Source of the DNA: an uncultured delta proteobacterium
Lineage (GTDB): Bacteria > Desulfobacterota > Binatia > DP-6
Assembly: GCA_963815115.1 (NCBI GenBank)
Contig: CAWFFN010000005.1
Location: 352,001-416,000 of the forward strand
Direction of reading: 5' to 3'
Length of the DNA: 64,000 nucleotides
Shown here: positions 1 through 64,000 of the stretch, in pieces
How positions within the stretch are numbered: the first letter of the stretch is position 1
Layout of the letters: each line of letters begins with the position of its first letter
Notes under the pieces: generated by a model
Databases searched by the model: none
What the model was told of the DNA's origin: nothing
The model's input: the letters and a program-made list of their open reading frames with translations, nothing else
Translations under genes and position numbers: made by a program

Positions 1-670
1 CGACCCGTGCCCGCGCCGTCGCCGGGTCGAGCACCGGGCGAATCACCGGAACCTCGGCCCCGGTGGTGACGGCCAGGATGCGCTCCAGCTCCGCCTGCGA
101 CGGGTAGTCGAGCAGGACCTTGAAGAGAAAGCGATCGAGCTGCGCCTCGGGAAGCTGGTAGGTGCCCTCCATCTCGATCGGATTCAGGGTCGCGAGCACG
201 AAGAACGGCGCCTCGAGCAGGTGGGTCGTGCCGGCGACCGTGACCTGCTGCTCGGCCATCGCCTCGAGCAGGGCCGACTGCGTCTTCGGGGTGGCGCGGT
301 TGATCTCGTCGGCGAGGAGCAGATGCGCGAAGATGGGCCCGGGCACGAAGACGAAGCTGCGATGACCATCCAGCGTCTCGCTGACGACGCGCGTGCCGGT
401 GATGTCGGCGGGCATCAGGTCGACGGTGAACTGCACCCGGCTGAAGCGCAGCGCCAGGGCCTCGGCCAGCGAGCGCACGATGAGCGTCTTGCCGATGCCG
501 GGAACGCCCTCGATGAGGACGTGGCCGCCGGCGAACAGGCCGACCAGGATCGTGTCGATGACCTCGTCGTGACCGACGACCACACGGGCCATCTCGCGCC
601 GTAGCGCGGCGAAGGTGTCCTGGAAATCGCGGATCGCTCCCGCGGCGCCCTCGGCCGTCTCGATGCTCAC
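1..670 (-). CDS. MoxR family AAA+ ATPase (3' end runs off window)
   Basis: Manual minus-strand translation from GTG 670 gives GHVLIEGVPGIGKT (Walker A), RVQFTVDLMPADITG, LLADEINRATPKTQSALLEAM and NPIEMEGTYQLPEAQLDRF; the start overlaps the upstream stop (GTGA). Confidence 0.93.
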   Translation of the reverse strand, partial: MSIETAEGAAGAIRDFQDTFAALRREMARVVVGHDEVIDTILVGLFAGGHVLIEGVPGIGKTLIVRSLAEALALRFSRVQFTVDLMPADITGTRVVSETLDGHRSFVFVPGPIFAHLLLADEINRATPKTQSALLEAMAEQQVTVAGTTHLLEAPFFVLATLNPIEMEGTYQLPEAQLDRFLFKVLLDYPSQAELERILAVTTGAEVPVIRPVLDPATARARV

Positions 671-1887
671 GGGGACGCCCCCGGCACCGCATCCGCATGC
701 GCGAACAGACGGCGGACGATCGGAGCGAAGGACGCCGGAACGTCCATGCGATGTCCGGCCTGCTCGGGACGCCGTGCCGGTGCAAGCGCCGGACGGCGGC
801 CCGCGTCGGCACCGGGCGCATCGGCCCACTGCTCGCCGGCGGTGCCGGGACGCGTCCGCACGCGCGCCGCGATCGCCAGCTCGAAGCGATCGCCGCCGGC
901 GGGGAGATCGTCATCGGGCTTGCCGTACAGCGACGGGTCCGTGTCGCTGCCCGCCCCTGGCGCCGCCGCACCCTCGCCCCGGGTCTGATCGTCCCGGTCG
1001 CCCGGTCGCGGCGTGGGCCGGCCGTCCGCGCCGGGCACCTCGCTCCCACCCTTCGCCCCGCGCGCGTCGGCGACCGGCCGTGCCTTGGGCTCGGGATCCT
1101 GACGTGGGCCACGCGCGCCATCCTGCCGCGCGCCGCTCGGTGGCACCTCGCCCCCGGTCTCCCAGCGCTCGTCGGCCCCGAGCGCCGCCTGCAGCCAGTC
1201 CTGGAGCGTCGCCAGCGTGGAGTCGTCGGCCTCCGTCTCGGATCGGGCGCCGGAACCGGGTGCGCCCGCAGGCGACGCGTGCTCGCTGCCCGGGGTCACG
1301 AGGAGGCGATCGGCGCCCTCGCGCGTCTCCTTGGCGGCGACGAAGTCCATGGGGCGATCGCCGATCAGCACGCGCGGGGGCGGGGGCCGCAGCCACGGCG
1401 CGAACACGACGACCAGGATCAACGCCCCCACCGCCGCCAGGGCAGAGGCGAGCGCCGACCCGGAAACGAGCCGGGGCACGACGTCCTCGGGCCGCCATCG
1501 CCCGAGCGCGTCGAGGTTCTGCTGCACGAGGAGGGCGAAGAGACCTCCTCGCGCGCGTCCTTCGAGCTCGGCGAGCGACGCCAGACGGCCGCCCAGCTCT
1601 CGTGATCGATCGATGCGCGCGGCCGCGTCGCGGGCCGCGAGCCAGCGCTCGCCGAGCTGCCGCGCCAGGACGACGCTCGCGGCGCACAGCGCTCCCGTCC
1701 CGAGGAGGACGACGCCGCCGAAGGCGAGCCGTCCTGCCCGGAGCGCGGCGAGGATGACGACCGCCGCCGCGAGCCCCGCCACGACCAGCCAGCGTGCGGT
1801 CGCTTGCTGGACGAGGAAGCCGTTGCTTCGCCGTCGCACCGCTCGGACCTGCTGCAGGACCGCTTGCATGGGCGGCGAGCTGCTCAC
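667..1887 (-). CDS. Hypothetical membrane protein (N-terminal TM helices, low-complexity C-terminus), MoxR-operon associated
   Basis: 406-aa ORF with 3 hydrophobic segments and an AARID..L..RL.S..E motif; translationally coupled to the MoxR gene. Confidence 0.7.
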   Translation of the reverse strand: MSSSPPMQAVLQQVRAVRRRSNGFLVQQATARWLVVAGLAAAVVILAALRAGRLAFGGVVLLGTGALCAASVVLARQLGERWLAARDAAARIDRSRELGGRLASLAELEGRARGGLFALLVQQNLDALGRWRPEDVVPRLVSGSALASALAAVGALILVVVFAPWLRPPPPRVLIGDRPMDFVAAKETREGADRLLVTPGSEHASPAGAPGSGARSETEADDSTLATLQDWLQAALGADERWETGGEVPPSGARQDGARGPRQDPEPKARPVADARGAKGGSEVPGADGRPTPRPGDRDDQTRGEGAAAPGAGSDTDPSLYGKPDDDLPAGGDRFELAIAARVRTRPGTAGEQWADAPGADAGRRPALAPARRPEQAGHRMDVPASFAPIVRRLFAHADAVPGASP

Positions 1888-2055
1888 GGCTCCGGCTAAA
1901 ACACGGCCGGTCGAGTCGCGTCAATGCGTGCTCGCTGGCTCCGGCGGTGCACCACACGCAGGAGGTGCCGTCCGGCACCGCGTCGCTGCAGGACGGCCGT
2001 CGTGGATGCCGTGCGGTTGACCGGGCCAGGTGCCGCTTGGTACGGCCCGGCACGC

Positions 2056-3270
2056 ATGCACCAACGAGGAACCGGCAACGGCGCGCTCTCCGGCATCCGC
2101 GTCATCGACATGAGCCACCAGGCGGCGGGTCCCTGGTGCACGTCGCTCCTCGGGGACATGGGCGCCGACGTCGTCAAGATCGAGAAGCCGGGGCGCGGCG
2201 ACAGCATTCGCTACGCCGACCGGACCGGCCGGCTTCCGCCGGAGGTCGGCGGTCTCAACTTCCAGGGCCTGAATCGCAACAAGCGCGGTCTCACCGTCGA
2301 CATCGGCCAGGAGGCAGGCGCGGCGCTGGTGCGCCGCCTGGTGCGAAACGCGGACGTGCTGGTGGAGAATTTCCGGCCCGGCGTCATGGACCGTCACGGG
2401 CTCGGCTGGGAGGCGCTGCACGCCGAGAACCCGCGTCTGGTGTACTGCTCGATCACCGCCTTCGGCCCGCGTGGTCCCCTGGCGCAGAAGCCGGGCATGG
2501 ATCTCATCGTGCAGGCGACGGGCGGCATCATGGGCCACACGGGCGAGGAGGGCGGCCCGCCGATCAAGTCGGCGCCGCCGGTGGCCGACATCACCACGGG
2601 TGTGTACGCGGCCTACGGCATCGCCTCGGCGCTGGTGGCGCGCGAGCGCTCCGGTGTCGGGCAGCGGGTCGAGATCGCGATGCTCGACGCGGTCGTGTCC
2701 CTCTACGCCGACAACGCGGCCAACGTGCTCACCGAAGGCACGCGCTTCCCGAAGTTCGGCAGCGGGCATCCGGATCTCGTGCCCTACCAGGCCTTCCCCG
2801 CCAGCGACGGCTACTTCATCGTCGCCTGCCTCACCAACGCCTTCTACAAGCGGCTGTGCGCCGCGCTCGGCCGCGACGACCTGCTCACCGATCCGCGCTT
2901 CGCCACCAACCCGTCGCGCGTCGCGCACCGCGAGGAGGTGGTCCGGATCCTGAGCGAGATCTTCCGGACCGCGTCGTGCGAGCACTGGATCGCGCTCCTC
3001 GAGCAGCACGACATCCCCGCCTGCCGCGTGAACCGCCTCGAGGAGATCCTCGCGCATCCGCAGATCGCGGCGAACGGACTCGTGGTCGAGCACGAGGACC
3101 CGGTGCGGGGGCGCCTCCGCACGCTCGGGCCGCCGCTCAAGATGTCGGCAACCCCGACGGCGTTCACGGCGCCCGCGCCACGGCTGGGCGAGCACACCGA
3201 CGAGGTGCTGCGCGAGGCCGGGCTGTCGGCGTCCGAGATCGCCGAGCTGCGCGCGGCCCGGGTGATCTGA
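2056..3270 (+). CDS. CaiB/BaiF family (class III) CoA-transferase
   Basis: LSGIRVIDMS..AAGP, LGDMGADVVKIE, NRNKR, ADVLVENFRPG, APRLGEHT; start ATG 2056 chosen within ORF 1924-3270. Confidence 0.93.
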   Translation: MHQRGTGNGALSGIRVIDMSHQAAGPWCTSLLGDMGADVVKIEKPGRGDSIRYADRTGRLPPEVGGLNFQGLNRNKRGLTVDIGQEAGAALVRRLVRNADVLVENFRPGVMDRHGLGWEALHAENPRLVYCSITAFGPRGPLAQKPGMDLIVQATGGIMGHTGEEGGPPIKSAPPVADITTGVYAAYGIASALVARERSGVGQRVEIAMLDAVVSLYADNAANVLTEGTRFPKFGSGHPDLVPYQAFPASDGYFIVACLTNAFYKRLCAALGRDDLLTDPRFATNPSRVAHREEVVRILSEIFRTASCEHWIALLEQHDIPACRVNRLEEILAHPQIAANGLVVEHEDPVRGRLRTLGPPLKMSATPTAFTAPAPRLGEHTDEVLREAGLSASEIAELRAARVI

Positions 3271-3509
3271 CAAGCGCCGCCGCTGCCGCCGGTCCGCCAG
3301 GACCTGCCCGGTCGGGCGTAGCGAGACGATGCGGATGACTGCTGCGTCGACCCATCGGCAGCCGCGGCGGAGCGTCTCTGCGACGCGCGCGTCAGACGGA
3401 GTGTGCCGGTGGACCAGTACACCGGCGACGGCATCGTGGCGCCGTGCGGAGCGCCAATCGCCGGCCCCGTCCGATTGCGTCACGTGCCGCCTCGATGTAC
3501 CAGATACAC

Positions 3510-3734
3510 ATGAAACGCACGAATCTTGTGCTGAATGAGGACCTCCTCGCAGAGGCGACCAGGCTGAGCGGCGAGAAGACGTATTCTCGAGCCGTGGAGC
3601 GAGCGCTGGAGGATTTCGTGCGCCGCGCCCGGGCGCGGCGGATCCTCGAGCTGCGTGGCTCCGGGTTGTGGGAAGGAAGCCTCTCGGCGATGCGTCGCGA
3701 CGCGAATCCGGCGCGTCGTTCGCGGCGCTCGTGA
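3510..3734 (+). CDS. vapB: VapB-type antitoxin
   Basis: MKRTNLVLNEDLLAEA...KT...VERAL...WEGSLSAMR; overlaps the downstream PIN-domain gene (GTGA). Confidence 0.85.
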   Translation: MKRTNLVLNEDLLAEATRLSGEKTYSRAVERALEDFVRRARARRILELRGSGLWEGSLSAMRRDANPARRSRRS

Positions 3735-4120
3735 CCCTGGTCGACACGTCGATCTGGATCGAGGTGTTCCGACAGCGGCGTCCGCTGGACCTGGCCCGGC
3801 TCATCGACTTCGACGATGTGGTCACCTGTCTCCCCGTCGTCCAGGAAGTGCTTCAGGGTTTTCGAGAGGAAGGCGCATATCGTCGGGCGTGTGATGCGAT
3901 GCTGGCCCTCCCGATCGTCGAATCACCCCTGGGCGTCGACGTGGTGCTCGAAGCGGCGGGGCTCTACCGCACGGCGCGCGCCCGCGGTGTCACGGTCCGC
4001 TCGTCGGTCGACTGCCTGATTGCCGCATGCGCCCTGCGTCACGACCTCGAGGTACTGCATCGCGATCGGGACTTCGACGCGATCGCGCGAGTGTCTCCGC
4101 TCAGACGGCGCCGCGGGTGA
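3731..4120 (+). CDS. vapC: VapC PIN-domain toxin
   Basis: LVDTSIWI, EVLQG, DCLIAACA and LHRDRDFDAIA PIN acidic motifs; GTG start. Confidence 0.9.
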   Translation: MTLVDTSIWIEVFRQRRPLDLARLIDFDDVVTCLPVVQEVLQGFREEGAYRRACDAMLALPIVESPLGVDVVLEAAGLYRTARARGVTVRSSVDCLIAACALRHDLEVLHRDRDFDAIARVSPLRRRRG

Positions 4121-4161
4121 CCGGCTGGCGGCGTCGTGGCCGCTGCTGCTAGGACGGCGTC

Positions 4162-4950
4162 ATGAGCGTCGTGACGCCGATCGATCTCGGCTCCCGCCAC
4201 CTCCGTGGTGGCAAGCACGGCGGCGTGCTGCGCGTGGTCCTCGATCGTCCCGAGCGGCGCAACGCCTGCACCATCGAGATGTACCACGGGATCAAGAAGG
4301 CGGCGGTCCTGGCCGAGCGCGATCCGGAGGTCGACGTGCTGGTTCTCACCGGCGCCGGCGAGCACTTCTGCGTCGGCGGCGAGATGGGCGGCCGGCACGA
4401 GGGCGGCGCGGGTCTCGATCGCGAGACCGACGGCATCGACCTGACGCCGTTCGTGCAGCTCGAGCGCTGCCCGAAGATCGTCCTCGTGGCCATCAATGGC
4501 ACCTGCCAGGGCGGTGGCCTGGTCATGACGCTGATGAGCGACCTCGCCGTGGTCTCCGACCGCGCCACCTTCCGCGTTCCCGAGCTGCTGCGCGGCGTCG
4601 CCGACTGCTACCTCGGCGCGCGGCTCGCCAGCCGCATCGGGGTGGCGCGCGCCAAGTGGCTGCTCTTCACGGCGCAGCCGTTCACCGCCCAGGAGGCGCT
4701 CGCGATGGGACTCGTCCCGCGCGTCGTCCCGCACGGCGGGCTCGACGCCGCGGTCGAGGAGACCATCGCCGCGGTCCGGCAGACGGGACCGCGCGCCCGC
4801 ACGGCGCTGAAGCGCGACCTGAACCGGCAGCTCCCGCCCCTCGACCTCGCGATGTTCGTCGAGTCGCTCGCGTCCGACGAGGTCCGCGAGGGATTCACCG
4901 CCTTCGTCGAGAAGCGGCCGGCGCGCTGGGTGCGCGGGCCGTCGTCGTGA
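4162..4950 (+). CDS. Enoyl-CoA hydratase/isomerase family protein
   Basis: LDRPERRNA, FCVGGEM, AINGTCQGGG, FRVPELLRG, EGFTAFVEKR. Confidence 0.9.
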   Translation: MSVVTPIDLGSRHLRGGKHGGVLRVVLDRPERRNACTIEMYHGIKKAAVLAERDPEVDVLVLTGAGEHFCVGGEMGGRHEGGAGLDRETDGIDLTPFVQLERCPKIVLVAINGTCQGGGLVMTLMSDLAVVSDRATFRVPELLRGVADCYLGARLASRIGVARAKWLLFTAQPFTAQEALAMGLVPRVVPHGGLDAAVEETIAAVRQTGPRARTALKRDLNRQLPPLDLAMFVESLASDEVREGFTAFVEKRPARWVRGPSS

Positions 4951-4975
4951 CGGCGCGTCCCGTCCCTCGGAGCTC

Positions 4976-4994
4976 TTGACGAACGAACGTTCAT
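4976..4994 (+). promoter_or_regulatory. Palindromic operator (ACGAACG-AA-CGTTCAT) overlapping a TTGAC -35-like box, upstream of TetR
   Basis: Near-perfect 7-2-7 inverted repeat; matches the sites at 57981 and 63716. Confidence 0.7.
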
Positions 4995-5013
4995 TTCGGT
5001 AGTCGTTCGGACC

Positions 5014-5709
5014 GTGAGAACGAGAGGGGTCCGCCTGGGCGCGGCACACGCCGACGCGCCGTCGCTCCCGACCCGCGAGGTCATCCTCGACGCCGCCGAG
5101 CGGTTGTTCTCCGCTCACGGCGTCGACGGCGTCGCGGTGCGCGACCTCGCGCGCGAGCTGGAGCTCACCCCGTCGAGCCTCTACAACCACTTCCCGGGCA
5201 AGCAGGCGCTCTACGAGGCGGTGCTCGAGCGCGGGCTCGGGCCGATCGTCGCGCTGATCCAGGCGTCGTGGCGGCACGGCGAGCTGCGGCGCGACACCGT
5301 CGCCGCCACGGTGGACGGCATGGTGACGCACCTGACCCAGCATCCGCACCTGGGCCGGCTCGTGCAGCGGGCACTGCTCGAGGACACGGACAGCGTGCGG
5401 GCGCTGATCACGCGCTCGCTGGAGCCGCTCTACCGGGAAGGAGTCGCCGTCGTCGGTCGCGCCGCGACGAGCGCGGGCTGGGAACACGACGAGGTGCCGC
5501 ACCTGGCGCTCGGGCTCTTCGGGCTCGTGTTCTCGTACTTCGTCAACGCCGACGCGATGCGCCGGCTGGCTGCGTGGGGCACGGAAGCGGTCGACCCGGC
5601 GGCGCTGGCCGTGCAGCGGCGCTTCCTCGAGAAGGCCATCTTCCGCCTGCTCGGCCCGCGTCAGAGCCGGGCAGGGAGCGTCCGGCGCACGAGGAGGGTG
5701 AATGGCTGA
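5014..5709 (+). CDS. TetR/AcrR family transcriptional regulator
   Basis: HTH: TREVILDAAERLF...VRDLAREL...SSLYNHFPGKQALY. Confidence 0.92.
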   Translation: MRTRGVRLGAAHADAPSLPTREVILDAAERLFSAHGVDGVAVRDLARELELTPSSLYNHFPGKQALYEAVLERGLGPIVALIQASWRHGELRRDTVAATVDGMVTHLTQHPHLGRLVQRALLEDTDSVRALITRSLEPLYREGVAVVGRAATSAGWEHDEVPHLALGLFGLVFSYFVNADAMRRLAAWGTEAVDPAALAVQRRFLEKAIFRLLGPRQSRAGSVRRTRRVNG

Positions 5710-6829
5710 GGTCACCGGACACGGCGGACGGATCACCGACGAGGGCATCGCGAGGGTCCGCGAGCGCATCGGGAAGGGCTTCAGCGGCAGGCGCCCCTGG
5801 CGCACCGAGGTGACGCGCGACGCTGCCTACCACATGGCGCTCGCCATCGGCGATCTGAGCCCGCTCTATCACGACGAGCCGTACGCGGCCGGGACGCGCT
5901 GGGGCAAGCTGCTCGCGCCCTACATCATGATCCAGACATTCGACACCCTGCGCTCGGTGGGCTCGAGCGGTCTACCGGAGGGGCTGCCCGGCGTGCATTC
6001 CATCTGGACGGGCTCGCTCTACGAGTGGAAGCGCCCGCTCGCGGTGGGCGATCGCGTGCGCGCCGACTGCTATCTGAAGGCGGTCGACGAGCGCGAGAGC
6101 AAGTTCGGCGGCGGCCGCTCGGTCTACCAGACCTACGAGGCGGTCTACACGGACCAGGCGGGCGACCGGATCGGCCTGCGCAACGACACCTGGATCCGCA
6201 TCGAGCGCCACAAGACCGCCGAGACGAAGAAGTACGGCGAGATCGGGCTCGCCCGCTGGAGTCCCGCCGACATCGAGCGGTTCATGGCGGAGTACGCGGC
6301 CGAGACCCGCACGGTCGAGCGATTCTGGAACGACGTCCAGGTGGGCGACGCGCTGCCGAAGCGCCTGAAGGGCCCGCTCACGCCGACCGCCGAGATCGCC
6401 TTCGAGTCCCAGCTCGGCATCTACCTGGTGGGAAACGAGGTTGCCGCGAACCTCTATGCCAAGCATCCGAAGCTCTTCATCACCAACGAGCAGGGCGTGC
6501 CGGAGCCGCCGCAGCGCGTCCACTGGGACAACGAGTTCACCACCCGACTGCTCGGCCTCCCGGGCGCCTACGACCTCGGGCCCGAGCGCTGTGCGTGGCT
6601 CATCCAGGTGGTGACCGACTGGATGGGCGATGCGGGTCACCTGGCGCGGCTCGAGTGCCGCTACCTCAAGTTCAACTACATCGGCGACGTCACCTGGGTG
6701 CGCGGGACGGTGACCGACAAGTTCGAGCGCGACGGCGCGGCGTACGTTCGCTGCGCAGTCGACTGCCTGAACCATCGCGACGAGGTCACCGCGGCCGGCA
6801 CGGCCGAGGTGGAGCTTCCTCGCCGCTGA
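5702..6829 (+). CDS. Double hot-dog MaoC-like acyl dehydratase
   Basis: AIGDLSPLYHDEPYA..TRWG.LLAP in the N-terminal domain; RVHWD and FNYIGD in the C-terminal domain. Confidence 0.82.
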   Translation: MAEVTGHGGRITDEGIARVRERIGKGFSGRRPWRTEVTRDAAYHMALAIGDLSPLYHDEPYAAGTRWGKLLAPYIMIQTFDTLRSVGSSGLPEGLPGVHSIWTGSLYEWKRPLAVGDRVRADCYLKAVDERESKFGGGRSVYQTYEAVYTDQAGDRIGLRNDTWIRIERHKTAETKKYGEIGLARWSPADIERFMAEYAAETRTVERFWNDVQVGDALPKRLKGPLTPTAEIAFESQLGIYLVGNEVAANLYAKHPKLFITNEQGVPEPPQRVHWDNEFTTRLLGLPGAYDLGPERCAWLIQVVTDWMGDAGHLARLECRYLKFNYIGDVTWVRGTVTDKFERDGAAYVRCAVDCLNHRDEVTAAGTAEVELPRR

Positions 6830-6857
6830 GACGCACGCGGTCGAAGGGTTCGGATCG

Positions 6858-8255
6858 ATGACGAAGGCCCCGCTCGCAGCCGTCCTCCTGACATCCGTGC
6901 TCGCCGGCGCCGCGCAGGCGGCCGGCCAGCCCGATCACCCCTGGCCGCCCGACGCGTCGAAGTACGACCCCCCGGGCACGGAGGTCGCCCCGGGCCTCAA
7001 GGTCGGGGATACGCTGGATCAGTCCAACGCGGACAAGGCGAAGGACCTCCTGCCGCCCGAGATCCTGAAGCACTACAAGGACGGCGGGTATCGCAACGAG
7101 ATCGGCACGTGGCCGGAAGGCATCATCTACCGGGAGAAGTCGTTCGAGGAGTCGACACGGAAGAACGCCTCCAAGTACGACATCGATCCCGAGACGGGCA
7201 CGATCGTCGACAAGGCGACCGGGAAGCCGCCCGAGTACGTCTACGGCATCCCGTTTCCCACCCTCGATCCCGGGGATCCGCGCGCCGGCATCAAGGCCGT
7301 GTGGAACATGTTCCACAACTACTGGAACAACGGCAGCTATCACTTCAACGCCATCCTGGTGTGGACCAACCCGGGGGGGAAGGAGCGCGAGGCACTCCAG
7401 GACGTGTGGTTCCAGTACTACGAGAACCAGGCACCGGCCTATCGCGTTCCGAATCCGCAGGATTTCTCGTGGCAGGGGCTCGCGAACGCGATGTCGCCCG
7501 CCGATCTGAACGGCACCGCCGCCCTCAACTACCGCTGGCGGGATCCCAAGAAACGGGACGCCACCTGGACCTACGTCCCCGCCCTGCGCCGCGTGCGGGC
7601 CGTCAGCCCATCCAACCGCTCCGATGGCGTGCTCGGGTCCGATCTCGGCCAGGATGACGGGCACTTCTTCGACGGCAAGCCGGAGGACTTCAACTGGAAG
7701 ACGGTCGGAATGCGCGAGGGGCTGCGCATCACGGAGCCGTACTCGTTGAAGGGGCAGGGCGGCCCGCTCACCTGGCAGGACGGGAGCGGCTGGCGAGACA
7801 ACTGGCCCAAGGCCCCCGCCGTCGCCGGCTACGCCCTGAAGGACTGGAAGGGCGTGGGCTGGGCGCCGACGGACGCCGTGCTCACGAAGCGCAAGTTCTG
7901 GGTCGTCGAGGCGACGCCCAAGGACCGCTACTACCTCTACGGGCGGCTCGAGCTGTGGATCGACGCTGAGTCGTGGATCGGCGCCTGGAATCGCAAGGAC
8001 GACTGGAAGGGCGAGCTGCTGAACACCTACCAGGTGCAGGGATACCTGAACCATCCGGCCATCAAGCCGGGACAGGACGAGGTCGAATGGCTGTGGAGCT
8101 CGCAGGGCGCGTGGCAGTGCGCGGAGAACGTGAAGATGAACCGCGCCACGCTCGCCGGCCTGCGCTCGAACCCGTCGTCGCTCTTCGACCGCCGGGTGAA
8201 GCACAACATCGCGCAGCTGTTCGACATGCAGACGCTGAGCCGGTTCGGCAAGTAG
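6858..8255 (+). CDS. DUF1329 family exported protein
   Basis: Signal peptide; GIPFP..DP.DP, WTYVPALRRVR, SD...DD...FDGK, VVEATPKD.YY.Y. Confidence 0.85.
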   Translation: MTKAPLAAVLLTSVLAGAAQAAGQPDHPWPPDASKYDPPGTEVAPGLKVGDTLDQSNADKAKDLLPPEILKHYKDGGYRNEIGTWPEGIIYREKSFEESTRKNASKYDIDPETGTIVDKATGKPPEYVYGIPFPTLDPGDPRAGIKAVWNMFHNYWNNGSYHFNAILVWTNPGGKEREALQDVWFQYYENQAPAYRVPNPQDFSWQGLANAMSPADLNGTAALNYRWRDPKKRDATWTYVPALRRVRAVSPSNRSDGVLGSDLGQDDGHFFDGKPEDFNWKTVGMREGLRITEPYSLKGQGGPLTWQDGSGWRDNWPKAPAVAGYALKDWKGVGWAPTDAVLTKRKFWVVEATPKDRYYLYGRLELWIDAESWIGAWNRKDDWKGELLNTYQVQGYLNHPAIKPGQDEVEWLWSSQGAWQCAENVKMNRATLAGLRSNPSSLFDRRVKHNIAQLFDMQTLSRFGK

Positions 8256-8375
8256 CGGCGTCGGACGTACGACTCCGCCGCTCCGCGGGACGCGCGCCTC
8301 CCCTTGACCTCGCGTCGGCCCGCGTGCATTCCTCGCGCGGCAAGGTGAGCCCGCCGCATCGTGCGGCAGGGACCG

Positions 8376-9657
8376 GTGGCGACCTACGAGACCGATCCTG
8401 GCAATCGACGGCGGCCCTCCCGTCCGCGCGCCCGGCCGACCCTGGCCGACGTGGCCCCGCTACACGGACGCGGCTCGCCGCGAGGTCGACGCCGCCCTGG
8501 CGAGCGGTCGCTGGGCGATCAGCGGGCCCTGGACCGGCGAGCCGTGCCGCGCGCGCCGCTTCGCCGAGCGCTTCGCGGCGTTCCACGGCGTGGAGCACTG
8601 CATCCCGACGGCGAACGGCAGCGCAGCGCTTCTCGTCGCGCTGGAGGCGCTCGACGTCGGCGCGGGCGACGAGGTCATCGTACCCGGGCTGACGTGGGTG
8701 GCCAACGCGTCCGCGGTCGTGCGCGCGAACGCCATACCCGTTCTGGTCGACATCGATCCCGAGACGCTGTGCCTGTCGGTGGAGGCGACGCAGCGTGCGC
8801 TGTCGTCGCGTACGCGCGCCGTCTGCGTGGTGCACCTCTACTCCGCGATGGCCGACATGGACGCGTTTCGCGCGCTCGCGGCCGAGGCGGGCGTGCCGCT
8901 CCTCGAGGACTGCGCGCAGGCCCACGGCGCCGCCTGGCGTGGCGCTCGTGCCGGGACGCTCGGCACGGTCGGCGTCTTCAGCATGCAGCAGACCAAGGTG
9001 CTCACCGCCGGCGAGGGAGGCGCGGTGATCACCGCCAGCGCGGAGCTCGCTCACCGGCTGGAGCAGCTGCATGCCGACGGGCGCGTGTTTCGACAGCCAC
9101 CTCCGCCCGCGGGAGATCTCGAGCTGGCCGAGATCGGCGAGGTGATGGGGGCGAACCTGGCCTTGTCGGAGGTCCAGGCCGCGCTGCTGCTCGAAGGGCT
9201 CGCGCGGCTCGAGGACGAGAACGAGGTGCGCGAACGCAACGCCCGGCGGCTCGATGCCGCGCTCGGCGAGCTGCCCGGCGTGACACCGGTCCGGTGCCTT
9301 CCAGGCCAGACTCGTCGCTCGTACTATCACTACGTGCTCCGGATCGACGTGCGGCGATTCGGGTGGAGCGACGTCGGGCGGCTCACGGCCATGCTGAGCG
9401 CCGAGCTCGGTTTGCCCGCCGAGCGGGTGTATCGACCGCTGAACGACCACCCCCTCTACCGGCCGGCGACGAAGCGCACCACCGCGCTGTCGGCCTCGTA
9501 CCGTGCCGCCGTCGACCCGGCTCGCTTCCGCCTTCCCGAATGCGAGCGGGCCCATGCCGAGGTGATTTCGTTCCATCACCGCCTGCTCCTCGGCGACGAC
9601 CGCGACATGGACGACGTGGTCCGCGCCTTCCACAAGGTGTGGGACCATATGGGATAG
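8376..9657 (+). CDS. DegT/DnrJ family PLP aminotransferase, BtrR/NeoB (2-deoxy-scyllo-inosose aminotransferase)-like; apparent +1 frameshift at ~8397
   Basis: Removing one C gives MATYETDLAIDGG..RPWPTWP..SGRWAISGP, in frame with ORF 8590-9657 (EDCAQAHG, FSMQQTKVLTAGEGG). Confidence 0.85.
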
Positions 9658-9667
9658 GTCGACGGGC

Positions 9668-10699
9668 ATGCGCTACGCGACGATCCTGCTCCTGATTGCC
9701 GGCACGGCGCTGCTCGGCTTCACGCTGGCCCGCGCCGATCTCGGTCAAGCTTGGAGCCAGCTCCACGACGTCGGCTGGTCTGGCACCGCGGTGCTCGCCG
9801 GCCTGCTCTTCGCCGCCTCGCTCGCCCAGGCAGGCGTCCTGATCCAGACGGTTCCAACCGCCCGCATGACCGCGCACTGGGCTCACGCACTCTGGAAGGT
9901 CTGGATGGTGGGCGAGGCGTTCAACACGGTGACTCCGCTGGGCTCGTTCGGGGGTGAGCCCGTCAAGGCTGCCTTGCTGAAGAAGCACTACGGCATCGGC
10001 CTGCGGGAAGGGGCTGCCGCGCTCGTCCTGGCGCAGACGATCGGCATCATCGCCCTCGTGGCCTTTCTCGTCGCGGGCTTCGTGCTCATGCTGAGGAGTC
10101 CGGTCATCCCGTCGGCGTACCGCGTGACCGTCGGGTCCGCCCTCGCGGCGTTCGGCGGCTGCGTCCTGCTCCTGTTCCTCACCCAGCGCCACGGGATGCT
10201 GTCACGGGTGGGCAGGCGCCTCGCGAGCACGCGCTTCGGCGGCCGGGCGCAGACCCTCGTCGAGCTGGTGCACGACGTCGAGCACCGGCTGATCGCGTTC
10301 TACACCGGTCAACGCCCTCGCTTTGCCCTCGCCGTGGGCCTCGGCTTCGCGTACTGGCTGTTCGGCATGCTCCGCACCTACGCCACCATGGCGTGGCTCG
10401 GGCGGCCGATCACGTGGACGGACGCCTGGATCATCGAGGCCGGGTTGCTGCTCGTGCGCTCCGTCCTGTTCCTCGTGCCCGGAAACGTCGGCACGCAGGA
10501 GGCGGCACTGGTCATGAGCGTCGGCGCGATCACGGGCTCGAGCGCGCTCGGGCTCGCGATGGCCATCATCCGGCGCGTCCTCGAGCTCGCCTGGGTGGGA
10601 GTGGGACTGCTCGTGGGCTGGACGTTCTCGTGGGCTCCCGAGGCCATCCCGGGAGCCGTCTCCGAACCTGCGCCGCCCGCGCCGGATCTTTCGGCCTGA
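9668..10699 (+). CDS. Lysylphosphatidylglycerol-synthase TM / flippase-like (HpnL-like) membrane protein
   Basis: Multi-TM protein with GEAFNTVTPLGSFGGEPVKA, FLVPGNVGTQE and IIRRVLEL. Confidence 0.82.
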   Translation: MRYATILLLIAGTALLGFTLARADLGQAWSQLHDVGWSGTAVLAGLLFAASLAQAGVLIQTVPTARMTAHWAHALWKVWMVGEAFNTVTPLGSFGGEPVKAALLKKHYGIGLREGAAALVLAQTIGIIALVAFLVAGFVLMLRSPVIPSAYRVTVGSALAAFGGCVLLLFLTQRHGMLSRVGRRLASTRFGGRAQTLVELVHDVEHRLIAFYTGQRPRFALAVGLGFAYWLFGMLRTYATMAWLGRPITWTDAWIIEAGLLLVRSVLFLVPGNVGTQEAALVMSVGAITGSSALGLAMAIIRRVLELAWVGVGLLVGWTFSWAPEAIPGAVSEPAPPAPDLSA

Positions 10700-10789
10700 G
10701 CTGCGCGCCCGAGCGCCCCGCCTCCGGCCGACGTCGGGTCCCTGGCCACCTCCGCCTGCCCGGCGGCTATTGCCGATGGTCGAGCCCGG

Positions 10790-10905
10790 TGGTACGGAAC
10801 CGGCTCGTGGCCGAGTGGTGTCAGGAACGCGGTCAGGAGCTGGCGGACGCCTGGGATGCGGCTATCAACGGAAGGGAGATCCCATGGGTGGCTCCACTCC
10901 GCTGA
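10790..10905 (+). pseudogene. C-terminal remnant of a DUF4160-like protein
   Basis: RLVAEWCQERGQELADAWDAAINGREIPWVAPLR* resembles the DUF4160 C-terminus; no N-terminal half is visible. Confidence 0.5.
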
Positions 10906-11173
10906 TTCGTGCGGTCACGACGCCCGCGTACATGCGGGTCTCGATCGAGGCTAGCGACGGCAACCGATACCACGCCGATCTGTCCTCGTTCTCGGCGGTT
11001 ACTGCTTCCCGCGCAACGCGGACGAATGGTCTAAGGTGTCGATCGACTCCTACGGCCTTGGCCTCGTGTGGGCTACGAGATTCGAGGTCCACGTCGACCA
11101 GATCATCGGGTTGACAGATCATGTGGAGCGGGTCGCGGAGTCGCCGCCGACGACGACGCCCGCCTCCTCCTGA
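10884..11173 (+). pseudogene. DUF2442-like protein, frameshifted at ~11000
   Basis: MGGSTPLIRAV...RYHADLS continues in another frame as YCFPRNADEWSKVSIDSYGLGLVWATRFEVHVDQIIG...; GGGAG RBS upstream. Confidence 0.55.
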
Positions 11174-11377
11174 GGGCCGGGACCGACCAAGGGCTCGGAA
11201 ATGGATGGGGCCCGTACCCCGGCACATCTGTAGATAGCGGTTTCGGGCAGATAGCGGACGTAGCCCCCGCCCCCTTCAGCCCCGGCTTGCACGGTTCAGC
11301 CGCACGTGCGGCGTGTCGCCGATCGCGTCGAGGATCGTCGTGGCGCGCCCGGAGCAGTCCGGCCGGCTCGGGCCGCG

Positions 11378-12133
11378 TCAGCGCCGCGGCCAGGCGACCC
11401 GCCCGCGTCGGACCTGCTCGAAGAACCACTCGTGGAAGCCGCGGGCGAGTATCCACTCGATCCGATCGCCGCGCCACACGATACGCTCGGGGCGTGCAGG
11501 GACGCCGCCTTCACGGAGAAACGCCTGCGTGCGGTCGAGGTCGGCGCGGCACGGGTCGAGCCGCCGAAGACGCTGGTACCAGGCGAGGAGGCACGGATGG
11601 GTCGTGCCGTCGAACGAGACGTCGAGGAAGCGGACGGCCGTCAGGTGCGGGAAGAGCGCGAGGTCGGCGATCGACAGCGCGCCGCAGAGGAACTCGCGAT
11701 CCGCAAGCACGCGCTCGAGCTCGGTGTACACCGGCGCCAGGTCCTCGCGCGCCGCGTCGCGCAGACCCGGCGGCTCCTCGCCCGGGTGAAAGCCGAAGCC
11801 GCCATTCGAGACGTCGTGCGTGATGGCGTCGAGGAGCGTGTCGGCGAGCCGCTCCCAGTGGAGCGCCCGCGCCCGTTCCTCGGGGTCGGACGGATACACC
11901 GGACGCTCCGAGTAGCGCTGCTCGAGGTACGCCACGATGTGAGAGGAGTTGATCACGAGCAGCTCCCCGTCCTGCAGGACGGGGACTTCGACCCTGGGAT
12001 TCACCGCCGCGAGCCGTGCGTGTCCCGCCGGGGCGAGTCCGTCAATCACCTCGAACGCGAGCCGCTTGTGTTCGAGGACCATGCGCACCTTGCGGGCGAA
12101 GGGGCTGAATGCGTTGTCGTAGAGCGTGATCAC
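11378..12133 (-). CDS. Glutathione S-transferase family protein
   Basis: TLYDNAFSPFARKVRMVLEHK, VNPRVEVPVL, NSSHIVAYL, SIADLAL; GTG start. Confidence 0.9.
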   Translation of the reverse strand: MITLYDNAFSPFARKVRMVLEHKRLAFEVIDGLAPAGHARLAAVNPRVEVPVLQDGELLVINSSHIVAYLEQRYSERPVYPSDPEERARALHWERLADTLLDAITHDVSNGGFGFHPGEEPPGLRDAAREDLAPVYTELERVLADREFLCGALSIADLALFPHLTAVRFLDVSFDGTTHPCLLAWYQRLRRLDPCRADLDRTQAFLREGGVPARPERIVWRGDRIEWILARGFHEWFFEQVRRGRVAWPRR

Positions 12134-12233
12134 GAGGATTCGCGCCTCCGGTCCCAGCCTGGGCGACGGCCAGGGCCGACGCAAGGGCGGGACGAGCGCG
12201 CCCATCGCACCCGGTCGCGACCTGTGGCATCGG

Positions 12234-12542
12234 ATGCCCATGTACGCCCGCATCGGCACCTTCGATGCTCCGCCCGATCGGCTGGACACCGTCGTCGACC
12301 ATTTTCGCGACAGCGTCGTCCCCGCCTTTTCGAAGCACGACGGCTTCGGCGGCTACCGCCTCTACGTCGATCGCGAACGCGGCCGCCTCGTCGGCATCTC
12401 GCTCTGGACGACCCGCGCCGCCCTCGAGGCGAGCGTCGCCACCGCGCGCACCGCGCTGGATGGGGCGGCTCGGCTCGGCGCGACGATCGTCGGCGAGCCG
12501 CAGACATTCGCCGAGGCCTTCGACGCCAGTCCCGTGCCATGA
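12234..12542 (+). CDS. Small ABM-like (dimeric alpha/beta barrel) protein
   Basis: MYARIGTF...GFGGYRLYVDRERGRLVGISLWTT pattern. Confidence 0.65.
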   Translation: MPMYARIGTFDAPPDRLDTVVDHFRDSVVPAFSKHDGFGGYRLYVDRERGRLVGISLWTTRAALEASVATARTALDGAARLGATIVGEPQTFAEAFDASPVP

Positions 12543-12623
12543 GTCCCGGGATGCGCCGTTGGCGAGACGCCGACGTCACGGCGCACTTTGAGTCCGGGAC
12601 TGGGGTGACGTAGTCGACCGCCG

Positions 12624-14075
12624 TCACGGCCCCTGCCCCGTCGCGGCGCTCCACGCCTCGACGCTCGAGTATGTCTCCGCGCCCCAGACGATCGACACCG
12701 GGGCACCACCGGTGTCGTACTCGTTGCCAGTGAAGAGCAGGCCCGGCTGGCGCGCGGGCTCCGGTACGACGATCAGCGGCACGCCGTCCTGCGTCGTGAT
12801 CGCGTTGCCCTCGAAGGTCGTGTCGACGTTCGTCGTGCCGTCGCGCACGACGTGAATCCCGAACGGACCGTCGCCCACCGGCGCGCCGGGCTCGCGCGGG
12901 CCGACCTCGATCCGGTTGCCTGCGAACCTCGTGCGCACCGCACCACCGCCGACCACGAGCCCGCCGCCGTTGGTGCGGCCGTCGTTCACCGACACGTTGT
13001 CGAGCACCTGGTTGTCCCCCATCGGGCGCGCGCCGGCGAACTGGTAGACGAGGAAGCCCGAGCCGACGTTGTCGTGGCTTTTGTTGCGGTGCAGCACGCA
13101 ATTCGTGGCGCCGCCGTCGAGGTCGAAGCCGCCGCCGTCCCGCGTGCCGGACCGGTTGCCCCACGCCTCGTTGTGCTCGATGACGACGCGGTTCGAGTCC
13201 CAGGTCCAGATGCCGATCGGGCCGCCCGGGAAGTCGTTGCGCCATCCGTTGTCCCAGGCGCGCGAGCGCGCGATCAGACCTCCGTCCACGTCGACCAGGA
13301 CGATACCATTCCCGCTGTTGCCGCCCTTGCCCGCAATGCCGGGGTTGGCGTGGCTCGCGCTGTGCACGACCTTCACGTTCGCGTGCGCCCAGCCAACCGC
13401 GTTGCTGGCGAACGAGCCGTAGGTCAGGATGCCGGCGTCGGCGTTGTCGTGCGCGTCCACGCGGAAGAAACGGACGTCGGAGAAGCCGGTCTTGACTGGA
13501 CGCCCGAGCGCGTCGGTCGCGTAGCCGCCGAGCACGAGACCGACACCGCCGAAGCCGCTCACCTCGACGTTCGTGACGCGAGCGTAGTCGAATCGCGTTC
13601 CGGGCACGGCGACGTCGGAGTAGAACGAGATGCCGTCGCCGCGGTTGCCTGCGTCGCGTCCCGCACCGACGACGATCAGCCCGCTCAGGCTCACCCCGCC
13701 CGCGTCGTAGACGAGGATGCCGCCGCCGGTGCCGCCGTCGATCGTCGCGCGGCCACCGCCGAAGCTGCGGACGGTCACCGGCCGGCGGCGGGTGCCCGCG
13801 TCCTCGGGGCCGATCACCAGCCGGCCATCGAAGGTGGCGCGGCCCTCGAGCAGGATGCGGTCGCCGGGCTCGAGATCGACCTCGTTCACCCGGGCGAGCG
13901 AGCGCCACGCGGTGGCGCGGCTGTTGCCCGCCGCGGCGTCGTCGCCCGCGGCACGGACGAAGTACGCGGTCGCGGCGCTGGACTGGGGTGCGGCCACGAG
14001 CACGGCCACGGCGAAGGCCGCGGCCAGTGCTCGACCGGGCGAGCTACGGTGTCGAGGTCGATCCAGGGGGATCAG
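12624..14075 (-). CDS. Secreted right-handed parallel beta-helix (pectin-lyase-like) protein; start uncertain
   Basis: Signal-like segment, then YFVRAAGDDAAAGNS...AWRSLARVN, LEPGDRILL, DGGGFDLDGG and N/G-rich repeats (ORF 12624-14450). Confidence 0.8.
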   Translation of the reverse strand: MIPLDRPRHRSSPGRALAAAFAVAVLVAAPQSSAATAYFVRAAGDDAAAGNSRATAWRSLARVNEVDLEPGDRILLEGRATFDGRLVIGPEDAGTRRRPVTVRSFGGGRATIDGGTGGGILVYDAGGVSLSGLIVVGAGRDAGNRGDGISFYSDVAVPGTRFDYARVTNVEVSGFGGVGLVLGGYATDALGRPVKTGFSDVRFFRVDAHDNADAGILTYGSFASNAVGWAHANVKVVHSASHANPGIAGKGGNSGNGIVLVDVDGGLIARSRAWDNGWRNDFPGGPIGIWTWDSNRVVIEHNEAWGNRSGTRDGGGFDLDGGATNCVLHRNKSHDNVGSGFLVYQFAGARPMGDNQVLDNVSVNDGRTNGGGLVVGGGAVRTRFAGNRIEVGPREPGAPVGDGPFGIHVVRDGTTNVDTTFEGNAITTQDGVPLIVVPEPARQPGLLFTGNEYDTGGAPVSIVWGAETYSSVEAWSAATGQGP

Positions 14076-14552
14076 CGTGTGGCCCGCGCGCGCCCAGATG
14101 CAAGCGCCGCGTGCGGAGCCGTCGGCCGGCGCCTCGGCACGCCCAAGGGGCGCGAGCGCGCCGCCGGGTACGTCGCCCGCGTCGTCGAGCCGAAGGGCGG
14201 CTGGTCGCGCATCTCGCGCGGTAGCGAGAACCGCGTAGCGTAGCGCGGACCGGGGGCATGGGCGAGTGCGCCGGTCCGCCCGGCCGACGGCGATCCGAGC
14301 TGCGACCTCGACGGCCACTGCAACGATCAGTGCCTCTTCGGACTGAGCATCTGTGCGACGTCGCCGTCTGTCGTGCTCTACGGTGCTTCTCTCGTCGTTG
14401 AGTCTCCAGCCTCGTGATCGTGCAGGTCGTCGTCTGCGCTGCGCCGGCACTCACCAGGCGTCCATTCTGGGTCGCGGGGCGCCCCACGTTGCACGCGGGG
14501 AGCGCGGCCCCAGACGGCTATCTGAGCTCGCGGCTCAGGACATGAACCGGGG

Positions 14553-17500
14553 TCACGTGCTCGCGCTTGAAGCTCGCAGGACCACCGTCGACGGGCAGCG
14601 CCGCACCGTGACCGCGTCGGCGCCGAACTCCGGTACCGCCCTGCCGTCGAGCTCGACCGCGCGCAGCGTGCCGCCGAGCGGCGGGCGCAGGACGATGCCG
14701 CCCGGCGGCGCGACGTCGCCGCGCAGGGCGATCGTCACGGCGTCGTCGCCGGCGCGGCGCAGCGTGAAGCCGAGCGTGCCCCAGTAGGTGACGAGCCCGT
14801 CGACTTCGACGTCTGCCTCGTCGAGCCACGCGGACGGAATGCCGGCCGCGATCACGAGCGCCTCGTCCACCATGCGCTCGTACGCCAGCATCGTGCGGAA
14901 CGAGAGCACCCACTCCGCCGCGATCCACGCGTGCGGCACGTCGCCGATGTGGCCGGGGCTCCGCGGATCGCGCCACGAGATCTCGGGCCACTGGTTCCAT
15001 GGGGCGGGACGACGATCGCCGATGAGGAAGCTGGCCAGCTCGTTCGCGGCGCTGCGCTCGCCGAGGCACACGAGCGCGCCGACGATGCGCACCTCGTAGG
15101 CGGTGTAGTTCTTCCACGGAATCTCGCCGCCGCGCCGCTGCCGAAAGCCGGTGAGGTACTTCGCGTACGTGTGCGCGGCGGCGTCGCGCGGCAGCGTGGG
15201 CAGCTCGCCGAGGAGCGAGATCGCGTTCGACGTCGCCGTCGGATCGAAATCCGCCCACTCGACCGAGCCCGGCACGTAGTCGAGGCCCCGCACGGCGATC
15301 GTCGTCTCGAGCGACGCGCGCACGTGGGTGCGCATCGCGTCGCGCAGCCCGCGCAGCCGCGCCGCCTCTGCCGCGTCGCCGCGGACGCCGGCCAGGTACG
15401 CGGCGTCGGCGAACGCGCGGATCGCCCAGAAGTCGTCCCAGTAGGCGTGCACCGGGTGGGCGAGGTAGCCCTCGTGGCTCGCCGACTCGGGCAACAGGCC
15501 GCGAAACGCGCGCTTCTCGGGGGTGTCGTACTCGGCCGCGAGGCGCGTCTCGCGCAGCCGCGCGAGGAAACCGACGGCCCGTTCCACCGACGGCCACAGC
15601 GAGTCGAGGAAAGCGCGGTCGGCCCCGAAGCGGACGCACTCGGTGACCGTGAAGACGAGCTCGCCGTGGCTGTCGTGCTCGACGAGCCAGTCGGGTCCGT
15701 TGTGGTCGACGATGCAGGGGACGTTGCCATCGTCCTTCTGATACGGGGCGTACCAGCGCACGAACGCTTGCGCCGCGTCGGCGCACCCCATGCGCAGCAG
15801 CGCCGCCGCCATGATGGCGCCGTCGCGGATCCAGGAGCGCGTGTAACGGCGCGGTCCCGGCTGGAGCGCCGGGCCGTCGCGCAGGACGAGCACGTGCGCA
15901 ACGGCCGTGCGCATCGTGTCGGCCCACGGACGAGCGCTCGCCGGCAGGCGGACGGTCACGCCGCCGAGCCGCTCGCGCCAATCCCGCCGGATGGTCTCCA
16001 GCGGCGGCGCCACCACGTCCATGTCCGCCATCGTGCCGAACGGGACCGCGAGGTGCACCTCCGCCGCGCCGCCCGCCGCCAGCGCGACGTCGAAGCGCAG
16101 CGCGCCCGAGGCGTAGCCGAACGCGTCGACGACGTGCGTCCGCGGCGGCACGTCGCCGCCGTGGAGGTGCGCGACGACGCCGCCCTGGTCGAAGGTCGCG
16201 GCGCCCGCGCCGTCGGCCGGCGTGAGCGCGACCACCGTGCGCGCGCCGTCGACGCGCAGCCCGCGAGCGGATGCCACGATCTCGCCGATCGAGCTCATGC
16301 CGCCGAGCGCGCCGAACGCCTGCCATGGCGGCGTCACCTGGAACGGACGGCACGTGGCGAACAGCCGCACCGACTGCGCCGGTCCGTCGTGCTCGAGGCG
16401 ATAGCGGACGAAGAGCACGGGTCGGTCGTCGACGCGCGCCGCGAACGCCGTGGTCCGCAGCACGAGCCCGCCGACGCGCCACACGGACGACGGGATCGGC
16501 AGCCAGCCGTCGTCGAGCTCCTGGCTCACCGCGGCGTCGGCCCACGTGACCAGGGCACCGTCGACGAACAGGAACGGCTCGAGCGAGAAGGTGCCGCGGT
16601 CGACCTCGATCCGGCCCTCCTCCTCGATGAGCGCGCAGGTGTCGCCGTCGGCGACGCCGATCGGCGTCCAGTAGCTCTGCTCGCCGACCTGGTAGCGGGG
16701 GCAATCGCCGCGCGGCAGGTCGGCCGCGACGGCGCGGAAGAAGCTGTCGATCGAGCGCGAGAACTCGTACGGACGGATCTCGATCCGCGACAGGCCGAGG
16801 CCGTCGCCGGCGCTCTCGTCGAGCTCGAGCCGCAAGTAGCGGGCCGACGTGCCGGGCATGTAGACCCAGCTGCGGGCGGCGTCGGCGTGCGTGGTGGTGT
16901 GCGCCGTCTGCCAGGCGATCCCGTCGTTCGACGTCCGCACGCGGAACGCGCGTGCGCGCCCGCCGTCTTCCCAGTGGAGGACGAGGCCGCCGTACTCGCG
17001 CTCGCCCTGGAAGTCGACGTCGAGCCACTGCGGCGCGGCGCCCTGGCTTCGCCAGCTCGTTGCCGGCGACGCCGTGAAGAGGTCGTCGGCCCCGTGCCCC
17101 GGCTGCGCGCTCGACGCACGCACCACGGGCGCGGCGCGGACCGTGCGGTCCTCGAAGCGCAGGTCGGCAAGCCAGACGCTGCCGCGGCCGCCGGGGCCGG
17201 CCGCGAGCGCGATCTCGATGGTGCCCACCTCCGAGATCGCTCCGCCGCCGGCGGGGCCCCACGCGAACTCGACCTGGCTCGAGCGGACGCGCATGGGTTG
17301 CCACTGCGGCGGCAGCGCGAGCGCCTCTTCACGGTACCACCACACGTTCTCGCCGCCCGGTGCAGCCAGCTTGATCTCCAGCCGATTGCGCGGACCGTCT
17401 CCCCGTAGCGCGAACGCGAGCGCCCAGGTCTCGGGCAGTTGCAGCGCCAGCTCCTTGCGCGCCACCACGAAGCCGCCGCCCCCGGCGAAATCGAAGTCGA

Positions 17501-17621
17501 GACGCATCGCGTTCCCGCCGTCGGGGCCGGGGTCCCGCCTGACATCGAGACGCGCCAGCCCGGAGGCGATCGGACGCCAGCCGGACAGGTCCGCGAAGTC
17601 GTCGCGCAGCAGATCGGCCAT
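14553..17621 (-). CDS. Discoidin (F5/8 type C) domain protein with C-terminal (alpha/alpha)6 glycosidase-like domain
   Basis: Discoidin ASS...WRS..QWLDVDF...ARYLRL; QPGPRRYTRSWIRDG, EHDSHGE, LPESASHEGY, YWDDFW. Confidence 0.8.
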   Translation of the reverse strand: MADLLRDDFADLSGWRPIASGLARLDVRRDPGPDGGNAMRLDFDFAGGGGFVVARKELALQLPETWALAFALRGDGPRNRLEIKLAAPGGENVWWYREEALALPPQWQPMRVRSSQVEFAWGPAGGGAISEVGTIEIALAAGPGGRGSVWLADLRFEDRTVRAAPVVRASSAQPGHGADDLFTASPATSWRSQGAAPQWLDVDFQGEREYGGLVLHWEDGGRARAFRVRTSNDGIAWQTAHTTTHADAARSWVYMPGTSARYLRLELDESAGDGLGLSRIEIRPYEFSRSIDSFFRAVAADLPRGDCPRYQVGEQSYWTPIGVADGDTCALIEEEGRIEVDRGTFSLEPFLFVDGALVTWADAAVSQELDDGWLPIPSSVWRVGGLVLRTTAFAARVDDRPVLFVRYRLEHDGPAQSVRLFATCRPFQVTPPWQAFGALGGMSSIGEIVASARGLRVDGARTVVALTPADGAGAATFDQGGVVAHLHGGDVPPRTHVVDAFGYASGALRFDVALAAGGAAEVHLAVPFGTMADMDVVAPPLETIRRDWRERLGGVTVRLPASARPWADTMRTAVAHVLVLRDGPALQPGPRRYTRSWIRDGAIMAAALLRMGCADAAQAFVRWYAPYQKDDGNVPCIVDHNGPDWLVEHDSHGELVFTVTECVRFGADRAFLDSLWPSVERAVGFLARLRETRLAAEYDTPEKRAFRGLLPESASHEGYLAHPVHAYWDDFWAIRAFADAAYLAGVRGDAAEAARLRGLRDAMRTHVRASLETTIAVRGLDYVPGSVEWADFDPTATSNAISLLGELPTLPRDAAAHTYAKYLTGFRQRRGGEIPWKNYTAYEVRIVGALVCLGERSAANELASFLIGDRRPAPWNQWPEISWRDPRSPGHIGDVPHAWIAAEWVLSFRTMLAYERMVDEALVIAAGIPSAWLDEADVEVDGLVTYWGTLGFTLRRAGDDAVTIALRGDVAPPGGIVLRPPLGGTLRAVELDGRAVPEFGADAVTVRRCPSTVVLRASSAST

Positions 17622-17717
17622 GAGCCGCGCGAGCCCTAGACGACGCCTGCGCGGCAGGCAACCCGGTTCCATTCGCGGCGCGGCCGGGGAGTGCGCTAGA
17701 CAGGGGCCGCGTCACCC

Positions 17718-19469
17718 ATGAGCCCCGTCGCCACCGGCTCCGACGAGAGCACTCATTCCCGGCAGACCTGGCGGCACTTCGTCGACGCGATCCGCAACCT
17801 CCTGACGAGCGAGGTCCGCGGCAGGGCGATCTTCCTGTGCGTGTCGCTCCTCCTCATCTTCCTCGCCATCAACGCCCTCAACGTCGTCAACAGCTACGTC
17901 GGCCGCGACTTCATGACGGCGATCGAGAGCAAGGACCGGGTGGGCTTCGCCCGCTACGCGCTGTTCTATGTCCTGGTGTTCGCGGCCTCGACGGTGACCG
18001 CGGTGCTGGCGAGCTACACCCAGGATCTCCTCGGGCTGCTGTGGCGCGACTGGCTCACGCGGCGGACCGTGAACATCTATCTCACCGATCGCTCCTACGT
18101 ACGCGTGCAGATGCCGGGCGGGTTGCAGAATCCCGACCAGCGCATCTCCGAGGACATCCGCACCTTCGTCACGATGACGCTGTCGGTGAGCCTCATGCTG
18201 CTCAACGGCTCCATCACCGTCGTCGCGTTCTCGAGCGTGCTGTGGTCGATCAGCCGGAAGCTGTTCGCGGTCGGCCTCCTCTATGCGGCCGTCGGCTCGG
18301 TGGCGACCGTCCTCCTCGGCCGCCGGCTGGTGTCGCTCAACTACATCCAGGCCGACCGCGAGGCCGACTTCCGCGCGCAGCTGATCCACGTCCGGGAGAA
18401 CGCCGAGTCGATCGCGCTGCAGCATCGCGAGGCGCGCCTGCTGAGCCGGCTCATCGATCAGATCGCCGCGCTGATCGGCAACCAGCGCCTCATCATCAAC
18501 GTCTCGCGCAACGTCGGCTTCTTCACGACCGGCTATAACTACATGATCCAGATCATCCCCGCGCTGATCGTCGCGCCGATGTTCATGCGTGACGACGTGC
18601 AGTTCGGCGCGGTCACCCAGGCGGCGATGGCGTTCTCGACCCTGCTCGGTGCGTTCTCGCTCGTGGTGACGCAGTTCCAGACGATCACCTCGTATGCCGC
18701 CGTCATGGCCCGGCTGAACGTGCTGGTGGACGCGCTCACGCCCGACGGAGTGCCCAGGGAGATCACGGTCGTCGAGGACGGCGAGCGGGTGGCGTGGGAG
18801 CACCTCACGCTGCGTGCGCCACGCGACGGGCGGCCCCTCGTGCGCGATCTCAGCGTCGACACGCCGCGACGCATCCGGCTGCTCGTGCGTGGCCGGGACA
18901 ACGCCGCGCGCACCGCGCTCGTCCACGCCACCGCCGACATCTTTCACCACGGGGAAGGCCGCATCATCCGGCCGCCGCTCGGCCACCTGGCCTTCCTGCC
19001 CGAGCGGCCGTACCTGCCGCCGGGGACGCTCCGTGAGGTGCTGGTCGGCGAGCTCGACGGAGGCGCCGTCGGCGACGAGGAGCTGCTGCGCGTGATCGGC
19101 CTGCTCCGCGCCGAGCGGGTGCTGGAGCACGTCGGGGGGCTCGATCGTGAGGAGGACTGGGACGAGGCGCTGTCGCTGCGCGAGCAGGAGCTGATCGCCG
19201 TCGGGCGCGTGATCGTCTCGCGGCCGACGTTCGTGATCCTCCACAACCCGAGCCGCACGCTCGATCGCGACCACATCGAGATCGCGCTGAAAGCGCTCTG
19301 CGAGTGCTCCGTCACCTGCATCACGTTCACGGGCACCGACGAGGAGGACGACCACATTGCGGCGCACGACGCGCTCCTCGAGCTCGCGGTCGACGGGAGC
19401 TGGAGCTGGAAGCCGATCCGCGACGGCGTCGTCGTCGAGGGCGAGGCGCGGCAGGCGGGCGTGCCGTGA
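17718..19469 (+). CDS. YddA/SbmA-like (ABCD-type) fused ABC permease-ATPase with degenerate nucleotide-binding domain
   Basis: NPDQRISEDI, EADFR..L..VRENAESIA and PERPYLPPGTLRE are present; Walker A/B motifs are degenerate. Confidence 0.85.
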   Translation: MSPVATGSDESTHSRQTWRHFVDAIRNLLTSEVRGRAIFLCVSLLLIFLAINALNVVNSYVGRDFMTAIESKDRVGFARYALFYVLVFAASTVTAVLASYTQDLLGLLWRDWLTRRTVNIYLTDRSYVRVQMPGGLQNPDQRISEDIRTFVTMTLSVSLMLLNGSITVVAFSSVLWSISRKLFAVGLLYAAVGSVATVLLGRRLVSLNYIQADREADFRAQLIHVRENAESIALQHREARLLSRLIDQIAALIGNQRLIINVSRNVGFFTTGYNYMIQIIPALIVAPMFMRDDVQFGAVTQAAMAFSTLLGAFSLVVTQFQTITSYAAVMARLNVLVDALTPDGVPREITVVEDGERVAWEHLTLRAPRDGRPLVRDLSVDTPRRIRLLVRGRDNAARTALVHATADIFHHGEGRIIRPPLGHLAFLPERPYLPPGTLREVLVGELDGGAVGDEELLRVIGLLRAERVLEHVGGLDREEDWDEALSLREQELIAVGRVIVSRPTFVILHNPSRTLDRDHIEIALKALCECSVTCITFTGTDEEDDHIAAHDALLELAVDGSWSWKPIRDGVVVEGEARQAGVP

Positions 19470-19496
19470 CGCGTCCGCGGTCCCGTGTGGCTCGAG

Positions 19497-19643
19497 AGCG
19501 GTTTCAAGGGTGTTTCAAGGGGCCTGTTCGGCGCAGGCTGAACATGACCCCCCACCCCACCCGTTCGGACATCTCTACTTCGGGGAAAGGCGGACATTTC
19601 CACTTTGTGTTGACATCCATGGATCGTCGCCCTCTGATGGGAG
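19497..19643. repeat. Degenerate direct repeat copy A (interrupted by an IS-end-like segment)
   Basis: GTTTCAAGGGGCCTGTTCGGCGCAGG...ACCCCCCA and TGGATCGTCGCCCTCTGATGGGAG match 21238-21321. Confidence 0.7.
19566..19615. mobile_element. Orphan IS terminal end, IS1202/ISNCY-like
   Basis: Two 15-bp repeats (CGGACATCTCTACTT, CGGACATTTCCACTT) 25 bp apart, ending in TTGACA; no transposase nearby. Confidence 0.5.
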
Positions 19644-19722
19644 AGCGCCGGGGAACAGTCGCCCAGTGACGGACTCGGGCGTCCTTGTAGGCGGGCTGCG
19701 GTTCGGTGTACTCCGCCGCGCT

Positions 19723-20205
19723 ATGACGGTGCGCGGAGCGTTCCTGGTGGCGGCGTTTGCGATCGGATTGCTGGGCGGCGTCGCCGAGCGCGCCTCGGCG
19801 GAGTGGGTCGTCGATGCGAGGGGCAAGTGCGTGGAGCGATGGTCACCGGGATCGCTACTGCGCGGCCCGACGGCGATGCTGATGGCACCCACGGCGCCAT
19901 TCCGCCACGCGGCGGGCGTGTTCAGCTACGAGCCGCCGAACCCGGGCGCGGGCAAGGAGGGGTTCGATCCCTGGGGGCCGGTGACGGCGGTCCTCGCCGG
20001 CACCGTCGGCGTCCTCGACAGCGGCGTGTGGCTCGGCACCGGACTGGCAGACACGGTCACCGGCGGTTACTTCGCTATCGCGCCCCATCGCGCCACGCAG
20101 CTCAGCCTGGACCCGCTGATCCCGCTCCTGATGTCGGAGGGACAACGGAACGCGATCGAGGCGAAGCGCCCGGATCCGTGCGGCCGTATCGGGGCGCCCT
20201 CCTGA
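19723..20205 (+). CDS. Hypothetical exported/membrane protein
   Basis: Signal-peptide-like N-terminus; GLADTVTGGYF motif; two Cys. Confidence 0.55.
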   Translation: MTVRGAFLVAAFAIGLLGGVAERASAEWVVDARGKCVERWSPGSLLRGPTAMLMAPTAPFRHAAGVFSYEPPNPGAGKEGFDPWGPVTAVLAGTVGVLDSGVWLGTGLADTVTGGYFAIAPHRATQLSLDPLIPLLMSEGQRNAIEAKRPDPCGRIGAPS

Positions 20206-20231
20206 CGGCGGCTGCCCGAGGAGATGAAACG

Positions 20232-21071
20232 ATGCACACGTCACAGCGCGTGACGGTCGAGGCGCAGGTGAACTACCTGACTCCGATGGCGGAGAAGCCG
20301 GTCAACTACACGTTCCGGCCGCCGCCCGGGGTGCCCTTGCGCAGCGGCCGACCGGAGCCCCATCGCATCGAGGTGCGCAATGCCCGGACGCTCGCCGCGC
20401 GGCCCTCCCTGGACGAGCAGGGCTTCGCACTGGTCACCCGCGGGACGTCGGTCGGGAACTTCCACGACGCGGCCGAGGTGTGCTCGGTCTACTATCCGGA
20501 GATCGAGGCGCTCCTGAAGGCGGCCACCGGCGCCGCCGAAGTCGTGGTCTTCGACCACACGCTGCGCTCGGCATCCGCCGAGCAGCGTGCCGCGACGGGG
20601 ATCCGGGAGCCCGTGCGGTACGTGCACAACGACTATACCGCCCTGTCCGGCCGCCAACGGGTGACCGATCTCCTCGAGCCCGCACACGCTGCCGAGCGCC
20701 TGAAGGGCCGCCACGCGGTGATCAATGTCTGGCGATCCATCCACCGGCCGGTCGAGCAAGCACCGCTGGCGGTCTGCGACGCCCAATCGATCGCGCCGGA
20801 GGACCTGGTGGCCACCGACCTCATCTATCGGGATCGCATCGGCGAGGTGTACTCCCTCACCCACAACCCGCGCCATCGCTGGTTCTACTACCCCGCGATG
20901 GCTCCGGACGAAGCCCTGCTCATCAAGACGTACGATTCGCTCGAGGACGGTCGGGCGCGCTTCACCGCGCATACGGCCTTCGACGACCCGAACACGCCGC
21001 CCGATGCGGCGCCACGTGAGAGCATCGAGGTCCGGGCGCTCGTCTTCTACCCGGCCGCCGCCCGGTCGTGA
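20232..21071 (+). CDS. CmcJ/NvfI/AsaB family oxidoreductase
   Basis: LDEQGF, YYPE, VFDHTLR, VHNDYT, INVWR, PLAVCDA, HRWFYYP, HTAF, RESIEVR. Confidence 0.88.
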   Translation: MHTSQRVTVEAQVNYLTPMAEKPVNYTFRPPPGVPLRSGRPEPHRIEVRNARTLAARPSLDEQGFALVTRGTSVGNFHDAAEVCSVYYPEIEALLKAATGAAEVVVFDHTLRSASAEQRAATGIREPVRYVHNDYTALSGRQRVTDLLEPAHAAERLKGRHAVINVWRSIHRPVEQAPLAVCDAQSIAPEDLVATDLIYRDRIGEVYSLTHNPRHRWFYYPAMAPDEALLIKTYDSLEDGRARFTAHTAFDDPNTPPDAAPRESIEVRALVFYPAAARS

Positions 21072-21237
21072 GCATCCAGCCATCGGGTGGCGGCGGTCTT
21101 CGTGGCAACCGCCGCCGGGAGTTCGATTGGCGCTCGCTGTCGACAATCAGGGCTGCGCTCCGAGACTACTGCCGGTCGATGCGGCCGGACAAGCCCAGCC
21201 TATGGTAAGAGCGGGTCCGTCCTGGAGGGGGGCAGAT

Positions 21238-21321
21238 AGCGGTTTCAACGGGCGTGTTCGGCCCAGGTGGATATAACCCCCCATCCCGGACGTTCGCTGG
21301 ATCGTCGCCCTCCGATGGGAG
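21238..21321. repeat. Degenerate direct repeat copy B
   Basis: GTTTCAACGGGCGTGTTCGGCCCAGG...ACCCCCCA and TGGATCGTCGCCCTCCGATGGGAG. Confidence 0.7.
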
Positions 21322-21333
21322 CCCTGACAGCCA

Positions 21334-21433
21334 TCCGCACGGCGTGACTACCAGCTCGCGACCCTTCCGTAGCGAGGACGCGTACGTCGCCGACACCGGC
21401 GGTGGTCGTGTCCAGAAGTTCGGGTGTCCCTAG
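21334..21433 (+). pseudogene. C-terminal fragment of an NHL-repeat protein
   Basis: Translates as HPHGVTT...DAYVADTGGGRVQKFGCP*; no start or upstream repeats. Confidence 0.55.
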
Positions 21434-21466
21434 CTCATCCGGGCCTACCGGCCGCCGCCGTCATCG

Positions 21467-22069
21467 TCACGAGATGGGGTGACCAGGGGGGTGGACATTC
21501 GGCTGACAAGAACAGGTTCCCGGGGGCAAGGATCCCTCCGGCACGCAGTGGTACCCTGGGGAGCAAGCGCCGCCGCATTGCGGGTAGAGCACCGGTCCGC
21601 AGGGTGGCAGCGTCGTCGTGGTGGTCGTCGACGTGGTGGTGGGCGTCTGGCACGTCGATCCGCCCGCGGAGGGCGCGCAGACGAGGCCAACACAGCACGA
21701 CGTCGACCCGCAGGAATCGCCGGCGGCCACGCAATCGCCGGGCTCGGCGACCACGAGCCCCATGACGATCGCGTCGACGTGCGCTTCGACCGCCGCGACG
21801 TCGCCGGTCGTGCGACATCCACCCTTCGCCTCCGCCGCCGCGAATGCCGCCGTGAACCGCTGATCGGCTTTCGCGAGACAGGTATCGTCGACGGGCACGC
21901 TCACCTTGACGGACTTGCCCCAGCACGCGAGCTTCGCGACGGCCTTCTTGCTCGCCGCGGTGAGCTTGGCGGCGGCGCATGTGTCGGCGGGGGTCGCAGC
22001 GGCAGCCACGCGGGCCAGCACGAGGATCGCGGTGAGGATCGAGCGGAGCGCTGGACGTGTCGTGCGCAT
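21467..22069 (-). CDS. Secreted Cys-rich protein with Thr-rich linker
   Basis: Signal peptide; TCAAAKL..AKGGC module; PTTTSTTTTTT linker; Cys-rich tail. Confidence 0.75.
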   Translation of the reverse strand: MRTTRPALRSILTAILVLARVAAAATPADTCAAAKLTAASKKAVAKLACWGKSVKVSVPVDDTCLAKADQRFTAAFAAAEAKGGCRTTGDVAAVEAHVDAIVMGLVVAEPGDCVAAGDSCGSTSCCVGLVCAPSAGGSTCQTPTTTSTTTTTTLPPCGPVLYPQCGGACSPGYHCVPEGSLPPGTCSCQPNVHPPGHPIS

Positions 22070-22080
22070 GGCAATCCCCG

Positions 22081-23277
22081 TCAGTTGGTGGCGCAGCCGA
22101 ATATCGACTGGCCGGTCGAGGGCCAGACGTACATGCCGACGAAGCATTGCTCGGAGTCGACGGACTCGCCGAAGAATATCGTGTGGCCCGTCGCGTTGAC
22201 GTAGGTGCAGATCGTCTGGACGGCGTCCCCGGCGTGCACCGGGAACGACGTCGGCAAGACGAGCTGATCGCCGAGTGTGTACGGTGCATCGAGGACCGTC
22301 TTCGGCACGGCGCCCGTGGTGATCACCATTTTCACATGGGTGCCCCTGGCATGGAGATGCGGCCACAGCCCCACGACCTGCGTCTCGTCCAGCCAGCTGC
22401 ACCCGCCGGACGCCGTGTGCGGCATGCCGTCACTCGGGATCGAGATGTTGAACGTCCCGGTGAGCACCAGGGCGGCATCGTCGAGCACGCTCGACGCCGG
22501 GCCGGTGCGGACGAGCACCCCCGCGATTCCGTTCGCGGGCACGGCCGCGTCGTTCGCGAGAGACACGTTCAGGTTGACGTAGTCGCCCGCATGCAGATGC
22601 ACGCCGACGCCCAGCGGGAAGGCGAAGTCGTCCGTGCCGATTCCCGACGCGAAGATCAGCCGATCGTCGAGGCTTCCCGCGTTGCAGTCGTAGTCGCCGA
22701 GCGGTGCCGAGGTGGACGACGACACGGTGACGAGCATCTCGAACACGCCCGTCGGAGACACTGGACGGAACGCCTTGATGTACACGTCCGACGGAACCCG
22801 AACCCGCCGGCACTGGAATCGCTGGGACCCCGGCAGGGTCGACCAGGAGCGCCCGACCAGCAGGCGCCAGTCGCCGTCGGGGCCGCCGGGCTCGCCGGCC
22901 ACGAGCATGGTGACGCCGTCATCGACGTCGGACGCGATGGTCGTCGCATCGCCGCTCCTGGCGCACCCGCCTTTCGCGTCGGCCTTGACGAAGGCGGTCG
23001 TGAGCTTCTCCTCCGCCTTCAGCAGGCACGCGATGTCGACCGGCCGCGCCCTCTTGACGGCGCTCGTGTAGCACTTGAGCTCGCCCGCCGTTCCTTTGCC
23101 CGCGGCATTGAGCTTGGCCGCGGCGCAGGTCCCCTGCGGCGTCGTCGCGGCGCGCGCGACGTCCGGGGACAGCGTCCAGGCGGCGAGGACGACGACGGCC
23201 GCCGTGGCGTGTCGGACCGCATCGATCGATGTCGCGCGGTCGCGGGTGACGATCCGGGATGCTCGCCTGAAGGTCAT
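22081..23277 (-). CDS. Secreted protein: Cys module plus copper type II monooxygenase-like fold (degenerate ligands)
   Basis: Same N-terminal module as the neighbouring gene; WPHLHARG, CTYVN, FGES..SEQCF. Confidence 0.7.
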   Translation of the reverse strand: MTFRRASRIVTRDRATSIDAVRHATAAVVVLAAWTLSPDVARAATTPQGTCAAAKLNAAGKGTAGELKCYTSAVKRARPVDIACLLKAEEKLTTAFVKADAKGGCARSGDATTIASDVDDGVTMLVAGEPGGPDGDWRLLVGRSWSTLPGSQRFQCRRVRVPSDVYIKAFRPVSPTGVFEMLVTVSSSTSAPLGDYDCNAGSLDDRLIFASGIGTDDFAFPLGVGVHLHAGDYVNLNVSLANDAAVPANGIAGVLVRTGPASSVLDDAALVLTGTFNISIPSDGMPHTASGGCSWLDETQVVGLWPHLHARGTHVKMVITTGAVPKTVLDAPYTLGDQLVLPTSFPVHAGDAVQTICTYVNATGHTIFFGESVDSEQCFVGMYVWPSTGQSIFGCATN

Positions 23278-23373
23278 TGGAATGCGCTCCCGACCGTGGA
23301 GGCGTGACCGCGTACGGCACGACGTGCCGTCGTCCGGCACGAATCGCGGGCCCCGCAAAAAATTTGGCGGAAC

Positions 23374-25257
23374 CTAGAGGTCCCAAAAGATGGACGGGGC
23401 GGGGCCCGGATCGTAGGCGCAGCAGTGGCCGGTCTTGATCGAAGTCGCGAGATGGCGGCCGAGGGCCTCGTCGTTGGTGCGGACCTTCGCGATCGCGGCC
23501 TTGATGGCCTTCGTCACCATCAGCCGCGCCCGCTCGGCGTGTGACGCGGCCTTTCGGTCTCGACCGCCGAGGCCGAGCGCGGCGACGATCTGTTCCCGAA
23601 GCGACTCGATCTCGGCGCGCAGGCGCGCCGCGCGCAAGGTGTCGTTCAGTCGAACGGCGTCGGCGAGCTCGTCGCGCATCTCACCGATGCGCCGGCGATA
23701 CTGCTCGCGAGCCGCGGCATCGATCGACGGTCCGGCGTCTCCGAGGTCCGCGGCGGTCGCGTCGGAGTCGACCCTCGCACGGCGGCTGCCGGGCGGCGCA
23801 GCCGCCTCGGCGAGATCGCGCGCGAGGATCGGGCGACCGGGGTGCGCCAGGAGGTGCGCGATGTAGCGAAGCCCCTTGGCGTCCTTCAACCTGATCACGT
23901 TGGCCCGCCACGACACCGTCCAGTACTCGCCTTCGCGCCGAAACGTCGCCTCGGCGTCCGCCGATCCGGCTCCGCCGCTCGCGGTCGCGCTGCGGGCGCC
24001 GTCGATCTCGACGCCACGTCGTGTCGGCGCGTGTCGGCGATAGACCTCGATCGCGCTGTCGAGCTTCTCGATCGCCGCGCGGCGCTCGGCGCCGGCTTGC
24101 AGCGTTCGGCCCCAACTCTGGAACGTCCGCGCTTCCTGCCACACCATGCCGTACCGACGAAAGGTCTCCGCCGCCTTGATGAAGAGAGCTTCGGATTCGC
24201 TCCACGATCCCCGCGCCGCGGCGACGACCGCCTCGGCCCGCGCGACGAGGCCGGCCAGCGCGGCCGCGTCGTCGCCCGCGGCCAGGATCTCGCGGCATCG
24301 CTCGAGCTCTGCGATGGCTTCGTCCGGATTTGCGCACTCGCCGTCGGGCGATTCTCCCGCCATCGGGTGCGCGAAGCCCAGCTCGTCGGCGGCCGCCGGC
24401 GCGGCGATCGGTTGGACCGCGTCCGGGCGACGGCGTTGGCCGGTCACGAACTCCTCGACCTCGTCGAGCAAGAGGTCGAGCACGTCCCGATCCATGGCCT
24501 GAAGCAGGTGATCGTCGCCGGGAAGCTCGACGTACTTGGCGCCCGGAATGGTCCGCGCCAGGTATCGTCCGGCCTCGACCGGAACGAGTGCGTCCCCCGC
24601 GCGATGCAGGACGAGCGTCGGCACGCGGATCGACGGCAGGAGATCGCGCACGTCGATCTCGTAGTTCGCCCGGACGAGCGCGAGGATCCCGTTCGGACTC
24701 GCCACCGCACGCTCGAGCCGACCGAACCACTCGACGAACGCCTTGTCTCCGAGGCGCTGCGGGGCGTTCAGGCGCACGAGGATGCCTTGCCCCCAGTACG
24801 TCTCGAGCGCCACGAGAAATCGCTGCATCAGCTCGCGGCTCACCGTCCATGGCGGGGCCTGCATGGAGGCGTACGTGCCGTACAGGATGAGACCCGACAG
24901 CCGCTCCGGATGCTTGGCCGCGAGCGTGAGACACATCTGCCCGCCTTCGGACCAGCCGTAGACGGTCGCGCGACGCGACCCCGTTGCATCCATGACCGCC
25001 AGGATGTCGCCGACACGCTCGTCGAGCGTCTGCTCGGCGACTCGATCGGACAAGCCCTGTCCGCGCTTGTCGAAGACGATCACTCGCGCGAACGAGGCGA
25101 GCCGCTTGAGCATGTAGGCGTTGATGGGAAGCTCCCAAAAGAGCTCCACGTGCGACACCGTTCCCGGTACGAGGACGACGTCGCACGGGCCGTCTCCGAA
25201 AACCCGGTACGCGATGTGGACGTCGCCACTCTTGGCGTACTTCGTGCCGGCTTCCAT
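23374..25257 (-). CDS. Alpha/beta-hydrolase fused to TPR-like and C-terminal regulator-type domains
   Basis: YAKSGDVHIAY, FDKRGQGLSDR, GWSEGG, PTLVLHR; C-terminal FRREGEYW..KGLRY..LL..P..ERAR..VTKAI. Confidence 0.8.
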   Translation of the reverse strand: MEAGTKYAKSGDVHIAYRVFGDGPCDVVLVPGTVSHVELFWELPINAYMLKRLASFARVIVFDKRGQGLSDRVAEQTLDERVGDILAVMDATGSRRATVYGWSEGGQMCLTLAAKHPERLSGLILYGTYASMQAPPWTVSRELMQRFLVALETYWGQGILVRLNAPQRLGDKAFVEWFGRLERAVASPNGILALVRANYEIDVRDLLPSIRVPTLVLHRAGDALVPVEAGRYLARTIPGAKYVELPGDDHLLQAMDRDVLDLLLDEVEEFVTGQRRRPDAVQPIAAPAAADELGFAHPMAGESPDGECANPDEAIAELERCREILAAGDDAAALAGLVARAEAVVAAARGSWSESEALFIKAAETFRRYGMVWQEARTFQSWGRTLQAGAERRAAIEKLDSAIEVYRRHAPTRRGVEIDGARSATASGGAGSADAEATFRREGEYWTVSWRANVIRLKDAKGLRYIAHLLAHPGRPILARDLAEAAAPPGSRRARVDSDATAADLGDAGPSIDAAAREQYRRRIGEMRDELADAVRLNDTLRAARLRAEIESLREQIVAALGLGGRDRKAASHAERARLMVTKAIKAAIAKVRTNDEALGRHLATSIKTGHCCAYDPGPAPSIFWDL

Positions 25258-25627
25258 TACCGACGCTCTGCCTCTCGCTGCACGCTGCCGCGTGGAGCGG
25301 TGCGCTGTCAATGGATGGCGTCGAGGCGGTCCTGGGCGATGGGCGGCCGCAAAAGCGGCGCTTCCAGAAGGCGTTCCGCCCTGGCGTGCAGAGCAGCGGT
25401 TCCATTCTCAGGACGAAGCTCCCCTCGAAGGCGAAGACCGGGACAACGCCGACTTCGGAGGGTTGCCAGCGGCGCCGGGGAGGACCGAGGTTCAGGCGTT
25501 TCGACCTCGTGCGGGAGCTTCCACTCAGAGGCGACGCTGCACGTGTACGTGGCGGCGCTGCGGTTCTCCACCGGTGACGTTGGAGCGGCGGACGTGATGT
25601 GTCAGGTTCCGGCGCCGCGGACGATCC

Positions 25628-27181
25628 TCAGGTCGCGAGTGCGGGGTCCAGGGCGTGCCGGCCCGCCGCCCACGGGCTCTCGGCCGCGCCGAGCTCTGGA
25701 TCCCACATGTCGAGCTTCTGCATGACGGACACGATGTGCTTGTACGTCACCAGGGCGGAGAACACGGCGTTCAGTCCCGACGGCTTTTCCTTCCACCGGC
25801 GCAGGACCCGGAGCGGGATGCGTCGGAACTCCGGTCCCATCGACCCGAACGCCCGCAGCAGGTGCGTGTAGAACTCGGCGCCGTCGTCCTCGCCGAGCCC
25901 GTACACGACCCGACCGGAGTCGGGCCACACCTCGCAGAGCCCCAGCACACGCTGGCCGAAATGGGCCGGGTGGTACAGGCGATTGAGCAGCCAGCGCGTG
26001 CCGTGGCGTAGCTGGTCGGCGGTCATCAGCTTGGGCACGATGTTGGTCCCGGAATAGTGGTCGAAGTCGGGACGATCGACGAGCCGACCGTCCGCCCGGA
26101 GGCGCGCCTCGAGCGGAGTCCCCGCGGGCGCGTTCAGCATCCCGGTGCTGCAGATCGGCACGTTGGCGGCCTGCAGGAACTCGAACTGCTCGCGAAACGC
26201 GTCGGTGGTGTCGTGGTCGAAGCCGACGATCATCCCCGCCTGGACGCAGACGCCCCGGGCCTGCAGCTCGTGGATGCTCTCGAGCAGGTCGCGGGCGAGG
26301 TTCTGCCGCTTCTTGGCCTCCGCGAGCGCCGCCTTGTTGGGCGACTCGATGCCGACGAACGCCACGTTCAGGCCCGCCGCGGCGCACAGGTCCACGACCT
26401 CGGGATCGCGCACGATGTCGATCGAGAGCTGGGTCGAGAAGATCACCGGCTCCGCGCGGTCCCCGTTCCAGTCGCGGAGCGCGGTGAGGATCTCCGTCGC
26501 CTTCTTGCGGTTGACGGTGAAGTTGTCGTCCGAGAGGAAGATGGAGCGATACCCGTAGCCGTACAGCGTGTCCGCCTCGGCGAGGATCTGCTCGACCGCC
26601 TTGTGGCGGATGCGGCGGCCGAGATACACGATGACGTCGCAGAACTCGCACTCGAACGGGCATCCGCGGCTCGTCTGGATGACGCCGATCGTGTAGCGGT
26701 CGTTGCGCAGGAGATCCATGCGCGGCGGGGGCGAGAGGGCGAAGTCGATCTTCTCGGGCTGGGCGTAGTGGTCGCGGTGCCGCCCGGCCCGGAAGTCGTC
26801 GAGGAACGCCGGCCAGGTGAGCTCGGCCTCGCCGGTGAAGAGGATGTCGCAGTAGGGGCGGCAGCGCTCCGGGCTCAGCGAGGCGAACGGACCGCCGATC
26901 GCGACCAGCCGCCCGCGCTCGCGGAACATCCGCGCGAGCTCGACCATGCGCCGGCTCTGGCTGACGTAGCCGGTGATCCCGACCAGGTCGCACGGCAAGT
27001 CCAGGTCCACGGCCTCGACCGTCTCGTCACAGATCACCACCTCGACGTCCTTCGGCGTCAGCGCCGCCAGCGTCGGCGGCGCGAGGTTCGGGATGTATCC
27101 CGGCTTGCCGGTGATGTCGGCCGCTTCCGAGAGGCTCCAGAAGCTCGCCTGCAGCCCGGGATTCACGAGGTAGACGCGCAC
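25628..27181 (-). CDS. Cobalamin-dependent radical SAM enzyme (HpnP/DUF4070-like; RS4)
   Basis: N-terminal B12-binding-like domain (SFWS..PNLAPPTLAALTP, VAIGGPFAS), SRGCPFECEFC, DDNF, GIES, MIVGFDHD; GTG start with GGAGG. Confidence 0.9.
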   Translation of the reverse strand: MRVYLVNPGLQASFWSLSEAADITGKPGYIPNLAPPTLAALTPKDVEVVICDETVEAVDLDLPCDLVGITGYVSQSRRMVELARMFRERGRLVAIGGPFASLSPERCRPYCDILFTGEAELTWPAFLDDFRAGRHRDHYAQPEKIDFALSPPPRMDLLRNDRYTIGVIQTSRGCPFECEFCDVIVYLGRRIRHKAVEQILAEADTLYGYGYRSIFLSDDNFTVNRKKATEILTALRDWNGDRAEPVIFSTQLSIDIVRDPEVVDLCAAAGLNVAFVGIESPNKAALAEAKKRQNLARDLLESIHELQARGVCVQAGMIVGFDHDTTDAFREQFEFLQAANVPICSTGMLNAPAGTPLEARLRADGRLVDRPDFDHYSGTNIVPKLMTADQLRHGTRWLLNRLYHPAHFGQRVLGLCEVWPDSGRVVYGLGEDDGAEFYTHLLRAFGSMGPEFRRIPLRVLRRWKEKPSGLNAVFSALVTYKHIVSVMQKLDMWDPELGAAESPWAAGRHALDPALAT

Positions 27182-27193
27182 GGTGCACCTCCG

Positions 27194-27940
27194 TTACATC
27201 GCGAGTCCGCCGTCGACGTGCACGACCGCACCCGTCACGTAGCGGGCGGCGGGGGAGAGCAGAAACGCCGCCACCGGCGCGACGTCCTCGGGCTCGCCGA
27301 AGCGCCGCATGGGAATCAGCTCGGTCGCCTGGCGCTCGTACTCCGGCTTCAGTCCGGCCGTCATGTCCGTCCGGATGAACCCGAGGGCCAGGGCGTTGAC
27401 GGTGATGTCGAGCCGCCCGACCTCCTTCGCCAGCGCCTTGGTGAAGCCGATGACGCCCGCCTTCGACGCCGAGTAGTTCGCCTGACCGGGCATGCCGACG
27501 ATGCCACTCACCGAGGTCACGTTGAGGATGCGGCCGCTCTTGGCCTTCATCATGGGCGTGATCACGGCGCGACAGAAGTTGAACACCCCGGTCAGGTTGG
27601 TGTCGAGCACGTCCTTCCAGTCGTCGGCCTTCATCATCATGAGGAGCTTGTCCTTCGTGATGCCCGCGTTGTTCACGAGGGCGTGGATCTCCCCCAGCTC
27701 GCTGCGGGCGCGCGCGATCATCTCCCGGACGCGCTCGAGATCGGCCGAATCCACCTGGGCCGCGAGCGATCGGACGCCCAGGGCGTCGAGTTCGCTCGTC
27801 AGCGTCTCGGCGAGGTCGGCGCGGCTGCGATAGGAGAACGCCACGCTGCACCCTTGCCGGGCGAGCTCCAGGGCGATGGCGCGCCCGATGCCCCGCGTCG
27901 CTCCCGTCACGACGGCGACTCTGCCCTCGAACGTGCTCAC
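27194..27940 (-). CDS. fabG: 3-oxoacyl-ACP reductase
   Basis: TGATRGIG, LVNNAGITKD, NYSASKAG, GFIRTDMT; GTG start overlaps the upstream stop. Confidence 0.92.
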   Translation of the reverse strand: MSTFEGRVAVVTGATRGIGRAIALELARQGCSVAFSYRSRADLAETLTSELDALGVRSLAAQVDSADLERVREMIARARSELGEIHALVNNAGITKDKLLMMMKADDWKDVLDTNLTGVFNFCRAVITPMMKAKSGRILNVTSVSGIVGMPGQANYSASKAGVIGFTKALAKEVGRLDITVNALALGFIRTDMTAGLKPEYERQATELIPMRRFGEPEDVAPVAAFLLSPAARYVTGAVVHVDGGLAM

Positions 27941-28692
27941 GAGCTGCCATTCCCCGAGCGCTCCGCGATCTGCTCGCCGACGAGCGCCGCGAAGGCTTCC
28001 GTCTCGCGGCGGAGGCCGTCGGCGCCGCCATCGGTCAGGAAGCATTCCTTGAGCGCTCTCACCGCCGCCGCGGGCTTCGCGGAGAGGTCGCGGGCCATCT
28101 CCCCGGCGGTCGCCAGCACGCGGTCTCGCGGCACGAGCCGGTCGACGAGCCCCCAGGCCAGCGCCGTCTCGGCCCGGATCATCCGTCCGAGGTACAGCAT
28201 CTCCTTGGCCCGTCCGACGCCGATGAAGCGGGCGAGGCGCTGGGTCGCCCCGAGGCCCGGAATGATGCCGTGCTTCAGCTCGGGCATGCTGAAGTACGCC
28301 ACCTCCGAGGCGACCCGGAGGTCGCACACCAGCGCGAGCTCGAGGCCCCCGCCGATGGCGACGCCGTTGATGGCGGCGATCAGCGGCTTCGGATAGGCCT
28401 CGATGCGCGAGTAGATGCGCTGGAACCTTTCGAACAGCGTCATGCGCTCCTCGTGTCCGAGGCCCGCCATCTCCTCGCCGAAGAGCTGCTGCAGATCGCC
28501 GCCGGTGCAGAACGCGTTGCGGATCCCGCCGGTGAGGATGACCGCAGCGACGGCAGGGTCGTCCTTCCAGGCCTCCAGCGCCGTGACGATCTCGTCCAGC
28601 ACCTGGCCGTTGATGGCATTGATCGGCGGTCGCATCAGGGTGACGGTGCCCACCCCGTCCTCGTGCGCGACCGACAGGTGATGAAATCCCAT
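27937..28692 (-). CDS. Enoyl-CoA hydratase (crotonase)
   Basis: FCTGGDL, AIGGGLE, PELKHGIIPGLGATQRL; both catalytic Glu present. Confidence 0.9.
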   Translation of the reverse strand: MGFHHLSVAHEDGVGTVTLMRPPINAINGQVLDEIVTALEAWKDDPAVAAVILTGGIRNAFCTGGDLQQLFGEEMAGLGHEERMTLFERFQRIYSRIEAYPKPLIAAINGVAIGGGLELALVCDLRVASEVAYFSMPELKHGIIPGLGATQRLARFIGVGRAKEMLYLGRMIRAETALAWGLVDRLVPRDRVLATAGEMARDLSAKPAAAVRALKECFLTDGGADGLRRETEAFAALVGEQIAERSGNGSS

Positions 28693-28694
28693 GC

Positions 28695-29915
28695 CTATTC
28701 GCTCCCCACGACGAGACACGCCGAGCTGGCCTGCGGATCGAGCGATGGCACCAGGACGGTGCGCACCGCCCGGGCGAGCGGGCCGGACACGAGGGCCAGC
28801 GGCCCGATCTCCGGATCGACCTCCGTCGTGTTGATCGTCGGCGGGATCGTGCCCGACTCGAGCGCGACGAGCGCGGCAGCGGTCTGCAGCGCGCCCGACG
28901 CCCCCATGCATTCGCCCAGCATCGACTTGACCGCCGTCACCGGGACATCGGGTCCGAGGAGCCGTCCGATCGCCGCCCCCTCGACGAAGTCGGCCTCGCG
29001 GCTCGAGCTGGCGGATGCGCTGACCAGGTCGACGGACCGGGGCGCAACGCCGGCACGCTCGAGCGCCAGGCTCATCACGGCTTTCACGGAGTCCGCCGCG
29101 CGCCGTCCGCCGGTGAAGAGCGACCCGTAGCCAGCCACGGTTCCCCGGATGCGCGCGCCTCGTTTGCGGGCCACGTCCCGGTTCTCGAGGACGAAGAGAT
29201 AGCAGCCCTCACCGAGGACGAACCCTCTCCGCCGCCGGTCGTAGGGCACGCTGAGCCCTGCCGCCTCGCCTCGCGCGAGCCGACCCTCGTCGGCTGCGAG
29301 CAGGAAGGCATCGAGGGAGAGCTGCTCCATGCCGCCGGCGACCACGCGGGTCGCCTGTCCCGAGCGGATCATGCCCGCCGCGGTGCCGAGCGCGTCGGCG
29401 CTGGACGCGAATCCCGAGGACACCGTGTTGATGCAGGCCTGGAGCCTGGACCGCACGGCGGCGAAGTTGGTCGCGGAATTGAGCGCCGCGTCGAACCCCT
29501 CCATGGGAAGCAGGTCGGCTGGATCATGAGTCAGTATCTTCTGCGTGTAGTCGGTGGTCTGAGGAAAGTTGCCGTGCGCGGTCCCGACGATGAGCCCGGT
29601 CTCGGCCCGCGTCTCCTCGCCGTCCTCCAGCCCGGCGTCCTGGAGCGCCTGCTGCACCGCGACGGCCAGAAGCCGCGTCCCGCGCATGACGTACTTGATG
29701 CCCTTGCCGCCCAGCCGCTCGTCCGCACGCAGGTCGCGCACCTCGGCGCCCACCCGTACCGGCGACGCCGAGAGGTCGAGCGTCGTCACGGGACCGATCG
29801 CCGAGGCGCCACGGCGAAGATTCGCCGAGAACTCCTCCCAGGCGCAACCCAGCGGCGAGACGACGCCCACGCCCGTGATGACGACGTGCAGGGATGTCCT
29901 CGCCTCGGCGCTCAT
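28695..29915 (-). CDS. Ketosynthase-like protein lacking the catalytic triad (CLF-like, KS6)
   Basis: KS fold; SSGFASS at the Cys site, SASASSS at the HGTGT site, KSMLGE at the second His. Confidence 0.85.
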   Translation of the reverse strand: MSAEARTSLHVVITGVGVVSPLGCAWEEFSANLRRGASAIGPVTTLDLSASPVRVGAEVRDLRADERLGGKGIKYVMRGTRLLAVAVQQALQDAGLEDGEETRAETGLIVGTAHGNFPQTTDYTQKILTHDPADLLPMEGFDAALNSATNFAAVRSRLQACINTVSSGFASSADALGTAAGMIRSGQATRVVAGGMEQLSLDAFLLAADEGRLARGEAAGLSVPYDRRRRGFVLGEGCYLFVLENRDVARKRGARIRGTVAGYGSLFTGGRRAADSVKAVMSLALERAGVAPRSVDLVSASASSSREADFVEGAAIGRLLGPDVPVTAVKSMLGECMGASGALQTAAALVALESGTIPPTINTTEVDPEIGPLALVSGPLARAVRTVLVPSLDPQASSACLVVGSE

Positions 29916-31090
29916 GCCTTCGTGAAGACGACGACGGCGTTGTTGCCGCCGAAGGCGAACGAGTTGTTCATCACCGCACGGAGCGCGAGCGGGCGTGCGG
30001 CGTTCGGGACGCAGTCGACGGGGCAGTCCGGGTCGGGGGTCTGGTAGTTGATGGTGGGAGGGACGACTCCGTCCCGCAGCGCCAGGCAGCACACCACGGA
30101 CTCGATGGCGCTGGCCGCTCCCATGGAATGGCCGATCATCGACTTGACCGAGCTCACCGGGAGGCGGCCGGCCCGGTCGCCGAACACGGCGCGCAGCGCC
30201 ACGGCTTCGGCCCGGTCGTTCGCCGGTGTCCCGGTGCCGTGCGCGCTCACGTAGTCGATGTCGTCGGGCGCCAGCCCGGCGGCGCGGAGCGCGGCGCGCA
30301 TCGCCCGGATGGCCCCTGCGCCCGACGGATCGGGCGACGTCACGTGGAAGCCGTCCGCGCTCAGCCCGTACCCCTTCACCTCGGCGTAGGCCGGCGCTCC
30401 CCGCTCGGCGGCGTGCTCGCGCGACTCGAGCACGAGCATCCCCGCGCCCTCGCCGATCATCAGACCGCGGCGGTTCCGGTCGAACGGCTGGCAGTGCTCG
30501 GCGGCCAGAGAACGGAGGTTGTGGAAGTACGTGAACTCCGTCTGCGCGAAGACGTCGACCCCGCCGACGACCATCGCGTCCACCTCGCCTCGCCGGATGA
30601 GATCACACCCGGAGGCGAGGGCATGATTCCCGGAGGAGCACGCGTTCACGGACAGGAGATGGGGTCCGCCGGTGCCGAGCCGGTCCGCCAGCGCGCCCAG
30701 GATGGTGGAGAGGGGATAGGTGCGGGTGACCGCCGGCGTGAAGCCGTTCGCCTTGGTTGCCGGGTCGGCGCGCAGCGCCGCCTCGAAGGTCTTCAGATCG
30801 CCCCCGAGCGTGCCGACGACCACCCCCACACGCTCCGCGCCCGTGCGGCCCACGTCGAGCCCGGCGTCCCGGACCGCCTCGCTCGCGGCCGTGCCCGCCA
30901 GCTCGTGCGGGGTGGTCTCGAGCGCGAGCTCGCGGATGACGTGGCCCCGGTGCACCTTGTAGGCCGTCGTGTCGAAGTAGGGGATCTCGCCGGCGCCTTC
31001 CCGACCGGCGAGCATCGCCTTCCACGCCGCATCGGTACCGACTCCGACGGAGGTGACGAGGCCGACGCCGGTGACGACGACTCCTGACAT
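29912..31090 (-). CDS. fabF: Beta-ketoacyl-ACP synthase II-like, active (KS5)
   Basis: NACSSG, AHGTGT, KSMIGH, NSFAFGGNN. Confidence 0.9.
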   Translation of the reverse strand: MSGVVVTGVGLVTSVGVGTDAAWKAMLAGREGAGEIPYFDTTAYKVHRGHVIRELALETTPHELAGTAASEAVRDAGLDVGRTGAERVGVVVGTLGGDLKTFEAALRADPATKANGFTPAVTRTYPLSTILGALADRLGTGGPHLLSVNACSSGNHALASGCDLIRRGEVDAMVVGGVDVFAQTEFTYFHNLRSLAAEHCQPFDRNRRGLMIGEGAGMLVLESREHAAERGAPAYAEVKGYGLSADGFHVTSPDPSGAGAIRAMRAALRAAGLAPDDIDYVSAHGTGTPANDRAEAVALRAVFGDRAGRLPVSSVKSMIGHSMGAASAIESVVCCLALRDGVVPPTINYQTPDPDCPVDCVPNAARPLALRAVMNNSFAFGGNNAVVVFTKA

Positions 31091-31335
31091 CTAGGAGACC
31101 GACCCAAGACGGCGTCTCGGGTCGGATCCGGAGGCGAGCGCAGCGCGCTCGGTAGCACGCACGACCTGCATGTCGCGGCCGGCAACGCCGGCGCGACACT
31201 CTCGGCACGCCCGTGTCCGCCTCGTTTGCCGCGCCAGCTTTGCTGGCCGCGGCATGGCGGTCGCCCATGCCACCATACGTCTCATGTCCACTTTTCCTCT
31301 CCGACCCAAGACGCAGTCCTGGGTCGGCCTTCTAG
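31091..31335. mobile_element. MITE-like element bounded by CTAG with ~20-bp imperfect terminal inverted repeats
   Basis: CTAGGAGACCGACCCAAGAC vs reverse complement of the right end CTAGAAGGCCGACCCAGGAC (17/20); twin 12-bp hairpins at 31099-31125 and 31301-31327. Confidence 0.65.
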
Positions 31336-32774
31336 GCGGTGGCGTGCTCCTGCCGGTAGCGCCACAGCGCGCGGTCGTACTCGCCGGAGTCCCGCAGGTC
31401 CTTCGCGTTCTGGATGAGGTGCCGGAAGACCAGCTGCCAGTCGAGGTTCACGCGAAACGCGAAGTACGCCGCCGCCAGGTTGCCCAGCACCTCGCGAGCG
31501 CGGGCGAACCGCCGGCGCAGGACCTCCGTGGTGTAGAGGCGCTCGTAGAGGTGCTCGAGCCCCGCGATGAAGTCGTCCAGCGGCATGCTCTTCAGCAGGT
31601 AGAGGAGGTGATGCGCGGTGCCGTACTGCCAGTCCTGCGGGAAGCGGTTGCGGAACAGCCGCCCCTCGGCCTGCAGGCGCTCGTAGAAGCGCGTTCCCGG
31701 GGCCGGGGTCTCGATCCCGCAGGTCATGATGTCGATGTCGTTGTCGAGGACGAAGTCGGCGACGCGATCGAACACCTCGGGGCTCTCCGTGTCGGTCCCG
31801 AAGATCATCGTGCCCCAGACCGCCAGGCCGTGGTGGTGGATGCGCTCGATGGCGCGTCGATAGTCGCCCCCCGTGGCCTTCAGGTTGAACTTCTTGTTGA
31901 GGAGCTGGAGGGTCGCGGCCTCGAGCGACTCGAATCCGATCAGCATCCCCACGCTGCCGGACTGCGCCATCCAGTGCAGGACCTCGTCGTCCTCGGCGAT
32001 GTGGATGGACGTGAAGCCGAACCAGTTCTGGCGGATGCCGCGTTCCGCCATCTGGCGGTACAGCGACACGGTGCGCTCGTGCGACAGCTTGCCGTGGCCG
32101 TAGAAGTTCTCGTCGCTCCAGATCATGCCACGATACTGCCCCTTGAACTCCTCGAGCTCGTCGAGCAGGTCGTCGACGGGGCGTTCGCGATATTTCCGGC
32201 CCTGGAAGAGCGGGATGAAGCAGAACTCGCAGGTGTACGGGCACCCCGCCGACGCGATCGCCGCCGTGAAACGGTAGCCGTACTTGCGCCGCAGGAACTC
32301 CCGGTCGGGTCGGATGTCCCGGAGGATGGACAGATCGTGCAGCCCGCCGTCGTAGTGCGGCTGGAGCTCCCCGCGCTCGAAGTCCCGCACCAGCCTGGGC
32401 CACGCGGTGAACGCCTCTCGCGTGCAGATCGCATCCGCGAAGGGCCGCGCCTCCTCCGGGTAGGAGGTGGCGTGCCAGCCGCCGATGGCCACCGGGATCC
32501 CCTGCGCCCGGCACGCCGTGGCGATCTGGTAGGCGCGCGGCGCCTGGTGGCTCATCGCGGTGATCCCCACCAGATCCGCGCCGTCGAACGTGATGCCGGT
32601 CCCGTCCGCGGCGAGGGCCTGCTCCTTCATCTCGTCGATGATGTCGACCTCCCAGCCCGCGGGCGTGAGCGCCTTCAGGTAGGCGAGGCCGAGCGGCATC
32701 TGCGTCAGGACCGAGACGTTCTCCTCGCCGACGTTGCCCGGCGGATGCGGGCTGATGAGCACCAGGCGCTTCAT
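31332..32774 (-). CDS. Cobalamin-dependent radical SAM enzyme (RS3)
   Basis: QMPLGLAYLKALTP, VAIGGWHAT, GCPYTCEFC, DENFYG, IGFES; TGATG coupling to RS2. Confidence 0.9.
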   Translation of the reverse strand: MKRLVLISPHPPGNVGEENVSVLTQMPLGLAYLKALTPAGWEVDIIDEMKEQALAADGTGITFDGADLVGITAMSHQAPRAYQIATACRAQGIPVAIGGWHATSYPEEARPFADAICTREAFTAWPRLVRDFERGELQPHYDGGLHDLSILRDIRPDREFLRRKYGYRFTAAIASAGCPYTCEFCFIPLFQGRKYRERPVDDLLDELEEFKGQYRGMIWSDENFYGHGKLSHERTVSLYRQMAERGIRQNWFGFTSIHIAEDDEVLHWMAQSGSVGMLIGFESLEAATLQLLNKKFNLKATGGDYRRAIERIHHHGLAVWGTMIFGTDTESPEVFDRVADFVLDNDIDIMTCGIETPAPGTRFYERLQAEGRLFRNRFPQDWQYGTAHHLLYLLKSMPLDDFIAGLEHLYERLYTTEVLRRRFARAREVLGNLAAAYFAFRVNLDWQLVFRHLIQNAKDLRDSGEYDRALWRYRQEHATA

Positions 32775-34315
32775 CAGGCTTGCCCCACCGGCTGCTTGGC
32801 ATGCACGTTCTTGTAGATCGACATGAGCTTGGCCCGCTGCGGATGGTTGAAGTCCTCGAAGGCGAGCGGCACCGCGACCTGCGCCGGATTGGCCTCGTGG
32901 GGGTACGCACCCGAGTCGTAGAGCTTGTGTAGCTCCATCAGGTTGGCCTCGAAGACGACCTTCCAGTCGAGGTTGATGCGGTAGGCGAACATCGAGTTCA
33001 CGAGGTTGCCGGTGGCGGCGTAGGTCTGCTTGAAGCGCTCGCGCAGCTTCTCCTTGCCGTAGATGTTGTCGTACACGTAGGTGAGCCCCTCGATGAAGCG
33101 CTCGAGCGACATGTTCTTCAGCCGATGCACGAGGTGACCGGAGTTGTAGTAGTACCAGTCGTACGGGAAGTTGGTGCGGAAGATGCGCTGCTCGCTGCTC
33201 AGGCGGTCGAAGAGCTCGGTGCGCACCATGGGCGTGTAGATGCCGAAGGTGCAGACGTCCATTCCGGTCTCCCAGACGGCGTCGACGACCTGCTTGAAGG
33301 TGTCTTCCTTGTCGAAGTCGGTTCCGAAGATCACCGAGCTCCACACGATCAGCCCGTGCCGGTGGAGGTTGCCGAAGCAGTGCCGGTAGCTGTCGAGGAA
33401 CGAGGTCGAAGCCTTCTTGGCGATGCCGATGTTGACCGACTTGTGCATCTTCTTGAGCGTGTCGTAGTCGAGTGACTCGATGCCCATCAGGATGCCGAGG
33501 CAGCCGCTCTTCGCCATGTAGTCGAGCACGACGTCGTCCTGGGTGACGTTGAGCGACGTGAAGCCGAACCAGTTCTTCTTGAGATCGCGCTCCGCCCACC
33601 CCTTGAAGAGCTTGCGGCAGCGTTCCTGCGAGTCGGGCGTGTAGCCGTAGAAGTTGTCCTCCGCGAGCATGAGCCCGCGGTAGTCGGTGTGGGCGAGCTC
33701 GTTCCAGACGTCCTCCGGCGGGCGCTGGCGGTACTTGCGGCCCTGGATGAAGGGGACACAGCAGAAGTCGCACTTGAACGGGCAGCCGCGGGTCGTGATG
33801 ATCGACGAGTACTTGTAGCGGTACTTGTCGCGCAGCCACTCCCGGTCGGGGTGGATGTCCCTGAGCTCCTCGAGCGGCGTCGGGCCGCCGTGGTAGGTGG
33901 GCTGGAGACGCCCGCCATCGAAGTCGGCGAGCACCTGCGGCCACACCCGCTCGGCCTCGCCGATGACCACGCTGTTCACGTGGGCGCTCGCCTCCTCCGG
34001 GAGAATGGTCGCGTGGGCGCCGCCGGCGACCGTCGGCACGCCCGCCTTGCGACACGCCTCGGCGATCTCGTAGAGCCGCGGCACCTGGTAGGTCACGGCC
34101 GTGATCCCGACGAGGTCGGCATGGCCGAAGGTCAGGTTGCCCTGCGCGTCGACGGCCCGCTCGAGGGTCTCGTCGATGACGTCGACCTCCCATTCGTCGC
34201 GCGGCGTCAGCGCGGCGATGTAGGCGAGGTTGAGCGGCATCTGCACGATGACCGAGATGTTCTCCTCGCCGAAGTGCTTCTCGGGATAGGCGTTGATCAG
34301 AACGAGTCGCTTCAT
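32774..34315 (-). CDS. Cobalamin-dependent radical SAM enzyme (RS2)
   Basis: QMPLNLAYIAALTP, GGAHAT, GEAE, RGCPFKCDFC, EDNFYG, MGIES. Confidence 0.9.
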   Translation of the reverse strand: MKRLVLINAYPEKHFGEENISVIVQMPLNLAYIAALTPRDEWEVDVIDETLERAVDAQGNLTFGHADLVGITAVTYQVPRLYEIAEACRKAGVPTVAGGAHATILPEEASAHVNSVVIGEAERVWPQVLADFDGGRLQPTYHGGPTPLEELRDIHPDREWLRDKYRYKYSSIITTRGCPFKCDFCCVPFIQGRKYRQRPPEDVWNELAHTDYRGLMLAEDNFYGYTPDSQERCRKLFKGWAERDLKKNWFGFTSLNVTQDDVVLDYMAKSGCLGILMGIESLDYDTLKKMHKSVNIGIAKKASTSFLDSYRHCFGNLHRHGLIVWSSVIFGTDFDKEDTFKQVVDAVWETGMDVCTFGIYTPMVRTELFDRLSSEQRIFRTNFPYDWYYYNSGHLVHRLKNMSLERFIEGLTYVYDNIYGKEKLRERFKQTYAATGNLVNSMFAYRINLDWKVVFEANLMELHKLYDSGAYPHEANPAQVAVPLAFEDFNHPQRAKLMSIYKNVHAKQPVGQA

Positions 34316-34326
34316 CGCGTCTCCCT

Positions 34327-35775
34327 TCAGTGCGCCGTGGCGGCGGTGCTCGCGCTGCCCACGCTCACTCGCTCGGCGGGGTAGGCGCCCGAGTCGTAGA
34401 GGCCGTGCAGGTTGCGGAGAATCTGCTCGAACACGCGCTGCCAGTCCTGGCCGACGCGGTACGCGAACAGCGCGGTGCGCGGGTTGCCGGTCGCCTGGAG
34501 CGAGCGTCGGAACCGGGCGCGGAGCGCCTCCTTCGTGTACAGGTGATCGTAGACGTAGTGCATGCCCGTGATGAAGTCCTCGAGGGTCATCTTGTCGAGC
34601 TTGTACGTCACGTGATCGGTCCCGTAGTGGAACCAGTCGTTGGGGTAGTTGGTGCGGAAGACGCGGCCCTCGCCGAGAAGGCGCTTGTGCATCGGCGTAT
34701 TCGGCAGCGGGGTGCTGATGCCGTAGGTGAGCACGTCGAGGGAGTTCTCGAGAATGTAGTCGACCATGCGACGGAAGCAGTCCTTGTCGTCCCCGTCCGC
34801 GCCGAAGATGACCGAGCCCCACACGATCATGCCGTGATCGTGGATGTTCTTGATCGAGTCGGCCATGCGGTCGACTCCGAGGCGGAGGTTGACGTCCTTC
34901 ACCATCTTCTTGAGCACGTCCTCGCTGTTCGACTCCAGGCCGATGAGGAATCCGAAGCAGCCCGATTTCGCCATGGCGTCCAGCATCACCAGGTCCTGGC
35001 CGGTGGCGAGGGTCGAGAACCCGAACCAGTCCTTCCACATCTTGCGCTCGACCATGCCCTGGAAGAGCTGGCGCGCCCGCTCGTTGGCTCGCTTGCTGTA
35101 GCCGTAGAAGTTGTCCTCGGCGAGCATCAGGCCCTTGTACTTGGTCGCATCCATCTCGGCCCAGACGTCCTCCACCGGCCGCTCCCGGAACTGGCGCCCC
35201 TGGAACACGGGAACGCTGCAGAACTCGCAGCGGAACGGGCATCCCTTCGTGGTGACGATCGACGAGTACTTGTAGCCGTACTTCTCGCGGCAGAACTCCC
35301 GGTCCGGGTGGACCCGGCCGACGAGCTCGAGGGAAGGCAGCCCGCCGTCGTAGAGCGGCTGGAGGTCGCCGCGCGCGAAGTCGTCGAGGATCGACCGCCA
35401 CGTCAGCTCGGCCTCGCCGGTGCACACCGCGTCGGCGTGGCGTTGCGCCTCTTCGACCATCGCCGAGACGTGAATGCCGCCCATCACCACCTTCATGCCG
35501 CGCCGCCGGCATGCGTCCGCGATCTGGTACGCCCGCGGGCTCTGGTAGGTGAGCGACGTGATGGCGACGAGGTCCGCGTCGAAGATCGGCTCGCCGCGCT
35601 CGTCGAGCGCGAGCTCGATGGTCTCGTCGACCAGGTCACGCTCCCATTCGTCCTGCGGCGTCAGCGCGGCCAGGTAGGCGAGATTCAGCGGCATCTGCAC
35701 GATCACGGAGATGCTCTCCTCGCCGTGTCGCTCCGGCGGATGGGGGTTGACGAACACCACCTTGCGTCGATCCAT
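34327..35775 (-). CDS. Cobalamin-dependent radical SAM enzyme (RS1)
   Basis: QMPLNLAYLAALTP, GGIHVS, GEAE, KGCPFRCEFC, EDNFYG, IGLES; AGGAGG RBS. Confidence 0.9.
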   Translation of the reverse strand: MDRRKVVFVNPHPPERHGEESISVIVQMPLNLAYLAALTPQDEWERDLVDETIELALDERGEPIFDADLVAITSLTYQSPRAYQIADACRRRGMKVVMGGIHVSAMVEEAQRHADAVCTGEAELTWRSILDDFARGDLQPLYDGGLPSLELVGRVHPDREFCREKYGYKYSSIVTTKGCPFRCEFCSVPVFQGRQFRERPVEDVWAEMDATKYKGLMLAEDNFYGYSKRANERARQLFQGMVERKMWKDWFGFSTLATGQDLVMLDAMAKSGCFGFLIGLESNSEDVLKKMVKDVNLRLGVDRMADSIKNIHDHGMIVWGSVIFGADGDDKDCFRRMVDYILENSLDVLTYGISTPLPNTPMHKRLLGEGRVFRTNYPNDWFHYGTDHVTYKLDKMTLEDFITGMHYVYDHLYTKEALRARFRRSLQATGNPRTALFAYRVGQDWQRVFEQILRNLHGLYDSGAYPAERVSVGSASTAATAH

Positions 35776-35789
35776 GCGACACTCCCTCC

Positions 35790-37265
35790 TTACGCTAGCG
35801 CGGTCGTCCCGGCGTTGCCGTGGACTGCTCGCGGCGCCGCCGGCTCCCGCGCGGCGATCCGGTTCGCCACCCGCCAGCCGGAGGCGACCACCGCACACAC
35901 ACCGGGGCCCGGGATGGTCCAGTGACCGGTGAGGTACAGATTCTCGATCGGGGTCTCGTGCGCCAGGCGCCGCATCCCCGACTGCTCGGGAATCACGGCC
36001 CAGCCGTAGGGCGCACCACAGAAGTTGCTCGTCCGCTCCGCCCCGGTCGGGGGATGTGCGACCGTCATCACCTCCACGTGGCGCCGCAGCCCCGGAACGA
36101 AGTCCTCGATGCGGTCGAGCACGTCGCGCACCTTGGTCTCCTGCACGGCACGCCAGTCGCCCGCGGCCTCCTCCTCGGGCGCGAGCGAGGCGACGACGGT
36201 CATCGTGTGGTACCCCGGCGGGGCCATCCCGGGCTCGATCTGCGTCGGTGAAGAGACGTAGAGCCAGGGTCCGCCCAGCTCCTCGGAGAAGAAATAGAAG
36301 CCGCGCGCGAGGCGCTCGGGTTGGCAGCGCGCGCTCACCCCGAGGTACAGGAGCACGAACGGCGAGCTCGCGCGCAACGTCCGCAGTCGTTGCGCGTACG
36401 CCGGGTCCACGGCGCCGTCGAGCAGGCGGAAGAACGTCTGTGCCGGGTCGATGTTCGAGACCACGGCGCCGGCCGCGATCTCGCGTCCATCGGCGAGCCG
36501 GACGCCCGCGGCCCGCGTGCCGTCGAGCAGCACGTCGCGCACGGCCGTCGAGACCAGCAGGTCGCCTCCGCTGGCGACGAACCTCGCCGCGATGGCGTCG
36601 GCGAACGCCTGGGTGCCCCCGCGGGGATAGTAGGCGCCGTCGCGCCAGTAGTTGACGATCATCTGGCACATCCCGACCGCCGAGAGCTCCTGGGGAGGCG
36701 ATCCCAGGTAGCCCCACTGCCCCGACAACCCGAGCTTGAGGCGGGGATCGTCGAAGAAGGCGTCGAGCATCTCCGCGAACGTCGAGTCCTGGTAGCGGAT
36801 CAGCGTCGGGCTCTCCCGGCGCTCATCGAGCAGCGCGCGATAGAGCTTGACGATCTCGGCGAAGAACGCGTCGATGGCGCGACGCTCCCGGGGAAAGCGC
36901 TCCGCGAGCAACGCCGCGAAGGCATCCAGCCTCGTCGGAACCGGGAGCGACCAGGACGGGAAGACCAGCGTGTCCATGGGGTCGAGGCGCACGAAGTCGC
37001 ACTCGATCCCCAGAGCACGCAGGCAGCTGCCCACGATGCTCAGGCGGCCGCACCCGCTGATGTGGTGCACGGCGACGTCGAACGTGAATCCCTTCTGCGT
37101 GAACGACGAGCAGCAGCCGCCGGGCTGGGCGCTGCGCTCCACGATCAGCGTCCGCTTGCCCCGCTGCGCGAGCTGCGTGCCGCACACCAGCCCGCCGATA
37201 CCGCCGCCGACGACGACGGCGTCGTAGTCCCCCCGTACCTCGACTCGCGCGGTCCGGCCGTCCAT
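35790..37265 (-). CDS. Phytoene desaturase (CrtI)-like FAD oxidoreductase
   Basis: VVGGGIGG, ER..QPGG, GFTFDV, YYPRGG, NLYLTGHWT.PGPGV. Confidence 0.88.
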   Translation of the reverse strand: MDGRTARVEVRGDYDAVVVGGGIGGLVCGTQLAQRGKRTLIVERSAQPGGCCSSFTQKGFTFDVAVHHISGCGRLSIVGSCLRALGIECDFVRLDPMDTLVFPSWSLPVPTRLDAFAALLAERFPRERRAIDAFFAEIVKLYRALLDERRESPTLIRYQDSTFAEMLDAFFDDPRLKLGLSGQWGYLGSPPQELSAVGMCQMIVNYWRDGAYYPRGGTQAFADAIAARFVASGGDLLVSTAVRDVLLDGTRAAGVRLADGREIAAGAVVSNIDPAQTFFRLLDGAVDPAYAQRLRTLRASSPFVLLYLGVSARCQPERLARGFYFFSEELGGPWLYVSSPTQIEPGMAPPGYHTMTVVASLAPEEEAAGDWRAVQETKVRDVLDRIEDFVPGLRRHVEVMTVAHPPTGAERTSNFCGAPYGWAVIPEQSGMRRLAHETPIENLYLTGHWTIPGPGVCAVVASGWRVANRIAAREPAAPRAVHGNAGTTALA

Positions 37266-37269
37266 CGCG

Positions 37270-38496
37270 TCAGCCCGTCGGGCAGGCCGAGAGCAGCAGG
37301 GCGGCGCAGTGCCCGGAGTAGGAGGAGGCGGTGACGAGCGCGCGGGTCACCTCCATGCGCCGCGCCACGTTCGGGACGCAATCGACGGCGCACGCCTCGT
37401 CCGCGACCCGATGGTTGATCGTCGGAGGCACCACCTGCTCCGTCAACGCCAGCAGCGCCGCCGCGGCTTGGAGTGAGCCCGACGCGTCGAGACACTCCCC
37501 GCACATGGACTTGATGGCGCTCACCGGCGGGCACGACGCGTCGCCGTCGAAGGCGGCGCGCAGGGTGCTGGCCTCGAGCCGGTCTCCCCCGGGGGTGGAA
37601 TTGGCGCCGCTGAAGACGCACCAGCCGTCCGGGGACGCGGGCGGCGTGCGCCCGAGCGCAGCGCGGATGACCCGACGGCCGTTCGCCACCGGATCCCCGC
37701 CACGCGGCCGGAAGCCGTTCCCGTATCCGGTGACCTCGCCGTAGATCCGGGCGCACCGCTCACGGGCACGCGACAGCGGCTCGAGGAACAGCAGACAGCT
37801 GCCCTCGCCCAGCACGACGCCGTCCCGGCGACGGTCGAACGGGGCGCACAGTCCGCTGCCGGAAAGCGCGCCCGTCCCCGCGAAGCCCCGGTAGACGTCT
37901 TCGCCGAGACCGAACACGCCCCCCGCCAACATGGCTCCCGCCCGACGCAGCCGGAGGAAGTCTGTGGCGTACCCGAGCGCGTCGAGGCCGCTCGTCTCGC
38001 CCGTGGCGATCGTCGCGTTCGGGCCCGTCACCCCGAGGAGAATGGAGACGCGGCTCGCCGGCGCGTTCAGCACCGTGTTGGGAAACTCCATGGGGTTCAC
38101 GTACGCCGGGCCTTCTCGCAGGGCCTCCGTGTCGAACGCGGCGATGCTGCCGATGCTCCCGTAGGTCGAGCCCACGGCGATGCCGGTCTGGTCATCCCGC
38201 ACGGGAGCCTCGCCGCCCTGCAGGACGCCGGCGTCCTCGAGCGCGAGCTTGGCCGCGCACGCGAGCAGCAACGTGGTCCGATCGAAGTGCCGGATGCCCT
38301 TGGTCCCGATGAAGGGCGCCGGCGAGAACTCGGCGATCTCCCCGGCCAGCCGGCTCCGGCCGTTCCCGGGGTCGAAGAGGGAGAGGGGACGAAGACCGGA
38401 GGCACCTGCCGCGAGGCTGCGCCAGAACGCCTCCCGCCCTGCGCCCAGGGCGGAGACGACCCCAAGACCGGTCACGACGATACGTTCCACGATCAC
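37270..38496 (-). CDS. Ketosynthase-like protein with Cys->Glu substitution (CLF/decarboxylase-like, KS4)
   Basis: ATGETSG at the Cys site, SGANST at the HGTGT site, KSMCGE at the second His; GTGA overlap with KS3. Confidence 0.85.
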   Translation of the reverse strand: MIVERIVVTGLGVVSALGAGREAFWRSLAAGASGLRPLSLFDPGNGRSRLAGEIAEFSPAPFIGTKGIRHFDRTTLLLACAAKLALEDAGVLQGGEAPVRDDQTGIAVGSTYGSIGSIAAFDTEALREGPAYVNPMEFPNTVLNAPASRVSILLGVTGPNATIATGETSGLDALGYATDFLRLRRAGAMLAGGVFGLGEDVYRGFAGTGALSGSGLCAPFDRRRDGVVLGEGSCLLFLEPLSRARERCARIYGEVTGYGNGFRPRGGDPVANGRRVIRAALGRTPPASPDGWCVFSGANSTPGGDRLEASTLRAAFDGDASCPPVSAIKSMCGECLDASGSLQAAAALLALTEQVVPPTINHRVADEACAVDCVPNVARRMEVTRALVTASSYSGHCAALLLSACPTG

Positions 38497-39731
38497 CCCT
38501 CGAACCGGCGCAGGACCAGGCAGCTGTTGTTCCCCCCGAAGGCGATCGCGTTGTTGAGCGCGACGGTGAGCGACCGCCTGCGCGCTGCGTTCGGCACGTA
38601 GTCGAGATCGCAATCCGGATCGGGCGTCTCGTAGTTCATGGTCGGCGGTACGACCCCGTGGCGCAGCGCCAGCACCGAGGTGATCGCCTCGATCGCACTC
38701 GCCGCGCCCATCGTGTGACCGATCATCGACTTGGTCGAGCTCACGCAGAGCTCGTAGGCGTGCCGCCCGAAGACCCGCTTGATGGCGCGGGTCTCCACCT
38801 TGTCGTTCACGGGCGTGCCCGTGCCGTGGGCGTTGATGTAGTCGACCTCGGCGGGCGCGATGCGCGCCGACTCGAGCGCCAGCCCGATCGCACGGCTGAT
38901 GCCGTCCCCCTCCGGGTCCGGCGCCGTCATGTGGTGGCCGTCGGCGCTGATGGCGTATCCCAGCATCTCCGCGAGAATCGGCGCGCCCCGGGTGAGGGCC
39001 CCGTCGAGGGACTCCAGCACGACGATGCCGGCGCCCTCGCCCACCAGGATGCCGCGCCTCCCGCGATCGAACGGCTGGCACCGCTCCGGCGCCACGGAGC
39101 CCAGCCGGGCGAACCCGGTGAACGCCACCCGGGAGAACGGGTCCGTCCCGCCTGCCAGCATCGCGTCCGCCCTGCCGAATCTGATGGCATCGAAGGCCCA
39201 GCCGATGCTGTAGTTCCCCGCCGCGCAGGCGGTGGGAATCATCACGTTCGGACCCGAGAGGCCGAGCCAGTGCGCGATGTGGGCGGGAATCATGGCGGCG
39301 GGATGGTGGCGCAACGTCTGCCACGGGATTGCGTCCTCGCCGTCGGAGACCCTCGCCTGGTCCGCCTGTTCGAGAATCTGGATCTCGCCGCACGTGGTCC
39401 CGACGGACACCCCGACCGTGGCCTCCTCGTTGCCGCCACCGCCGAGCCCGGCATCGGCAAGGGCCAGGTGCGTCGCGGCCACGGCCAGCTGCGAAGCGCG
39501 CCCCATCCCCGAGGGCGGCGGCGCCCCGACGATCCCTTCGAAGTCGAAGTCGTGGACCTCGCAGCCCTGGTGGACCTTGTAGCGCGAAGTGTCGAAGCGC
39601 TCGATCTCCGTCACCCCGGAGGCGCCGGACAGCGCGGCCGGCCAGAAGCGCTCGCGCCCGATCCCGATGGGGGTGACCATGCCCACACCGGTTATCACCA
39701 CGCGGCGGGCGCGCTGGCCCCCGTCGGTCAT
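38493..39731 (-). CDS. fabF: Beta-ketoacyl-ACP synthase II-like, active (KS3)
   Basis: TACAAG, AHGTGT, KSMIGH, AFGGNN. Confidence 0.9.
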   Translation of the reverse strand: MTDGGQRARRVVITGVGMVTPIGIGRERFWPAALSGASGVTEIERFDTSRYKVHQGCEVHDFDFEGIVGAPPPSGMGRASQLAVAATHLALADAGLGGGGNEEATVGVSVGTTCGEIQILEQADQARVSDGEDAIPWQTLRHHPAAMIPAHIAHWLGLSGPNVMIPTACAAGNYSIGWAFDAIRFGRADAMLAGGTDPFSRVAFTGFARLGSVAPERCQPFDRGRRGILVGEGAGIVVLESLDGALTRGAPILAEMLGYAISADGHHMTAPDPEGDGISRAIGLALESARIAPAEVDYINAHGTGTPVNDKVETRAIKRVFGRHAYELCVSSTKSMIGHTMGAASAIEAITSVLALRHGVVPPTMNYETPDPDCDLDYVPNAARRRSLTVALNNAIAFGGNNSCLVLRRFEG

Positions 39732-40195
39732 CCTGGTCGATGCTCCCGGAGCGTATCGAGCCCGCGGCGATCCACCGCCGCGAACGTCAGCTTCGCCCTG
39801 GCCACCGGCTCGCCCTCGACCAGCGCCACCCCCCGCACGATGGCGGCGGTGGAGATGACCTTCTCCGCCACGACGTCGAAGAGCAGCTGATCCCCCGGGG
39901 TGACGGGCTTCAGGAACCGCGCCTCGACCGCACCGAGCAGGAAGACCTTGTCCGCATGTTGCGGCTGGTTACCGGCTCGGAAGAGCAACAGCCCGCATTG
40001 GGCGAGGGCTTCGACCATCACGGTGCCCGGCATCAGCGCAAGATCCACGAAGTGTCCCGGGAAGAAGTACTCGTTGCCGGTGACGTTCTTGAGGCAACGG
40101 ATGCGTTTGCCTTCCTCCAGCTCGAGAACGCGGTCCACGAACAGAAACGGGTAGCGATGGGGGATCAGGCGCGTGATCTCGTCGAACGAGATCAC
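39728..40195 (-). CDS. fabZ: 3-hydroxyacyl-ACP dehydratase
   Basis: IPHRYPFLFVDRV, KNVTGNE.FFPGHF, PG..MVEALAQ, FLKPVTPGD. Confidence 0.92.
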   Translation of the reverse strand: MISFDEITRLIPHRYPFLFVDRVLELEEGKRIRCLKNVTGNEYFFPGHFVDLALMPGTVMVEALAQCGLLLFRAGNQPQHADKVFLLGAVEARFLKPVTPGDQLLFDVVAEKVISTAAIVRGVALVEGEPVARAKLTFAAVDRRGLDTLREHRPG

Positions 40196-40467
40196 AGAGC
40201 GGCCTCCAGCTTCCCTTGCTCCCGCAGCATCTCCTTCACGAGCGTGATGGCAGCGCTGAGCGTCGTCACATCGACGATGCGTTCCTCCGGCACCTCGATA
40301 CGATACTTGCGCTCGAGGGTGGCAACGATCTCGAGCGCGAGCAGCGAGTCGAGCCCGACCTCCTCGAAGAGATGGCTGTCACGCTGCGCCCACAGCTCCT
40401 CCTCCGGCTTCTCGGAGACCTCGGCCACGACCTCGGTCACGGCGCGCTCCACGTTGTCTGCGTACAT
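40192..40467 (-). CDS. Acyl carrier protein (ACP1)
   Basis: Acidic ~91-aa protein, LFEEVGLDSLLALEIV (phosphopantetheine Ser); GGAGG RBS. Confidence 0.9.
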   Translation of the reverse strand: MYADNVERAVTEVVAEVSEKPEEELWAQRDSHLFEEVGLDSLLALEIVATLERKYRIEVPEERIVDVTTLSAAITLVKEMLREQGKLEAAL

Positions 40468-40604
40468 CACCGTGCTTGACCTCCTCAGCCTCTGCCCGCT
40501 GATTCGACCTGCGACATGCCCGCAGAGTGCGTCCCTCTCGGAACCCACGTGTGGCGTGCGGACCCCGAATGGTCTGTGCGTGTCGCCTTGGAACCGGCCC
40601 GTCT

Positions 40605-40680
40605 CCGTTAACCCGCGATCCACGCATGGTCAAGCAGTTCTCGATTTTCTGGAACGACCCCAAACTTGGAGTGTCTCTAA
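40605..40680 (-). promoter_or_regulatory. Putative internal promoter (TTGACC-N17-TAACGG) with upstream imperfect palindromes
   Basis: TTGGAG-TGT-CTCTAA (40666-40680) and a weaker copy (40649-40663) lie just upstream of the -35-like box, ahead of ACP1. Confidence 0.35.
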
Positions 40681-41312
40681 GAACGTGCCCCCGTCCGCCG
40701 GCGCTGCGGGCGGCGATCGGTCGTGTCGATCGCGGACGGGGCGACACCCGACAGGAAGATGGCCGCACCACGGTGCAGGCGCTCGGTGAGCGGCTGACCG
40801 CCGTCGCCGTGCAGCCATCGCAAGATGATGGCGTAGTAGGTCCCGATGAAGATGTCCGCCAGCTCGTGCGGATCGTATTCGGTGCTGACCTCGCCCCGGC
40901 GCTGCCCCTCGTGCAAGAGCGCCGCGCTCAGGTCGGAAAGGATGCGTTCGGCACGCACGTTGCCGAAGTTCAGAGCGCTCCGGGTGAACAGCGTGCGGTA
41001 GAACCGCTTGTCGGCCTGCAGCCCCCGCCCCATCGCCTCGAGCAGGCGCCTCACCTTCTCCGCCGTGGGGGCGTCCCGCCGCGCCTCGTGCTCGAGCATC
41101 TCCTGGTATCGCCCCACGGTGTCCTCGGCAGCCTGCTGCAGGATGGCGTCCTTGCTCGGGAAATAGTTGAAGAACGTCGCCTGGCTGATCTCCAGCTGTC
41201 CGATGATGTCGTCGATCGTCACCTCGTCGAACCCACGCTCCATGAAGAGCTGGATCGCGTTGGCGAGGATCTTACCGCGCAGCTTGTTCTTCTTCTCGGC
41301 CCGTAAGCCCAT
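40677..41312 (-). CDS. TetR/AcrR family regulator embedded in the cluster
   Basis: LRAEKKNKLRGKIL..AIQLF..GFDEVTIDDI..ISQATFFNYFPSKD. Confidence 0.92.
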   Translation of the reverse strand: MGLRAEKKNKLRGKILANAIQLFMERGFDEVTIDDIIGQLEISQATFFNYFPSKDAILQQAAEDTVGRYQEMLEHEARRDAPTAEKVRRLLEAMGRGLQADKRFYRTLFTRSALNFGNVRAERILSDLSAALLHEGQRRGEVSTEYDPHELADIFIGTYYAIILRWLHGDGGQPLTERLHRGAAIFLSGVAPSAIDTTDRRPQRRRTGARS

Positions 41313-41354
41313 TTTCGCCTTCCGTGGTTCTCCGCCCGCGAGCGATCGCCCGAA

Positions 41355-42599
41355 TCACGGCTCGAACCGTCGCACGACGAGCGTCGAGTTGTTTCCTCCG
41401 AAGGCGAAGGAGTTGCTCAGTGCCGTCCGGATCTCCTGGCTGCGGCTCGCGTTCGGCACGTAGTCGAGGTCGCAGTCGGGATCGGGCACGTCGTAGTGCA
41501 GGGTCGGGGGAACCACCCCTCTCCGCACCGCGAGACAGCAGATGGCCGCCTCGAGCGCAGCCGATGCCCCGGCGGTGTGGCCCACGATGGACTTCGTCGA
41601 GCTCACCGGGATCGCGTGGGCGCGCGCGCCGCACACCCGTTTGATGGCGAGGGTCTCGATGTGGTCGTTCAGGTACGTCCCGGTCCCGTGGGCATTGATG
41701 TAGTCGACCTCGTCCACGCCGATTCCCGCGTCGTCCAGCGCCCGCTGCATCGCCAGCGCCATGCCGTGGCCGTCCGGATCGGGCGACGTGATGTGGTGCG
41801 CGTCGCAGCTGGCACCGAACCCGGCGATCTCCGCAAGCGGCTCCGCCCCGCGGGCGACGGCGGAGCGGAGCGTCTCGAGGACCAGGAAGGCGGCCCCGAT
41901 GCCCGGGGTGAACCCCATGCGCTCCTTGGTGAACGGCCTGCACGGCTGCGGATCGATCACCCCGAGGCGATATGCCCCGACCAGCCCGGATGCCTGGATG
42001 GCCTCCCACCCTCCCGCCAGCATGCAGTCGGCCTGCCCGGTGCGCAGCAGGTCGACCGCGTGCCCGAGGGCGAAGTTGCTCGAGGCGCACGCCAGGGAGA
42101 ACACCATGCTCGGACCACGCAGCCCGAAGCGGCGGGTCAGCAGCCGTGCCACCGCGGGAAACGGATAGGCGGCGAGCGTCCCGGCGGGCAGGTCGGGGAG
42201 CCCCCCGGCGCGGCGGCGGCGCACGAGCTGCTCGAGGAGGCCGAGCTGGCCGAAGTTGCTCCCCAGCGAGAGCCCCACGGCCGCCCCGTCGCGTTCGAGA
42301 CCGGCGTCCCGCAGCGCCTCTCGGGCGGCGATCACGGGTTGGGCCGCGAAGAGCTCACCATCGGCGAGCGCCACGTCGTGCGCGGACGCGTAGGCGTCGA
42401 TCTCCTCGATCGCGGGTGCCCCCACGTATCCGGTGTACTCGCCCGGGTCGAAGCCGTAGCGCGCGAACGTGGCCGCGAGCTCCGCCGCCGGTCGCAAGCT
42501 CGTCCTGCCCTCCACGATGGCGTTCCAGAGCGGCGCCTGCCCGATCCCGGCGGGCGAGACGATGCCCATTCCCGTCACGATGATGGGTTGGCCGTCCAT
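41355..42599 (-). CDS. fabF: Beta-ketoacyl-ACP synthase II-like, active (KS1)
   Basis: LACASS, AHGTGT, KSIVGH, NSFAFGGNN. Confidence 0.88.
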   Translation of the reverse strand: MDGQPIIVTGMGIVSPAGIGQAPLWNAIVEGRTSLRPAAELAATFARYGFDPGEYTGYVGAPAIEEIDAYASAHDVALADGELFAAQPVIAAREALRDAGLERDGAAVGLSLGSNFGQLGLLEQLVRRRRAGGLPDLPAGTLAAYPFPAVARLLTRRFGLRGPSMVFSLACASSNFALGHAVDLLRTGQADCMLAGGWEAIQASGLVGAYRLGVIDPQPCRPFTKERMGFTPGIGAAFLVLETLRSAVARGAEPLAEIAGFGASCDAHHITSPDPDGHGMALAMQRALDDAGIGVDEVDYINAHGTGTYLNDHIETLAIKRVCGARAHAIPVSSTKSIVGHTAGASAALEAAICCLAVRRGVVPPTLHYDVPDPDCDLDYVPNASRSQEIRTALSNSFAFGGNNSTLVVRRFEP

Positions 42600-42609
42600 C
42601 CGGCTCCTG

Positions 42610-43344
42610 TCATTCGAGAAGATCGACGAGCTTCTTCTTCACGAGCGGGCGCGAGACCAGCGAGGCGAACAGCTTCGCCTCACGCTCCGCGTCCACCTCG
42701 TTCACCAGCTCCAGGGCGGCGAGGGCCGCAGCCGGCTCCGCGCGCGCGATCGCGCCTGCCAGCCTGCGCGTCTCCTCGGCCACCTGATCCGGTGCGACGC
42801 ACCGGTTGACGAGCCCGATGCGATGAGCCTCCGGCGCGCTGACCGTCTGCCCGCTCAGGATCATCTCGAGCGCCTTCGCGCGTCCGACGAGCCGCGCCAG
42901 GCGGCCGATGCCGCCCAGAGCCGGCACGAAGCCGAGCGACAGCTCGGGAAACCCGAAGCGCGCCCGGCTTCCGCACACGCGCAGGTGGCAGGCGAGCGCG
43001 ATCTCGAGTCCCCCGCCGAGGCAGAGCCCGTTGACGGCCGCGATGAACGGCTTCGGGAGGCCGAAGAACTCGTCGAGCAGCGCGCGGCCGGCCCGGGCCT
43101 GTCGCTCCGCCTCGTCGGCGGACGGAAAGCGTGCGATCGCACTCAGGTCGCCGCCGACGGAGAACACCCGGGGCAGGCCGGTGACGATGACGACGCGCAC
43201 GGTGCTCGCGGCGACGATCGGCCGCGCCTCCTCGAGCTGCGCGAAGAGCGCCGGGGTCAGCGCATTCACGGGCGGGTTGTCGAGCCGCACGACGGCCGTG
43301 CTGCCCTCGACCACCGTCTCGACCAGCCTCCGCGGATCAGCCAT
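42610..43344 (-). CDS. Enoyl-CoA hydratase (crotonase)
   Basis: DNPPVNAL, FSVGGDL, CLGGGLE, PELSLG. Confidence 0.88.
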   Translation of the reverse strand: MADPRRLVETVVEGSTAVVRLDNPPVNALTPALFAQLEEARPIVAASTVRVVIVTGLPRVFSVGGDLSAIARFPSADEAERQARAGRALLDEFFGLPKPFIAAVNGLCLGGGLEIALACHLRVCGSRARFGFPELSLGFVPALGGIGRLARLVGRAKALEMILSGQTVSAPEAHRIGLVNRCVAPDQVAEETRRLAGAIARAEPAAALAALELVNEVDAEREAKLFASLVSRPLVKKKLVDLLE

Positions 43345-44506
43345 CGTCCCTGCGCACGCGCTCCAGCAGGGAGCGCGTGGGTTGGTAGCGACCGCCGAGG
43401 CTCGCCTCCAGCGCGGCCAACCTGGGCTCCAGGAGCGTCGGGTCGAGCTCCCGGATCTTCTCGAGCGGGCCCTCGTCCGTTCCGACGACCTCGCGCAGGA
43501 TGGCGTCGATCTCGTCGCGCTCGCCCAGACCCTGGGTGAGACAGCAGAGATACTCGTCGATGAGTCGCAGCCAGATCCGCCCGGGGATGTCCTCTCCCGG
43601 CTCGGGCCGCGGCGCGACGTCCGATTCCGCGAGCAGGGCGAGCAGACGCGGGTTCGCTCCCCGACCCCGGTCTCCGTACAGGAAGATCCCGCTCTTGCTC
43701 TTCCGTCCCAGGTGGCCCTCGGCGCGCAGCGTGCTCAGGATGCGGCGGACGCCGCCGTCGTCGGCGGCCAGCGAGGATCCCTCCCCGGTGAAGACGTCGA
43801 GGGCGACGTCGATGCCGACGAGATCGAGTGTCGACAGCGGGCCCAGCGACATCCCCGCGTCCGTCATCTGCGCGTCGACGGCGGCAGGGGCGGCGCCTCC
43901 CGCGCACACGGCCAGGCCCTCCGCGATGTAGCCCGCGAGGAGGCGATTCACGACCGAGCGCCGGACCACGAAGGGGCGCTTGCCGAGCGAGCGACACCAG
44001 GCCGCGATGTCCGCCACCGCCGACGGCGCCGTCCGCGAAGCGGGAATGATCTCGACCACCGTGGTCAGCCTGACGGGCGCGAGGAAGTGCGTGCCGACGA
44101 AACGCGCCGCGGCGGGAAGACCGTCGCCGAGCACCTCCAACGAGAGCTCGGACGTGGTCGAGGTCAGGATGGTGCGCTCGGGACAGGCGCGCGACAGCTC
44201 CGAGAGGACCCGGCGCTTGGCGGTCGGATCCTCCGCGACCGCTTCCACGGCGATGTCGACGTCCCGAAAGTCGGAAAGGTCCTGCGTGACGCGTACCCGA
44301 TCGAGGAGCTCCGCCACCGTCGAGGCCGCCAGCCGGCCGTGGTCGCGTCGCCGCTCCAGCCGCCGGCGGACCCCGGCCCGGAAGGCCGCGCCCGATTCGG
44401 GCCGCCGCGCGAACAGCGTGAGCGGCATGCCCCGGTCGGCCAGCAGATCCGCGAGACCGCCGCCGATCTGTCCGAGGCCGACGATCCCCACCCGCTGCCT
44501 AGTCAA
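43337..44506 (-). CDS. 3-hydroxyacyl-CoA dehydrogenase family protein
   Basis: GIVGLGQIGGG, VEAVAED...K, GTHFLAP..VVEII, VVNRLL, GPLSTLDLVGID; TTG start. Confidence 0.85.
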   Translation of the reverse strand: MTRQRVGIVGLGQIGGGLADLLADRGMPLTLFARRPESGAAFRAGVRRRLERRRDHGRLAASTVAELLDRVRVTQDLSDFRDVDIAVEAVAEDPTAKRRVLSELSRACPERTILTSTTSELSLEVLGDGLPAAARFVGTHFLAPVRLTTVVEIIPASRTAPSAVADIAAWCRSLGKRPFVVRRSVVNRLLAGYIAEGLAVCAGGAAPAAVDAQMTDAGMSLGPLSTLDLVGIDVALDVFTGEGSSLAADDGGVRRILSTLRAEGHLGRKSKSGIFLYGDRGRGANPRLLALLAESDVAPRPEPGEDIPGRIWLRLIDEYLCCLTQGLGERDEIDAILREVVGTDEGPLEKIRELDPTLLEPRLAALEASLGGRYQPTRSLLERVRRDDG

Positions 44507-44825
44507 TCTCGACCTCGCCCCGGAGGATCCGCGTGATCAGGTCGATCAGCTCTCCCAGCGTCTCCACCGGGTTGCGGCGCCCGAAGCGCGCCAGCTTCCG
44601 GGTGTCGACCGTGATCTCGTACTGTCCCTGGAGCTCCTCGAACAGGGCGAGGAAGAGCAGCGAATCGAGCCCGAGATCGTCGAACAGGTGCGCCTCGTCG
44701 CGCATCTCGGCGATGTCGCGTTCCAGCTCGTCGGCGAGGAAGCGCTTCACCTGCGCGCTCACCTGCGCACGCTCCGCGGAGCGCGCGGGGCCGCCGACGT
44801 ACGTCGAGCTGCTCTCGTCCGACAT
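44499..44825 (-). CDS. Acyl carrier protein (ACP2)
   Basis: LFDDLGLDSLLFL motif; AGGAGG RBS before ATG 44825. Confidence 0.85.
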   Translation of the reverse strand: MSDESSSTYVGGPARSAERAQVSAQVKRFLADELERDIAEMRDEAHLFDDLGLDSLLFLALFEELQGQYEITVDTRKLARFGRRNPVETLGELIDLITRILRGEVEID

Positions 44826-44841
44826 GGGTCCTCCTGCGCGT

Positions 44842-46065
44842 CTACTGGAGCGACTCGCTCCTCCTGACGACGAGGCTCGCGGCGCGGTCGCAGTCGAAGC
44901 TGTTGACGACCGCGGTCCGGACCGCATGGGGCACGCTGCGACCGCGCACGTGCGCCGGCACGATGCAGTCCGGGTCCTCGTCCTCGCAGTTCACGGTCGG
45001 CGGAACGCGGTCGTGCTGGGCGGCGAGCAGACAGGCGACGACCTGGAGCATGCCGGAGGCGGCGCCGGCATCGCCGAGCATCGACTTGATGGCGCTGGTG
45101 CGAAGTCGGCGCGGCTCGGCGGCGAACAGCCGCCGGAGCGCCATGGCTTCACCGCGATCGCCGGACGGGGACGAGCCGGCGCCGGCCGCGACCCAGTCGA
45201 CCTCGTCGGCACCGGTGCCGGCCGCCGCCAGAGCCCGCTGCATTGCCTCGGCGATGGCCTCTGCCGTCGCGAGGACCTCCTCGCCCGTCTCGACGGGCAC
45301 GCTGCCGTACCCCGCGACCTCGCCGTACACCCGGGCACCGCGGCCCCGCGCGGCCTCGGCGCTCTCGAGGACGAGGACTCCGCAGCCCTCGGCGAGGATG
45401 AGCCCGCGCCGCCGCCGGTCGAACGGACGCGGCGCCATGGTGTCTCCGAGCACGCCCGTGCGCCAGAACCCCTCGACGAGGGGCGGAGACAGCACCTCGA
45501 GGCCGCCGACCAGGAGGGCGCGGGCGCGCCCGCAGCGCAGCGCGGTGAGTCCGTGCTGGAGCGCGTCCAGCGACGAGGTGGCGCCGTTGGTCACGGTCGT
45601 GTTGAGACCCCGGATGCCGAAGCGAATCGCCAGATTGCCGCCGGCGATGTTGATGAACAGGTTGGGAAAGCGCAGCGCATTCGTGCGCTCGCCCGGCGAG
45701 AGCAGGCTCTCGTAGAAGCCGACGCAGTCCCCGACGTTGCTGAAGCTCGATGCGACCACCACCCCGATGTCCTCGGCCGCGTCGGGAGAGATCTCCAGGC
45801 GTGCGTCCCGCCGCGCGAGCTCGGCCGTGCACAGGAGGAGCCGGGTCGCGTCGTTCAGGTACTTGAGCCCTTTCGACCCGATGATGTCCTCGGGCCGGAA
45901 CTCGCCGAGCTGCCCCGCGTAGCGATAGGCCTCGGGCAGCGCCTCGAGCCCTGCGATCGGCCTCACGGCGAGCCGACCTTCGGCCAGACCGTCCCAGAAG
46001 GCGTCGCGACCGACGCCGAGCGGACTGATCACTCCGATGCCCGAGATCACGACGCGGTCACCCAT
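44842..46065 (-). CDS. Ketosynthase-like protein lacking the catalytic triad (CLF-like, KS2)
   Basis: TNGATSS at the Cys site, AAGAGSS at the HGTGT site, KSMLGD at the second His. Confidence 0.85.
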   Translation of the reverse strand: MGDRVVISGIGVISPLGVGRDAFWDGLAEGRLAVRPIAGLEALPEAYRYAGQLGEFRPEDIIGSKGLKYLNDATRLLLCTAELARRDARLEISPDAAEDIGVVVASSFSNVGDCVGFYESLLSPGERTNALRFPNLFINIAGGNLAIRFGIRGLNTTVTNGATSSLDALQHGLTALRCGRARALLVGGLEVLSPPLVEGFWRTGVLGDTMAPRPFDRRRRGLILAEGCGVLVLESAEAARGRGARVYGEVAGYGSVPVETGEEVLATAEAIAEAMQRALAAAGTGADEVDWVAAGAGSSPSGDRGEAMALRRLFAAEPRRLRTSAIKSMLGDAGAASGMLQVVACLLAAQHDRVPPTVNCEDEDPDCIVPAHVRGRSVPHAVRTAVVNSFDCDRAASLVVRRSESLQ

Positions 46066-46068
46066 GGA

Positions 46069-47436
46069 TCAGTACCGCTCCCGCTCGTCCACGAGGCGGC
46101 GCAGCTTGCGCTCCTGGAGCAGCGCCCCGCGCGGCACCGCGGTGAACCGGAGGTCGAAGAGCCCGAGCTGGTAGTCCTTCCACGTGGTCTCGAACTTCGC
46201 GCGCAGCACGTCCTTGAACCGCTGGGCGACCTCTGCCACGTCGCCGCCGTCGAGCTCGAGCCGCAGCTCGCACACGTCCTGGTGCCCGTCGCGCCGGATG
46301 GCCACCTGCCAGGTTCCCGACGCCTGCGGGACGTCGTTCAGGATGGCCTCGAACAGCGCGGGGTGTACCCCTTCGCCTCCCAGCATGACGATCTCGTCGC
46401 TTCGGCCCCGCAGCGGTGACAGCCGCCGCGTGACGATCCCGCAGTCGCACGGCTCGGAGACGAGCCTGGCGACGTCGCCCACGCGGTAGCGGATGAGCGG
46501 CATGGTGGTGCGATCGAGCGTGGTGAAGACCACTTCGCCATTGCCGTCCGCGTCCGGGTCGACGATCTCGAAGAGGAAGCTGAACTCGTTCAGGTGGTAT
46601 CCGGACCGGAACCGGCACTCCATCCCACCGGCTCCTTCCGTGCACCCGTAGCACATGAACATGCGGGCGCCCCAGACTTCTTCGATGAACTGCCGCGAGC
46701 GTTGCGGCAGGCCCTCGCTGGCGCCGACGATCAGCCGCAGCGGCGAGGCCCCCTGCTCACGCGCCAGCTGGGTGAGGCGGAGGATCCACGACACGTCGCC
46801 GATCAGCACGTCGTAGCGATGCTCGGCCAGACGCCGGTAGACCTCGGCAGGGGGAATCTTGCCGGGAAAGGCGCCGAAGGCACCGAGCTTGGTGACGGCG
46901 CGGGCGAACCAGGGACCGCCGTTCCAGTAGTGGTAGTCCGAGGTGCTGATCACACGGTCGCTCGGGCGAATCCCGACGTGATAGAGGCCAACGGCCATGA
47001 GGCTGGTCGCCGCCTCCACCTCTTCGTGCGAGTAGTATATCGTCTTCCTGCGCTGGGCCGTGCCGCTGGTCTCGTAGAGCACCTGGGGAGGTCGGCAGAG
47101 GAAGTCTTCCGCCGGATGGTCGAGGAGATCCTGCGGCGTCGTGAACAGGTCGCCCAGCTCGGCCGGATGCGACACGGTCGCCGGGTCGACGCCGTGGCGC
47201 TGGAAGAGCCGCCGGTAGAACGGCGAGTGGCGGGCGGCGTGGAGCAGCGTCCGCCGGAGCTTCCAGGCCTGGATGCTGTGCAACGTCGCCGGCGAGCTGG
47301 CGCGTGCGGCGAGGCGGTAGGCGGCCTCGACGGACCGTCCGTTGACCAGGCTCGCCACCGTGCTGGCCACCCCGCCGACGATCCAGTGTCGCCACATGGG
47401 CTCTCCACGCCGCGCCGGCGCGGGCTGGGCGGTCAT
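46069..47436 (-). CDS. Phenylacetate-CoA ligase (PaaK)-like adenylating enzyme
   Basis: SPFYRR, ETSGT, YGCTE, GEVVFTTL...MPLIRYRVGD, GRSDE; alternative start at 47397. Confidence 0.85.
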   Translation of the reverse strand: MTAQPAPARRGEPMWRHWIVGGVASTVASLVNGRSVEAAYRLAARASSPATLHSIQAWKLRRTLLHAARHSPFYRRLFQRHGVDPATVSHPAELGDLFTTPQDLLDHPAEDFLCRPPQVLYETSGTAQRRKTIYYSHEEVEAATSLMAVGLYHVGIRPSDRVISTSDYHYWNGGPWFARAVTKLGAFGAFPGKIPPAEVYRRLAEHRYDVLIGDVSWILRLTQLAREQGASPLRLIVGASEGLPQRSRQFIEEVWGARMFMCYGCTEGAGGMECRFRSGYHLNEFSFLFEIVDPDADGNGEVVFTTLDRTTMPLIRYRVGDVARLVSEPCDCGIVTRRLSPLRGRSDEIVMLGGEGVHPALFEAILNDVPQASGTWQVAIRRDGHQDVCELRLELDGGDVAEVAQRFKDVLRAKFETTWKDYQLGLFDLRFTAVPRGALLQERKLRRLVDERERY

Positions 47437-47783
47437 CGGGGCGACCCCCGCTCCCAGTAGTTGACGGTTGCCGTGGCGAGCGCGAGGGCGTCGCCGAGCG
47501 CGCACCGCTCCGAGCGCAGGACCGCGACCCACTCGGGCCGGAAGGTCCGATCACCCGGCCCGAACCGCTCCCAGACCGCGGTCATGCGCTCGGCCGTCGC
47601 GTCCGACTCGGCCTCGACGAGGTCGTCCCGCTCGGCCACGAGCTGGAGCCCGCGGATCGCCTCGTCGATCTGCAGCAGCTCGGCCTGCGCGAGCGCGCCG
47701 GCGCGCATCGCGGCCAGGCAGATCAGCGCAAAGAGCACGAGGTCGTGCTCGCCCTGCGCGGCGGCCTGATCGCGATTCGGCAT
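47433..47783 (-). CDS. Hypothetical protein (116 aa) in the cluster
   Basis: Fills the gap between MIPS and the ligase, with an ATGA overlap onto the ligase; no recognisable motif. Confidence 0.6.
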   Translation of the reverse strand: MPNRDQAAAQGEHDLVLFALICLAAMRAGALAQAELLQIDEAIRGLQLVAERDDLVEAESDATAERMTAVWERFGPGDRTFRPEWVAVLRSERCALGDALALATATVNYWERGSPR

Positions 47784-47788
47784 GTCGC

Positions 47789-48958
47789 TCAGGTGCGGCT
47801 GCGCTCGGTCGCCTCGATCCAGCGTTCGAGCATGCTGCGCTGCCGGAACAGATCGTGCTCCGGGCGTGCATCGACGCCGTTCACGATCGGATGCTTGAAG
47901 AAGAGCGACAGCTGCTCCTGCGGCCCGGCGGCCCCGGCGCGCGCGGCCCGGTCGAGCAGGCGCGCCGCATCGATCGCGAGCGGGGCGGCCAGCACCGAGT
48001 CCCCGCCCAGGAGATTCACCTTGAGCTGCATCGGGACACCGCAGAACCCGATGAAATCGATGTTGTCCCACGATTCCTTGAAGTCGCCGCGCGGGCCATA
48101 GTACCGGATGTCGACGATGTGGTTCTCGACCGGGTAGCCGAGGATGGCGTCCAGGACGCCGAGCTTGTTGTGGAGCTTCTCCACGGCGCGCTGCGGATGC
48201 GAGAGATTCTCGCCATCGGCGTTCCCGAGGTAGTTGGCGCTGATCCAGCCACGGACCTGGAGCCCGCGCAGCGCGAACATGGGTGCGAGCACGGTCTTCA
48301 GCAGCGTCTGACCGGTCTTGCCGTCCTTGCCGCAGAAGGGCGTGCGCTCGCGTCGCGCCAGCGCACGCAAGGCCGGCAGCTCGGCGCTCACGTTCGAAGT
48401 GAAGTTCAGGTACGGAATCCTGTTCGAGAGCGCCAGCCACGCATACACCATCGACGGTGTGATCGCGGGGTCGTCGGTGAGGAGCGCCCGCTCGAATGCG
48501 TCGAGGTCGTCGTGGACGTCGGATGCGACGGGCGTCTCCACCGCGGGCAGGACGTCGACCAGGACCAGGTCGTGGCCGCCGGCGCGGAGGGTTCGCAGGT
48601 GCTCGCGAGCGCTGCGCAACGCGTCGGCGCGGCGTCCGGCGATTGCGGGCAGCGGGCGCGTCTGCTCCAGCTCGGCCGCCACGGTCCGGACGAGCTCCGG
48701 AGGCACGACGCCCTTCTCGCGCACCGACTCCACCAGCGGCCGCGTGTCGAGGTCCCAGCCCATGACGTGGATGGAGGAGAGCGGCGCGAGCCCGAGTCGG
48801 GTAGCGGGCGACGTGGCGGGCCCCGAGCCGGGCGGCCAGGGAAGCTCGGTCAAGAGTCCGGCGGGGTCGGCGTGACGCTGGAGCCCCGCGAGCCCCGCGG
48901 CGATGGTGGTCCCGATGCACCCCGAGATTCCCGCTACGGCGAGCGTCAGCCCCTTCAT
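47789..48958 (-). CDS. ino1: myo-inositol-1-phosphate synthase
   Basis: GWD, GKDGKTGQTLLK, YLGNADG, KESWDNIDF, DSVLAAPL.ID, FFKHP. Confidence 0.88.
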   Translation of the reverse strand: MKGLTLAVAGISGCIGTTIAAGLAGLQRHADPAGLLTELPWPPGSGPATSPATRLGLAPLSSIHVMGWDLDTRPLVESVREKGVVPPELVRTVAAELEQTRPLPAIAGRRADALRSAREHLRTLRAGGHDLVLVDVLPAVETPVASDVHDDLDAFERALLTDDPAITPSMVYAWLALSNRIPYLNFTSNVSAELPALRALARRERTPFCGKDGKTGQTLLKTVLAPMFALRGLQVRGWISANYLGNADGENLSHPQRAVEKLHNKLGVLDAILGYPVENHIVDIRYYGPRGDFKESWDNIDFIGFCGVPMQLKVNLLGGDSVLAAPLAIDAARLLDRAARAGAAGPQEQLSLFFKHPIVNGVDARPEHDLFRQRSMLERWIEATERSRT

Positions 48959-49170
48959 CCACCTGTCCCGTCTGGCTTCGCTTCTCCGCTTCCGAACGAC
49001 CACGGCCGCGTCCCTGCCAGCGGACCCGGCCCTCGTCTCCCGGCGCACCTTGCACGCGGTGATGGGTATTGGCAACACTCGCAGGCGGGGGATGAGACGG
49101 TCGGGCGGAGGAGGGCGAGCCGGCCGTCGGTTTCCGGGCCTGCTGGGCTTCTGGTATCAGCCAGGCCAGC

Positions 49171-50113
49171 ATGGGCGAGTCGGCGGGGGTGGATCTCCAC
49201 GGGCTCGCGCGCTCCTTCGGTGAGGTCGAGGCGGTGCGCGGCGTGTCGCTGCACATCGACGAAGGAGAGACCGTGGGGCTGCTGGGTCCCAACGGCGCGG
49301 GCAAGACCACCACGCTCTCGATGCTGGCCGCCCTGCTTCCGCCGTCGTCGGGTGACGCGGAGATCTTCGGAGCCAGCCTGCGCCGCGAGGCGTGGACGGT
49401 GCGCCGCCTGGTCGGCCTCGCACCCCAGGACGTCAGTCTCTATCCCGAGCTGACGGCGGACGAGAACCTGCGCTTCTTCGGCCGGCTCTACGGCCTCGGC
49501 GGAGCGCGGCTGCGGGAGCGCGCGGACGAGCTGCTCGACCTCGTCGGCCTCCTGCCGCGCCGCCACGACCGGGTCGCGACGTACTCGGGAGGCATGAAGC
49601 GCCGGCTCAACCTCGCCTGTAGCCTGCTGCATGCGCCCCGGCTGCTGCTGCTGGACGAGCCCACGGTGGGCGTGGATCCCCAGTCGCGGGACAGGATCTT
49701 CGACGCCATCCGGGAGCTGGCACGACGTGGACGGACCATCCTCTACTCGACCCACTACATGGAGGAGGCCGAGCGCCTGTGCGACCGCATCACCATCATG
49801 GACGAGGGACGCCTCGTCGCCGCCGGGACGCTCGGCGAGCTCCTCCAGATCCCTCGGCATGGGAGAGATCATCGACCTGATCGGCCTCGGCGAGGAGCTC
49901 GGCGACGGCCAGCTGGCGTCGATCCCCGGCGTCACCAAGATCGAGCGGAATGAGCGCTCGACCCGCATCTTCGTCGAGAGCGCCGCGCGCGCGCTCCCGG
50001 CGATCGCGGCCGTCGTGGCCCGGGGCGGCGAGAGACTCCGGGGCGTGCAGATCTATCCCGTGGACCTCGAGCGCGTCTTCTTGCACCTCACCGGGAAGCA
50101 CCTGCGGGACTGA
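49171..50113 (+). CDS. ABC-2 type ATP-binding protein; apparent +1 frameshift at ~49851
   Basis: GPNGAGKT, YSGGMKRR, LLDEPTVG, STHYMEE; the C-terminal DLERVFLHLTGKHLRD lies in another frame after ATCCCTC. Confidence 0.85.
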
Positions 50114-50121
50114 CGACGTCG

Positions 50122-50724
50122 ATGCGCGCGATCGGCCGCACCACCGCCCTGGCGGTCCTGCTCGCCTGCGCGGCGTACGGCGACGTCGCGCCGCCGGGCG
50201 GCGCCGTGGACGCGGTCCGTGACACGCTCGCGAAGGCGCGCACCGTCGTGCTGACGTCCGACTCTCACGAGCAGAAGCTCGAGGCCCTGCACGACCTGGC
50301 GCGCCATCTGATGGACACCCGCGCCATGGGACGCCGGGCGATCGGCCCGCGGCTCGCGGAGCAGTCCGAGGCGCAGCAAGAGGAGTTCCTGAAGCTCTTC
50401 GACGAGCTGATCGTGCGGTCCTATCTGCAGAAGCTGCTCTTCTTCCGCCAGCCGCGCTTCGCCTTCGGCAAGGAAGAGACCGGGCAGGACACGGTGATCG
50501 TGCACACCCGCATCGTCACCGACAAGGACGAGTTCTTCGTCGACTACGAGATGCACCAGCGCGACGGCGCGTGGGTCGCCTCGGACATCGTCGTCGAGAA
50601 CATCAGCCTGGCGCAGAACTATGCGCAGCAGTTTCAGGAGCTGCTGCGAACGCGTTCCTTCGACGCGCTGCTCGAGCTGATGCGTGGCAAGGTGGCGGGG
50701 CTCCGCGCCAAGAGCGACTCGTGA
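50122..50724 (+). CDS. MlaC/Ttg2D family periplasmic lipid-binding protein
   Basis: Signal peptide; MGRRAIG, VDYEM, W...DIVVENISL.QNY..QF. Confidence 0.85.
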   Translation: MRAIGRTTALAVLLACAAYGDVAPPGGAVDAVRDTLAKARTVVLTSDSHEQKLEALHDLARHLMDTRAMGRRAIGPRLAEQSEAQQEEFLKLFDELIVRSYLQKLLFFRQPRFAFGKEETGQDTVIVHTRIVTDKDEFFVDYEMHQRDGAWVASDIVVENISLAQNYAQQFQELLRTRSFDALLELMRGKVAGLRAKSDS

Positions 50725-51812
50725 GCCTGCTCGCCATCGCGCTGAAGGACCTCAGGCTCATCGCCCGGGACCGCGTCGCGCTCCTCTTCACGGTCCTCGT
50801 GCCCATCGTCGTGATCACCATCGTGGCCGAGACCCTCGGCGGACACGCCGGCGGGTCGATCGTCCTGCCGGTCGTGAACGACGACGGCGGCCCGGTCGCG
50901 GAGGTGCTGACCGAGACACTCCGCAAGCACGTCGAGGTGATGGAGGTCGACCGCGCCCGGGCCGAGGCGCTGGTCGGGAGCGAGAAGCGCGCCGCGGCGG
51001 CCCTCGTGCTGCCCGAGCGTCTCAGCAAGCGCTATCTGGGCGGGCAGCCGTCGACCCTCACGCTCCTCACCGATCCGGCGAAAGGGGCCGAGGTCAACAC
51101 CCTGAAAGCCTACCTCATGCTCGCCGACAGCGAGGCAGCGGCACTGGCGGACCCGCTCTCGGAAAAGCTCCTGGTACTGGACGAGCACAACCTCACCGGC
51201 ACGCGCCTCACGACGTCCTCCTTCGAGCAGAACGTCCCCGGGTTCAGCGTGATGTTCGTGCTGATGAGCATGCTCTTCGGGGTCGCCTTCGGCCTGCGCG
51301 ACGAGCTCGACTGGGGTACGGTCACGCGGCTGCGGATGGCGCCGATCGGGCGCGGCACGCTGCTCGGCGGCAAGCTGCTGGCGCGCTACGCCGTCGGTGT
51401 GGTGCAGATGCTCCTCCTCTTCGTGTTCGGCCACTACGCGTTCGGCGTCTCGCTCGGTCCGTCGATCCTCGGCTTTCTGGCGCTGACGCTCGTGGTCGTC
51501 TTCTGCATGACCTCGTTCAGTCTTCTCGTGGCGACGTTCGCCCGCACGCGGGAGCAGATCATTCCGATCGGTCTCACGGTCGTCATGCTGGTGTGCGCCA
51601 TCGGAGGGTGCTGGTGGCCGCTGTTCATGGAGCCCCGGTGGCTGCAGCAGGTTGCCCATGCCACGCCGACGGCGTGGGCGATGGACGGCCTCAGCGACCT
51701 CATTCTGCGGGATCGGACGCTGCTGGGGATCGCCCCCACCCTGGCCGCGCTGCTCGCCTATGGTCTCGTGTGCCTCGGCCTGGGAGCCCGGCTCTATCGG
51801 CTCGGGGACTGA
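50721..51812 (+). CDS. ABC-2 type permease
   Basis: IALKDLRLIARDR, VPGFSVMF, RLRMAP, GGCWWP, TPTAWAMDG. Confidence 0.88.
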   Translation: MSLLAIALKDLRLIARDRVALLFTVLVPIVVITIVAETLGGHAGGSIVLPVVNDDGGPVAEVLTETLRKHVEVMEVDRARAEALVGSEKRAAAALVLPERLSKRYLGGQPSTLTLLTDPAKGAEVNTLKAYLMLADSEAAALADPLSEKLLVLDEHNLTGTRLTTSSFEQNVPGFSVMFVLMSMLFGVAFGLRDELDWGTVTRLRMAPIGRGTLLGGKLLARYAVGVVQMLLLFVFGHYAFGVSLGPSILGFLALTLVVVFCMTSFSLLVATFARTREQIIPIGLTVVMLVCAIGGCWWPLFMEPRWLQQVAHATPTAWAMDGLSDLILRDRTLLGIAPTLAALLAYGLVCLGLGARLYRLGD

Positions 51813-51832
51813 GCGTCGCCGGCGTCGCAGCG

Positions 51833-52939
51833 TCAGTGGGACGCCCGGCGCCGGAGCACTCTCTCGACCGCGGGCGCGAGCGCGGCCGCCACGCGGCGGC
51901 TTCCCTCCGCGGTGGGATGGAGTGAATCGAGGAACTCGTCCGGGCCGAGGAGGTCGTGCAGGTCGACGTACTCGAACCCGCGCGCCGCGCTCTCGGCGCG
52001 CAGCCACTCCAGGAACTCGGTCAGCCTCGCCGTGGAGGTCCGGAGGTTGTAGCAGGCGCCGCTCGGCTCGTGATTCACGGGCCAGTGCGCCACGACCACG
52101 TCGATGCCGCGCGTCCGCCGCAGCTCCTCCAGGTAGGCGAGGACGTTCCAGCTCGCCCACGCCTTGTCGCGTTCCTCGTTGGCCAGCGTCGTCGCGCAGT
52201 CGTACGTCGCGGGTTTCCGAGGCGGCGGCTGTGCCGGCTCGTCGAACCGTCCGGTCAGGAGACGGATGCCGTCCTCTCCGCCCGCACGCACGATCGCCCG
52301 GGAGAGCGCCCCGAGCTGGCGCAGATGACCGGTCGCGAGCGATGTCCCGGGGATCCCGGAGAGCCAGAGATTGTAGCGCCAGATCGGCTCCTCCAACCCG
52401 GGCAGCGGGTCGTTCACGAGCGCCTCGACCGCCCCGGAGTTGTCCAGGAAGAAGTCGATCAAGCCAGGATACACGGCGGGCGCGACGTGGACGAACTCCG
52501 TGATGGTGAGCGGATAGACGATGACCGCGGGATCGTAGGGCAGGGCCGCGCGCACGATCAGGGCGTCTTGCAGCTGGTAGGTATTGACGAAGCCGAGGTT
52601 GAAGGCGCGCGCCGGGAGGCCATGCGCGACCAGCAGGCGGTCGAGCTCGGCGGGCACTGCTTGGTTCGCCGGGAGCGGGAACCCGAACGACACGCTGCTC
52701 CCGACGACCACGACGCGCTGCTCCTGCGGGCGATCGCGCGCGTGGCGGCAGAGCGTGTGCTGGCGCAGCAGGGGCGGGAGCCAGAAGACCTCGGGTGAGG
52801 GCAGCGGTTGCAGCCGCGCGCCGCCCTCGAACAGACCGGGCAGACACCAGCGCGGCGTCGCGGCCGCCGGTGACGACAGGAGACACGCCAGCGTGGCGAT
52901 CGCGACGAGCCCTGAGCGCGGGCGCTCAGAACGCGACAT
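51833..52939 (-). CDS. SGNH-hydrolase-like (DltD/AlgJ-type) membrane-anchored acyltransferase
   Basis: N-terminal TM/signal; VVGSSV (block I Ser) and FLDSLHP (DxxH). Confidence 0.75.
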   Translation of the reverse strand: MSRSERPRSGLVAIATLACLLSSPAAATPRWCLPGLFEGGARLQPLPSPEVFWLPPLLRQHTLCRHARDRPQEQRVVVVGSSVSFGFPLPANQAVPAELDRLLVAHGLPARAFNLGFVNTYQLQDALIVRAALPYDPAVIVYPLTITEFVHVAPAVYPGLIDFFLDNSGAVEALVNDPLPGLEEPIWRYNLWLSGIPGTSLATGHLRQLGALSRAIVRAGGEDGIRLLTGRFDEPAQPPPRKPATYDCATTLANEERDKAWASWNVLAYLEELRRTRGIDVVVAHWPVNHEPSGACYNLRTSTARLTEFLEWLRAESAARGFEYVDLHDLLGPDEFLDSLHPTAEGSRRVAAALAPAVERVLRRRASH

Positions 52940-53051
52940 AGATGAAGGGAGGCGCATTCGGCTTCCAGAGCGCGAGCACCGCCAGCAGCATGAGGCCGTA
53001 GAGGACGACGCGGCCGGCGGCGCGGAGGAGACGGGTGCGGGACGGGTTCAT
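52926..53051 (-). CDS. DltX-like small membrane peptide (41 aa)
   Basis: MNPSRTRLLRAAGRVVLYGLMLLAVLALWKPNAPPFIYVAF*: one TM helix, C-terminal FIYxxF; overlaps both neighbours. Confidence 0.75.
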   Translation of the reverse strand: MNPSRTRLLRAAGRVVLYGLMLLAVLALWKPNAPPFIYVAF

Positions 53052-54229
53052 CCGAGCGTGAGGAGCGTGGCGGTCTGGTGAAGAACGACCCGCGGCGGGT
53101 AGAAGAAGATGAGCCAGCCGTAGCTGACGAACCCGAAGCAGACGGCCTGGCGTAGGCGGTTGCGCACCGGACCGTCGGCGAACAGCCCGGGGCGGGTTCG
53201 CCGGAGCGCCGCTTCCCCCGCGAGCCCGGCCCCGTGGTACACGCCCCAGACGGCGAAGTGCCACGCGGCCCCGTGCCAGAGCCCGCACACCGCCATGGCG
53301 GTCAGCAGGTTGAAAGCGCGGTGCCGGCGGTTGCCGCCCAGCGGGACGTACACGTAGTCACGGATCCACGAGCTGAGGCTCATGTGCCAGCGACGCCAGA
53401 AGTCGCGCAGGCTGGTTGCGCCGTACGGCCGGTCGAAGTTCTCCGGGACGCGCAGCCCGAGGGTGCCGGCGAGCCCGATCGCCATGTCGCTGTAGCCGTC
53501 GAAGTCGTAGTAGATGCGGAGACCTTGCAGCACCGCCAGCATGGCGACCAGCCCCGACGTAGGGCTGGTCTGCTGCTCGATCAGCTTCACCCATTCGACG
53601 ATCAGGTCGGCGACGCAGACCTTCTTGAAGAGCCCGAGGACCACGCGGCGCACGCCCGACCAGAAGACGTCCGGACTGGGTCGGGCCAGCGTCGCGAGCT
53701 GGGGAACGAAATCCGGGAAGCGCTTGATCGGGCCGGCCGCCAGGGTGGGGAAGAAGAAGGCGAACACGGCGAAATGGAGCGGATTGCGCACCGGCTGCCG
53801 TCCCGTGACGCGGACCTCGTACAGGTAGTGGACGAACTCGAAGGTGAAGAACGAGATGCCGAGCGGAGCGGCCGGGCCCATCCAGCCGAGCAGGGGACGG
53901 GGAGGGTCGGTTCCGGTCCAGACCGCGAGATGGATAAAGGTGTCGCGGACCAGGTTCGAGTACTTGTAGGTCACGAGCGTTGCGACACAGAGGCAGATCG
54001 CGAACGCAGGGAGCGACCACCGGCCGACCCGCGTCGACGTGAGCGCCGCCGCCCAGGAGAGCGTCGCCAGGGTGGTGACGACCAGCACGCCGCCCACCCC
54101 GCCGAAGTGGAAGTAGAAGGTGAGGCTCGTCGCGAGCAGCCACCAGACCCGGAGCGCCTGCGGCAGGAGCAGGAAGCCGGTGACGGCGACGGCGGCGAAG
54201 GTCCAGAACCAGGGCTCGAGAAAGAGCAT
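53048..54229 (-). CDS. MBOAT family O-acyltransferase (DltB/AlgI-like)
   Basis: PLGISFFTF, AGPI.R, DFDGYSDMAIG, ENFDRPY, DFWRRWHMSLS, GLWHGA. Confidence 0.92.
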   Translation of the reverse strand: MLFLEPWFWTFAAVAVTGFLLLPQALRVWWLLATSLTFYFHFGGVGGVLVVTTLATLSWAAALTSTRVGRWSLPAFAICLCVATLVTYKYSNLVRDTFIHLAVWTGTDPPRPLLGWMGPAAPLGISFFTFEFVHYLYEVRVTGRQPVRNPLHFAVFAFFFPTLAAGPIKRFPDFVPQLATLARPSPDVFWSGVRRVVLGLFKKVCVADLIVEWVKLIEQQTSPTSGLVAMLAVLQGLRIYYDFDGYSDMAIGLAGTLGLRVPENFDRPYGATSLRDFWRRWHMSLSSWIRDYVYVPLGGNRRHRAFNLLTAMAVCGLWHGAAWHFAVWGVYHGAGLAGEAALRRTRPGLFADGPVRNRLRQAVCFGFVSYGWLIFFYPPRVVLHQTATLLTLG

Positions 54230-54290
54230 GCGGTGGGGTGCCGGCGGCGCGGAGTCGTCGGGGCGCGCGACCTCGGGCGATCGCGGTGGC

Positions 54291-55502
54291 TCAGGCCGCG
54301 GGAAGCCGGTACAGCTCGGCGGCGTTGAGCCCGAGGATGCGTGCGCGTTCCGCGTCGGTGAGGCTTTTGGTCGCCGCGCGCAGCTCGCTCACCACGCCGG
54401 GTATCTTGGCGTCGGGGTGCGGGTAGTCGCTCGCCCAGATGATCCGGTCGGCGCCCACGAGCGGGCTCCGGGCCGTGAAGGCCAGCGTGGATTCGTCGGG
54501 ATCGAACGAGATCCAGCACTGGCGCCGGAAGTACTCCGATGGCTTCATCTTCATCCACGGAACGTCGAAGCCGAAGATCTCGTAGTGATGATCGAGGCGC
54601 TCGAGCCAGGGGACGATCCAGCCGCCGTTCGCCTCCAGGAAGATCACCTTGAGACGCGGGAAGCGTTCGAGGACGCCCCCGCAGACCATCACCGTCAGCG
54701 TCTCCATCATGTCGAACGGGTTCGAGATGGCCTGGCTGAAGAAGACGTTCGCCATGTTGCGGATCGGGCTGGCCTCGTCGGCGCGGTCGAAATCGGTTCC
54801 CTCCGCCTTGAACTGGTAGTAGCCGAGCGCGCGGCAGGCGCCTGGCATGTCCGGTGCGAGGAAGGGGTGCAGGCCGATCGGCAGATCGAGCTCCTGGCAG
54901 ACGTCCCAGATCGGGTCGTAGACCGGGTCGTTGAACTTCTTGCCGTCGACCGAGGGGTTGGGACGCAGGAACACGGCCACGTGACCACGCTCCCGGGCGC
55001 GCCGGATGACACGGACCGATCGCTCGACGTTCTGCTGCGGCACGGCGCCCACCGCGAACAGGCGCCGCGGAGAGGCGGCGCAGTAGTCGGTGAGCCAGTC
55101 GTTGTAGGCGTCGGCCTGCACCTCGGCGAACTCGTGGTCGCGGAGCGAGGGCAGCCCCAGCAGCATGGTCGGGTAGAGCACCGACTGCGAGATGTCGTCG
55201 AGGTCCATGTCGCGCAGCCGGGGCAGCGGCTCGAAGGCGCCGGAGCGGACGTCGGAGTAGCGGATCTCGCCGCGCCGGGCGCGATCGCGGTCCTCCGCCG
55301 ACATCCCGCCCGCCCCGGCGAGGGCCATGCCGCGGGTGGGACGCTCGTGGCCGTTGTAGCGCAGCCATTCGCTGCCGTCCGGCTTGACGACGATCTGCCA
55401 GATGCGGTCGCGGAAGCGTGCGGGCGCGCGCTCCGCCATGCCGGCCGGCGGCTCGAGCACGTGCCCGTCGGCGTCGACGATGCGGACTCCGTTCTGCGAC
55501 AT
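54291..55502 (-). CDS. Amidohydrolase_2 family protein
   Basis: IVDADGHVLEP, YNDW, GGVLERFPRLK, WASDYPHPD. Confidence 0.9.
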   Translation of the reverse strand: MSQNGVRIVDADGHVLEPPAGMAERAPARFRDRIWQIVVKPDGSEWLRYNGHERPTRGMALAGAGGMSAEDRDRARRGEIRYSDVRSGAFEPLPRLRDMDLDDISQSVLYPTMLLGLPSLRDHEFAEVQADAYNDWLTDYCAASPRRLFAVGAVPQQNVERSVRVIRRARERGHVAVFLRPNPSVDGKKFNDPVYDPIWDVCQELDLPIGLHPFLAPDMPGACRALGYYQFKAEGTDFDRADEASPIRNMANVFFSQAISNPFDMMETLTVMVCGGVLERFPRLKVIFLEANGGWIVPWLERLDHHYEIFGFDVPWMKMKPSEYFRRQCWISFDPDESTLAFTARSPLVGADRIIWASDYPHPDAKIPGVVSELRAATKSLTDAERARILGLNAAELYRLPAA

Positions 55503-55542
55503 GGGGATCTCCTTGCGAGGAGCGCGGCGGTCGGCGCGCCAG

Positions 55543-56190
55543 TCAGCGAGCGTGGTCGCGCGGGTCGTCGGAGGTGAAGAGCTTCGCCAGCGCGGCCTTC
55601 AGGAACTGGCGCTGGCGCTGCACGGCTGCCGGGCCGCACGGGTCCTGCTGCGTCACCGCCTCGAACAGCGCGGCGCTCGCGAAGTAGCCGAAGATGAGCA
55701 GATAGAGCGCGGTGGCGAGGTGCGGCAGGTCGGCGGGCTGCCACGAGCCGCCGCGCTCCGCGAGCAGGTCCACTCCCTGCTGGTAGAGCGGCCGCAGCAG
55801 GCGGGGAACCGCGCTCGGCAGGTAGCGCCGATCCTCGAGCGCGGCGCGCTGGATCAGTCGCGGGAGATGCGGGTGGTCGGCCAGGTAGACGACCAGCCGA
55901 TCGACGACGGCTTCGCCGTAGCCGGCGGGCCCGGTCTCCTCGGCGCTCTCCGCGACGAGGGCGAGGATCGGCTCGAGGCCGCGCGCGAGCACGGCCTCGT
56001 ACAGCGCGCGCTTGTGGCGGAAGTGGTGATAGAGGCTCGCCTGGTTGCGCAGCCCGGCCTCGGAGGAGATCTCGCGCACCGACACCGCGGTGAAGCCGCG
56101 CTCCGCGAAGCGCCGCTCGGCGGCGTCGAGGATGGCGTCGCGCGTGGAGGGGGCGTCGGCGCCCCTGGCGGCAGCAGCGCGGCGACTCAT
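55543..56190 (-). CDS. TetR/AcrR family regulator (paralog of 5014-5709)
   Basis: TRDAILDAAERRF...SLYHHF..KRALYEAVLARGL.PI. Confidence 0.92.
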   Translation of the reverse strand: MSRRAAAARGADAPSTRDAILDAAERRFAERGFTAVSVREISSEAGLRNQASLYHHFRHKRALYEAVLARGLEPILALVAESAEETGPAGYGEAVVDRLVVYLADHPHLPRLIQRAALEDRRYLPSAVPRLLRPLYQQGVDLLAERGGSWQPADLPHLATALYLLIFGYFASAALFEAVTQQDPCGPAAVQRQRQFLKAALAKLFTSDDPRDHAR

Positions 56191-56298
56191 CGCGACGACG
56201 CGTGCCCCTTGCGTGGGTGCTCGAGCGTGTCCGTCCGGTCGCGCATCGCCAAGGCCGTGGTTCTCTCTGACCCATTCGGGCTGGCTGCGCCAGCCGGG

Positions 56299-57960
56299 TC
56301 AGGTGCTCCCCGCGCCCAGGGCCGCCTCGGCGAACTGCTTCGCCCAGGCGTAGTCGGGTTTCCCGCTCGGGCTGCGCACGATCTCCGGGGCCGCGACCAC
56401 CGCCTTCGGCACCTTGTAGCCCGCCAGGTGCGGGCCGCAGTGCGCGCGGACGTCCTCCAGGCCGGGCGTCGCGCTGCCGGGACGCAGGGACACGACCGCC
56501 GTCACCTGCTGGCCCCAGCGCTCGCTCGGCGTCCCGACCACCAGGGCGTCCTCGATGGCGGGGTGGCTCTTGAGCACCCGCTCCACCTCCTCGACGAACA
56601 CCTTCTCACCGCCGGTGTTGATGCACATGGCCTCGCGGCCGAGGAAGAGGAGGCGTCCGTCGGGCAGCCAGCGCCCGCGATCCCCGCCCACCGAGTAGCG
56701 CACGCCGCCCACGGTCGGAAAGGTCTCCTCGGTCTTCTTCCGATCGCCCAGGTAGCCGAGCGGCAGATGTCCGGTCGAGGCGATCCAGCCCACGCCGTCG
56801 CTGCCGGGCGGCAGCACCCCTTGCCGGTCGTCGCGCAGCAGCACGGTGCCGTCGCGCGGCGGATAGGCGGGCAGGCCCGCGTGACCGCTCTCGGTGTCGC
56901 TCGCCATGGCCTGCAGGCCCTGCTCCGAGGCCCCCAGGCTCTCCAGCAGCAGCGTGCCCTCGGGCATCGCGGCGAGCAGCTCGTCGCGCACCGTGCGCGA
57001 GAGCACGGCCGCGGTGCTGGTGACCGCACGGATGGACGACACGTCGTGGGGACCTTCTCGTAGCGCCGCCAGGAGCGGCCGCGCCACGCCGTCGCCCGTC
57101 ACCATGATCGCGTCGCAGCGATGCCGCTCGACGGCGCGCCACACGGACTGCGGATCGAGCCGTCGCGTCTCCTCGGGCAGCACCACGGTGCCACCGCGAT
57201 GGAAGGAGTTGAACGCGTTCCACTGTCCGGCGCCGTGCATGAACGGCAGGCAGATGAGGGAGCGTCCGCCGATGCCGAGGTTCACGTGATCGCGCAGCTG
57301 CTCCTCGGTCTCCAGCCGCGGAAACCCGGGAAGATGGCCGCCGAGCCCGTTGTAGAAGACATCCTCGTGGCGCCACAGCACGCCCTTCGGCAGACCCGTC
57401 GTGCCACCGGTGTAGAGGACGTAGAGGTCGTCCGCCGAGTAGGGCAGCGCGGGCGGTGCGGCGCTCGCTCCGGCGAGCCAGGTCTCGTAGTCGACGGCGC
57501 CGGGCAGGAGCGGCTCGCCCGAGTCGTCGGCAACCTGGATCAGGTGGCGGAGCGAGGGAAGCCGCGCGCGGATCGCGGCGAGCGTCGGGGCGAAGGCCGC
57601 GTGGTAGATGACGGCGCGCGCGTCGCTGTTGGTGAAGACGTAGACCAGCTCCTCCGCCTTGTAGCGGTAGTTCACGTTGACGAAGGCGGTTCGGGCCTTC
57701 AGCGCACCGTACATGGCCTCGATCCACTCGGGGCCGTTGTAGAGGTAGAGCGCCACGTGATCCTGTCCGGACGCCCAGGGCTGGAGGTCGCGACGCTCGG
57801 TGCGGCAGCCGAGGCCGAGACCGCACAGCGCGCTCGCGATCCGCCGGCTACGAGCGGTGAGATCCCCGTGGGTGAGGACGCGGTCCCCCCACACGACGGC
57901 CTCCCGATCGGGAACCAGGCCGGCGACGCGCTCCTGGATCGTCCCGAGGTGCACGAGCAT
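56299..57960 (-). CDS. Acyl-CoA synthetase (FadD19-like)
   Basis: NVNYRY, YTGGTTGLPKG, GASE, PLGY, INTGGEKVF.EEVE, RSPSGK.DY. Confidence 0.92.
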   Translation of the reverse strand: MLVHLGTIQERVAGLVPDREAVVWGDRVLTHGDLTARSRRIASALCGLGLGCRTERRDLQPWASGQDHVALYLYNGPEWIEAMYGALKARTAFVNVNYRYKAEELVYVFTNSDARAVIYHAAFAPTLAAIRARLPSLRHLIQVADDSGEPLLPGAVDYETWLAGASAAPPALPYSADDLYVLYTGGTTGLPKGVLWRHEDVFYNGLGGHLPGFPRLETEEQLRDHVNLGIGGRSLICLPFMHGAGQWNAFNSFHRGGTVVLPEETRRLDPQSVWRAVERHRCDAIMVTGDGVARPLLAALREGPHDVSSIRAVTSTAAVLSRTVRDELLAAMPEGTLLLESLGASEQGLQAMASDTESGHAGLPAYPPRDGTVLLRDDRQGVLPPGSDGVGWIASTGHLPLGYLGDRKKTEETFPTVGGVRYSVGGDRGRWLPDGRLLFLGREAMCINTGGEKVFVEEVERVLKSHPAIEDALVVGTPSERWGQQVTAVVSLRPGSATPGLEDVRAHCGPHLAGYKVPKAVVAAPEIVRSPSGKPDYAWAKQFAEAALGAGST

Positions 57961-57980
57961 GGGGGTCGGTTGGTACCCGG

Positions 57981-57999
57981 ACAAACGTTTGTTTGTCAA
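57981..57999 (-). promoter_or_regulatory. Palindromic operator (ACAAACA-AA-CGTTTGT) overlapping TTGACA, upstream of the acyl-CoA synthetase
   Basis: Same motif as the sites at 4976 and 63716. Confidence 0.7.
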
Positions 58000-58047
58000 C
58001 GCGCGGGCCCTTGTCGGCCCGGAGGGCAGGGAGTAGTCGATCGGGCC

Positions 58048-58965
58048 ATGGACGAGGAGGTGTGGCCCCCGCTGCCCTTCGACGACTGGCGGGACACCTG
58101 CGCCACGCTGCACCTGTGGACGCAGGTGGTCGGCAAGGTCCGGCTGGTCCAGTCGCCGTGGACGAACCACTCCTGGCACGTGCCGCTCTACGTCACCGCG
58201 CGCGGGCTCACGACCTCGACGATCCCGCACGGCGCGCTGACGTTCTCGATCGATTTCGACTTCATCGATCATCGCCTCCTCATCGAGACCAGCGCCGGGG
58301 GCGTGCGCATCCTGCCGCTCCAGCCTCGCAGCGTGGCCGAGTTCTACGCCGCGGTGATGGCGCTGCTCGACGAGCTCGGAGTCGCGGTGCGCATCCGGAC
58401 CATGCCCAACGAGATCCCGGACGCCATCCCGTTCGAGCGCGACCGCGAGCATGCCGCATACGACGCCGACAAGGCGCACCGTTTCTGGCGCGCTCTCGTC
58501 CAGATCGACCGGGTGTTCAAGGTGTTCCGGGCGGGCTTCGTCGGCAAGTGCAGCCCGGTGCACTTCTTCTGGGGCAGCTTCGACCACGCCGTGACCCGCT
58601 TCTCCGGCCGCCCCGCGCCGCCGCATCCGGGCGGCGTTCCCAACATGCCGGACTGGGTCGCCCGCGACGCCTACTCGCACGAGGTCAGCAGCGCGGGCTT
58701 CTGGCCCGGGAACGCCACCTTCCCGGAGGCCGTCTTCTACGCCTACGCCTATCCGGAGCCGCAGGGCTTCCGTGACGCCACCGCACGGCCGGCCGCGGCG
58801 CGCTTCGAGGGCACCCTCGGCGAGTTCGTCCTGCCGTATGCGGCGGTGCGGGGCAGCGACGACCCCGACGGCACGCTCCTCGCATTCATGCAGAGCACCT
58901 ACGAAGCGGCTGCGGAGCGGGGGAGATGGGATCGCGCGGCCCTGGAGCGCCAGGCGCCGCGCTGA
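58048..58965 (+). CDS. DUF5996 family protein
   Basis: WRDTCATLHLWTQVVGK, NHSWHV, SPVHFFWGSFD, AYSHEVSSAGFWPG. Confidence 0.85.
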   Translation: MDEEVWPPLPFDDWRDTCATLHLWTQVVGKVRLVQSPWTNHSWHVPLYVTARGLTTSTIPHGALTFSIDFDFIDHRLLIETSAGGVRILPLQPRSVAEFYAAVMALLDELGVAVRIRTMPNEIPDAIPFERDREHAAYDADKAHRFWRALVQIDRVFKVFRAGFVGKCSPVHFFWGSFDHAVTRFSGRPAPPHPGGVPNMPDWVARDAYSHEVSSAGFWPGNATFPEAVFYAYAYPEPQGFRDATARPAAARFEGTLGEFVLPYAAVRGSDDPDGTLLAFMQSTYEAAAERGRWDRAALERQAPR

Positions 58966-59031
58966 GCCTTGACCCTCGTTTCGCGCCCGGCCTATACCCA
59001 CGGCGTCCGAACGCAGGGAGGCGACCATAAG

Positions 59032-60123
59032 ATGGTACGAGGCGCGGTGCTCTACAATTTCAACGAGGCGCTCACGATCGATTCGCTGGAGCTGAAGGCG
59101 CCGCGTGCCGACGAGGTCGTGGTGAAGCTCGCCGCCAGCGGCGTGTGCCACTCGGACCTGTCCGTGCAGCAGATGAAGCTGCCGTTCCCGCCCCCGGTGG
59201 TGCTCGGACACGAGGGCGCCGGGATCGTCGAGGAGGTCGGCAAGGACGTCACCACCCTCGAGGCCGGCGACCACGTGGTGCTCTCCTGGGTCGAGGCCTG
59301 TGGCCGCTGCCACTACTGCGTGGCCGGCACGGTTCACCTGTGCGATCGCAGCCAGCAGGGGCTGATGACCGGCGAGGAGAACGTCTTCAGGAAGAACGGG
59401 ACGGAGATCGCTCGCATGGCGGGCGTCGGCTCCTTCGCGGAACGGACGGTGGTGCGCGCGACCGCCGCCATCAAGATCCCGGACGACGTCCCTCTCGATC
59501 GCGCCTGTCTGGTCGGCTGCGGCGTGATGACCGGCGTCGGTGCGGTGGTCAACACCGCCAGGGTGCGGCCGGGAGAGACGGTCGCGGTGTTCGGATGCGG
59601 CGGGGTCGGCCTGAACGTCATCCAGGGGGCGGCGCTGAGCGGGGCGTCGCGCATCATCGGCGTCGACCTCGCGAAGAGCAAGCTCGAGCTGGCGAAGCAG
59701 TTCGGCGCCACCGACGTGGTCGACGCGTCGGGGGGAGCGGACGCGCCCGGGGCGATCAAGGAGCTGACCGGCGGCCTCGGCGTGGACTACGCCTTCGAGG
59801 TGATCGGCGCGCCGGCGGTGATCACCCAGGCCTTCCTGTCGGTGAAGCGCGGCGGCAAGGCGGTGGTGGTCGGCGTGCCGGGCTTCGGCCTCGACGTGTC
59901 CGTGCCTGGCATCATGCTCCCGCTGGACGAGAAGTCGCTCGTCGGCTCGCTGTACGGCTCGGCCAACATGCGGCGCGACATGCCGAAGCTGCTCGACCTC
60001 TACATGCGGGGCAAGCTCAAGATCGACGAGCTGGTCTCGCGGCGCATCAAGCTCGACGACGTCAACGACGCGTTCGAGGCGATGGAGAAGGGCGAGGTCG
60101 CGCGCTCGGTGATAGTGTACTGA
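59032..60123 (+). CDS. Zn-dependent alcohol dehydrogenase
   Basis: GVCHSD, GHEGAG, CGRCHYC..C, GCGVMTG, GCGGVG. Confidence 0.93.
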   Translation: MVRGAVLYNFNEALTIDSLELKAPRADEVVVKLAASGVCHSDLSVQQMKLPFPPPVVLGHEGAGIVEEVGKDVTTLEAGDHVVLSWVEACGRCHYCVAGTVHLCDRSQQGLMTGEENVFRKNGTEIARMAGVGSFAERTVVRATAAIKIPDDVPLDRACLVGCGVMTGVGAVVNTARVRPGETVAVFGCGGVGLNVIQGAALSGASRIIGVDLAKSKLELAKQFGATDVVDASGGADAPGAIKELTGGLGVDYAFEVIGAPAVITQAFLSVKRGGKAVVVGVPGFGLDVSVPGIMLPLDEKSLVGSLYGSANMRRDMPKLLDLYMRGKLKIDELVSRRIKLDDVNDAFEAMEKGEVARSVIVY

Positions 60124-61094
60124 TGCCCGTGACCACGATCCGGCGACCGGGGAGGGTCGGGGTCGCGGCATGTCTCGTGGGCATCCTGCTCGCCGCCAGC
60201 GCCGGCGCCGACACCAAGCCGCCGAAGCTGCGTCGTCCCAAGGAGGGCATCCAGTTCACCGTCGGCCCGGTGACCGTCGAGCGCGGCAAGGAAGTCACCG
60301 AGTGCACGTACTTCAAGATGCCGAGCAAGCGCGACCTCGACGTCAACAAGGTCCAGATCAAGGTGAGCGGCGGCAGTCACCACGTCCACCTCTACCGGCC
60401 CCAGGACGCGAGCCTGGATGAACCTGACGGTCACGAGACCTGCAACTTCGCCCTCGACTTCAGCGTGTGGCAGCTCATCCTGGCGAGCCAGAGCCTGTCG
60501 CTCACCTGGCGCCTCCCGCCCGGCGTCGCCTTCCACTTCCGGGGGGACGAGCAGCTCGCCGCGCAGACGCACTTCGTCGACAACGGGCTGCTCGCCACGC
60601 CGACCGGCGAGGGCTGGGCGGTCTTCAACCTGTTCCGGATGCCGAGACGCAAGGTGAAGTCGTACGCCGGCGCCATCTTCGGCCAGGACCGCGACGTCGT
60701 GGTGCCGCCGGGCAGCTCGACCGCCACCACCCGCTGCATCTTCCCCAAGCCGGTGAAGCTGCTCGCGCTGACCGGTCATTTTCACTTTCGCGGCGTCGAC
60801 TTCACGGCGGGGACGTGGGATGGCTCCAGCGGCACGGAGATCTATCACCAGGTCGGGTACGAGCATCCCGCGTTCGTGCGTTTCACGCCGACCAACACGC
60901 CCACGATCACCGGCATCCAGTGGACGTGCGCCTACGAGAACCACGACGACGAGACGTACACCTTCGGGCCGTTCACGGAGCACAACGAGCACTGCAACCT
61001 GTTTGCGTTCTACTACCCGACCGAGGGCAATCACGAGACCATCACCTGCGTGCAGGAGAACGGCATCGTGACCACCACCGTCCGCGGCGGGTGA
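60123..61094 (+). CDS. Secreted copper type II (PHM/DBH-like) monooxygenase-fold protein
   Basis: Signal peptide; GSHHVHL, GHFHFRG, EHCNLF; TGATG coupling to the ADH gene. Confidence 0.7.
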   Translation: MPVTTIRRPGRVGVAACLVGILLAASAGADTKPPKLRRPKEGIQFTVGPVTVERGKEVTECTYFKMPSKRDLDVNKVQIKVSGGSHHVHLYRPQDASLDEPDGHETCNFALDFSVWQLILASQSLSLTWRLPPGVAFHFRGDEQLAAQTHFVDNGLLATPTGEGWAVFNLFRMPRRKVKSYAGAIFGQDRDVVVPPGSSTATTRCIFPKPVKLLALTGHFHFRGVDFTAGTWDGSSGTEIYHQVGYEHPAFVRFTPTNTPTITGIQWTCAYENHDDETYTFGPFTEHNEHCNLFAFYYPTEGNHETITCVQENGIVTTTVRGG

Positions 61095-61104
61095 GCGTCG
61101 CTGG

Positions 61105-61986
61105 CTAGCAGGCGGCGAGCGCGCGCAGGAGCTCCTCGAGCGCGTGAGCCGCGTCGGCGACGTCGCGTCCGCGCGGCAGGCCGACGACCAGATCTTCCAG
61201 GCCCGCAGCGCGATAGGCCCCGAGGTCGCGGCGGAGCGCGGCGGCCGTGTCGCGGCGCCGGAGCGTGACGCGGACCGACGCCGGATCGCGGCCCCCGGCC
61301 TCGCAGCACGCCCGCAGGCGAGCCACGCGCGCCGCCATCTCCGCGGGCGAGAGGTCGATGCCGTGCCAGCCGTCGCCGTGACGCGCGGCGCGTGCCAGGG
61401 CGGCCGCGGAGTTGCCGGCGATCCAGATGGGCGGGTGCGGGCGCTGGACCGGTCGCGGGCCCGTGCGCACGGGCGGGAGCCGGTAGTAGGGACCGTCGTG
61501 CGACGCCGTCCCGCCCGCCCAGAGCGCGCGGCACACCGCCAGGTAGTCGTCGGTGCGGCGGCCGCGTCCGGCGAACGGCACATCGAGCGCGGCGAATTCC
61601 TCCGCCAGCCAGCCGGTGCCGACGGCGAGGACGAGGCGTCCGCCCGAGAGCGCATCGAGCGTCGCCGCGTGCTTCGCCGTGAGCACCGGATTGCGATACG
61701 GCATCACGTAGGCGCTCACCCCGAGCCGGACCCGACGCGTGTGCCCGGCGAGGAAGGCGAGGGTCACCAGGGGCTCGTAGAACTCCTCGATGATGCCGAG
61801 CCGGGCGGGACCCGGAGCGGCCTCGCCGCCGTAGGGGTACACGCTGCGCACGTCCGCCGGCGCGACCAGGTGGTCGCTGAGCCAGACGCCGTCGGCGCCG
61901 AGCCCCTCGGCGAGCTGCGCCAGCCGGACGAGGGCATCGGGCCCCGCCAGCGGGCCGTAGTTGGGGAGCGCGACGCCGATCCGCAC
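61105..61986 (-). CDS. LLM class (probably F420-dependent) oxidoreductase
   Basis: RIGVALPN, WLSDHL, PYRNP, TLDALSGGR, GWLAEEF, PPIWIAG. Confidence 0.88.
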   Translation of the reverse strand: MRIGVALPNYGPLAGPDALVRLAQLAEGLGADGVWLSDHLVAPADVRSVYPYGGEAAPGPARLGIIEEFYEPLVTLAFLAGHTRRVRLGVSAYVMPYRNPVLTAKHAATLDALSGGRLVLAVGTGWLAEEFAALDVPFAGRGRRTDDYLAVCRALWAGGTASHDGPYYRLPPVRTGPRPVQRPHPPIWIAGNSAAALARAARHGDGWHGIDLSPAEMAARVARLRACCEAGGRDPASVRVTLRRRDTAAALRRDLGAYRAAGLEDLVVGLPRGRDVADAAHALEELLRALAAC

Positions 61987-62051
61987 CGTCGCGATGATGG
62001 CAGACGGCGCTGCTTGCAGTCGAGCCCGCTCCGGGCGCACCATCGCGCGCC

Positions 62052-62498
62052 GTGGCGACGGACGTCGAGGCCATCACCGCGCTGGTCATGTCGTACGCCG
62101 AGCGCATCGACGCGGGCGATCTCGATGGCGTGGCCGCGCTGTTCGCGCACGCCACCTGGCGCTCGTCGGTCCGGGCCGAGCCGCTACGCGGCGTCGCCGA
62201 GGTGCGGCGGGCCTACGACGGAGTGCTGCTCTATGACGGCGTTCCCGCGACCCGCCACGCCGTCACCAACCTCGTCGTGGAGATCGAGCCGCCGGATCGG
62301 GCGCGGGCGCGCTCGACCTTCACCGTCTTCCAGGCGCGGCCGGACTTTCCGCTCCAGGCAGTCATCTGCGGGCGCTATCACGACGCGTTCGAGCGCGTCG
62401 CGGGGAGCTGGCGCTTTGCGGATCGCCTGATCGTGCCCGAGCTGATCGGCGACCTGAGCCGTCACCTCAGGCCCGGGCCCGGACCTGCTCGGGCGTGA
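62052..62498 (+). CDS. SnoaL/NTF2-like protein
   Basis: [23 protein letters not shown]....WRFADR. Confidence 0.85.
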
Positions 62499-63697
62499 AG
62501 CGGATCGGCATCCGCTTGATGCCGTTGATGAAGTTCGAGCGCAGGCGCTCCACGGGTCCGGCCACCTCGATGTCGGGCAGGCGCCGCAGCAGCTCCTCGA
62601 ACATCACGCGGATACTCGAGGCGCGCCAGGTTGGCGCCGAGACAGAAGTGGGGGCCGATGCCGAAGGCGAGATGGTCGTTGGGCGTCCGGCCGACGTCGA
62701 AGCGGGCGGCGTCCGGGAAGACGTCGTCGTCGCGGTTGGCGGACGCGTAGAACAGGACCAGCTTGTCGCCCTCGCGGATGCGCTGCCCGCCGAGCTCGAC
62801 GTCGCGCGTGGCGGTGCGCTGGAAGAGGTTGACGGGCGTCACCCAGCGCAGCATCTCCTCGACCGCCGTCGCCAGCAGCCCGGGATCGGCCTGCAGGCGC
62901 GCGCGCTCCTCGGGATGCTCGATCAGGGCCAGGAGGCCGCCGGAGATGAGGTTGCGGGTGGTCTCGTTGCCCGCGACCAGGAGCAGCATGAAGAAGGCGT
63001 TGAACTCCTGGAGCGTCAGGCGGCTGCCGTCGACCTCGCCCTGCATGAGCTCGCTCGCCAGGTCCTCGCGCGGGTGGGCGCTCCGATCGGCGGCCAGCTC
63101 GTTGGCGTACATGAAGAGCTCGGCGGCGGCGATCTTCGGGACCATCGGGTCGGTCTGGTACTCGGGGTCGTCGTAGGCGATCATCTGGTTGCTCCACTGG
63201 AGCACCCGACGCCGGTCCTCGACCGGGACCCCGGCCAGCTCGACGATCACCCGCAGCGGCAGCTCGGCGGCGATCGCGTCGACGAAGTCGCACTCGCCGG
63301 CCCCCGCGACCTGATCGAGGATGCTCGTCGTGATGTCGCGAACGTGCTCCTCCAGCCGGCGGATCATGCGGCCGGAGAACCCGAGGCTCACCAGCTTGCG
63401 GTACTTGGTGTGGTCGGGCGGGTCGAGGTTGATGAGCATGTTGCGCTGCGCCTGGTATTCCTCCTCGTTCCAGGGCCGCATGATGGCGCCGCGGCGCTGC
63501 GAGGAGAACGTCTTCTGGTCGAGGGAGATGGCGAACAGGTCCGGGTAGCGAGTGATCGCCCAGAAGCCTGCGTCGTCCGGCCGCTCCTGCCAGCACACCG
63601 GCGCTTCGGTGCGGAGTCGGCGGAAGGCGGCATGGGGCGGCCCGTGGACGGCGTAGTGGTCCTGGTCGAGCAGGTCGGCATCGACACCCGTGGTCAT
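62467..63697 (-). CDS. Cytochrome P450 (CYP125/142-like); apparent +1 frameshift at 62614
   Basis: [21 protein letters not shown]; removing one base restores [20 protein letters not shown]...[11 protein letters not shown], with stop at 62467. Confidence 0.9.
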
Positions 63698-63715
63698 CGC
63701 CTCGGATGTACGAGA

Positions 63716-63734
63716 ACAAACGTTCGTTTGTCAA
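63716..63734 (-). promoter_or_regulatory. Perfect palindromic operator (ACAAACG-AA-CGTTTGT) overlapping TTGACA, upstream of the P450
   Basis: Perfect 7-2-7 inverted repeat; TACATC lies 18 bp downstream of TTGACA. Confidence 0.75.
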
Positions 63735-63770
63735 GAAAAAGGGCGATTATCCCAGAAAAAGAGGGGTCGC

Positions 63771-64000
63771 TCAGCCGTCGCGCTCGACGAATCCGAGCTC
63801 GTGGATGCCATACCCGGTGCGCCCCGCGTACCGGTAGCGGGTGATGGCGTCCTTGAGCGCGGTCCGCCCCATCCAGACCGGGCAATTCACCAGGACCTCC
63901 TCGCCCACGATCCGGTGCTCGCGGCCGTGCTCGTCGGTGAGGAGGGCGTCGACTCCCGTCTGCCGGGAGCCGTCCTCGGCCGTGCGCGGCTCGATCTCGA
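63771..64000 (-). CDS. Hypothetical protein, C-terminal part (5' end outside window)
   Basis: Open frame EIEPRTAEDG...LTDEHGREH...GRTGYGIHELGFVERDG* with GC3-rich codons. Confidence 0.65.
   Translation of the reverse strand, partial: EIEPRTAEDGSRQTGVDALLTDEHGREHRIVGEEVLVNCPVWMGRTALKDAITRYRYAGRTGYGIHELGFVERDG

Follow-up and report, generated by a model that had tools for sequence, protein, structure and literature searches.

Gene content and layout of the locus

The window, which is the whole 64,000-nt stretch of DNA analyzed, contains 22 co-oriented and closely packed minus-strand genes between positions 48958 and 25628 (Table 1). The gene calls combine GC3 frame analysis, start-codon choice and a Pfam scan. 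A preliminary description of this DNA had listed about 21 co-oriented, mostly overlapping genes; the gene set, the order from MIPS to rSAM4 and the co-orientation all hold exactly, whereas the count is 22 and neighboring genes overlap, by 1–8 nt, at only 8 of the 21 junctions. With the chosen starts, 11 junctions are gaps of 2–42 nt and two exceed 200 nt (241 nt, and 209 nt between the TetR and ACP2 genes). No intrinsic-terminator-like site was found on the minus strand within 30900–49400, and co-transcription of the 22 genes is putative. Contigs of relatives with ~93% identity, all from a single soil RNA library, match just six of the genes, each in part, and may reflect DNA carry-over. In the Pfam and NCBIfam searches, none of the 22 proteins matched an enoyl reductase, FabD, FabH or thioesterase family, as had been noted before. 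The 116-aa hypothetical protein has weak Atlas leads (0.78); it is 65% conserved in G401, the closest relative, and missing between MIPS and the PaaK-like ligase in L066, an independent lineage. The TetR regulator is 75% conserved in locus L001.

The divergent ABC/MlaC unit reported earlier is present and is a possible lipid export or trafficking unit. It is kept beside MIPS in G401 with 80–87% identity, which is weak evidence for cluster membership because G401 is closely related. The supposed MBOAT trio comprises two genes instead of three, and G401 does not keep them next to the cluster; their membership is not supported. The flanks also encode a CoA-transferase, one more crotonase and several-gene context of acyl-CoA ligases.

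Table 1. Features of the locus, listed from MIPS to rSAM4 and followed by flanking genes.
Feature	Coordinates	Strand	Description	Evidence
MIPS	47789..48958	-	myo-inositol-1-phosphate synthase homolog, 389 aa	Pfam
Hypothetical	47433..47783	-	116 aa	no Pfam or NCBIfam match
PaaK-like ligase	46069..47436	-	adenylate-forming, 455 aa	Pfam AMP-binding, AMP-binding_C_2
KSb1	44842..46065	-	CLF-like KS, triad replaced by Ala/Gly/Asp	Pfam, residue alignment
ACP1	44499..44825	-	generic acyl carrier protein	PP-binding; top PDB match just 30 bits
3-Hydroxyacyl-CoA DH	43337..44491	-	dehydrogenase-type reductase	Pfam 3HCDH_N, 3HCDH
ECH1	42610..43344	-	crotonase-fold hydratase/dehydratase	Pfam ECH_1 160.8 bits
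KS1	41355..42599	-	ketosynthase, Cys-His-His	clade with L001 and G365 only (KS tree)
TetR	40677..41312	-	regulator	Pfam TetR_N
ACP2	40192..40467	-	amxACP counterpart (KustE3603 type)	PDB matches; DSL serine motif
FabZ	39728..40195	-	amxFabZ counterpart (KustE3604 type)	PDB matches
KSa2	38493..39731	-	amxFabF2 counterpart (KustE3605 type), Cys-His-His intact	PDB, tree
KSb2	37270..38496	-	amxFabFmut counterpart (KustE3606 type), triad replaced by Glu/Gly/Glu	PDB, tree
CrtI-like	35790..37265	-	phytoene-dehydrogenase-like flavoenzyme (KustE3607 type)	Pfam Amino_oxidase
rSAM1	34327..35775	-	B12-binding radical SAM (KustE3608 type)	Pfam B12-binding, Radical_SAM
rSAM2	32774..34315	-	rSAM1 paralog, 54% identity	pairwise identity, tree
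rSAM3	31332..32774	-	second-locus B12-rSAM counterpart (Kuste2803 type)	identity, collinearity, tree
KSa3	29912..31090	-	ketosynthase, Cys-His-His, second-locus counterpart	identity, tree
KSb3	28695..29915	-	CLF-like KS, triad replaced by Phe/Ser/Glu (Kuste2805 type)	identity, tree
ECH2	27937..28692	-	crotonase-fold enzyme	Pfam ECH_1 200.8 bits
FabG	27194..27940	-	3-oxoacyl-ACP reductase	NCBIfam TIGR01830 312 bits (cut-off 297.75 passed)
rSAM4	25628..27181	-	divergent B12-rSAM with DUF4070	Pfam Radical_SAM, DUF4070
ABC/MlaC unit	49171..51812	+	ABC ATPase, MlaC-like lipid-binding protein, ABC-2 permease	Pfam
GDSL/SGNH-like and MBOAT genes	51833..54229			
Amidohydrolase	54291..55502		after MBOAT gene	

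Counterparts of two anammox loci in one unit

The six genes from ACP2 to rSAM1 (40467–34327) are collinear with anammox "Cluster I", KustE3603–3608 of Kuenenia stuttgartiensis, which has counterparts in Brocadia, Scalindua and Jettenia (Rattray 2009, PMC2649909; Dietl 2023, PMC10139942; Granatino 2026 preprint). This core occurs in the same order and on one strand in 55 of the 79 related loci fetched. Protein identity across the collinear loci is 32–64%; every core protein except KSb2 stays within 41–64%, and KSb2 drops to 32% in divergent non-anammox loci. Against the anammox-labelled loci the identity is 41–64% per protein. Because 55 of 79 loci are collinear at such identities, chance is excluded as the source of the likeness. 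The resemblance to anammox ladderane loci is one of orthology, beyond a mere look-alike. The ladderane-locus likeness first noted amounts to gene-for-gene homology in the same order, and it involves two anammox loci, not one.

Four core proteins find their best PDB matches, by far, in solved anammox proteins. ACP2 matches 7auf (94 bits), 9s5i_E (82.5) and 7qv0_D (79), with the next ACP at 32.7 bits. The best five matches of FabZ are the five amxFabZ entries (155–165 bits; entries identified from PMC10139942), followed by the FabZ 6n3p at 118 bits. FabZ carries Leu at the position of amx Ile69, Ile at 115 and Leu at 96; a bulky Leu where canonical FabZ has Gly is an amx-type feature, as is the Ile at 115. 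KSa2 scores 544 bits against 9s5h_B and KSb2 359 bits against 9s5h_C, versus 348 and 216 bits for the respective runners-up. In the KS tree, KSa2 (48–60% identity over full-core loci) shares an orthogroup with the anammox genes, and the KSb2 orthogroup has a support of 99. KSb2 keeps the motif with the amxFabFmut tunnel residues Phe135 and Val139, which sets the C6–C8 preference in amxFabFhet. The CrtI-like protein is 39–53% identical to the same-slot gene of full-core loci, and its NCBIfam scores for carot_isom (174 bits) and crtI_fam (170 bits) are both under the cut-off. rSAM1 shares 62% identity with its Kuenenia and Brocadia counterparts and falls in the sister group of the anammox clade (support 98/97).

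Further downstream, rSAM3-KSa3-KSb3-ECH2-FabG (32774–27194) has the gene order of another anammox locus, of Kuste2803–2805 type, at 39–59% identity; gene order and the signature in Table 2 of Rattray 2009, rather than accessions, tie that locus to these tags. rSAM3 is 55–59% identical to genes of five Brocadiales genomes, including Brocadia, Kuenenia and Scalindua, in a clade with a support of 100/99 and with collinear neighbors. Identities to the second-locus genes are 51–53% for KSa3 (orthogroup support 100), 39–43% for KSb3 (98), 42–44% for ECH2 and 57% for FabG (Scalindua and G409). Kuste2805 is a FabB-like protein with Phe163/Asn298/Glu333 (Rattray 2009, Table 2, PMC2649909), and the Phe at the Cys position is found in KSb3, Kuste2805 and L089–L091. 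The KS and rSAM trees, which the preliminary description had proposed, group KSa2, KSb2, KSa3, KSb3, rSAM1 and rSAM3 with their anammox counterparts. The 22 genes form one operon-like unit joining counterparts of two separate anammox loci. In one Brocadiales MAG (L091) these loci lie next to each other, whereas 21 kb separate them in Scalindua and 218 kb in Brocadia; their closeness in L091 and Scalindua fits a shared task.

Lineage-specific genes, host and distribution

The lineage-specific additions comprise one more KS/CLF pair, which has its own ACP and comes with a reductase and a hydratase of the beta-oxidation type, a further two B12-rSAMs, and MIPS with the PaaK-like ligase. Across the unit, three KS proteins retain Cys-His-His and the gate Phe motif, and three KS-like proteins lack all three catalytic residues. 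No anammox partner of KSb1 was found in the KS tree. rSAM1–3 possess CxxxCxxC and B12-binding domains. rSAM2 groups with L001 and G365; its nearest outside relatives are stand-alone genes of some Brocadiales genomes (56–58%), for which the tree gives no firm branching. rSAM4 is 32% identical to rSAM1, its B12-binding match is slightly under the Pfam cut-off (31.5 versus 32.1 bits), and it sits on a very long branch with relatives in L001 and L066 (two copies) only.

MIPS matches NAD_binding_5 (123 bits) and Inos-1-P_synth (99.9 bits), and 7nwr_B (211 bits) and 1u1i (154 bits) in the PDB, but no NCBIfam model. The top NCBIfam score of the ligase is the DVU_1553 family (198 bits, cut-off 300), and the FlxY and PaaK models are likewise under their cut-offs. 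In-cluster homologs of MIPS occur in G401 (81%) and G402/L066 (65%), and those of the ligase in G401 (88%) and G402 (66%). At E<=1e-10, no MIPS homolog was found in Brocadia pituitae and no ligase homolog in the Brocadia, Kuenenia and Scalindua genomes. MIPS, the ligase and rSAM4 recur together inside the L066 cluster at 62–66% identity (MIPS and ligase 64–66%); the recurrence of MIPS and the ligase supports a putative functional link to the cluster, whatever its nature.

The host is a soil bacterium with a 100% complete genome, in which no HZS_alpha match (hydrazine synthase) was found and five COX1 matches indicate heme-copper oxidases. It is a non-anammox bacterium, and the earlier observation that the window lacks anammox markers extends, for hydrazine synthase, to the whole genome. 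A separate host gene outside the cluster approaches TIGR04072 (342 bits, cut-off 360). A few other non-anammox MAGs have comparable enlarged clusters, and at least seven genomes without hydrazine synthase carry the cluster. It is rare and patchy, being present in 2/401 and 1/401 genomes of two phylum samples. Its gene content is flexible, because the same-class relative G365 has no CrtI-like gene and a shortened KSb2. Either ladderane-type lipids are made outside anammox bacteria or these genes have another role; the main argument tying the cluster to ladderanes, that it is "exclusive to ladderane producers", is weaker now that non-anammox bacteria are seen to carry it.

Predicted product and comparison with known systems

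We give a probability of about one half to the product being an unsaturated acyl lipid that the rSAMs remodel by ring closure and that belongs to the class of the anammox product. Three KS/CLF heterodimers would build a dedicated short-to-medium acyl chain from malonyl units on two private ACPs. FabG or the 3-hydroxyacyl dehydrogenase would reduce the beta-keto group and FabZ or a crotonase would dehydrate, the double bonds being retained without a dedicated enoyl reductase and adjusted by the CrtI-like flavoenzyme. The B12-rSAMs would next create new C-C bonds on the unsaturated chain while it is bound to its carrier, by ring closure and possibly methyl addition, to yield a specialized membrane-lipid acyl chain in the chemical class of the anammox-locus product. 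The MIPS/ligase/rSAM4 trio most likely would supply or attach an inositol-derived head or ester group, and the MlaC/ABC unit would move the lipid. The radical-cyclized or methylated lipid and the inositol linkage of the preliminary description are both plausible. Its "polyene-derived" chain is an inference from a cluster that encodes no enoyl reductase, although a housekeeping enzyme, e.g. FabI, could saturate the chain. Ring closure here is a guess because most characterized B12-rSAMs are methylases. Papers on the anammox genes state that no direct evidence ties Cluster I to ladderanes (PMC10139942; Granatino 2026 preprint), and the products predicted for all these genes, the anammox ones included, are putative.

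A tentative alternative is that the pathway is the same and the B12-rSAMs are C-methylases, giving a methyl-branched and/or unsaturated fatty acid without rings; on this view branched lipids, not ladderanes, would be the product of the orthologous anammox loci as well. A review describes cobalamin-dependent rSAMs as mostly methylases, among them the lipid enzymes HpnP and HpnR, the best sub-threshold NCBIfam matches include HpnR and PhpK-type methylases, and tandem paralogs could methylate different positions. The hydrazine-synthase-free genomes also remove the exclusivity argument. However, methylation alone leaves the dedicated ACPs, the short-chain FabZ and three KS/CLF pairs unexplained, all methylase models score far under the cut-off (50–76 versus 500–650 bits), and B12-rSAMs that cyclize without methylating are known (GrsA/B and BchE). 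The window enzymes share the B12-binding and radical SAM core and the lipid context with GrsA/GrsB ring synthases, HpnP/HpnR methylases, HpnJ and TIGR04072 "rSAM_ladder_B12" (51–73 bits versus 360). They fall outside all these named families, because every NCBIfam model scores far under its cut-off.

It is improbable that the locus is a secondary-metabolite cluster whose highly reducing type II PKS makes a polyene pigment (aryl polyene, flexirubin or ishigamide-like) that diffuses or sits in the outer membrane, with the rSAMs as tailoring enzymes and no relation to bulk membrane lipid. KS/CLF, KR and DH without ER, described in the Granatino 2026 preprint as the hallmark of polyene-type systems, are shared with ishigamide Iga10–16, aryl polyene and flexirubin clusters, as are the heterodimer logic and discrete ACP. 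FabG and the PaaK/FlxY-like ligase match the flexirubin models FlxB and FlxY below threshold, the operon has its own TetR regulator and an adjacent exporter, and its patchiness resembles that of accessory metabolites. In contrast to those systems, no aryl-starter, thioesterase or aryl-polyene-type glycosyl/acyl transferase genes were found among the 22 genes by Pfam, and four B12-rSAMs and a CrtI-like enzyme are present. The KS proteins group with amx clades, and for 11 genes the nearest relatives lie in the anammox loci, described in the papers as highly expressed and lipid-associated. By PDB scores only, KSa2 reaches 326 bits against 6kxd, presumably the Iga entry, and 544 against 9s5h_B. 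A catabolic, beta-oxidation-related operon merely resembling biosynthesis is very improbable: two crotonases, the 3-hydroxyacyl-CoA dehydrogenase and the flanking CoA-transferase, crotonase and ligases point that way, but six FabF-type KS/KS-like genes, two ACPs, FabZ and FabG are biosynthetic, and Pfam found no thiolase or acyl-CoA dehydrogenase in the operon.

The cispentacin type II PKS-like system (AmcB, AmcE, AmcF/G) is an analogy only. It builds a small carbocycle with an ACP, a FabZ-like enzyme and a pair of KS/CLF-like proteins; matches to AmcF, AmcE and AmcB are sub-threshold in NCBIfam, and AmcH-type loading or aminotransferase logic is absent here. The second anammox locus has the same rSAM-KS-dead KS-crotonase-FabG succession with Phe replacing the catalytic Cys, although here it is contiguous with the core instead of lying 21 or 218 kb from it. 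Compared with Cluster I, the core is embedded within a 22-gene operon of an oxidase-bearing, non-anammox host of ~70% GC. FabZ position 96 is Leu, not Ser/Thr, and the KSb2 triad is Glu/Gly/Glu versus Val/Asn/Glu in most anammox proteins, the anammox lineage L011 also having Glu. Beyond gene order and strand, the two share a dead KS partner, a bulky FabZ-tunnel residue and the Phe/Val tunnel motif of the CLF-like subunit.

Architecture of the predicted operon

The window has a GC content of ~70% throughout, which makes raw ORF lists noisy. Third-position GC analysis, combined with start-codon inspection and a Pfam scan, resolved 22 minus-strand genes between 48958 and 25628, which recovers the co-oriented gene order and the inventory of the preliminary description. 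The families that it had reported as missing are also missing here: neither Pfam nor NCBIfam assigns any of the 22 proteins to the enoyl reductase, FabD, FabH or thioesterase families. With the chosen starts, genes overlap at 8 of the 21 junctions and are 2-42 nt apart at 11; the other two junctions are the only long non-coding gaps, with 209 nt before ACP2 (40468-40676) and 241 nt before KSa3 (31091-31331).

Positions of the operon genes in transcription order, and of the additional genes of the related genome G365
Feature	Position	Strand	Remark
MIPS (myo-inositol-1-phosphate synthase homologue)	47789-48958	-	first in transcription order
Hypothetical protein, 116 aa	47433-47783	-	
PaaK-like ligase	46069-47436	-	
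KSb1	44842-46065	-	Ala/Gly/Asp at triad positions
ACP1	44499-44825	-	
3-hydroxyacyl-CoA dehydrogenase	43337-44491	-	
Crotonase ECH1	42610-43344	-	
KS1	41355-42599	-	Cys-His-His kept
TetR	40677-41312	-	
ACP2	40192-40467	-	
FabZ	39728-40195	-	
KSa2	38493-39731	-	Cys-His-His kept
KSb2	37270-38496	-	Glu/Gly/Glu at triad positions
CrtI-like flavoenzyme	35790-37265	-	
rSAM1	34327-35775	-	
rSAM2	32774-34315	-	
rSAM3	31332-32774	-	
KSa3	29912-31090	-	Cys-His-His kept
KSb3	28695-29915	-	Phe/Ser/Glu at triad positions
Crotonase ECH2	27937-28692	-	
FabG	27194-27940	-	
rSAM4	25628-27181	-	last in transcription order
G365 extra genes	L086 16026-17261; L087 11804-12895, 15519-18215		

Three KS proteins (KSa2, KSa3 and KS1) keep the catalytic triad and three (KSb2, KSb3 and KSb1) have lost it, which indicates three pairs of the KS/chain-length factor (CLF) type. 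Since the first long gap follows TetR and precedes ACP2, the block starting at ACP2, which resembles the anammox Cluster I, may have its own TetR-controlled promoter. No terminator-like site was detected on the coding strand within 30900-49400. An Rfam scan of the whole window, both long gaps included, returned no family at threshold and thus no cobalamin riboswitch, and a sigma-70 promoter scan of 30900-49400 returned zero sites, a result that is uninformative at 70% GC. Contigs of a soil metatranscriptome (X20) match parts of rSAM3, rSAM2, rSAM1, KS1, KSb1 and the ligase at ~93% identity. These contigs come from relatives of the host, none of them spans two genes and DNA carry-over is possible, and they were rejected as evidence of expression or co-transcription.

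The Cluster I-type core and its host

Cluster I of Kuenenia (KustE3603-3608), a candidate set of ladderane FAS genes, comprises amxACP, amxFabZ, amxFabF2, amxFabFmut, a phytoene-dehydrogenase homologue and a cobalamin-dependent radical SAM enzyme (2026 preprint; Dietl 2023, PMC10139942). The window holds the same content in the same order, adjacent and on one strand, at 40467-34327 (ACP2-FabZ-KSa2-KSb2-CrtI-rSAM1). To place this arrangement, one genome per species was scanned with the radical SAM alignment A3, and the resulting 79 loci were searched by tblastn with the window proteins. All six core genes are present, ordered and on one strand, at 55 of the 79 loci; 11 loci carry a partial core, mostly cut by contig ends, and 13 have the radical SAM gene alone or in a different arrangement. 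Over the 54 full-core loci other than L001, identity to the window is 42-53% for ACP, 41-56% for FabZ, 48-60% for KSa2, 32-51% for KSb2, 39-53% for CrtI and 55-64% for rSAM1. At the anammox-labelled loci, all six core proteins are 41-64% identical to those of the window.

Comparison with the PDB gives the same picture. For FabZ, five amxFabZ entries, identified from the data-availability statement of Dietl 2023 (PMC10139942), lead with 155-165 bits, followed by the next-best FabZ (6n3p) with 118 bits. ACP2 matches 7auf, 9s5i_E and 7qv0_D with 79-94 bits (next ACP, 32.7), KSa2 matches 9s5h_B with 544 bits (next match, 348) and KSb2 matches 9s5h_C with 359 bits (next match, 216). The PDB titles of 9s5h and 9s5i are silent, and we infer from the chain pattern and the 2026 preprint that they are the amxFabF heterodimer entries. 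By these scores, ACP2, FabZ, KSa2 and KSb2 each resemble the amx protein more than they do canonical FAS paralogues. At 62%, the identity of rSAM1 to proteins of Kuenenia stuttgartiensis and Brocadia exceeds that to its own window paralogues (54% to rSAM2, 46% to rSAM3 and 32% to rSAM4). The orthology of CrtI is based on identity and on its position in the same slot of the full-core loci, with no outgroup.

In a maximum likelihood tree of 49 radical SAM proteins, built with a careful search, window rSAM1 clusters with L001, L004, L003 and L022 in a five-row clade. Its sister group, with 15 rows, is the Brocadiales clade that contains the anammox sequences (100/100), and the two together have a support of 98/97; L066, L074, L054, L068 and L073, loci that carry no anammox label, branch just outside the joint clade. 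A KS tree, built with a quick search, resolves four orthogroups, KSa2, KSb2 (99), KSa3 (100) and KSb3 (98), each with window and anammox members. Of the phylogenies that the preliminary description had proposed, those of the KS and radical SAM proteins group KSa2, KSb2, KSa3, KSb3 and rSAM1 with their anammox counterparts. The clades are sisters without nesting, and any reading of which way genes moved between anammox bacteria and other lineages was rejected. Taken together, sequence, gene order and phylogeny identify the operon core as the counterpart of Cluster I.

The residues of the core proteins were compared with those described for the anammox enzymes. amxFabZ differs from canonical FabZ by Ile69 in place of Gly, which narrows the tunnel, by Val/Ile115 in place of Arg/Lys and by Ser/Thr96 in place of Lys/Arg (Dietl 2023, PMC10139942). 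Window FabZ has Leu, a bulky residue and not Gly, at 69, and Ile at 115, as in amxFabZ; at 96 it has Leu, which is non-basic yet not the Ser/Thr of amxFabZ. By sequence, window FabZ agrees with the amxFabZ signature in part: in kind, its tunnel residue is likewise bulky, and basic residues are likewise missing at two positions that contact ACP. In amxFabFmut, mutagenesis shows that Phe135 and Val139 shape the chain-length preference, with C6-C8 favoured (2026 preprint). KSb2, with its Glu/Gly/Glu triad, has the motif NPM(D/E)FPNTVLNAP in common with 9s5h_C, and this motif holds Phe135 and Val139 if a +1 numbering offset is assumed. These features of FabZ and KSb2 point to short-chain substrates for the core, in line with what is reported for its anammox counterparts.

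HZS_alpha, the hydrazine synthase alpha domain, is not matched anywhere in the host genome (G000; 6.9 Mb, 12 contigs, 100% complete), whereas Brocadia pituitae, the positive control, has two matches; the absence of anammox markers previously noted for the window therefore holds genome-wide for this domain. Among 15 genomes tested, HZS_alpha is full-length in six (G405, G408, G412, G413, G414 and G415), weak and partial (34-35 bits) in two (G403 and G411) and absent in seven (G000, G365, G401, G402, G404, G410 and G409, the last 1.9 Mb in size and clearly incomplete). The weak matches mean little because the control genome of Bacteroides thetaiotaomicron also matches. G000 also has five COX1 matches, and the host is, by its gene content, a non-anammox bacterium. 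Judged by HZS_alpha genes, the Cluster I-type locus is not confined to anammox organisms, the known ladderane producers. Of 401 genomes sampled from the host's phylum, 11 have an rSAM1 match at E<=1e-80, with >40% identity only in G000 and G365; of 401 sampled from the phylum of G404, G404 alone has a match at E<=1e-120. The cluster thus appears rare and patchy outside Brocadiales in these samples, which leave absence unproven.

The second anammox-type locus, radical SAM enzymes and accessory genes

A search of five Brocadiales genomes, including Brocadia pituitae, a Kuenenia MAG and Scalindua sediminis, with rSAM3 found one gene each at 55-59% identity, distinct from the Cluster I radical SAM gene (42-49%). 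The neighbourhoods of these genes are collinear with window 32774-27194, with KSa3 at 51-53%, KSb3 at 39-43%, ECH2 at 42-44% and FabG at 57% identity; ECH2 and FabG were not both recovered at every such locus. Two dead KS proteins of Kuenenia have been described, Kuste2805 with Phe163/Asn298/Glu333 and Kuste3606 with Val163/Asn298/Glu333 (Table 2 of Rattray 2009, PMC2649909), and the fetched anammox KS sequences have exactly these patterns. Window KSb3 has Phe at the Cys position in common with Kuste2805, and the Kuste2803-2805 order, in which a B12 radical SAM enzyme precedes an intact KS and an inactive KS with this Phe, recurs in the window. Kuste2803, the B12 radical SAM enzyme, had been flagged for sharing very little identity with genes from elsewhere (Rattray 2009, PMC2649909). 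The distance between the two anammox loci is 218 kb in Brocadia and 21 kb in Scalindua; they are adjacent in the Brocadiales MAG locus L091, and their counterparts are contiguous in the window. This physical joining outside anammox suggests that the two anammox loci are functionally linked. In L091 (contig 91 of G409, a small Brocadiales MAG), the loci are convergent, with rSAM3-KSa3-KSb3-..-FabG facing rSAM1-CrtI. On a single 59.8-kb Blastocatellia contig, a full core (L022) lies ~18 kb from a KSa3-KSb3-rSAM3-rSAM1-like block (L003).

All four radical SAM proteins of the operon have an invariant CxxxCxxC (C179/C183/C186) and match Pfam Radical_SAM with 50-67 bits. The B12-binding domain of Pfam (cut-off, 32.1) is matched by rSAM1-3 with 42-49 bits and by rSAM4 with 31.5 bits, slightly under. 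With an N-terminal B12-binding domain and a CxxxCxxC core, rSAM1-3 are predicted cobalamin-dependent radical SAM enzymes. None of the four reaches the cut-off (360) of NCBIfam TIGR04072 rSAM_ladder_B12 (rSAM1 63.6, rSAM2 72.7, rSAM3 51.5 and rSAM4 57.1 bits). A fifth B12 radical SAM gene of G000, on contig 8 at 155090-156442 (L096 15088-16509), scores 342 bits against the same model; it adjoins a FAD-dependent halogenase-like oxidoreductase, with a lipid A-type acyltransferase opposite. Similar near-cut-off genes (324-330 bits) occur in Brocadia, next to a type III PKS, and in Kuenenia. Several Brocadiales genomes (L069, L071, L072, L075-L079) have a third, stand-alone B12 radical SAM gene closest to rSAM2 (56-58%), and at least four of the carriers have hydrazine synthase (G408, G412, G413 and G415); the Brocadia pituitae genome, searched with rSAM3, has no third copy.

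The extent of the cluster varies among relatives. L001 and L002, from the nearest cluster-bearing MAGs and both labelled uncultured delta proteobacterium, carry it at 72-96% identity, whole in L001 and partial, at a contig end, in L002. G365 (L004), labelled Myxococcales bacterium and of the host's class, has ACP2-FabZ-KSa2, a shortened KSb2, rSAM1-3 and KSa3-KSb3-ECH2-FabG, followed by ACP1, a FabH-like KS (KS III), KS1 and a short KS-like gene; its cluster lacks the CrtI-like gene. An acyl-CoA dehydrogenase lies immediately upstream of ACP2 in G365, and a MacB/FtsX permease downstream of the cluster. L066, labelled Spirochaetales, combines the core with a second rSAM1-like gene, KSa3-KSb3-FabG, MIPS (64%), the PaaK-like ligase (66%) and two rSAM4 copies (62-64%). 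MIPS and the ligase also lie within the cluster in the comparison genome G401. Their linkage to the cluster, with rSAM4, in two distant lineages points to an accessory set. MIPS and the ligase were not found in Brocadia, nor the ligase in Kuenenia or Scalindua (ligase search at E<=1e-10), so the ligase was rejected as the 'phenylacetyl-CoA ligase' gene of Rattray's Kuenenia clusters. MIPS has two Pfam domains above cut-off (123 and 99.9 bits) and aligns at full length to solved MIPS structures (residues 6-379 to 7nwr_B, 9-362 to 1u1i); no NCBIfam model matched it. By sequence it looks like a genuine member of the myo-inositol-1-phosphate synthase family. For the 116-aa hypothetical protein, an Atlas look-up gave scores of 0.78 only and no usable lead.

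The ABC/MlaC/ABC-2 unit is kept beside MIPS in G401. VacJ, like MlaC, is part of the Mla lipid-trafficking system. Among the genes of a different Kuenenia lipid cluster, one for a VacJ-like lipoprotein has been noted (Rattray 2009, PMC2649909), no more than a loose parallel to the window MlaC. The MBOAT, GDSL and amidohydrolase genes, and the alpha/beta hydrolase gene downstream of rSAM4, are unconserved in G401 and were rejected as cluster members, which leaves the MBOAT trio unsupported as a module of the cluster. At 5702-10699, ~15 kb off, the window encodes FAS1-type double-hotdog dehydratase-like, DUF1329/LolA-like and lysyl-PG-synthase-type membrane proteins, the last kept ~13 kb from the cluster in G401. 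A 614-aa ORF at 57121-58965 matches DUF5996 over residues 315-609 only; its true start may lie much further in, or its N-terminal half may be an unassigned region.

Possible product and relation to known systems

In the proposed model, the KS/CLF heterodimers would elongate chains of malonyl-derived units carried by ACP1 and ACP2; the anammox heterodimer is reported to decarboxylate malonyl-amxACP (2026 preprint). Reduction would be carried out by FabG or the NAD-type dehydrogenase, and dehydration by FabZ or the crotonases. With no dedicated enoyl reductase, double bonds would stay, and the CrtI-like flavoenzyme may change their position or number. The B12 radical SAM enzymes would then make C-C bonds on the carrier-bound chain. 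We give this model, with ring closure, a probability of about 0.5. It is unlikely, though a serious alternative, that the radical SAM enzymes only methylate the chain and close no ring. A polyene-type secondary metabolite is improbable. The gene content (KS/CLF, ACP, KR, DH and no ER) fits a highly reducing type II PKS of the polyene type; in the KS tree, the window proteins fall with the FAS-like amx clades.

That aerobes from soil, outside anammox, produce lipids of the ladderane type (fused cyclobutane) or closely related strained polycyclic ones, here perhaps tied to inositol, is a doubtful proposition, with a probability of about one in four. Weight against ladderanes comes from the failure of the argument that Cluster I is found 'exclusively' in ladderane producers (Dietl 2023, PMC10139942), and from the statement of the 2026 preprint and Dietl 2023 (PMC10139942) that, for anammox bacteria too, direct evidence of a link between ladderanes and Cluster I is lacking. 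If such lipids are made, one operon would hold the full set that is scattered in anammox (Cluster I, the Kuste2803-2805 block and extra radical SAM enzymes), ladderanes would no longer be an exclusive anammox biomarker, and their biosynthesis could be tested through one high-GC operon of an aerobe.

Ladderane biosynthesis is a long-standing problem, and the case for Cluster I rests largely on the claimed exclusivity. According to the 2026 preprint, ladderane synthesis has not been detected in vitro and no ladderane producer is genetically accessible; the present cluster would offer expression material from an aerobe, and the cross-genome comparison yields a candidate minimal gene set. Either ladderane-like lipids are more widespread than assumed, with consequences for relying on them as markers of anammox, or the role ascribed to Cluster I calls for re-examination. 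Cluster I and the Kuste2803-2805 locus are already known and uncharacterised, similar clusters in some Deltaproteobacteria have been noted (Rattray 2009, PMC2649909), and for other phyla antiSMASH has given 'ladderane' calls that were reported without analysis (PMC9902471). A literature search of limited coverage found no published account of orthology to both loci outside anammox. What appears new, from sequence comparison, is that a genome from outside anammox holds close orthologues of the two loci supposed to be specific to anammox, and holds them joined and in enlarged form. Both anammox gene sets have close, collinear and physically joined counterparts in this bacterium and in a few other phyla.

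What the first reader, a model, noticed from the sequence alone, without database searches (positions are those of the whole stretch)
31332..40467. Core gene order ACP-FabZ-FabF-FabF*-CrtI-like-B12 rSAM mirrors the anammox ladderane candidate operon
Seen: a contiguous, tightly packed run of ACP1, FabZ, active KS3, altered KS4, CrtI-like flavoprotein and rSAMs. Recalled, needs verification: the Kuenenia kuste3603-3608 locus has this same six-gene order. Inference: this is a homologous core in a distant lineage, with the single rSAM expanded to three. It could be a more tractable model for the unsolved ladderane chemistry.
Basis: partly seen in the sequence, partly recalled or inferred. Interest (0 to 1): 0.85.

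Follow-up and report, generated by a model that had tools for sequence, protein, structure and literature searches.

The report
Anammox "ladderane" gene set outside anammox
A soil-type bacterium that is not an anammox organism carries, in one operon, full counterparts of the two gene sets thought to make the unique ladderane lipids of anammox bacteria, so those genes are not exclusive to anammox bacteria and can now be studied by comparison.

Summary
On the minus strand, 40467→31332 encodes ACP, FabZ, an active ketosynthase (KS3), a triad-less ketosynthase (KS4), a CrtI-like flavoprotein and three B12 radical SAM enzymes, with gaps of -4 to +14 nt.

The homology claim also holds. All six proteins are reciprocal best hits of anammox "Cluster I" (KustE3603-3608) at 44-62% identity, in the same order. 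Published hallmark residues are kept.

- The three rSAMs are not one gene expanded. rSAM3, KS5, KS6, an enoyl-CoA hydratase and an SDR match a second anammox locus (kuste2803-2805 type). The window therefore joins two anammox loci, and only rSAM2 is extra.
- The host is not more tractable. It is an uncultured, 70% GC genome, probably Candidatus Binatia, with no hydrazine synthase alpha domain found.

Close copies occur in only 2 of 4 other genomes of its genus. Related clusters occur in Blastocatellia, Acidobacteriota, Spirochaetales and a divergent Planctomycetota MAG.

The product is unknown.

Earlier notes of this scan describe only partial Cluster I-like modules on other DNA, such as Omnitrophota and Syntrophales.

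The parts
40192..40467 (-). ACP1, counterpart of amxACP (kuste3603 type)
   Evidence: Pfam PP-binding 1.1e-11. DSL serine motif at residue 40. PDB best hits 7auf, 9s5i_E and 7qv0_D at E 4e-26 to 2e-21, against 8e-07 for the next ACP. Forward best hit lies next to the Cluster I FabZ in 7 of 7 Brocadia genomes, 91-93 bits against at most 33. It is the only reverse hit, 81-99 bits.
39728..40195 (-). FabZ, counterpart of amxFabZ (kuste3604 type)
   Evidence: Pfam FabA 3.2e-25. PDB best hits are the five amxFabZ entries, 155-165 bits against 118 for the best canonical FabZ. Forward best hit lies in Cluster I, 152-160 bits against at most 42. Reverse 153-162 against 80-84. Leu sits at the amxFabZ Ile69 position, where canonical FabZ has Gly.
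38493..39731 (-). KS3, active ketosynthase, counterpart of amxFabF2 (kuste3605 type)
   Evidence: Cys-His-His kept, with the same flanking motifs as the anammox orthologues. PDB 9s5h_B 544 bits against 348 for the next hit. Forward 523-536 bits against at most 388. Reverse 480-491 against 313-324.
37270..38496 (-). KS4, triad-less chain-length-factor-like partner, counterpart of amxFabFmut (kuste3606 type)
   Evidence: Glu/Gly/Glu in place of Cys/His/His. The 'FPNTV' tunnel segment holding the published Phe135 and Val139 is conserved. PDB 9s5h_C 359 bits against 216. Forward 362-390 bits against at most 214. Reverse 339-366 against 214-231.
35790..37265 (-). CrtI-like FAD oxidoreductase, counterpart of kuste3607
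   Evidence: Pfam Amino_oxidase 1.9e-26. In one search the named hits at 47-50% identity are all Brocadiales or Planctomycetes, and the next tier drops to 37-39% and then to 33% or less. Forward best hit lies between the Cluster I rSAM and KS4, 487-506 bits against at most 193, in 7 of 7 Brocadia genomes. Reverse 429-455 against 133-147.
34327..35775 (-). rSAM1, B12-binding radical SAM, counterpart of the Cluster I rSAM (kuste3608 type)
   Evidence: Pfam. CPFRCEFC at residue 179. Forward best hit in Cluster I, 637-678 bits against 526-539 for the second-locus rSAM. Groups beside the anammox Cluster I clade (SH-aLRT 97).
32774..34315 (-). rSAM2, extra B12 radical SAM paralogue with no anammox counterpart
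   Evidence: 54% identical to rSAM1 and 47% to rSAM3. Forms its own branch with L002, position unresolved.
31332..32774 (-). rSAM3, counterpart of the rSAM of the second anammox locus (kuste2803 type)
   Evidence: The second-locus rSAM matches rSAM3 best, 56-59% and 592-609 bits, against 491-514 for rSAM1 and rSAM2. Clade support 99.
29912..31090 (-). KS5, active ketosynthase, counterpart of the second-locus KS (kuste2804 type)
   Evidence: Cys-His-His kept. In Brocadia and Scalinduaceae the best hit lies beside the second-locus rSAM, 446-473 bits against 363-378 for the Cluster I KS. In the Kuenenia MAG, where the second locus sits at a contig start, the best hit is the Cluster I KS at 383 bits. 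Clade support 99.
28695..29915 (-). KS6, triad-less partner, counterpart of the second-locus non-canonical KS (kuste2805 type)
   Evidence: Phe/Ser/Glu at the triad positions. The anammox second locus has Phe/Asn/Glu, which matches Kuste2805 in Table 2 of PMC2649909. 39-41% identity, collinear. Joins the Spirochaetales/Planctomycetota-PNC KS6-type copies at SH-aLRT 95 and the anammox second-locus partner at 90.
27937..28692 (-). ECHb, enoyl-CoA hydratase/isomerase family
   Evidence: Pfam ECH_1 1.3e-59. 43-44% identical to the gene that follows the KS pair in the second anammox locus.
27194..27940 (-). SDR (FabG/FabI-type short-chain dehydrogenase); start probably GTG at 27940, alternative ATG at 28045
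   Evidence: Pfam adh_short_C2 1.7e-66 and KR 1.5e-22. 58% identical to the SDR in the Scalinduaceae second locus. Candidate starts.
25628..27181 (-). rSAM4, divergent B12 radical SAM with DUF4070
   Evidence: Pfam. 30-34% identical to rSAM1-3. Best anammox matches only 37-40%. 62-65% identical to two copies in the Spirochaetales MAG locus L064.
23374..25311 (-). alpha/beta hydrolase of 645 aa, possible release enzyme (inference)
   Evidence: Pfam Abhydrolase_1 3.2e-21. Lies 316 nt downstream of rSAM4 on the same strand.
40677..41312 (-). TetR-family regulator upstream of ACP1
   Evidence: Pfam TetR_N 2.6e-13. 209-nt gap to ACP1. Same position in L002.
41355..47532 (-). Accessory upstream module: PaaK-like ligase (46069-47532; start uncertain, candidate ATGs at 47436 and 47397), KS1 (44842-46065, triad-less Ala/Gly/Asp), ACP0 (44499-44825), 3-hydroxyacyl-CoA dehydrogenase (43337-44506), ECHa (42610-43344), KS2 (41355-42599, active)
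   Evidence: Pfam. Triads. No specific anammox counterpart for the ligase or KS1. KS1 falls in the CLF-like clade and KS2 in the active clade.
47433..49078 (-). 116-aa ORF with no Pfam match (47433-47783) and a myo-inositol-1-phosphate-synthase-like gene (47789-49078)
   Evidence: Pfam. The MIPS-like protein is 64% and the ligase 63% identical to neighbours of the L064 cluster. MIPS-like has no match in Brocadia or Kuenenia and 37% in Scalinduaceae.

Best explanation
This is a dedicated, carrier-protein-based lipid-tail pathway. It is orthologous to two anammox loci, Cluster I (kuste3603-3608) and the kuste2803-2805 locus, and here they sit joined in one operon of a non-anammox bacterium. Proposed working, step by step. 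[quoted passage not shown] (2) The SDR reduces the 3-keto group, and the short-chain FabZ dehydrates the product while it is bound to ACP1. (3) The CrtI-like flavoprotein desaturates or isomerises the ACP-bound chain. (4) The B12 radical SAM enzymes make radical C-C bonds (ring closure or C-alkylation) on that chain: rSAM1, and perhaps rSAM2, at the KS3/KS4 stage, and rSAM3 at the stage of the second heterodimer, KS5/KS6, which extends the modified chain. (5) The accessory module (ligase, ACP0, KS2/KS1, dehydrogenase, hydratase) supplies or further extends a starter unit, and the alpha/beta hydrolase releases the product. The product is an unusual, probably carbocyclic or branched, fatty acyl chain made by the same chemistry as in anammox bacteria, whatever that chemistry proves to be. 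What is shown here: orthology, gene order and conserved key residues. What is shown elsewhere, for the anammox proteins only: heterodimer formation, malonyl-ACP decarboxylation and the C6-C8 preference. What is inferred: every step in this organism, all rSAM and flavoprotein chemistry, and the product.
For: Gene order and domains. Collinearity: all 11 anammox-named loci laid out show ACP-FabZ-KS-KS*-CrtI-rSAM at 44-62% identity to the window. Reciprocal best hits for 6 of 6 core proteins: reverse, forward. PDB: the best matches are the anammox proteins, by wide margins. Hallmarks: KS3 triad intact and KS4 triad lost; the KS4 tunnel segment with the published Phe and Val is conserved; FabZ has Leu at the Ile69 position. 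Second locus: rSAM3-KS5-KS6-ECHb-SDR is collinear with anammox loci L085 and L086, and the Phe at the Cys position matches Kuste2805. Trees place rSAM1, rSAM3, KS3, KS4, KS5 and KS6 each with its anammox counterpart. The biochemistry of the anammox homologues comes from bioRxiv 10.64898/2026.05.19.726425 (Introduction, sequence-comparison, substrate-preference and Conclusions sections read) and PMC10139942 (passages). Native to this genome: GC3 is 0.94-0.96 in the rSAMs, the contig is 1.8 Mb at 70% GC, and the whole cluster recurs in L002 at 73-95% identity.
Against: No experiment links any Cluster I protein to a product, even in anammox bacteria. Pfam named no dedicated enoyl reductase among the 40 window ORFs scanned, but the SDR family hit (PF13561) covers both FabG and FabI types, so the reductive steps are uncertain. 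An ACP synthase gene, kuste2802, is listed in the Kuenenia kuste2802-2805 cluster, and none of the 40 ORFs has such a domain. KS4 differs from most anammox orthologues at two triad positions (Glu/Gly against Val/Asn). The accessory genes have no anammox counterpart, so the final product may differ. The trees are quick or FastTree runs with flagged compositional bias and long branches.
Confidence: 0.72

Rival explanations
1. The cluster makes true ladderanes (concatenated cyclobutane fatty acids) in this non-anammox bacterium.
For: Every gene of both anammox loci has a counterpart here except the ACP synthase, and key residues are kept. [quoted passage not shown] The field regards Cluster I as central to ladderane production.
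Against: The papers read describe ladderanes as found only in anammox bacteria. The host shows no hydrazine synthase alpha domain, so the proposed role in the anammoxosome membrane does not apply. The cluster has an extra rSAM and a third KS pair. Carriers are unevenly spread: 2 of 4 other genomes of the genus.
Confidence: 0.2
2. The shared module does not make ladderanes in any organism. In anammox bacteria and here it makes another ACP-bound product, such as a short modified acyl chain, a polyene or a methyl-branched lipid, and the ladderane rings are made by genes elsewhere.
For: The complete module occurs in lineages labelled Blastocatellia, Acidobacteriota and Spirochaetales and in this Binatia-type genome. 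That removes the 'unique to ladderane producers' argument. There is no experimental link to ladderanes. Expression of the 34 candidate genes in E. coli was reported without ladderane formation, and kuste3607 lacked CrtI activity (PMC4790861, passages). B12 rSAMs are most often methylases, as the family names show.
Against: Cluster I is present in every anammox-named locus examined and is reported as highly expressed. No alternative ladderane candidate is known from the papers read.
Confidence: 0.3
3. It is an aryl-polyene, flexirubin-like or other type II polyketide pigment cluster that resembles the anammox genes only superficially.
For: It has KS/CLF pairs, a PaaK-like ligase with a weak FlxY match (133 bits, cut-off 520) and no clear enoyl reductase. 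FabZ and KS3 give sub-threshold matches to the cispentacin proteins AmcE and AmcF (105 of 140 bits and 255 of 325 bits).
Against: All of those matches fall below the curated cut-offs. The core proteins' best hits in the PDB, in 5.8 billion proteins and in whole genomes are the anammox proteins.
Confidence: 0.06
4. It is an artefact: an anammox contig mis-binned or mis-assembled into this genome.
For: Mis-binning does occur in this data set. L003, labelled Thermodesulfobacteriota, nests inside Scalindua on a 0.003 end branch.
Against: The window is 65-74% GC throughout, and GC3 of the cluster genes is 0.83-0.96. It lies inside a 1.8 Mb contig of a genome that is 100% complete with 2.98% contamination. 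Two further genomes of the genus carry it. Identity to anammox proteins is only 44-62%.
Confidence: 0.01

Closest known systems
Anammox 'Cluster I', KustE3603-3608 (amxACP, amxFabZ, amxFabF2, amxFabFmut, phytoene-dehydrogenase-like, B12 radical SAM)
   Same: It has the same six genes in the same order. All six are reciprocal best hits at 44-62% identity. The active and triad-less KS are paired, FabZ has a bulky tunnel residue, and the chain-length-factor tunnel Phe and Val are conserved.
   Different: The host is not an anammox bacterium. KS4 has Glu/Gly/Glu rather than Val/Asn/Glu, and FabZ has Leu rather than Ile. The cluster is followed directly by more rSAMs and a second KS pair and preceded by a TetR gene and a third KS module. 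The proteins branch outside the anammox clade.
Anammox kuste2802-2805 locus (ACP synthase, B12 radical SAM, FabF, non-canonical FabB)
   Same: The order rSAM, active KS, triad-less KS with Phe at the Cys position is the same, followed by an ECH and (in Scalinduaceae) an SDR, at 39-59% identity.
   Different: In the Brocadia genome this locus lies about 210 kb from Cluster I, and in Scalinduaceae about 1.1 Mb away (coordinates). Here it abuts Cluster I. No ACP synthase gene was found in the window.
'Ladderane-type' clusters of Desulfotalea, Geobacter and Pelobacter (PMC2649909) and antiSMASH 'ladderane' calls in non-anammox phyla (PMC9902471)
   Same: They share the general make-up: FabF paralogues, SAM enzymes and a phytoene-dehydrogenase-like gene, sometimes with a phenylacetyl-CoA-ligase-like gene.
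   Different: Those are looser resemblances. Desulfobacterales relatives of the flavoprotein are only 32% identical, and other families of the host's own class have 33-40% homologues. Here the match is orthologue by orthologue. I did not examine the Desulfotalea loci themselves.
Type II PKS KS/CLF systems that build reduced or cyclic chains (ishigamide Iga11/Iga12; cispentacin AmcF/AmcG/AmcE)
   Same: They use an active KS plus an inactive partner on a dedicated ACP with a FabZ-like enzyme. The ishigamide KS (6kxd) scores 327 bits with KS3. AmcF and AmcE give sub-threshold matches.
   Different: The matches fall below the family cut-offs. Whether those systems lack a B12 rSAM or a CrtI-like enzyme is my recollection and was not checked.

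Membership tests
Anammox Cluster I (kuste3603-3608 type) | Six genes in the order ACP, FabZ, FabF2, FabFmut, PDH-like, B12 rSAM | tested here: met
Anammox Cluster I (kuste3603-3608 type) | Each protein is a reciprocal best hit of the Cluster I protein rather than of housekeeping FAS II | tested here: met
   Reverse search against the 6.9 Mb own genome. Forward searches: KS3, KS4 (40), rSAM1 (41) and FabZ (42) in 3 anammox genomes; CrtI-like (89) and ACP1 (90) in 7 Brocadia genomes.
Anammox Cluster I (kuste3603-3608 type) | FabF2 keeps Cys-His-His and FabFmut has lost all three | tested here: met
   KS3 has C/H/H and KS4 has E/G/E. Anammox copies have V/N/E, V/C/E or E/N/D.
Anammox Cluster I (kuste3603-3608 type) | amxFabZ has a bulky apolar residue (Ile69) in the tunnel where canonical FabZ has Gly | tested here: met
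   Leu at that position. The feature is described in PMC10139942.
Anammox Cluster I (kuste3603-3608 type) | Chain-length-factor tunnel residues Phe135 and Val139 of amxFabFmut | tested here: met
   'FPNTV' is conserved. The residues are named.
Anammox Cluster I (kuste3603-3608 type) | amxACP has a long 3-10 helix | not tested
   No structure was predicted. Sequence match to amxACP entries is E 4e-26 against 8e-07 for the next ACP.
Anammox Cluster I (kuste3603-3608 type) | Host is an anammox bacterium | tested here: not met
   PF18582 (HZS_alpha) has 0 matches in the own genome, which is 100% complete. The control found it in 2 of 3 anammox genomes. RecA's only organism-named relatives are Candidatus Binatia.
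Anammox Cluster I (kuste3603-3608 type) | Host produces ladderane lipids | not testable with these tools
   This needs lipid analysis.
Anammox kuste2802-2805 locus | B12 rSAM, then an active KS, then a KS with Phe/Asn/Glu at the triad positions | tested here: met
   the window has F/S/E and anammox has F/N/E.
Anammox kuste2802-2805 locus | Adjacent ACP synthase (kuste2802) | tested here: not met
   None of the 40 window ORFs scanned with Pfam has an ACP synthase domain.
NCBIfam TIGR04072 'rSAM_ladder_B12' | Score of at least 360 bits | tested here: not met
   The window rSAMs score 51-73 bits. The anammox Cluster I and second-locus rSAMs also fail at 80-88 bits, so this model describes another enzyme and does not define Cluster I.
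Aryl polyene / flexirubin and cispentacin type II PKS-like systems | Curated equivalog scores for FlxY, AmcE and AmcF | tested here: not met
   Scores of 133 of 520, 105 of 140 and 255 of 325 bits.

The most novel reading that the evidence does not exclude
A genus of uncultured, non-anammox Binatia-type bacteria, and a few Acidobacteriota and Spirochaetales MAGs, make ladderane or ladderane-like concatenated-ring lipids from a single joined operon. That operon would define the full gene set as Cluster I plus the kuste2803-2805 genes. Ladderanes would then be neither an exclusive anammox biomarker nor tied to the anammoxosome.
Probability: 0.2. Interest if true: 0.95.

Novelty: new variant of a known kind. 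Interest (0 to 1): 0.72.

Why it matters
How ladderanes are made is a long-standing open problem. There is no in vitro ladderane synthesis and no genetic access to any producer. Part of the case for Cluster I rests on its being unique to ladderane producers. This window shows three things.
1. The complete set exists outside anammox bacteria.
2. The two anammox loci, which lie about 210 kb apart in the Brocadia genome and about 1.1 Mb apart in Scalinduaceae, sit side by side here and in two other lineages. That argues that they work together and names a concrete gene set of about 11 genes to reconstitute.
3. Which residues and genes are conserved across phyla can now be read off directly.

Either outcome is informative. 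If these bacteria make ladderane-like lipids, the biomarker and the biology need revising. If they do not, the consensus candidate cluster needs rethinking.

Tried and rejected
- The PaaK-like ligase, KS1 and the MIPS-like gene have no specific counterpart in the three anammox genomes searched. rSAM4 reaches only 37-40% identity there. The idea that the window also unites a third anammox cluster (kuste3335-3352) is therefore not supported with these queries.
- TIGR04072 'rSAM_ladder_B12' looked like a membership test. It was rejected as one because the anammox Cluster I rSAMs also fail it.
- The sigma-70 and terminator scan of 30900-41500 gave 0 promoter-like sites and 1 terminator-like site, fewer than in the shuffles, so it says nothing.
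- RNA evidence is weak. One soil metatranscriptome, X1, held 0.06 of the sampled words. Its contigs cover parts of the cluster at 90-97% identity, for example 1041 nt of rSAM1 with 70 differences. These are contigs of relatives in an RNA library that may contain DNA, so this is only a weak hint of transcription and supports no claim about habitat.
- PDB entries 9S5H and 9S5I are not named in the main text of the 2026 preprint. That they are its heterodimer is inferred from their chain composition (two KS chains plus an ACP) and from the ranking.
- Searches for hydrazine synthase in the L076 genome, and for the KS5-type locus in the L065 and L066 genomes, could not be run. The anammox status of L076, and whether the second locus is present in L065 and L066, stay open.
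- I did not predict a structure or a complex. The KS3/KS4 heterodimer is inferred from homology alone.

Full report
**What is there**

The window is 65-74% GC, so I called genes from third-position GC and from Pfam. A single minus-strand array runs from about 49078 down to about 22081:

- MIPS-like gene, a 116-aa ORF, a PaaK-like ligase, KS1, ACP0, a 3-hydroxyacyl-CoA dehydrogenase, ECHa, KS2 and a TetR regulator;
- then ACP1, FabZ, KS3, KS4, the CrtI-like flavoprotein, rSAM1, rSAM2 and rSAM3;
- then KS5, KS6, ECHb, an SDR, rSAM4, an alpha/beta hydrolase and a gene with a weak, sub-threshold match to a copper monooxygenase C-terminal domain (22.5 bits against a cut-off of 23).

The stretch named in the finding, 31332-40467, is exactly ACP1 to rSAM3, with gaps of -4 to +14 nt. 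Each rSAM has one CxxxCxxC motif and a B12-binding domain.

**Is it the anammox cluster?**

The recalled gene order of kuste3603-3608 is correct. Several lines of evidence support homology.

- *Flavoprotein search.* The best 120 of 125 significant hits are listed. They fall into tiers: the window's own lineage at 81-91% (three shorter fragments at 85-88% rank lower), unnamed metagenome proteins at 50-60%, and a large block at 44-50% whose named members are all Brocadiales, Brocadia, Brocadiaceae or Planctomycetes. Below that, identity drops to 37-39% and then to 33% or less (a Desulfobacterales protein at 32%).
- *Species-representative genomes.* A pattern-seeded scan kept 80 loci, and 71 of them carry Planctomycetota-type titles. 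The scan sees only proteins that hold one of two conserved peptide patterns, so more distant relatives are missed.
- *Gene order.* I laid out 17 loci with tblastn. All 11 anammox-named loci show ACP-FabZ-KS-KS*-CrtI-rSAM in that order. Identities to the window are ACP 45-51%, FabZ 48-56%, KS3 54-58%, KS4 45-48%, flavoprotein 44-50% and rSAM 58-62%.
- *Reverse best hits.* Brocadia, Kuenenia and Scalinduaceae proteins were searched against the 6.9 Mb own genome. Every best hit falls in the window core, well ahead of the next-best copies. For Brocadia, for example, KS3 scores 491 against 318 bits, FabZ 162 against 83 and the flavoprotein 455 against 146.
- *Forward best hits.* KS3, KS4, rSAM1 and FabZ hit Cluster I first in 3 of 3 anammox genomes. 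The flavoprotein and ACP1 do so in 7 of 7 Brocadia genomes.
- *PDB.* The top matches are the deposited anammox proteins. FabZ scores 155-165 bits against 118 for the best canonical FabZ (entry identities confirmed). ACP1 matches at E 4e-26 to 2e-21 against 8e-07 for the next ACP. KS3 scores 544 against 348 bits and KS4 359 against 216.
- *Last protein search.* KS4's nearest named relatives outside its own lineage are again all Planctomycetes, Brocadiales or Scalindua, at 46-51%; the nearest unnamed ones reach 54%.

**Hallmark residues**

- KS3 keeps Cys-His-His, with the same flanking motifs as the amxFabF2 orthologues.
- KS4 has Glu/Gly/Glu at those positions. Brocadia, Kuenenia and Jettenia have Val/Asn/Glu, as Rattray et al. 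listed for Kuste3606. Scalindua has Val/Cys/Glu, and two deep Brocadiia MAGs have Glu/Asn/Asp.
- The helix-loop-helix segment of KS4, which holds the Phe135 and Val139 that the 2026 preprint shows tuning chain length, is almost unchanged.
- FabZ has Leu where amxFabZ has the tunnel-blocking Ile69 and canonical FabZ has Gly.

Anammox genomes have a second locus. It runs B12 rSAM, active KS, triad-less KS, ECH and, in Scalinduaceae, an SDR. This is collinear with the window's rSAM3-KS5-KS6-ECHb-SDR.

- Its rSAM matches rSAM3 best: 56-59% and 592-609 bits, against 491-514 bits for rSAM1 and rSAM2.
- Its dead KS has Phe/Asn/Glu, the residues published for Kuste2805. The window's KS6 has Phe/Ser/Glu.
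- Published tables give kuste2802-2805 as ACP synthase, SAM radical enzyme, FabF and non-canonical FabB.

The trees agree.
- In the rSAM tree, rSAM1 sits beside the anammox Cluster I clade (SH-aLRT 97), and rSAM3 sits with the second-locus rSAM (99). rSAM2 is a separate, unresolved branch.
- In the KS tree, KS3 (92), KS4 (99) and KS5 (99) each join their anammox counterparts. KS6 joins the KS6-type clade at 95 and its anammox counterpart at 90.
- KS2 (active) and KS1 (Ala/Gly/Asp) form a third pair that has no anammox member among the loci examined.

So the window joins two anammox loci, and only one rSAM is additional. The same joined layout, core followed by rSAM, KS5 and KS6, occurs in the Spirochaetales MAG L064 and the divergent Planctomycetota MAG L076. 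I infer that the two loci work together. Whether the joined or the split form is ancestral remains open.

**The host and the distribution**

- The own genome is 100% complete with 2.98% contamination. It has no HZS_alpha match. The control found that domain in 2 of 3 anammox genomes.
- RecA's only organism-named relatives are Candidatus Binatia, at 84-85%. The closest loci are titled 'uncultured delta proteobacterium'.
- In a sample of 401 genomes of the host's class (G000 plus 400), flavoprotein copies at 86-89% occur only in its genus: 2 of 4 other genomes. None was found in the 20 genomes of other genera of its family. Twenty further genomes of the class have only 33-40% homologues.
- In a sample of 401 genomes of the phylum, only the own genome has a close copy.
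- In the flavoprotein tree, rooted on those distant homologues, the window plus L002 form one of three unresolved branches. The others are L064+L065+L076 and L066 plus all Brocadiia. L003, L008 and L070 nest inside Scalindua, so they are probably mis-binned or unlabelled anammox contigs.
- GC3 of 0.94-0.96 in the rSAMs, together with the position outside the anammox clade, argues against a recent transfer from living anammox bacteria.

**Function**

What is known comes from the anammox proteins.
- The two FabF homologues form a KS/CLF-like heterodimer that decarboxylates malonyl-amxACP and favours C6-C8 probes.
- kuste3607 does not replace CrtI in a lycopene assay.

I carry these properties over to KS3/KS4, FabZ, ACP1 and the flavoprotein by orthology. 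The rSAM chemistry is unknown everywhere, and the product is therefore unknown. I consider it most likely a modified acyl chain made by the same chemistry as in anammox bacteria (confidence 0.72). That it is a true ladderane is possible but unproven (0.2). The alternative, that the shared module never makes ladderanes at all, gains weight from this finding (0.3).

**Novelty**

Generic 'ladderane' calls in non-anammox phyla are already in print, as is looser synteny with Desulfotalea and Geobacter. I found no report of a complete orthologue set outside anammox bacteria.
- The searches were 'ladderane' with 'non-anammox', 'Binatota' with 'ladderane', and the kuste/amx gene names. I read passages or sections only, and supplements were closed.
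- The 2026 preprint still calls the cluster unique to ladderane producers.
- Earlier notes of this scan describe partial modules in Omnitrophota and Syntrophales. I did not check them.

**Limits**

- The trees are quick or FastTree runs, with compositional bias and long branches flagged.
- The locus search was pattern-limited.
- Three follow-up genome searches could not be run.
- No structure, complex or experiment was done.

Noticed in passing
window 31091-31331 (gap between rSAM3 and KS5): Two near-identical 27-nt hairpins bracket this 241-nt gap. Each has a 12-bp stem and folds at -22 to -24 kcal/mol. Their 12-nt arm occurs only 6 times in the genome: 2 here and 4 at C9:78358-78620, in a similar paired layout. 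They could be a small repeated element or an RNA-processing or stabilising signal.
   Followed up: partly
own genome, G000:C8:155090-156442: Another B12 radical SAM gene scores 342 bits against NCBIfam TIGR04072 'lipid biosynthesis B12-binding/radical SAM protein' (cut-off 360). Further rSAM matches lie nearby, at C8:146943-147968 and C8:176905-177684. This may be a second, different lipid rSAM locus in the same genome.
   Followed up: no
window 49171-51812 (+ strand), 51833-54280 (- strand): An ABC ATPase, an MlaC-like lipid-binding protein and an ABC-2 permease are transcribed divergently from the cluster. A GDSL-type lipase and an MBOAT acyltransferase follow. This lipid-trafficking and acylation context recalls the VacJ/MlaA-like gene noted in an anammox lipid cluster.
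   Followed up: no
own genome, C5:343577-344617 (about 8 kb before the window start): A fifth B12 radical SAM gene near the cluster matches the anammox Cluster I rSAM at 35-36%.
   Followed up: no
L036 (= G478:C1:722952-724135): In this same-genus genome the flavoprotein gene matches in two pieces (residues 86-348 and 349-480), and several cluster genes are covered with gaps. This suggests frameshifts, from either assembly error or decay.
   Followed up: no
L003, L008, L070, L077: Record titles disagree with gene content. The 'Thermodesulfobacteriota' locus L003 and two 'uncultured bacterium' loci nest inside Scalindua. An 'Actinomycetota' contig, L077, carries an 88%-identical fragment of the window's flavoprotein. 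These are probably binning errors.
   Followed up: partly
L064 (Spirochaetales MAG): The MIPS-like and PaaK-like genes next to this cluster are 64% and 63% identical to the window's, closer than the core genes at 37-59%. This points to a shared accessory module among the non-anammox clusters.
   Followed up: no
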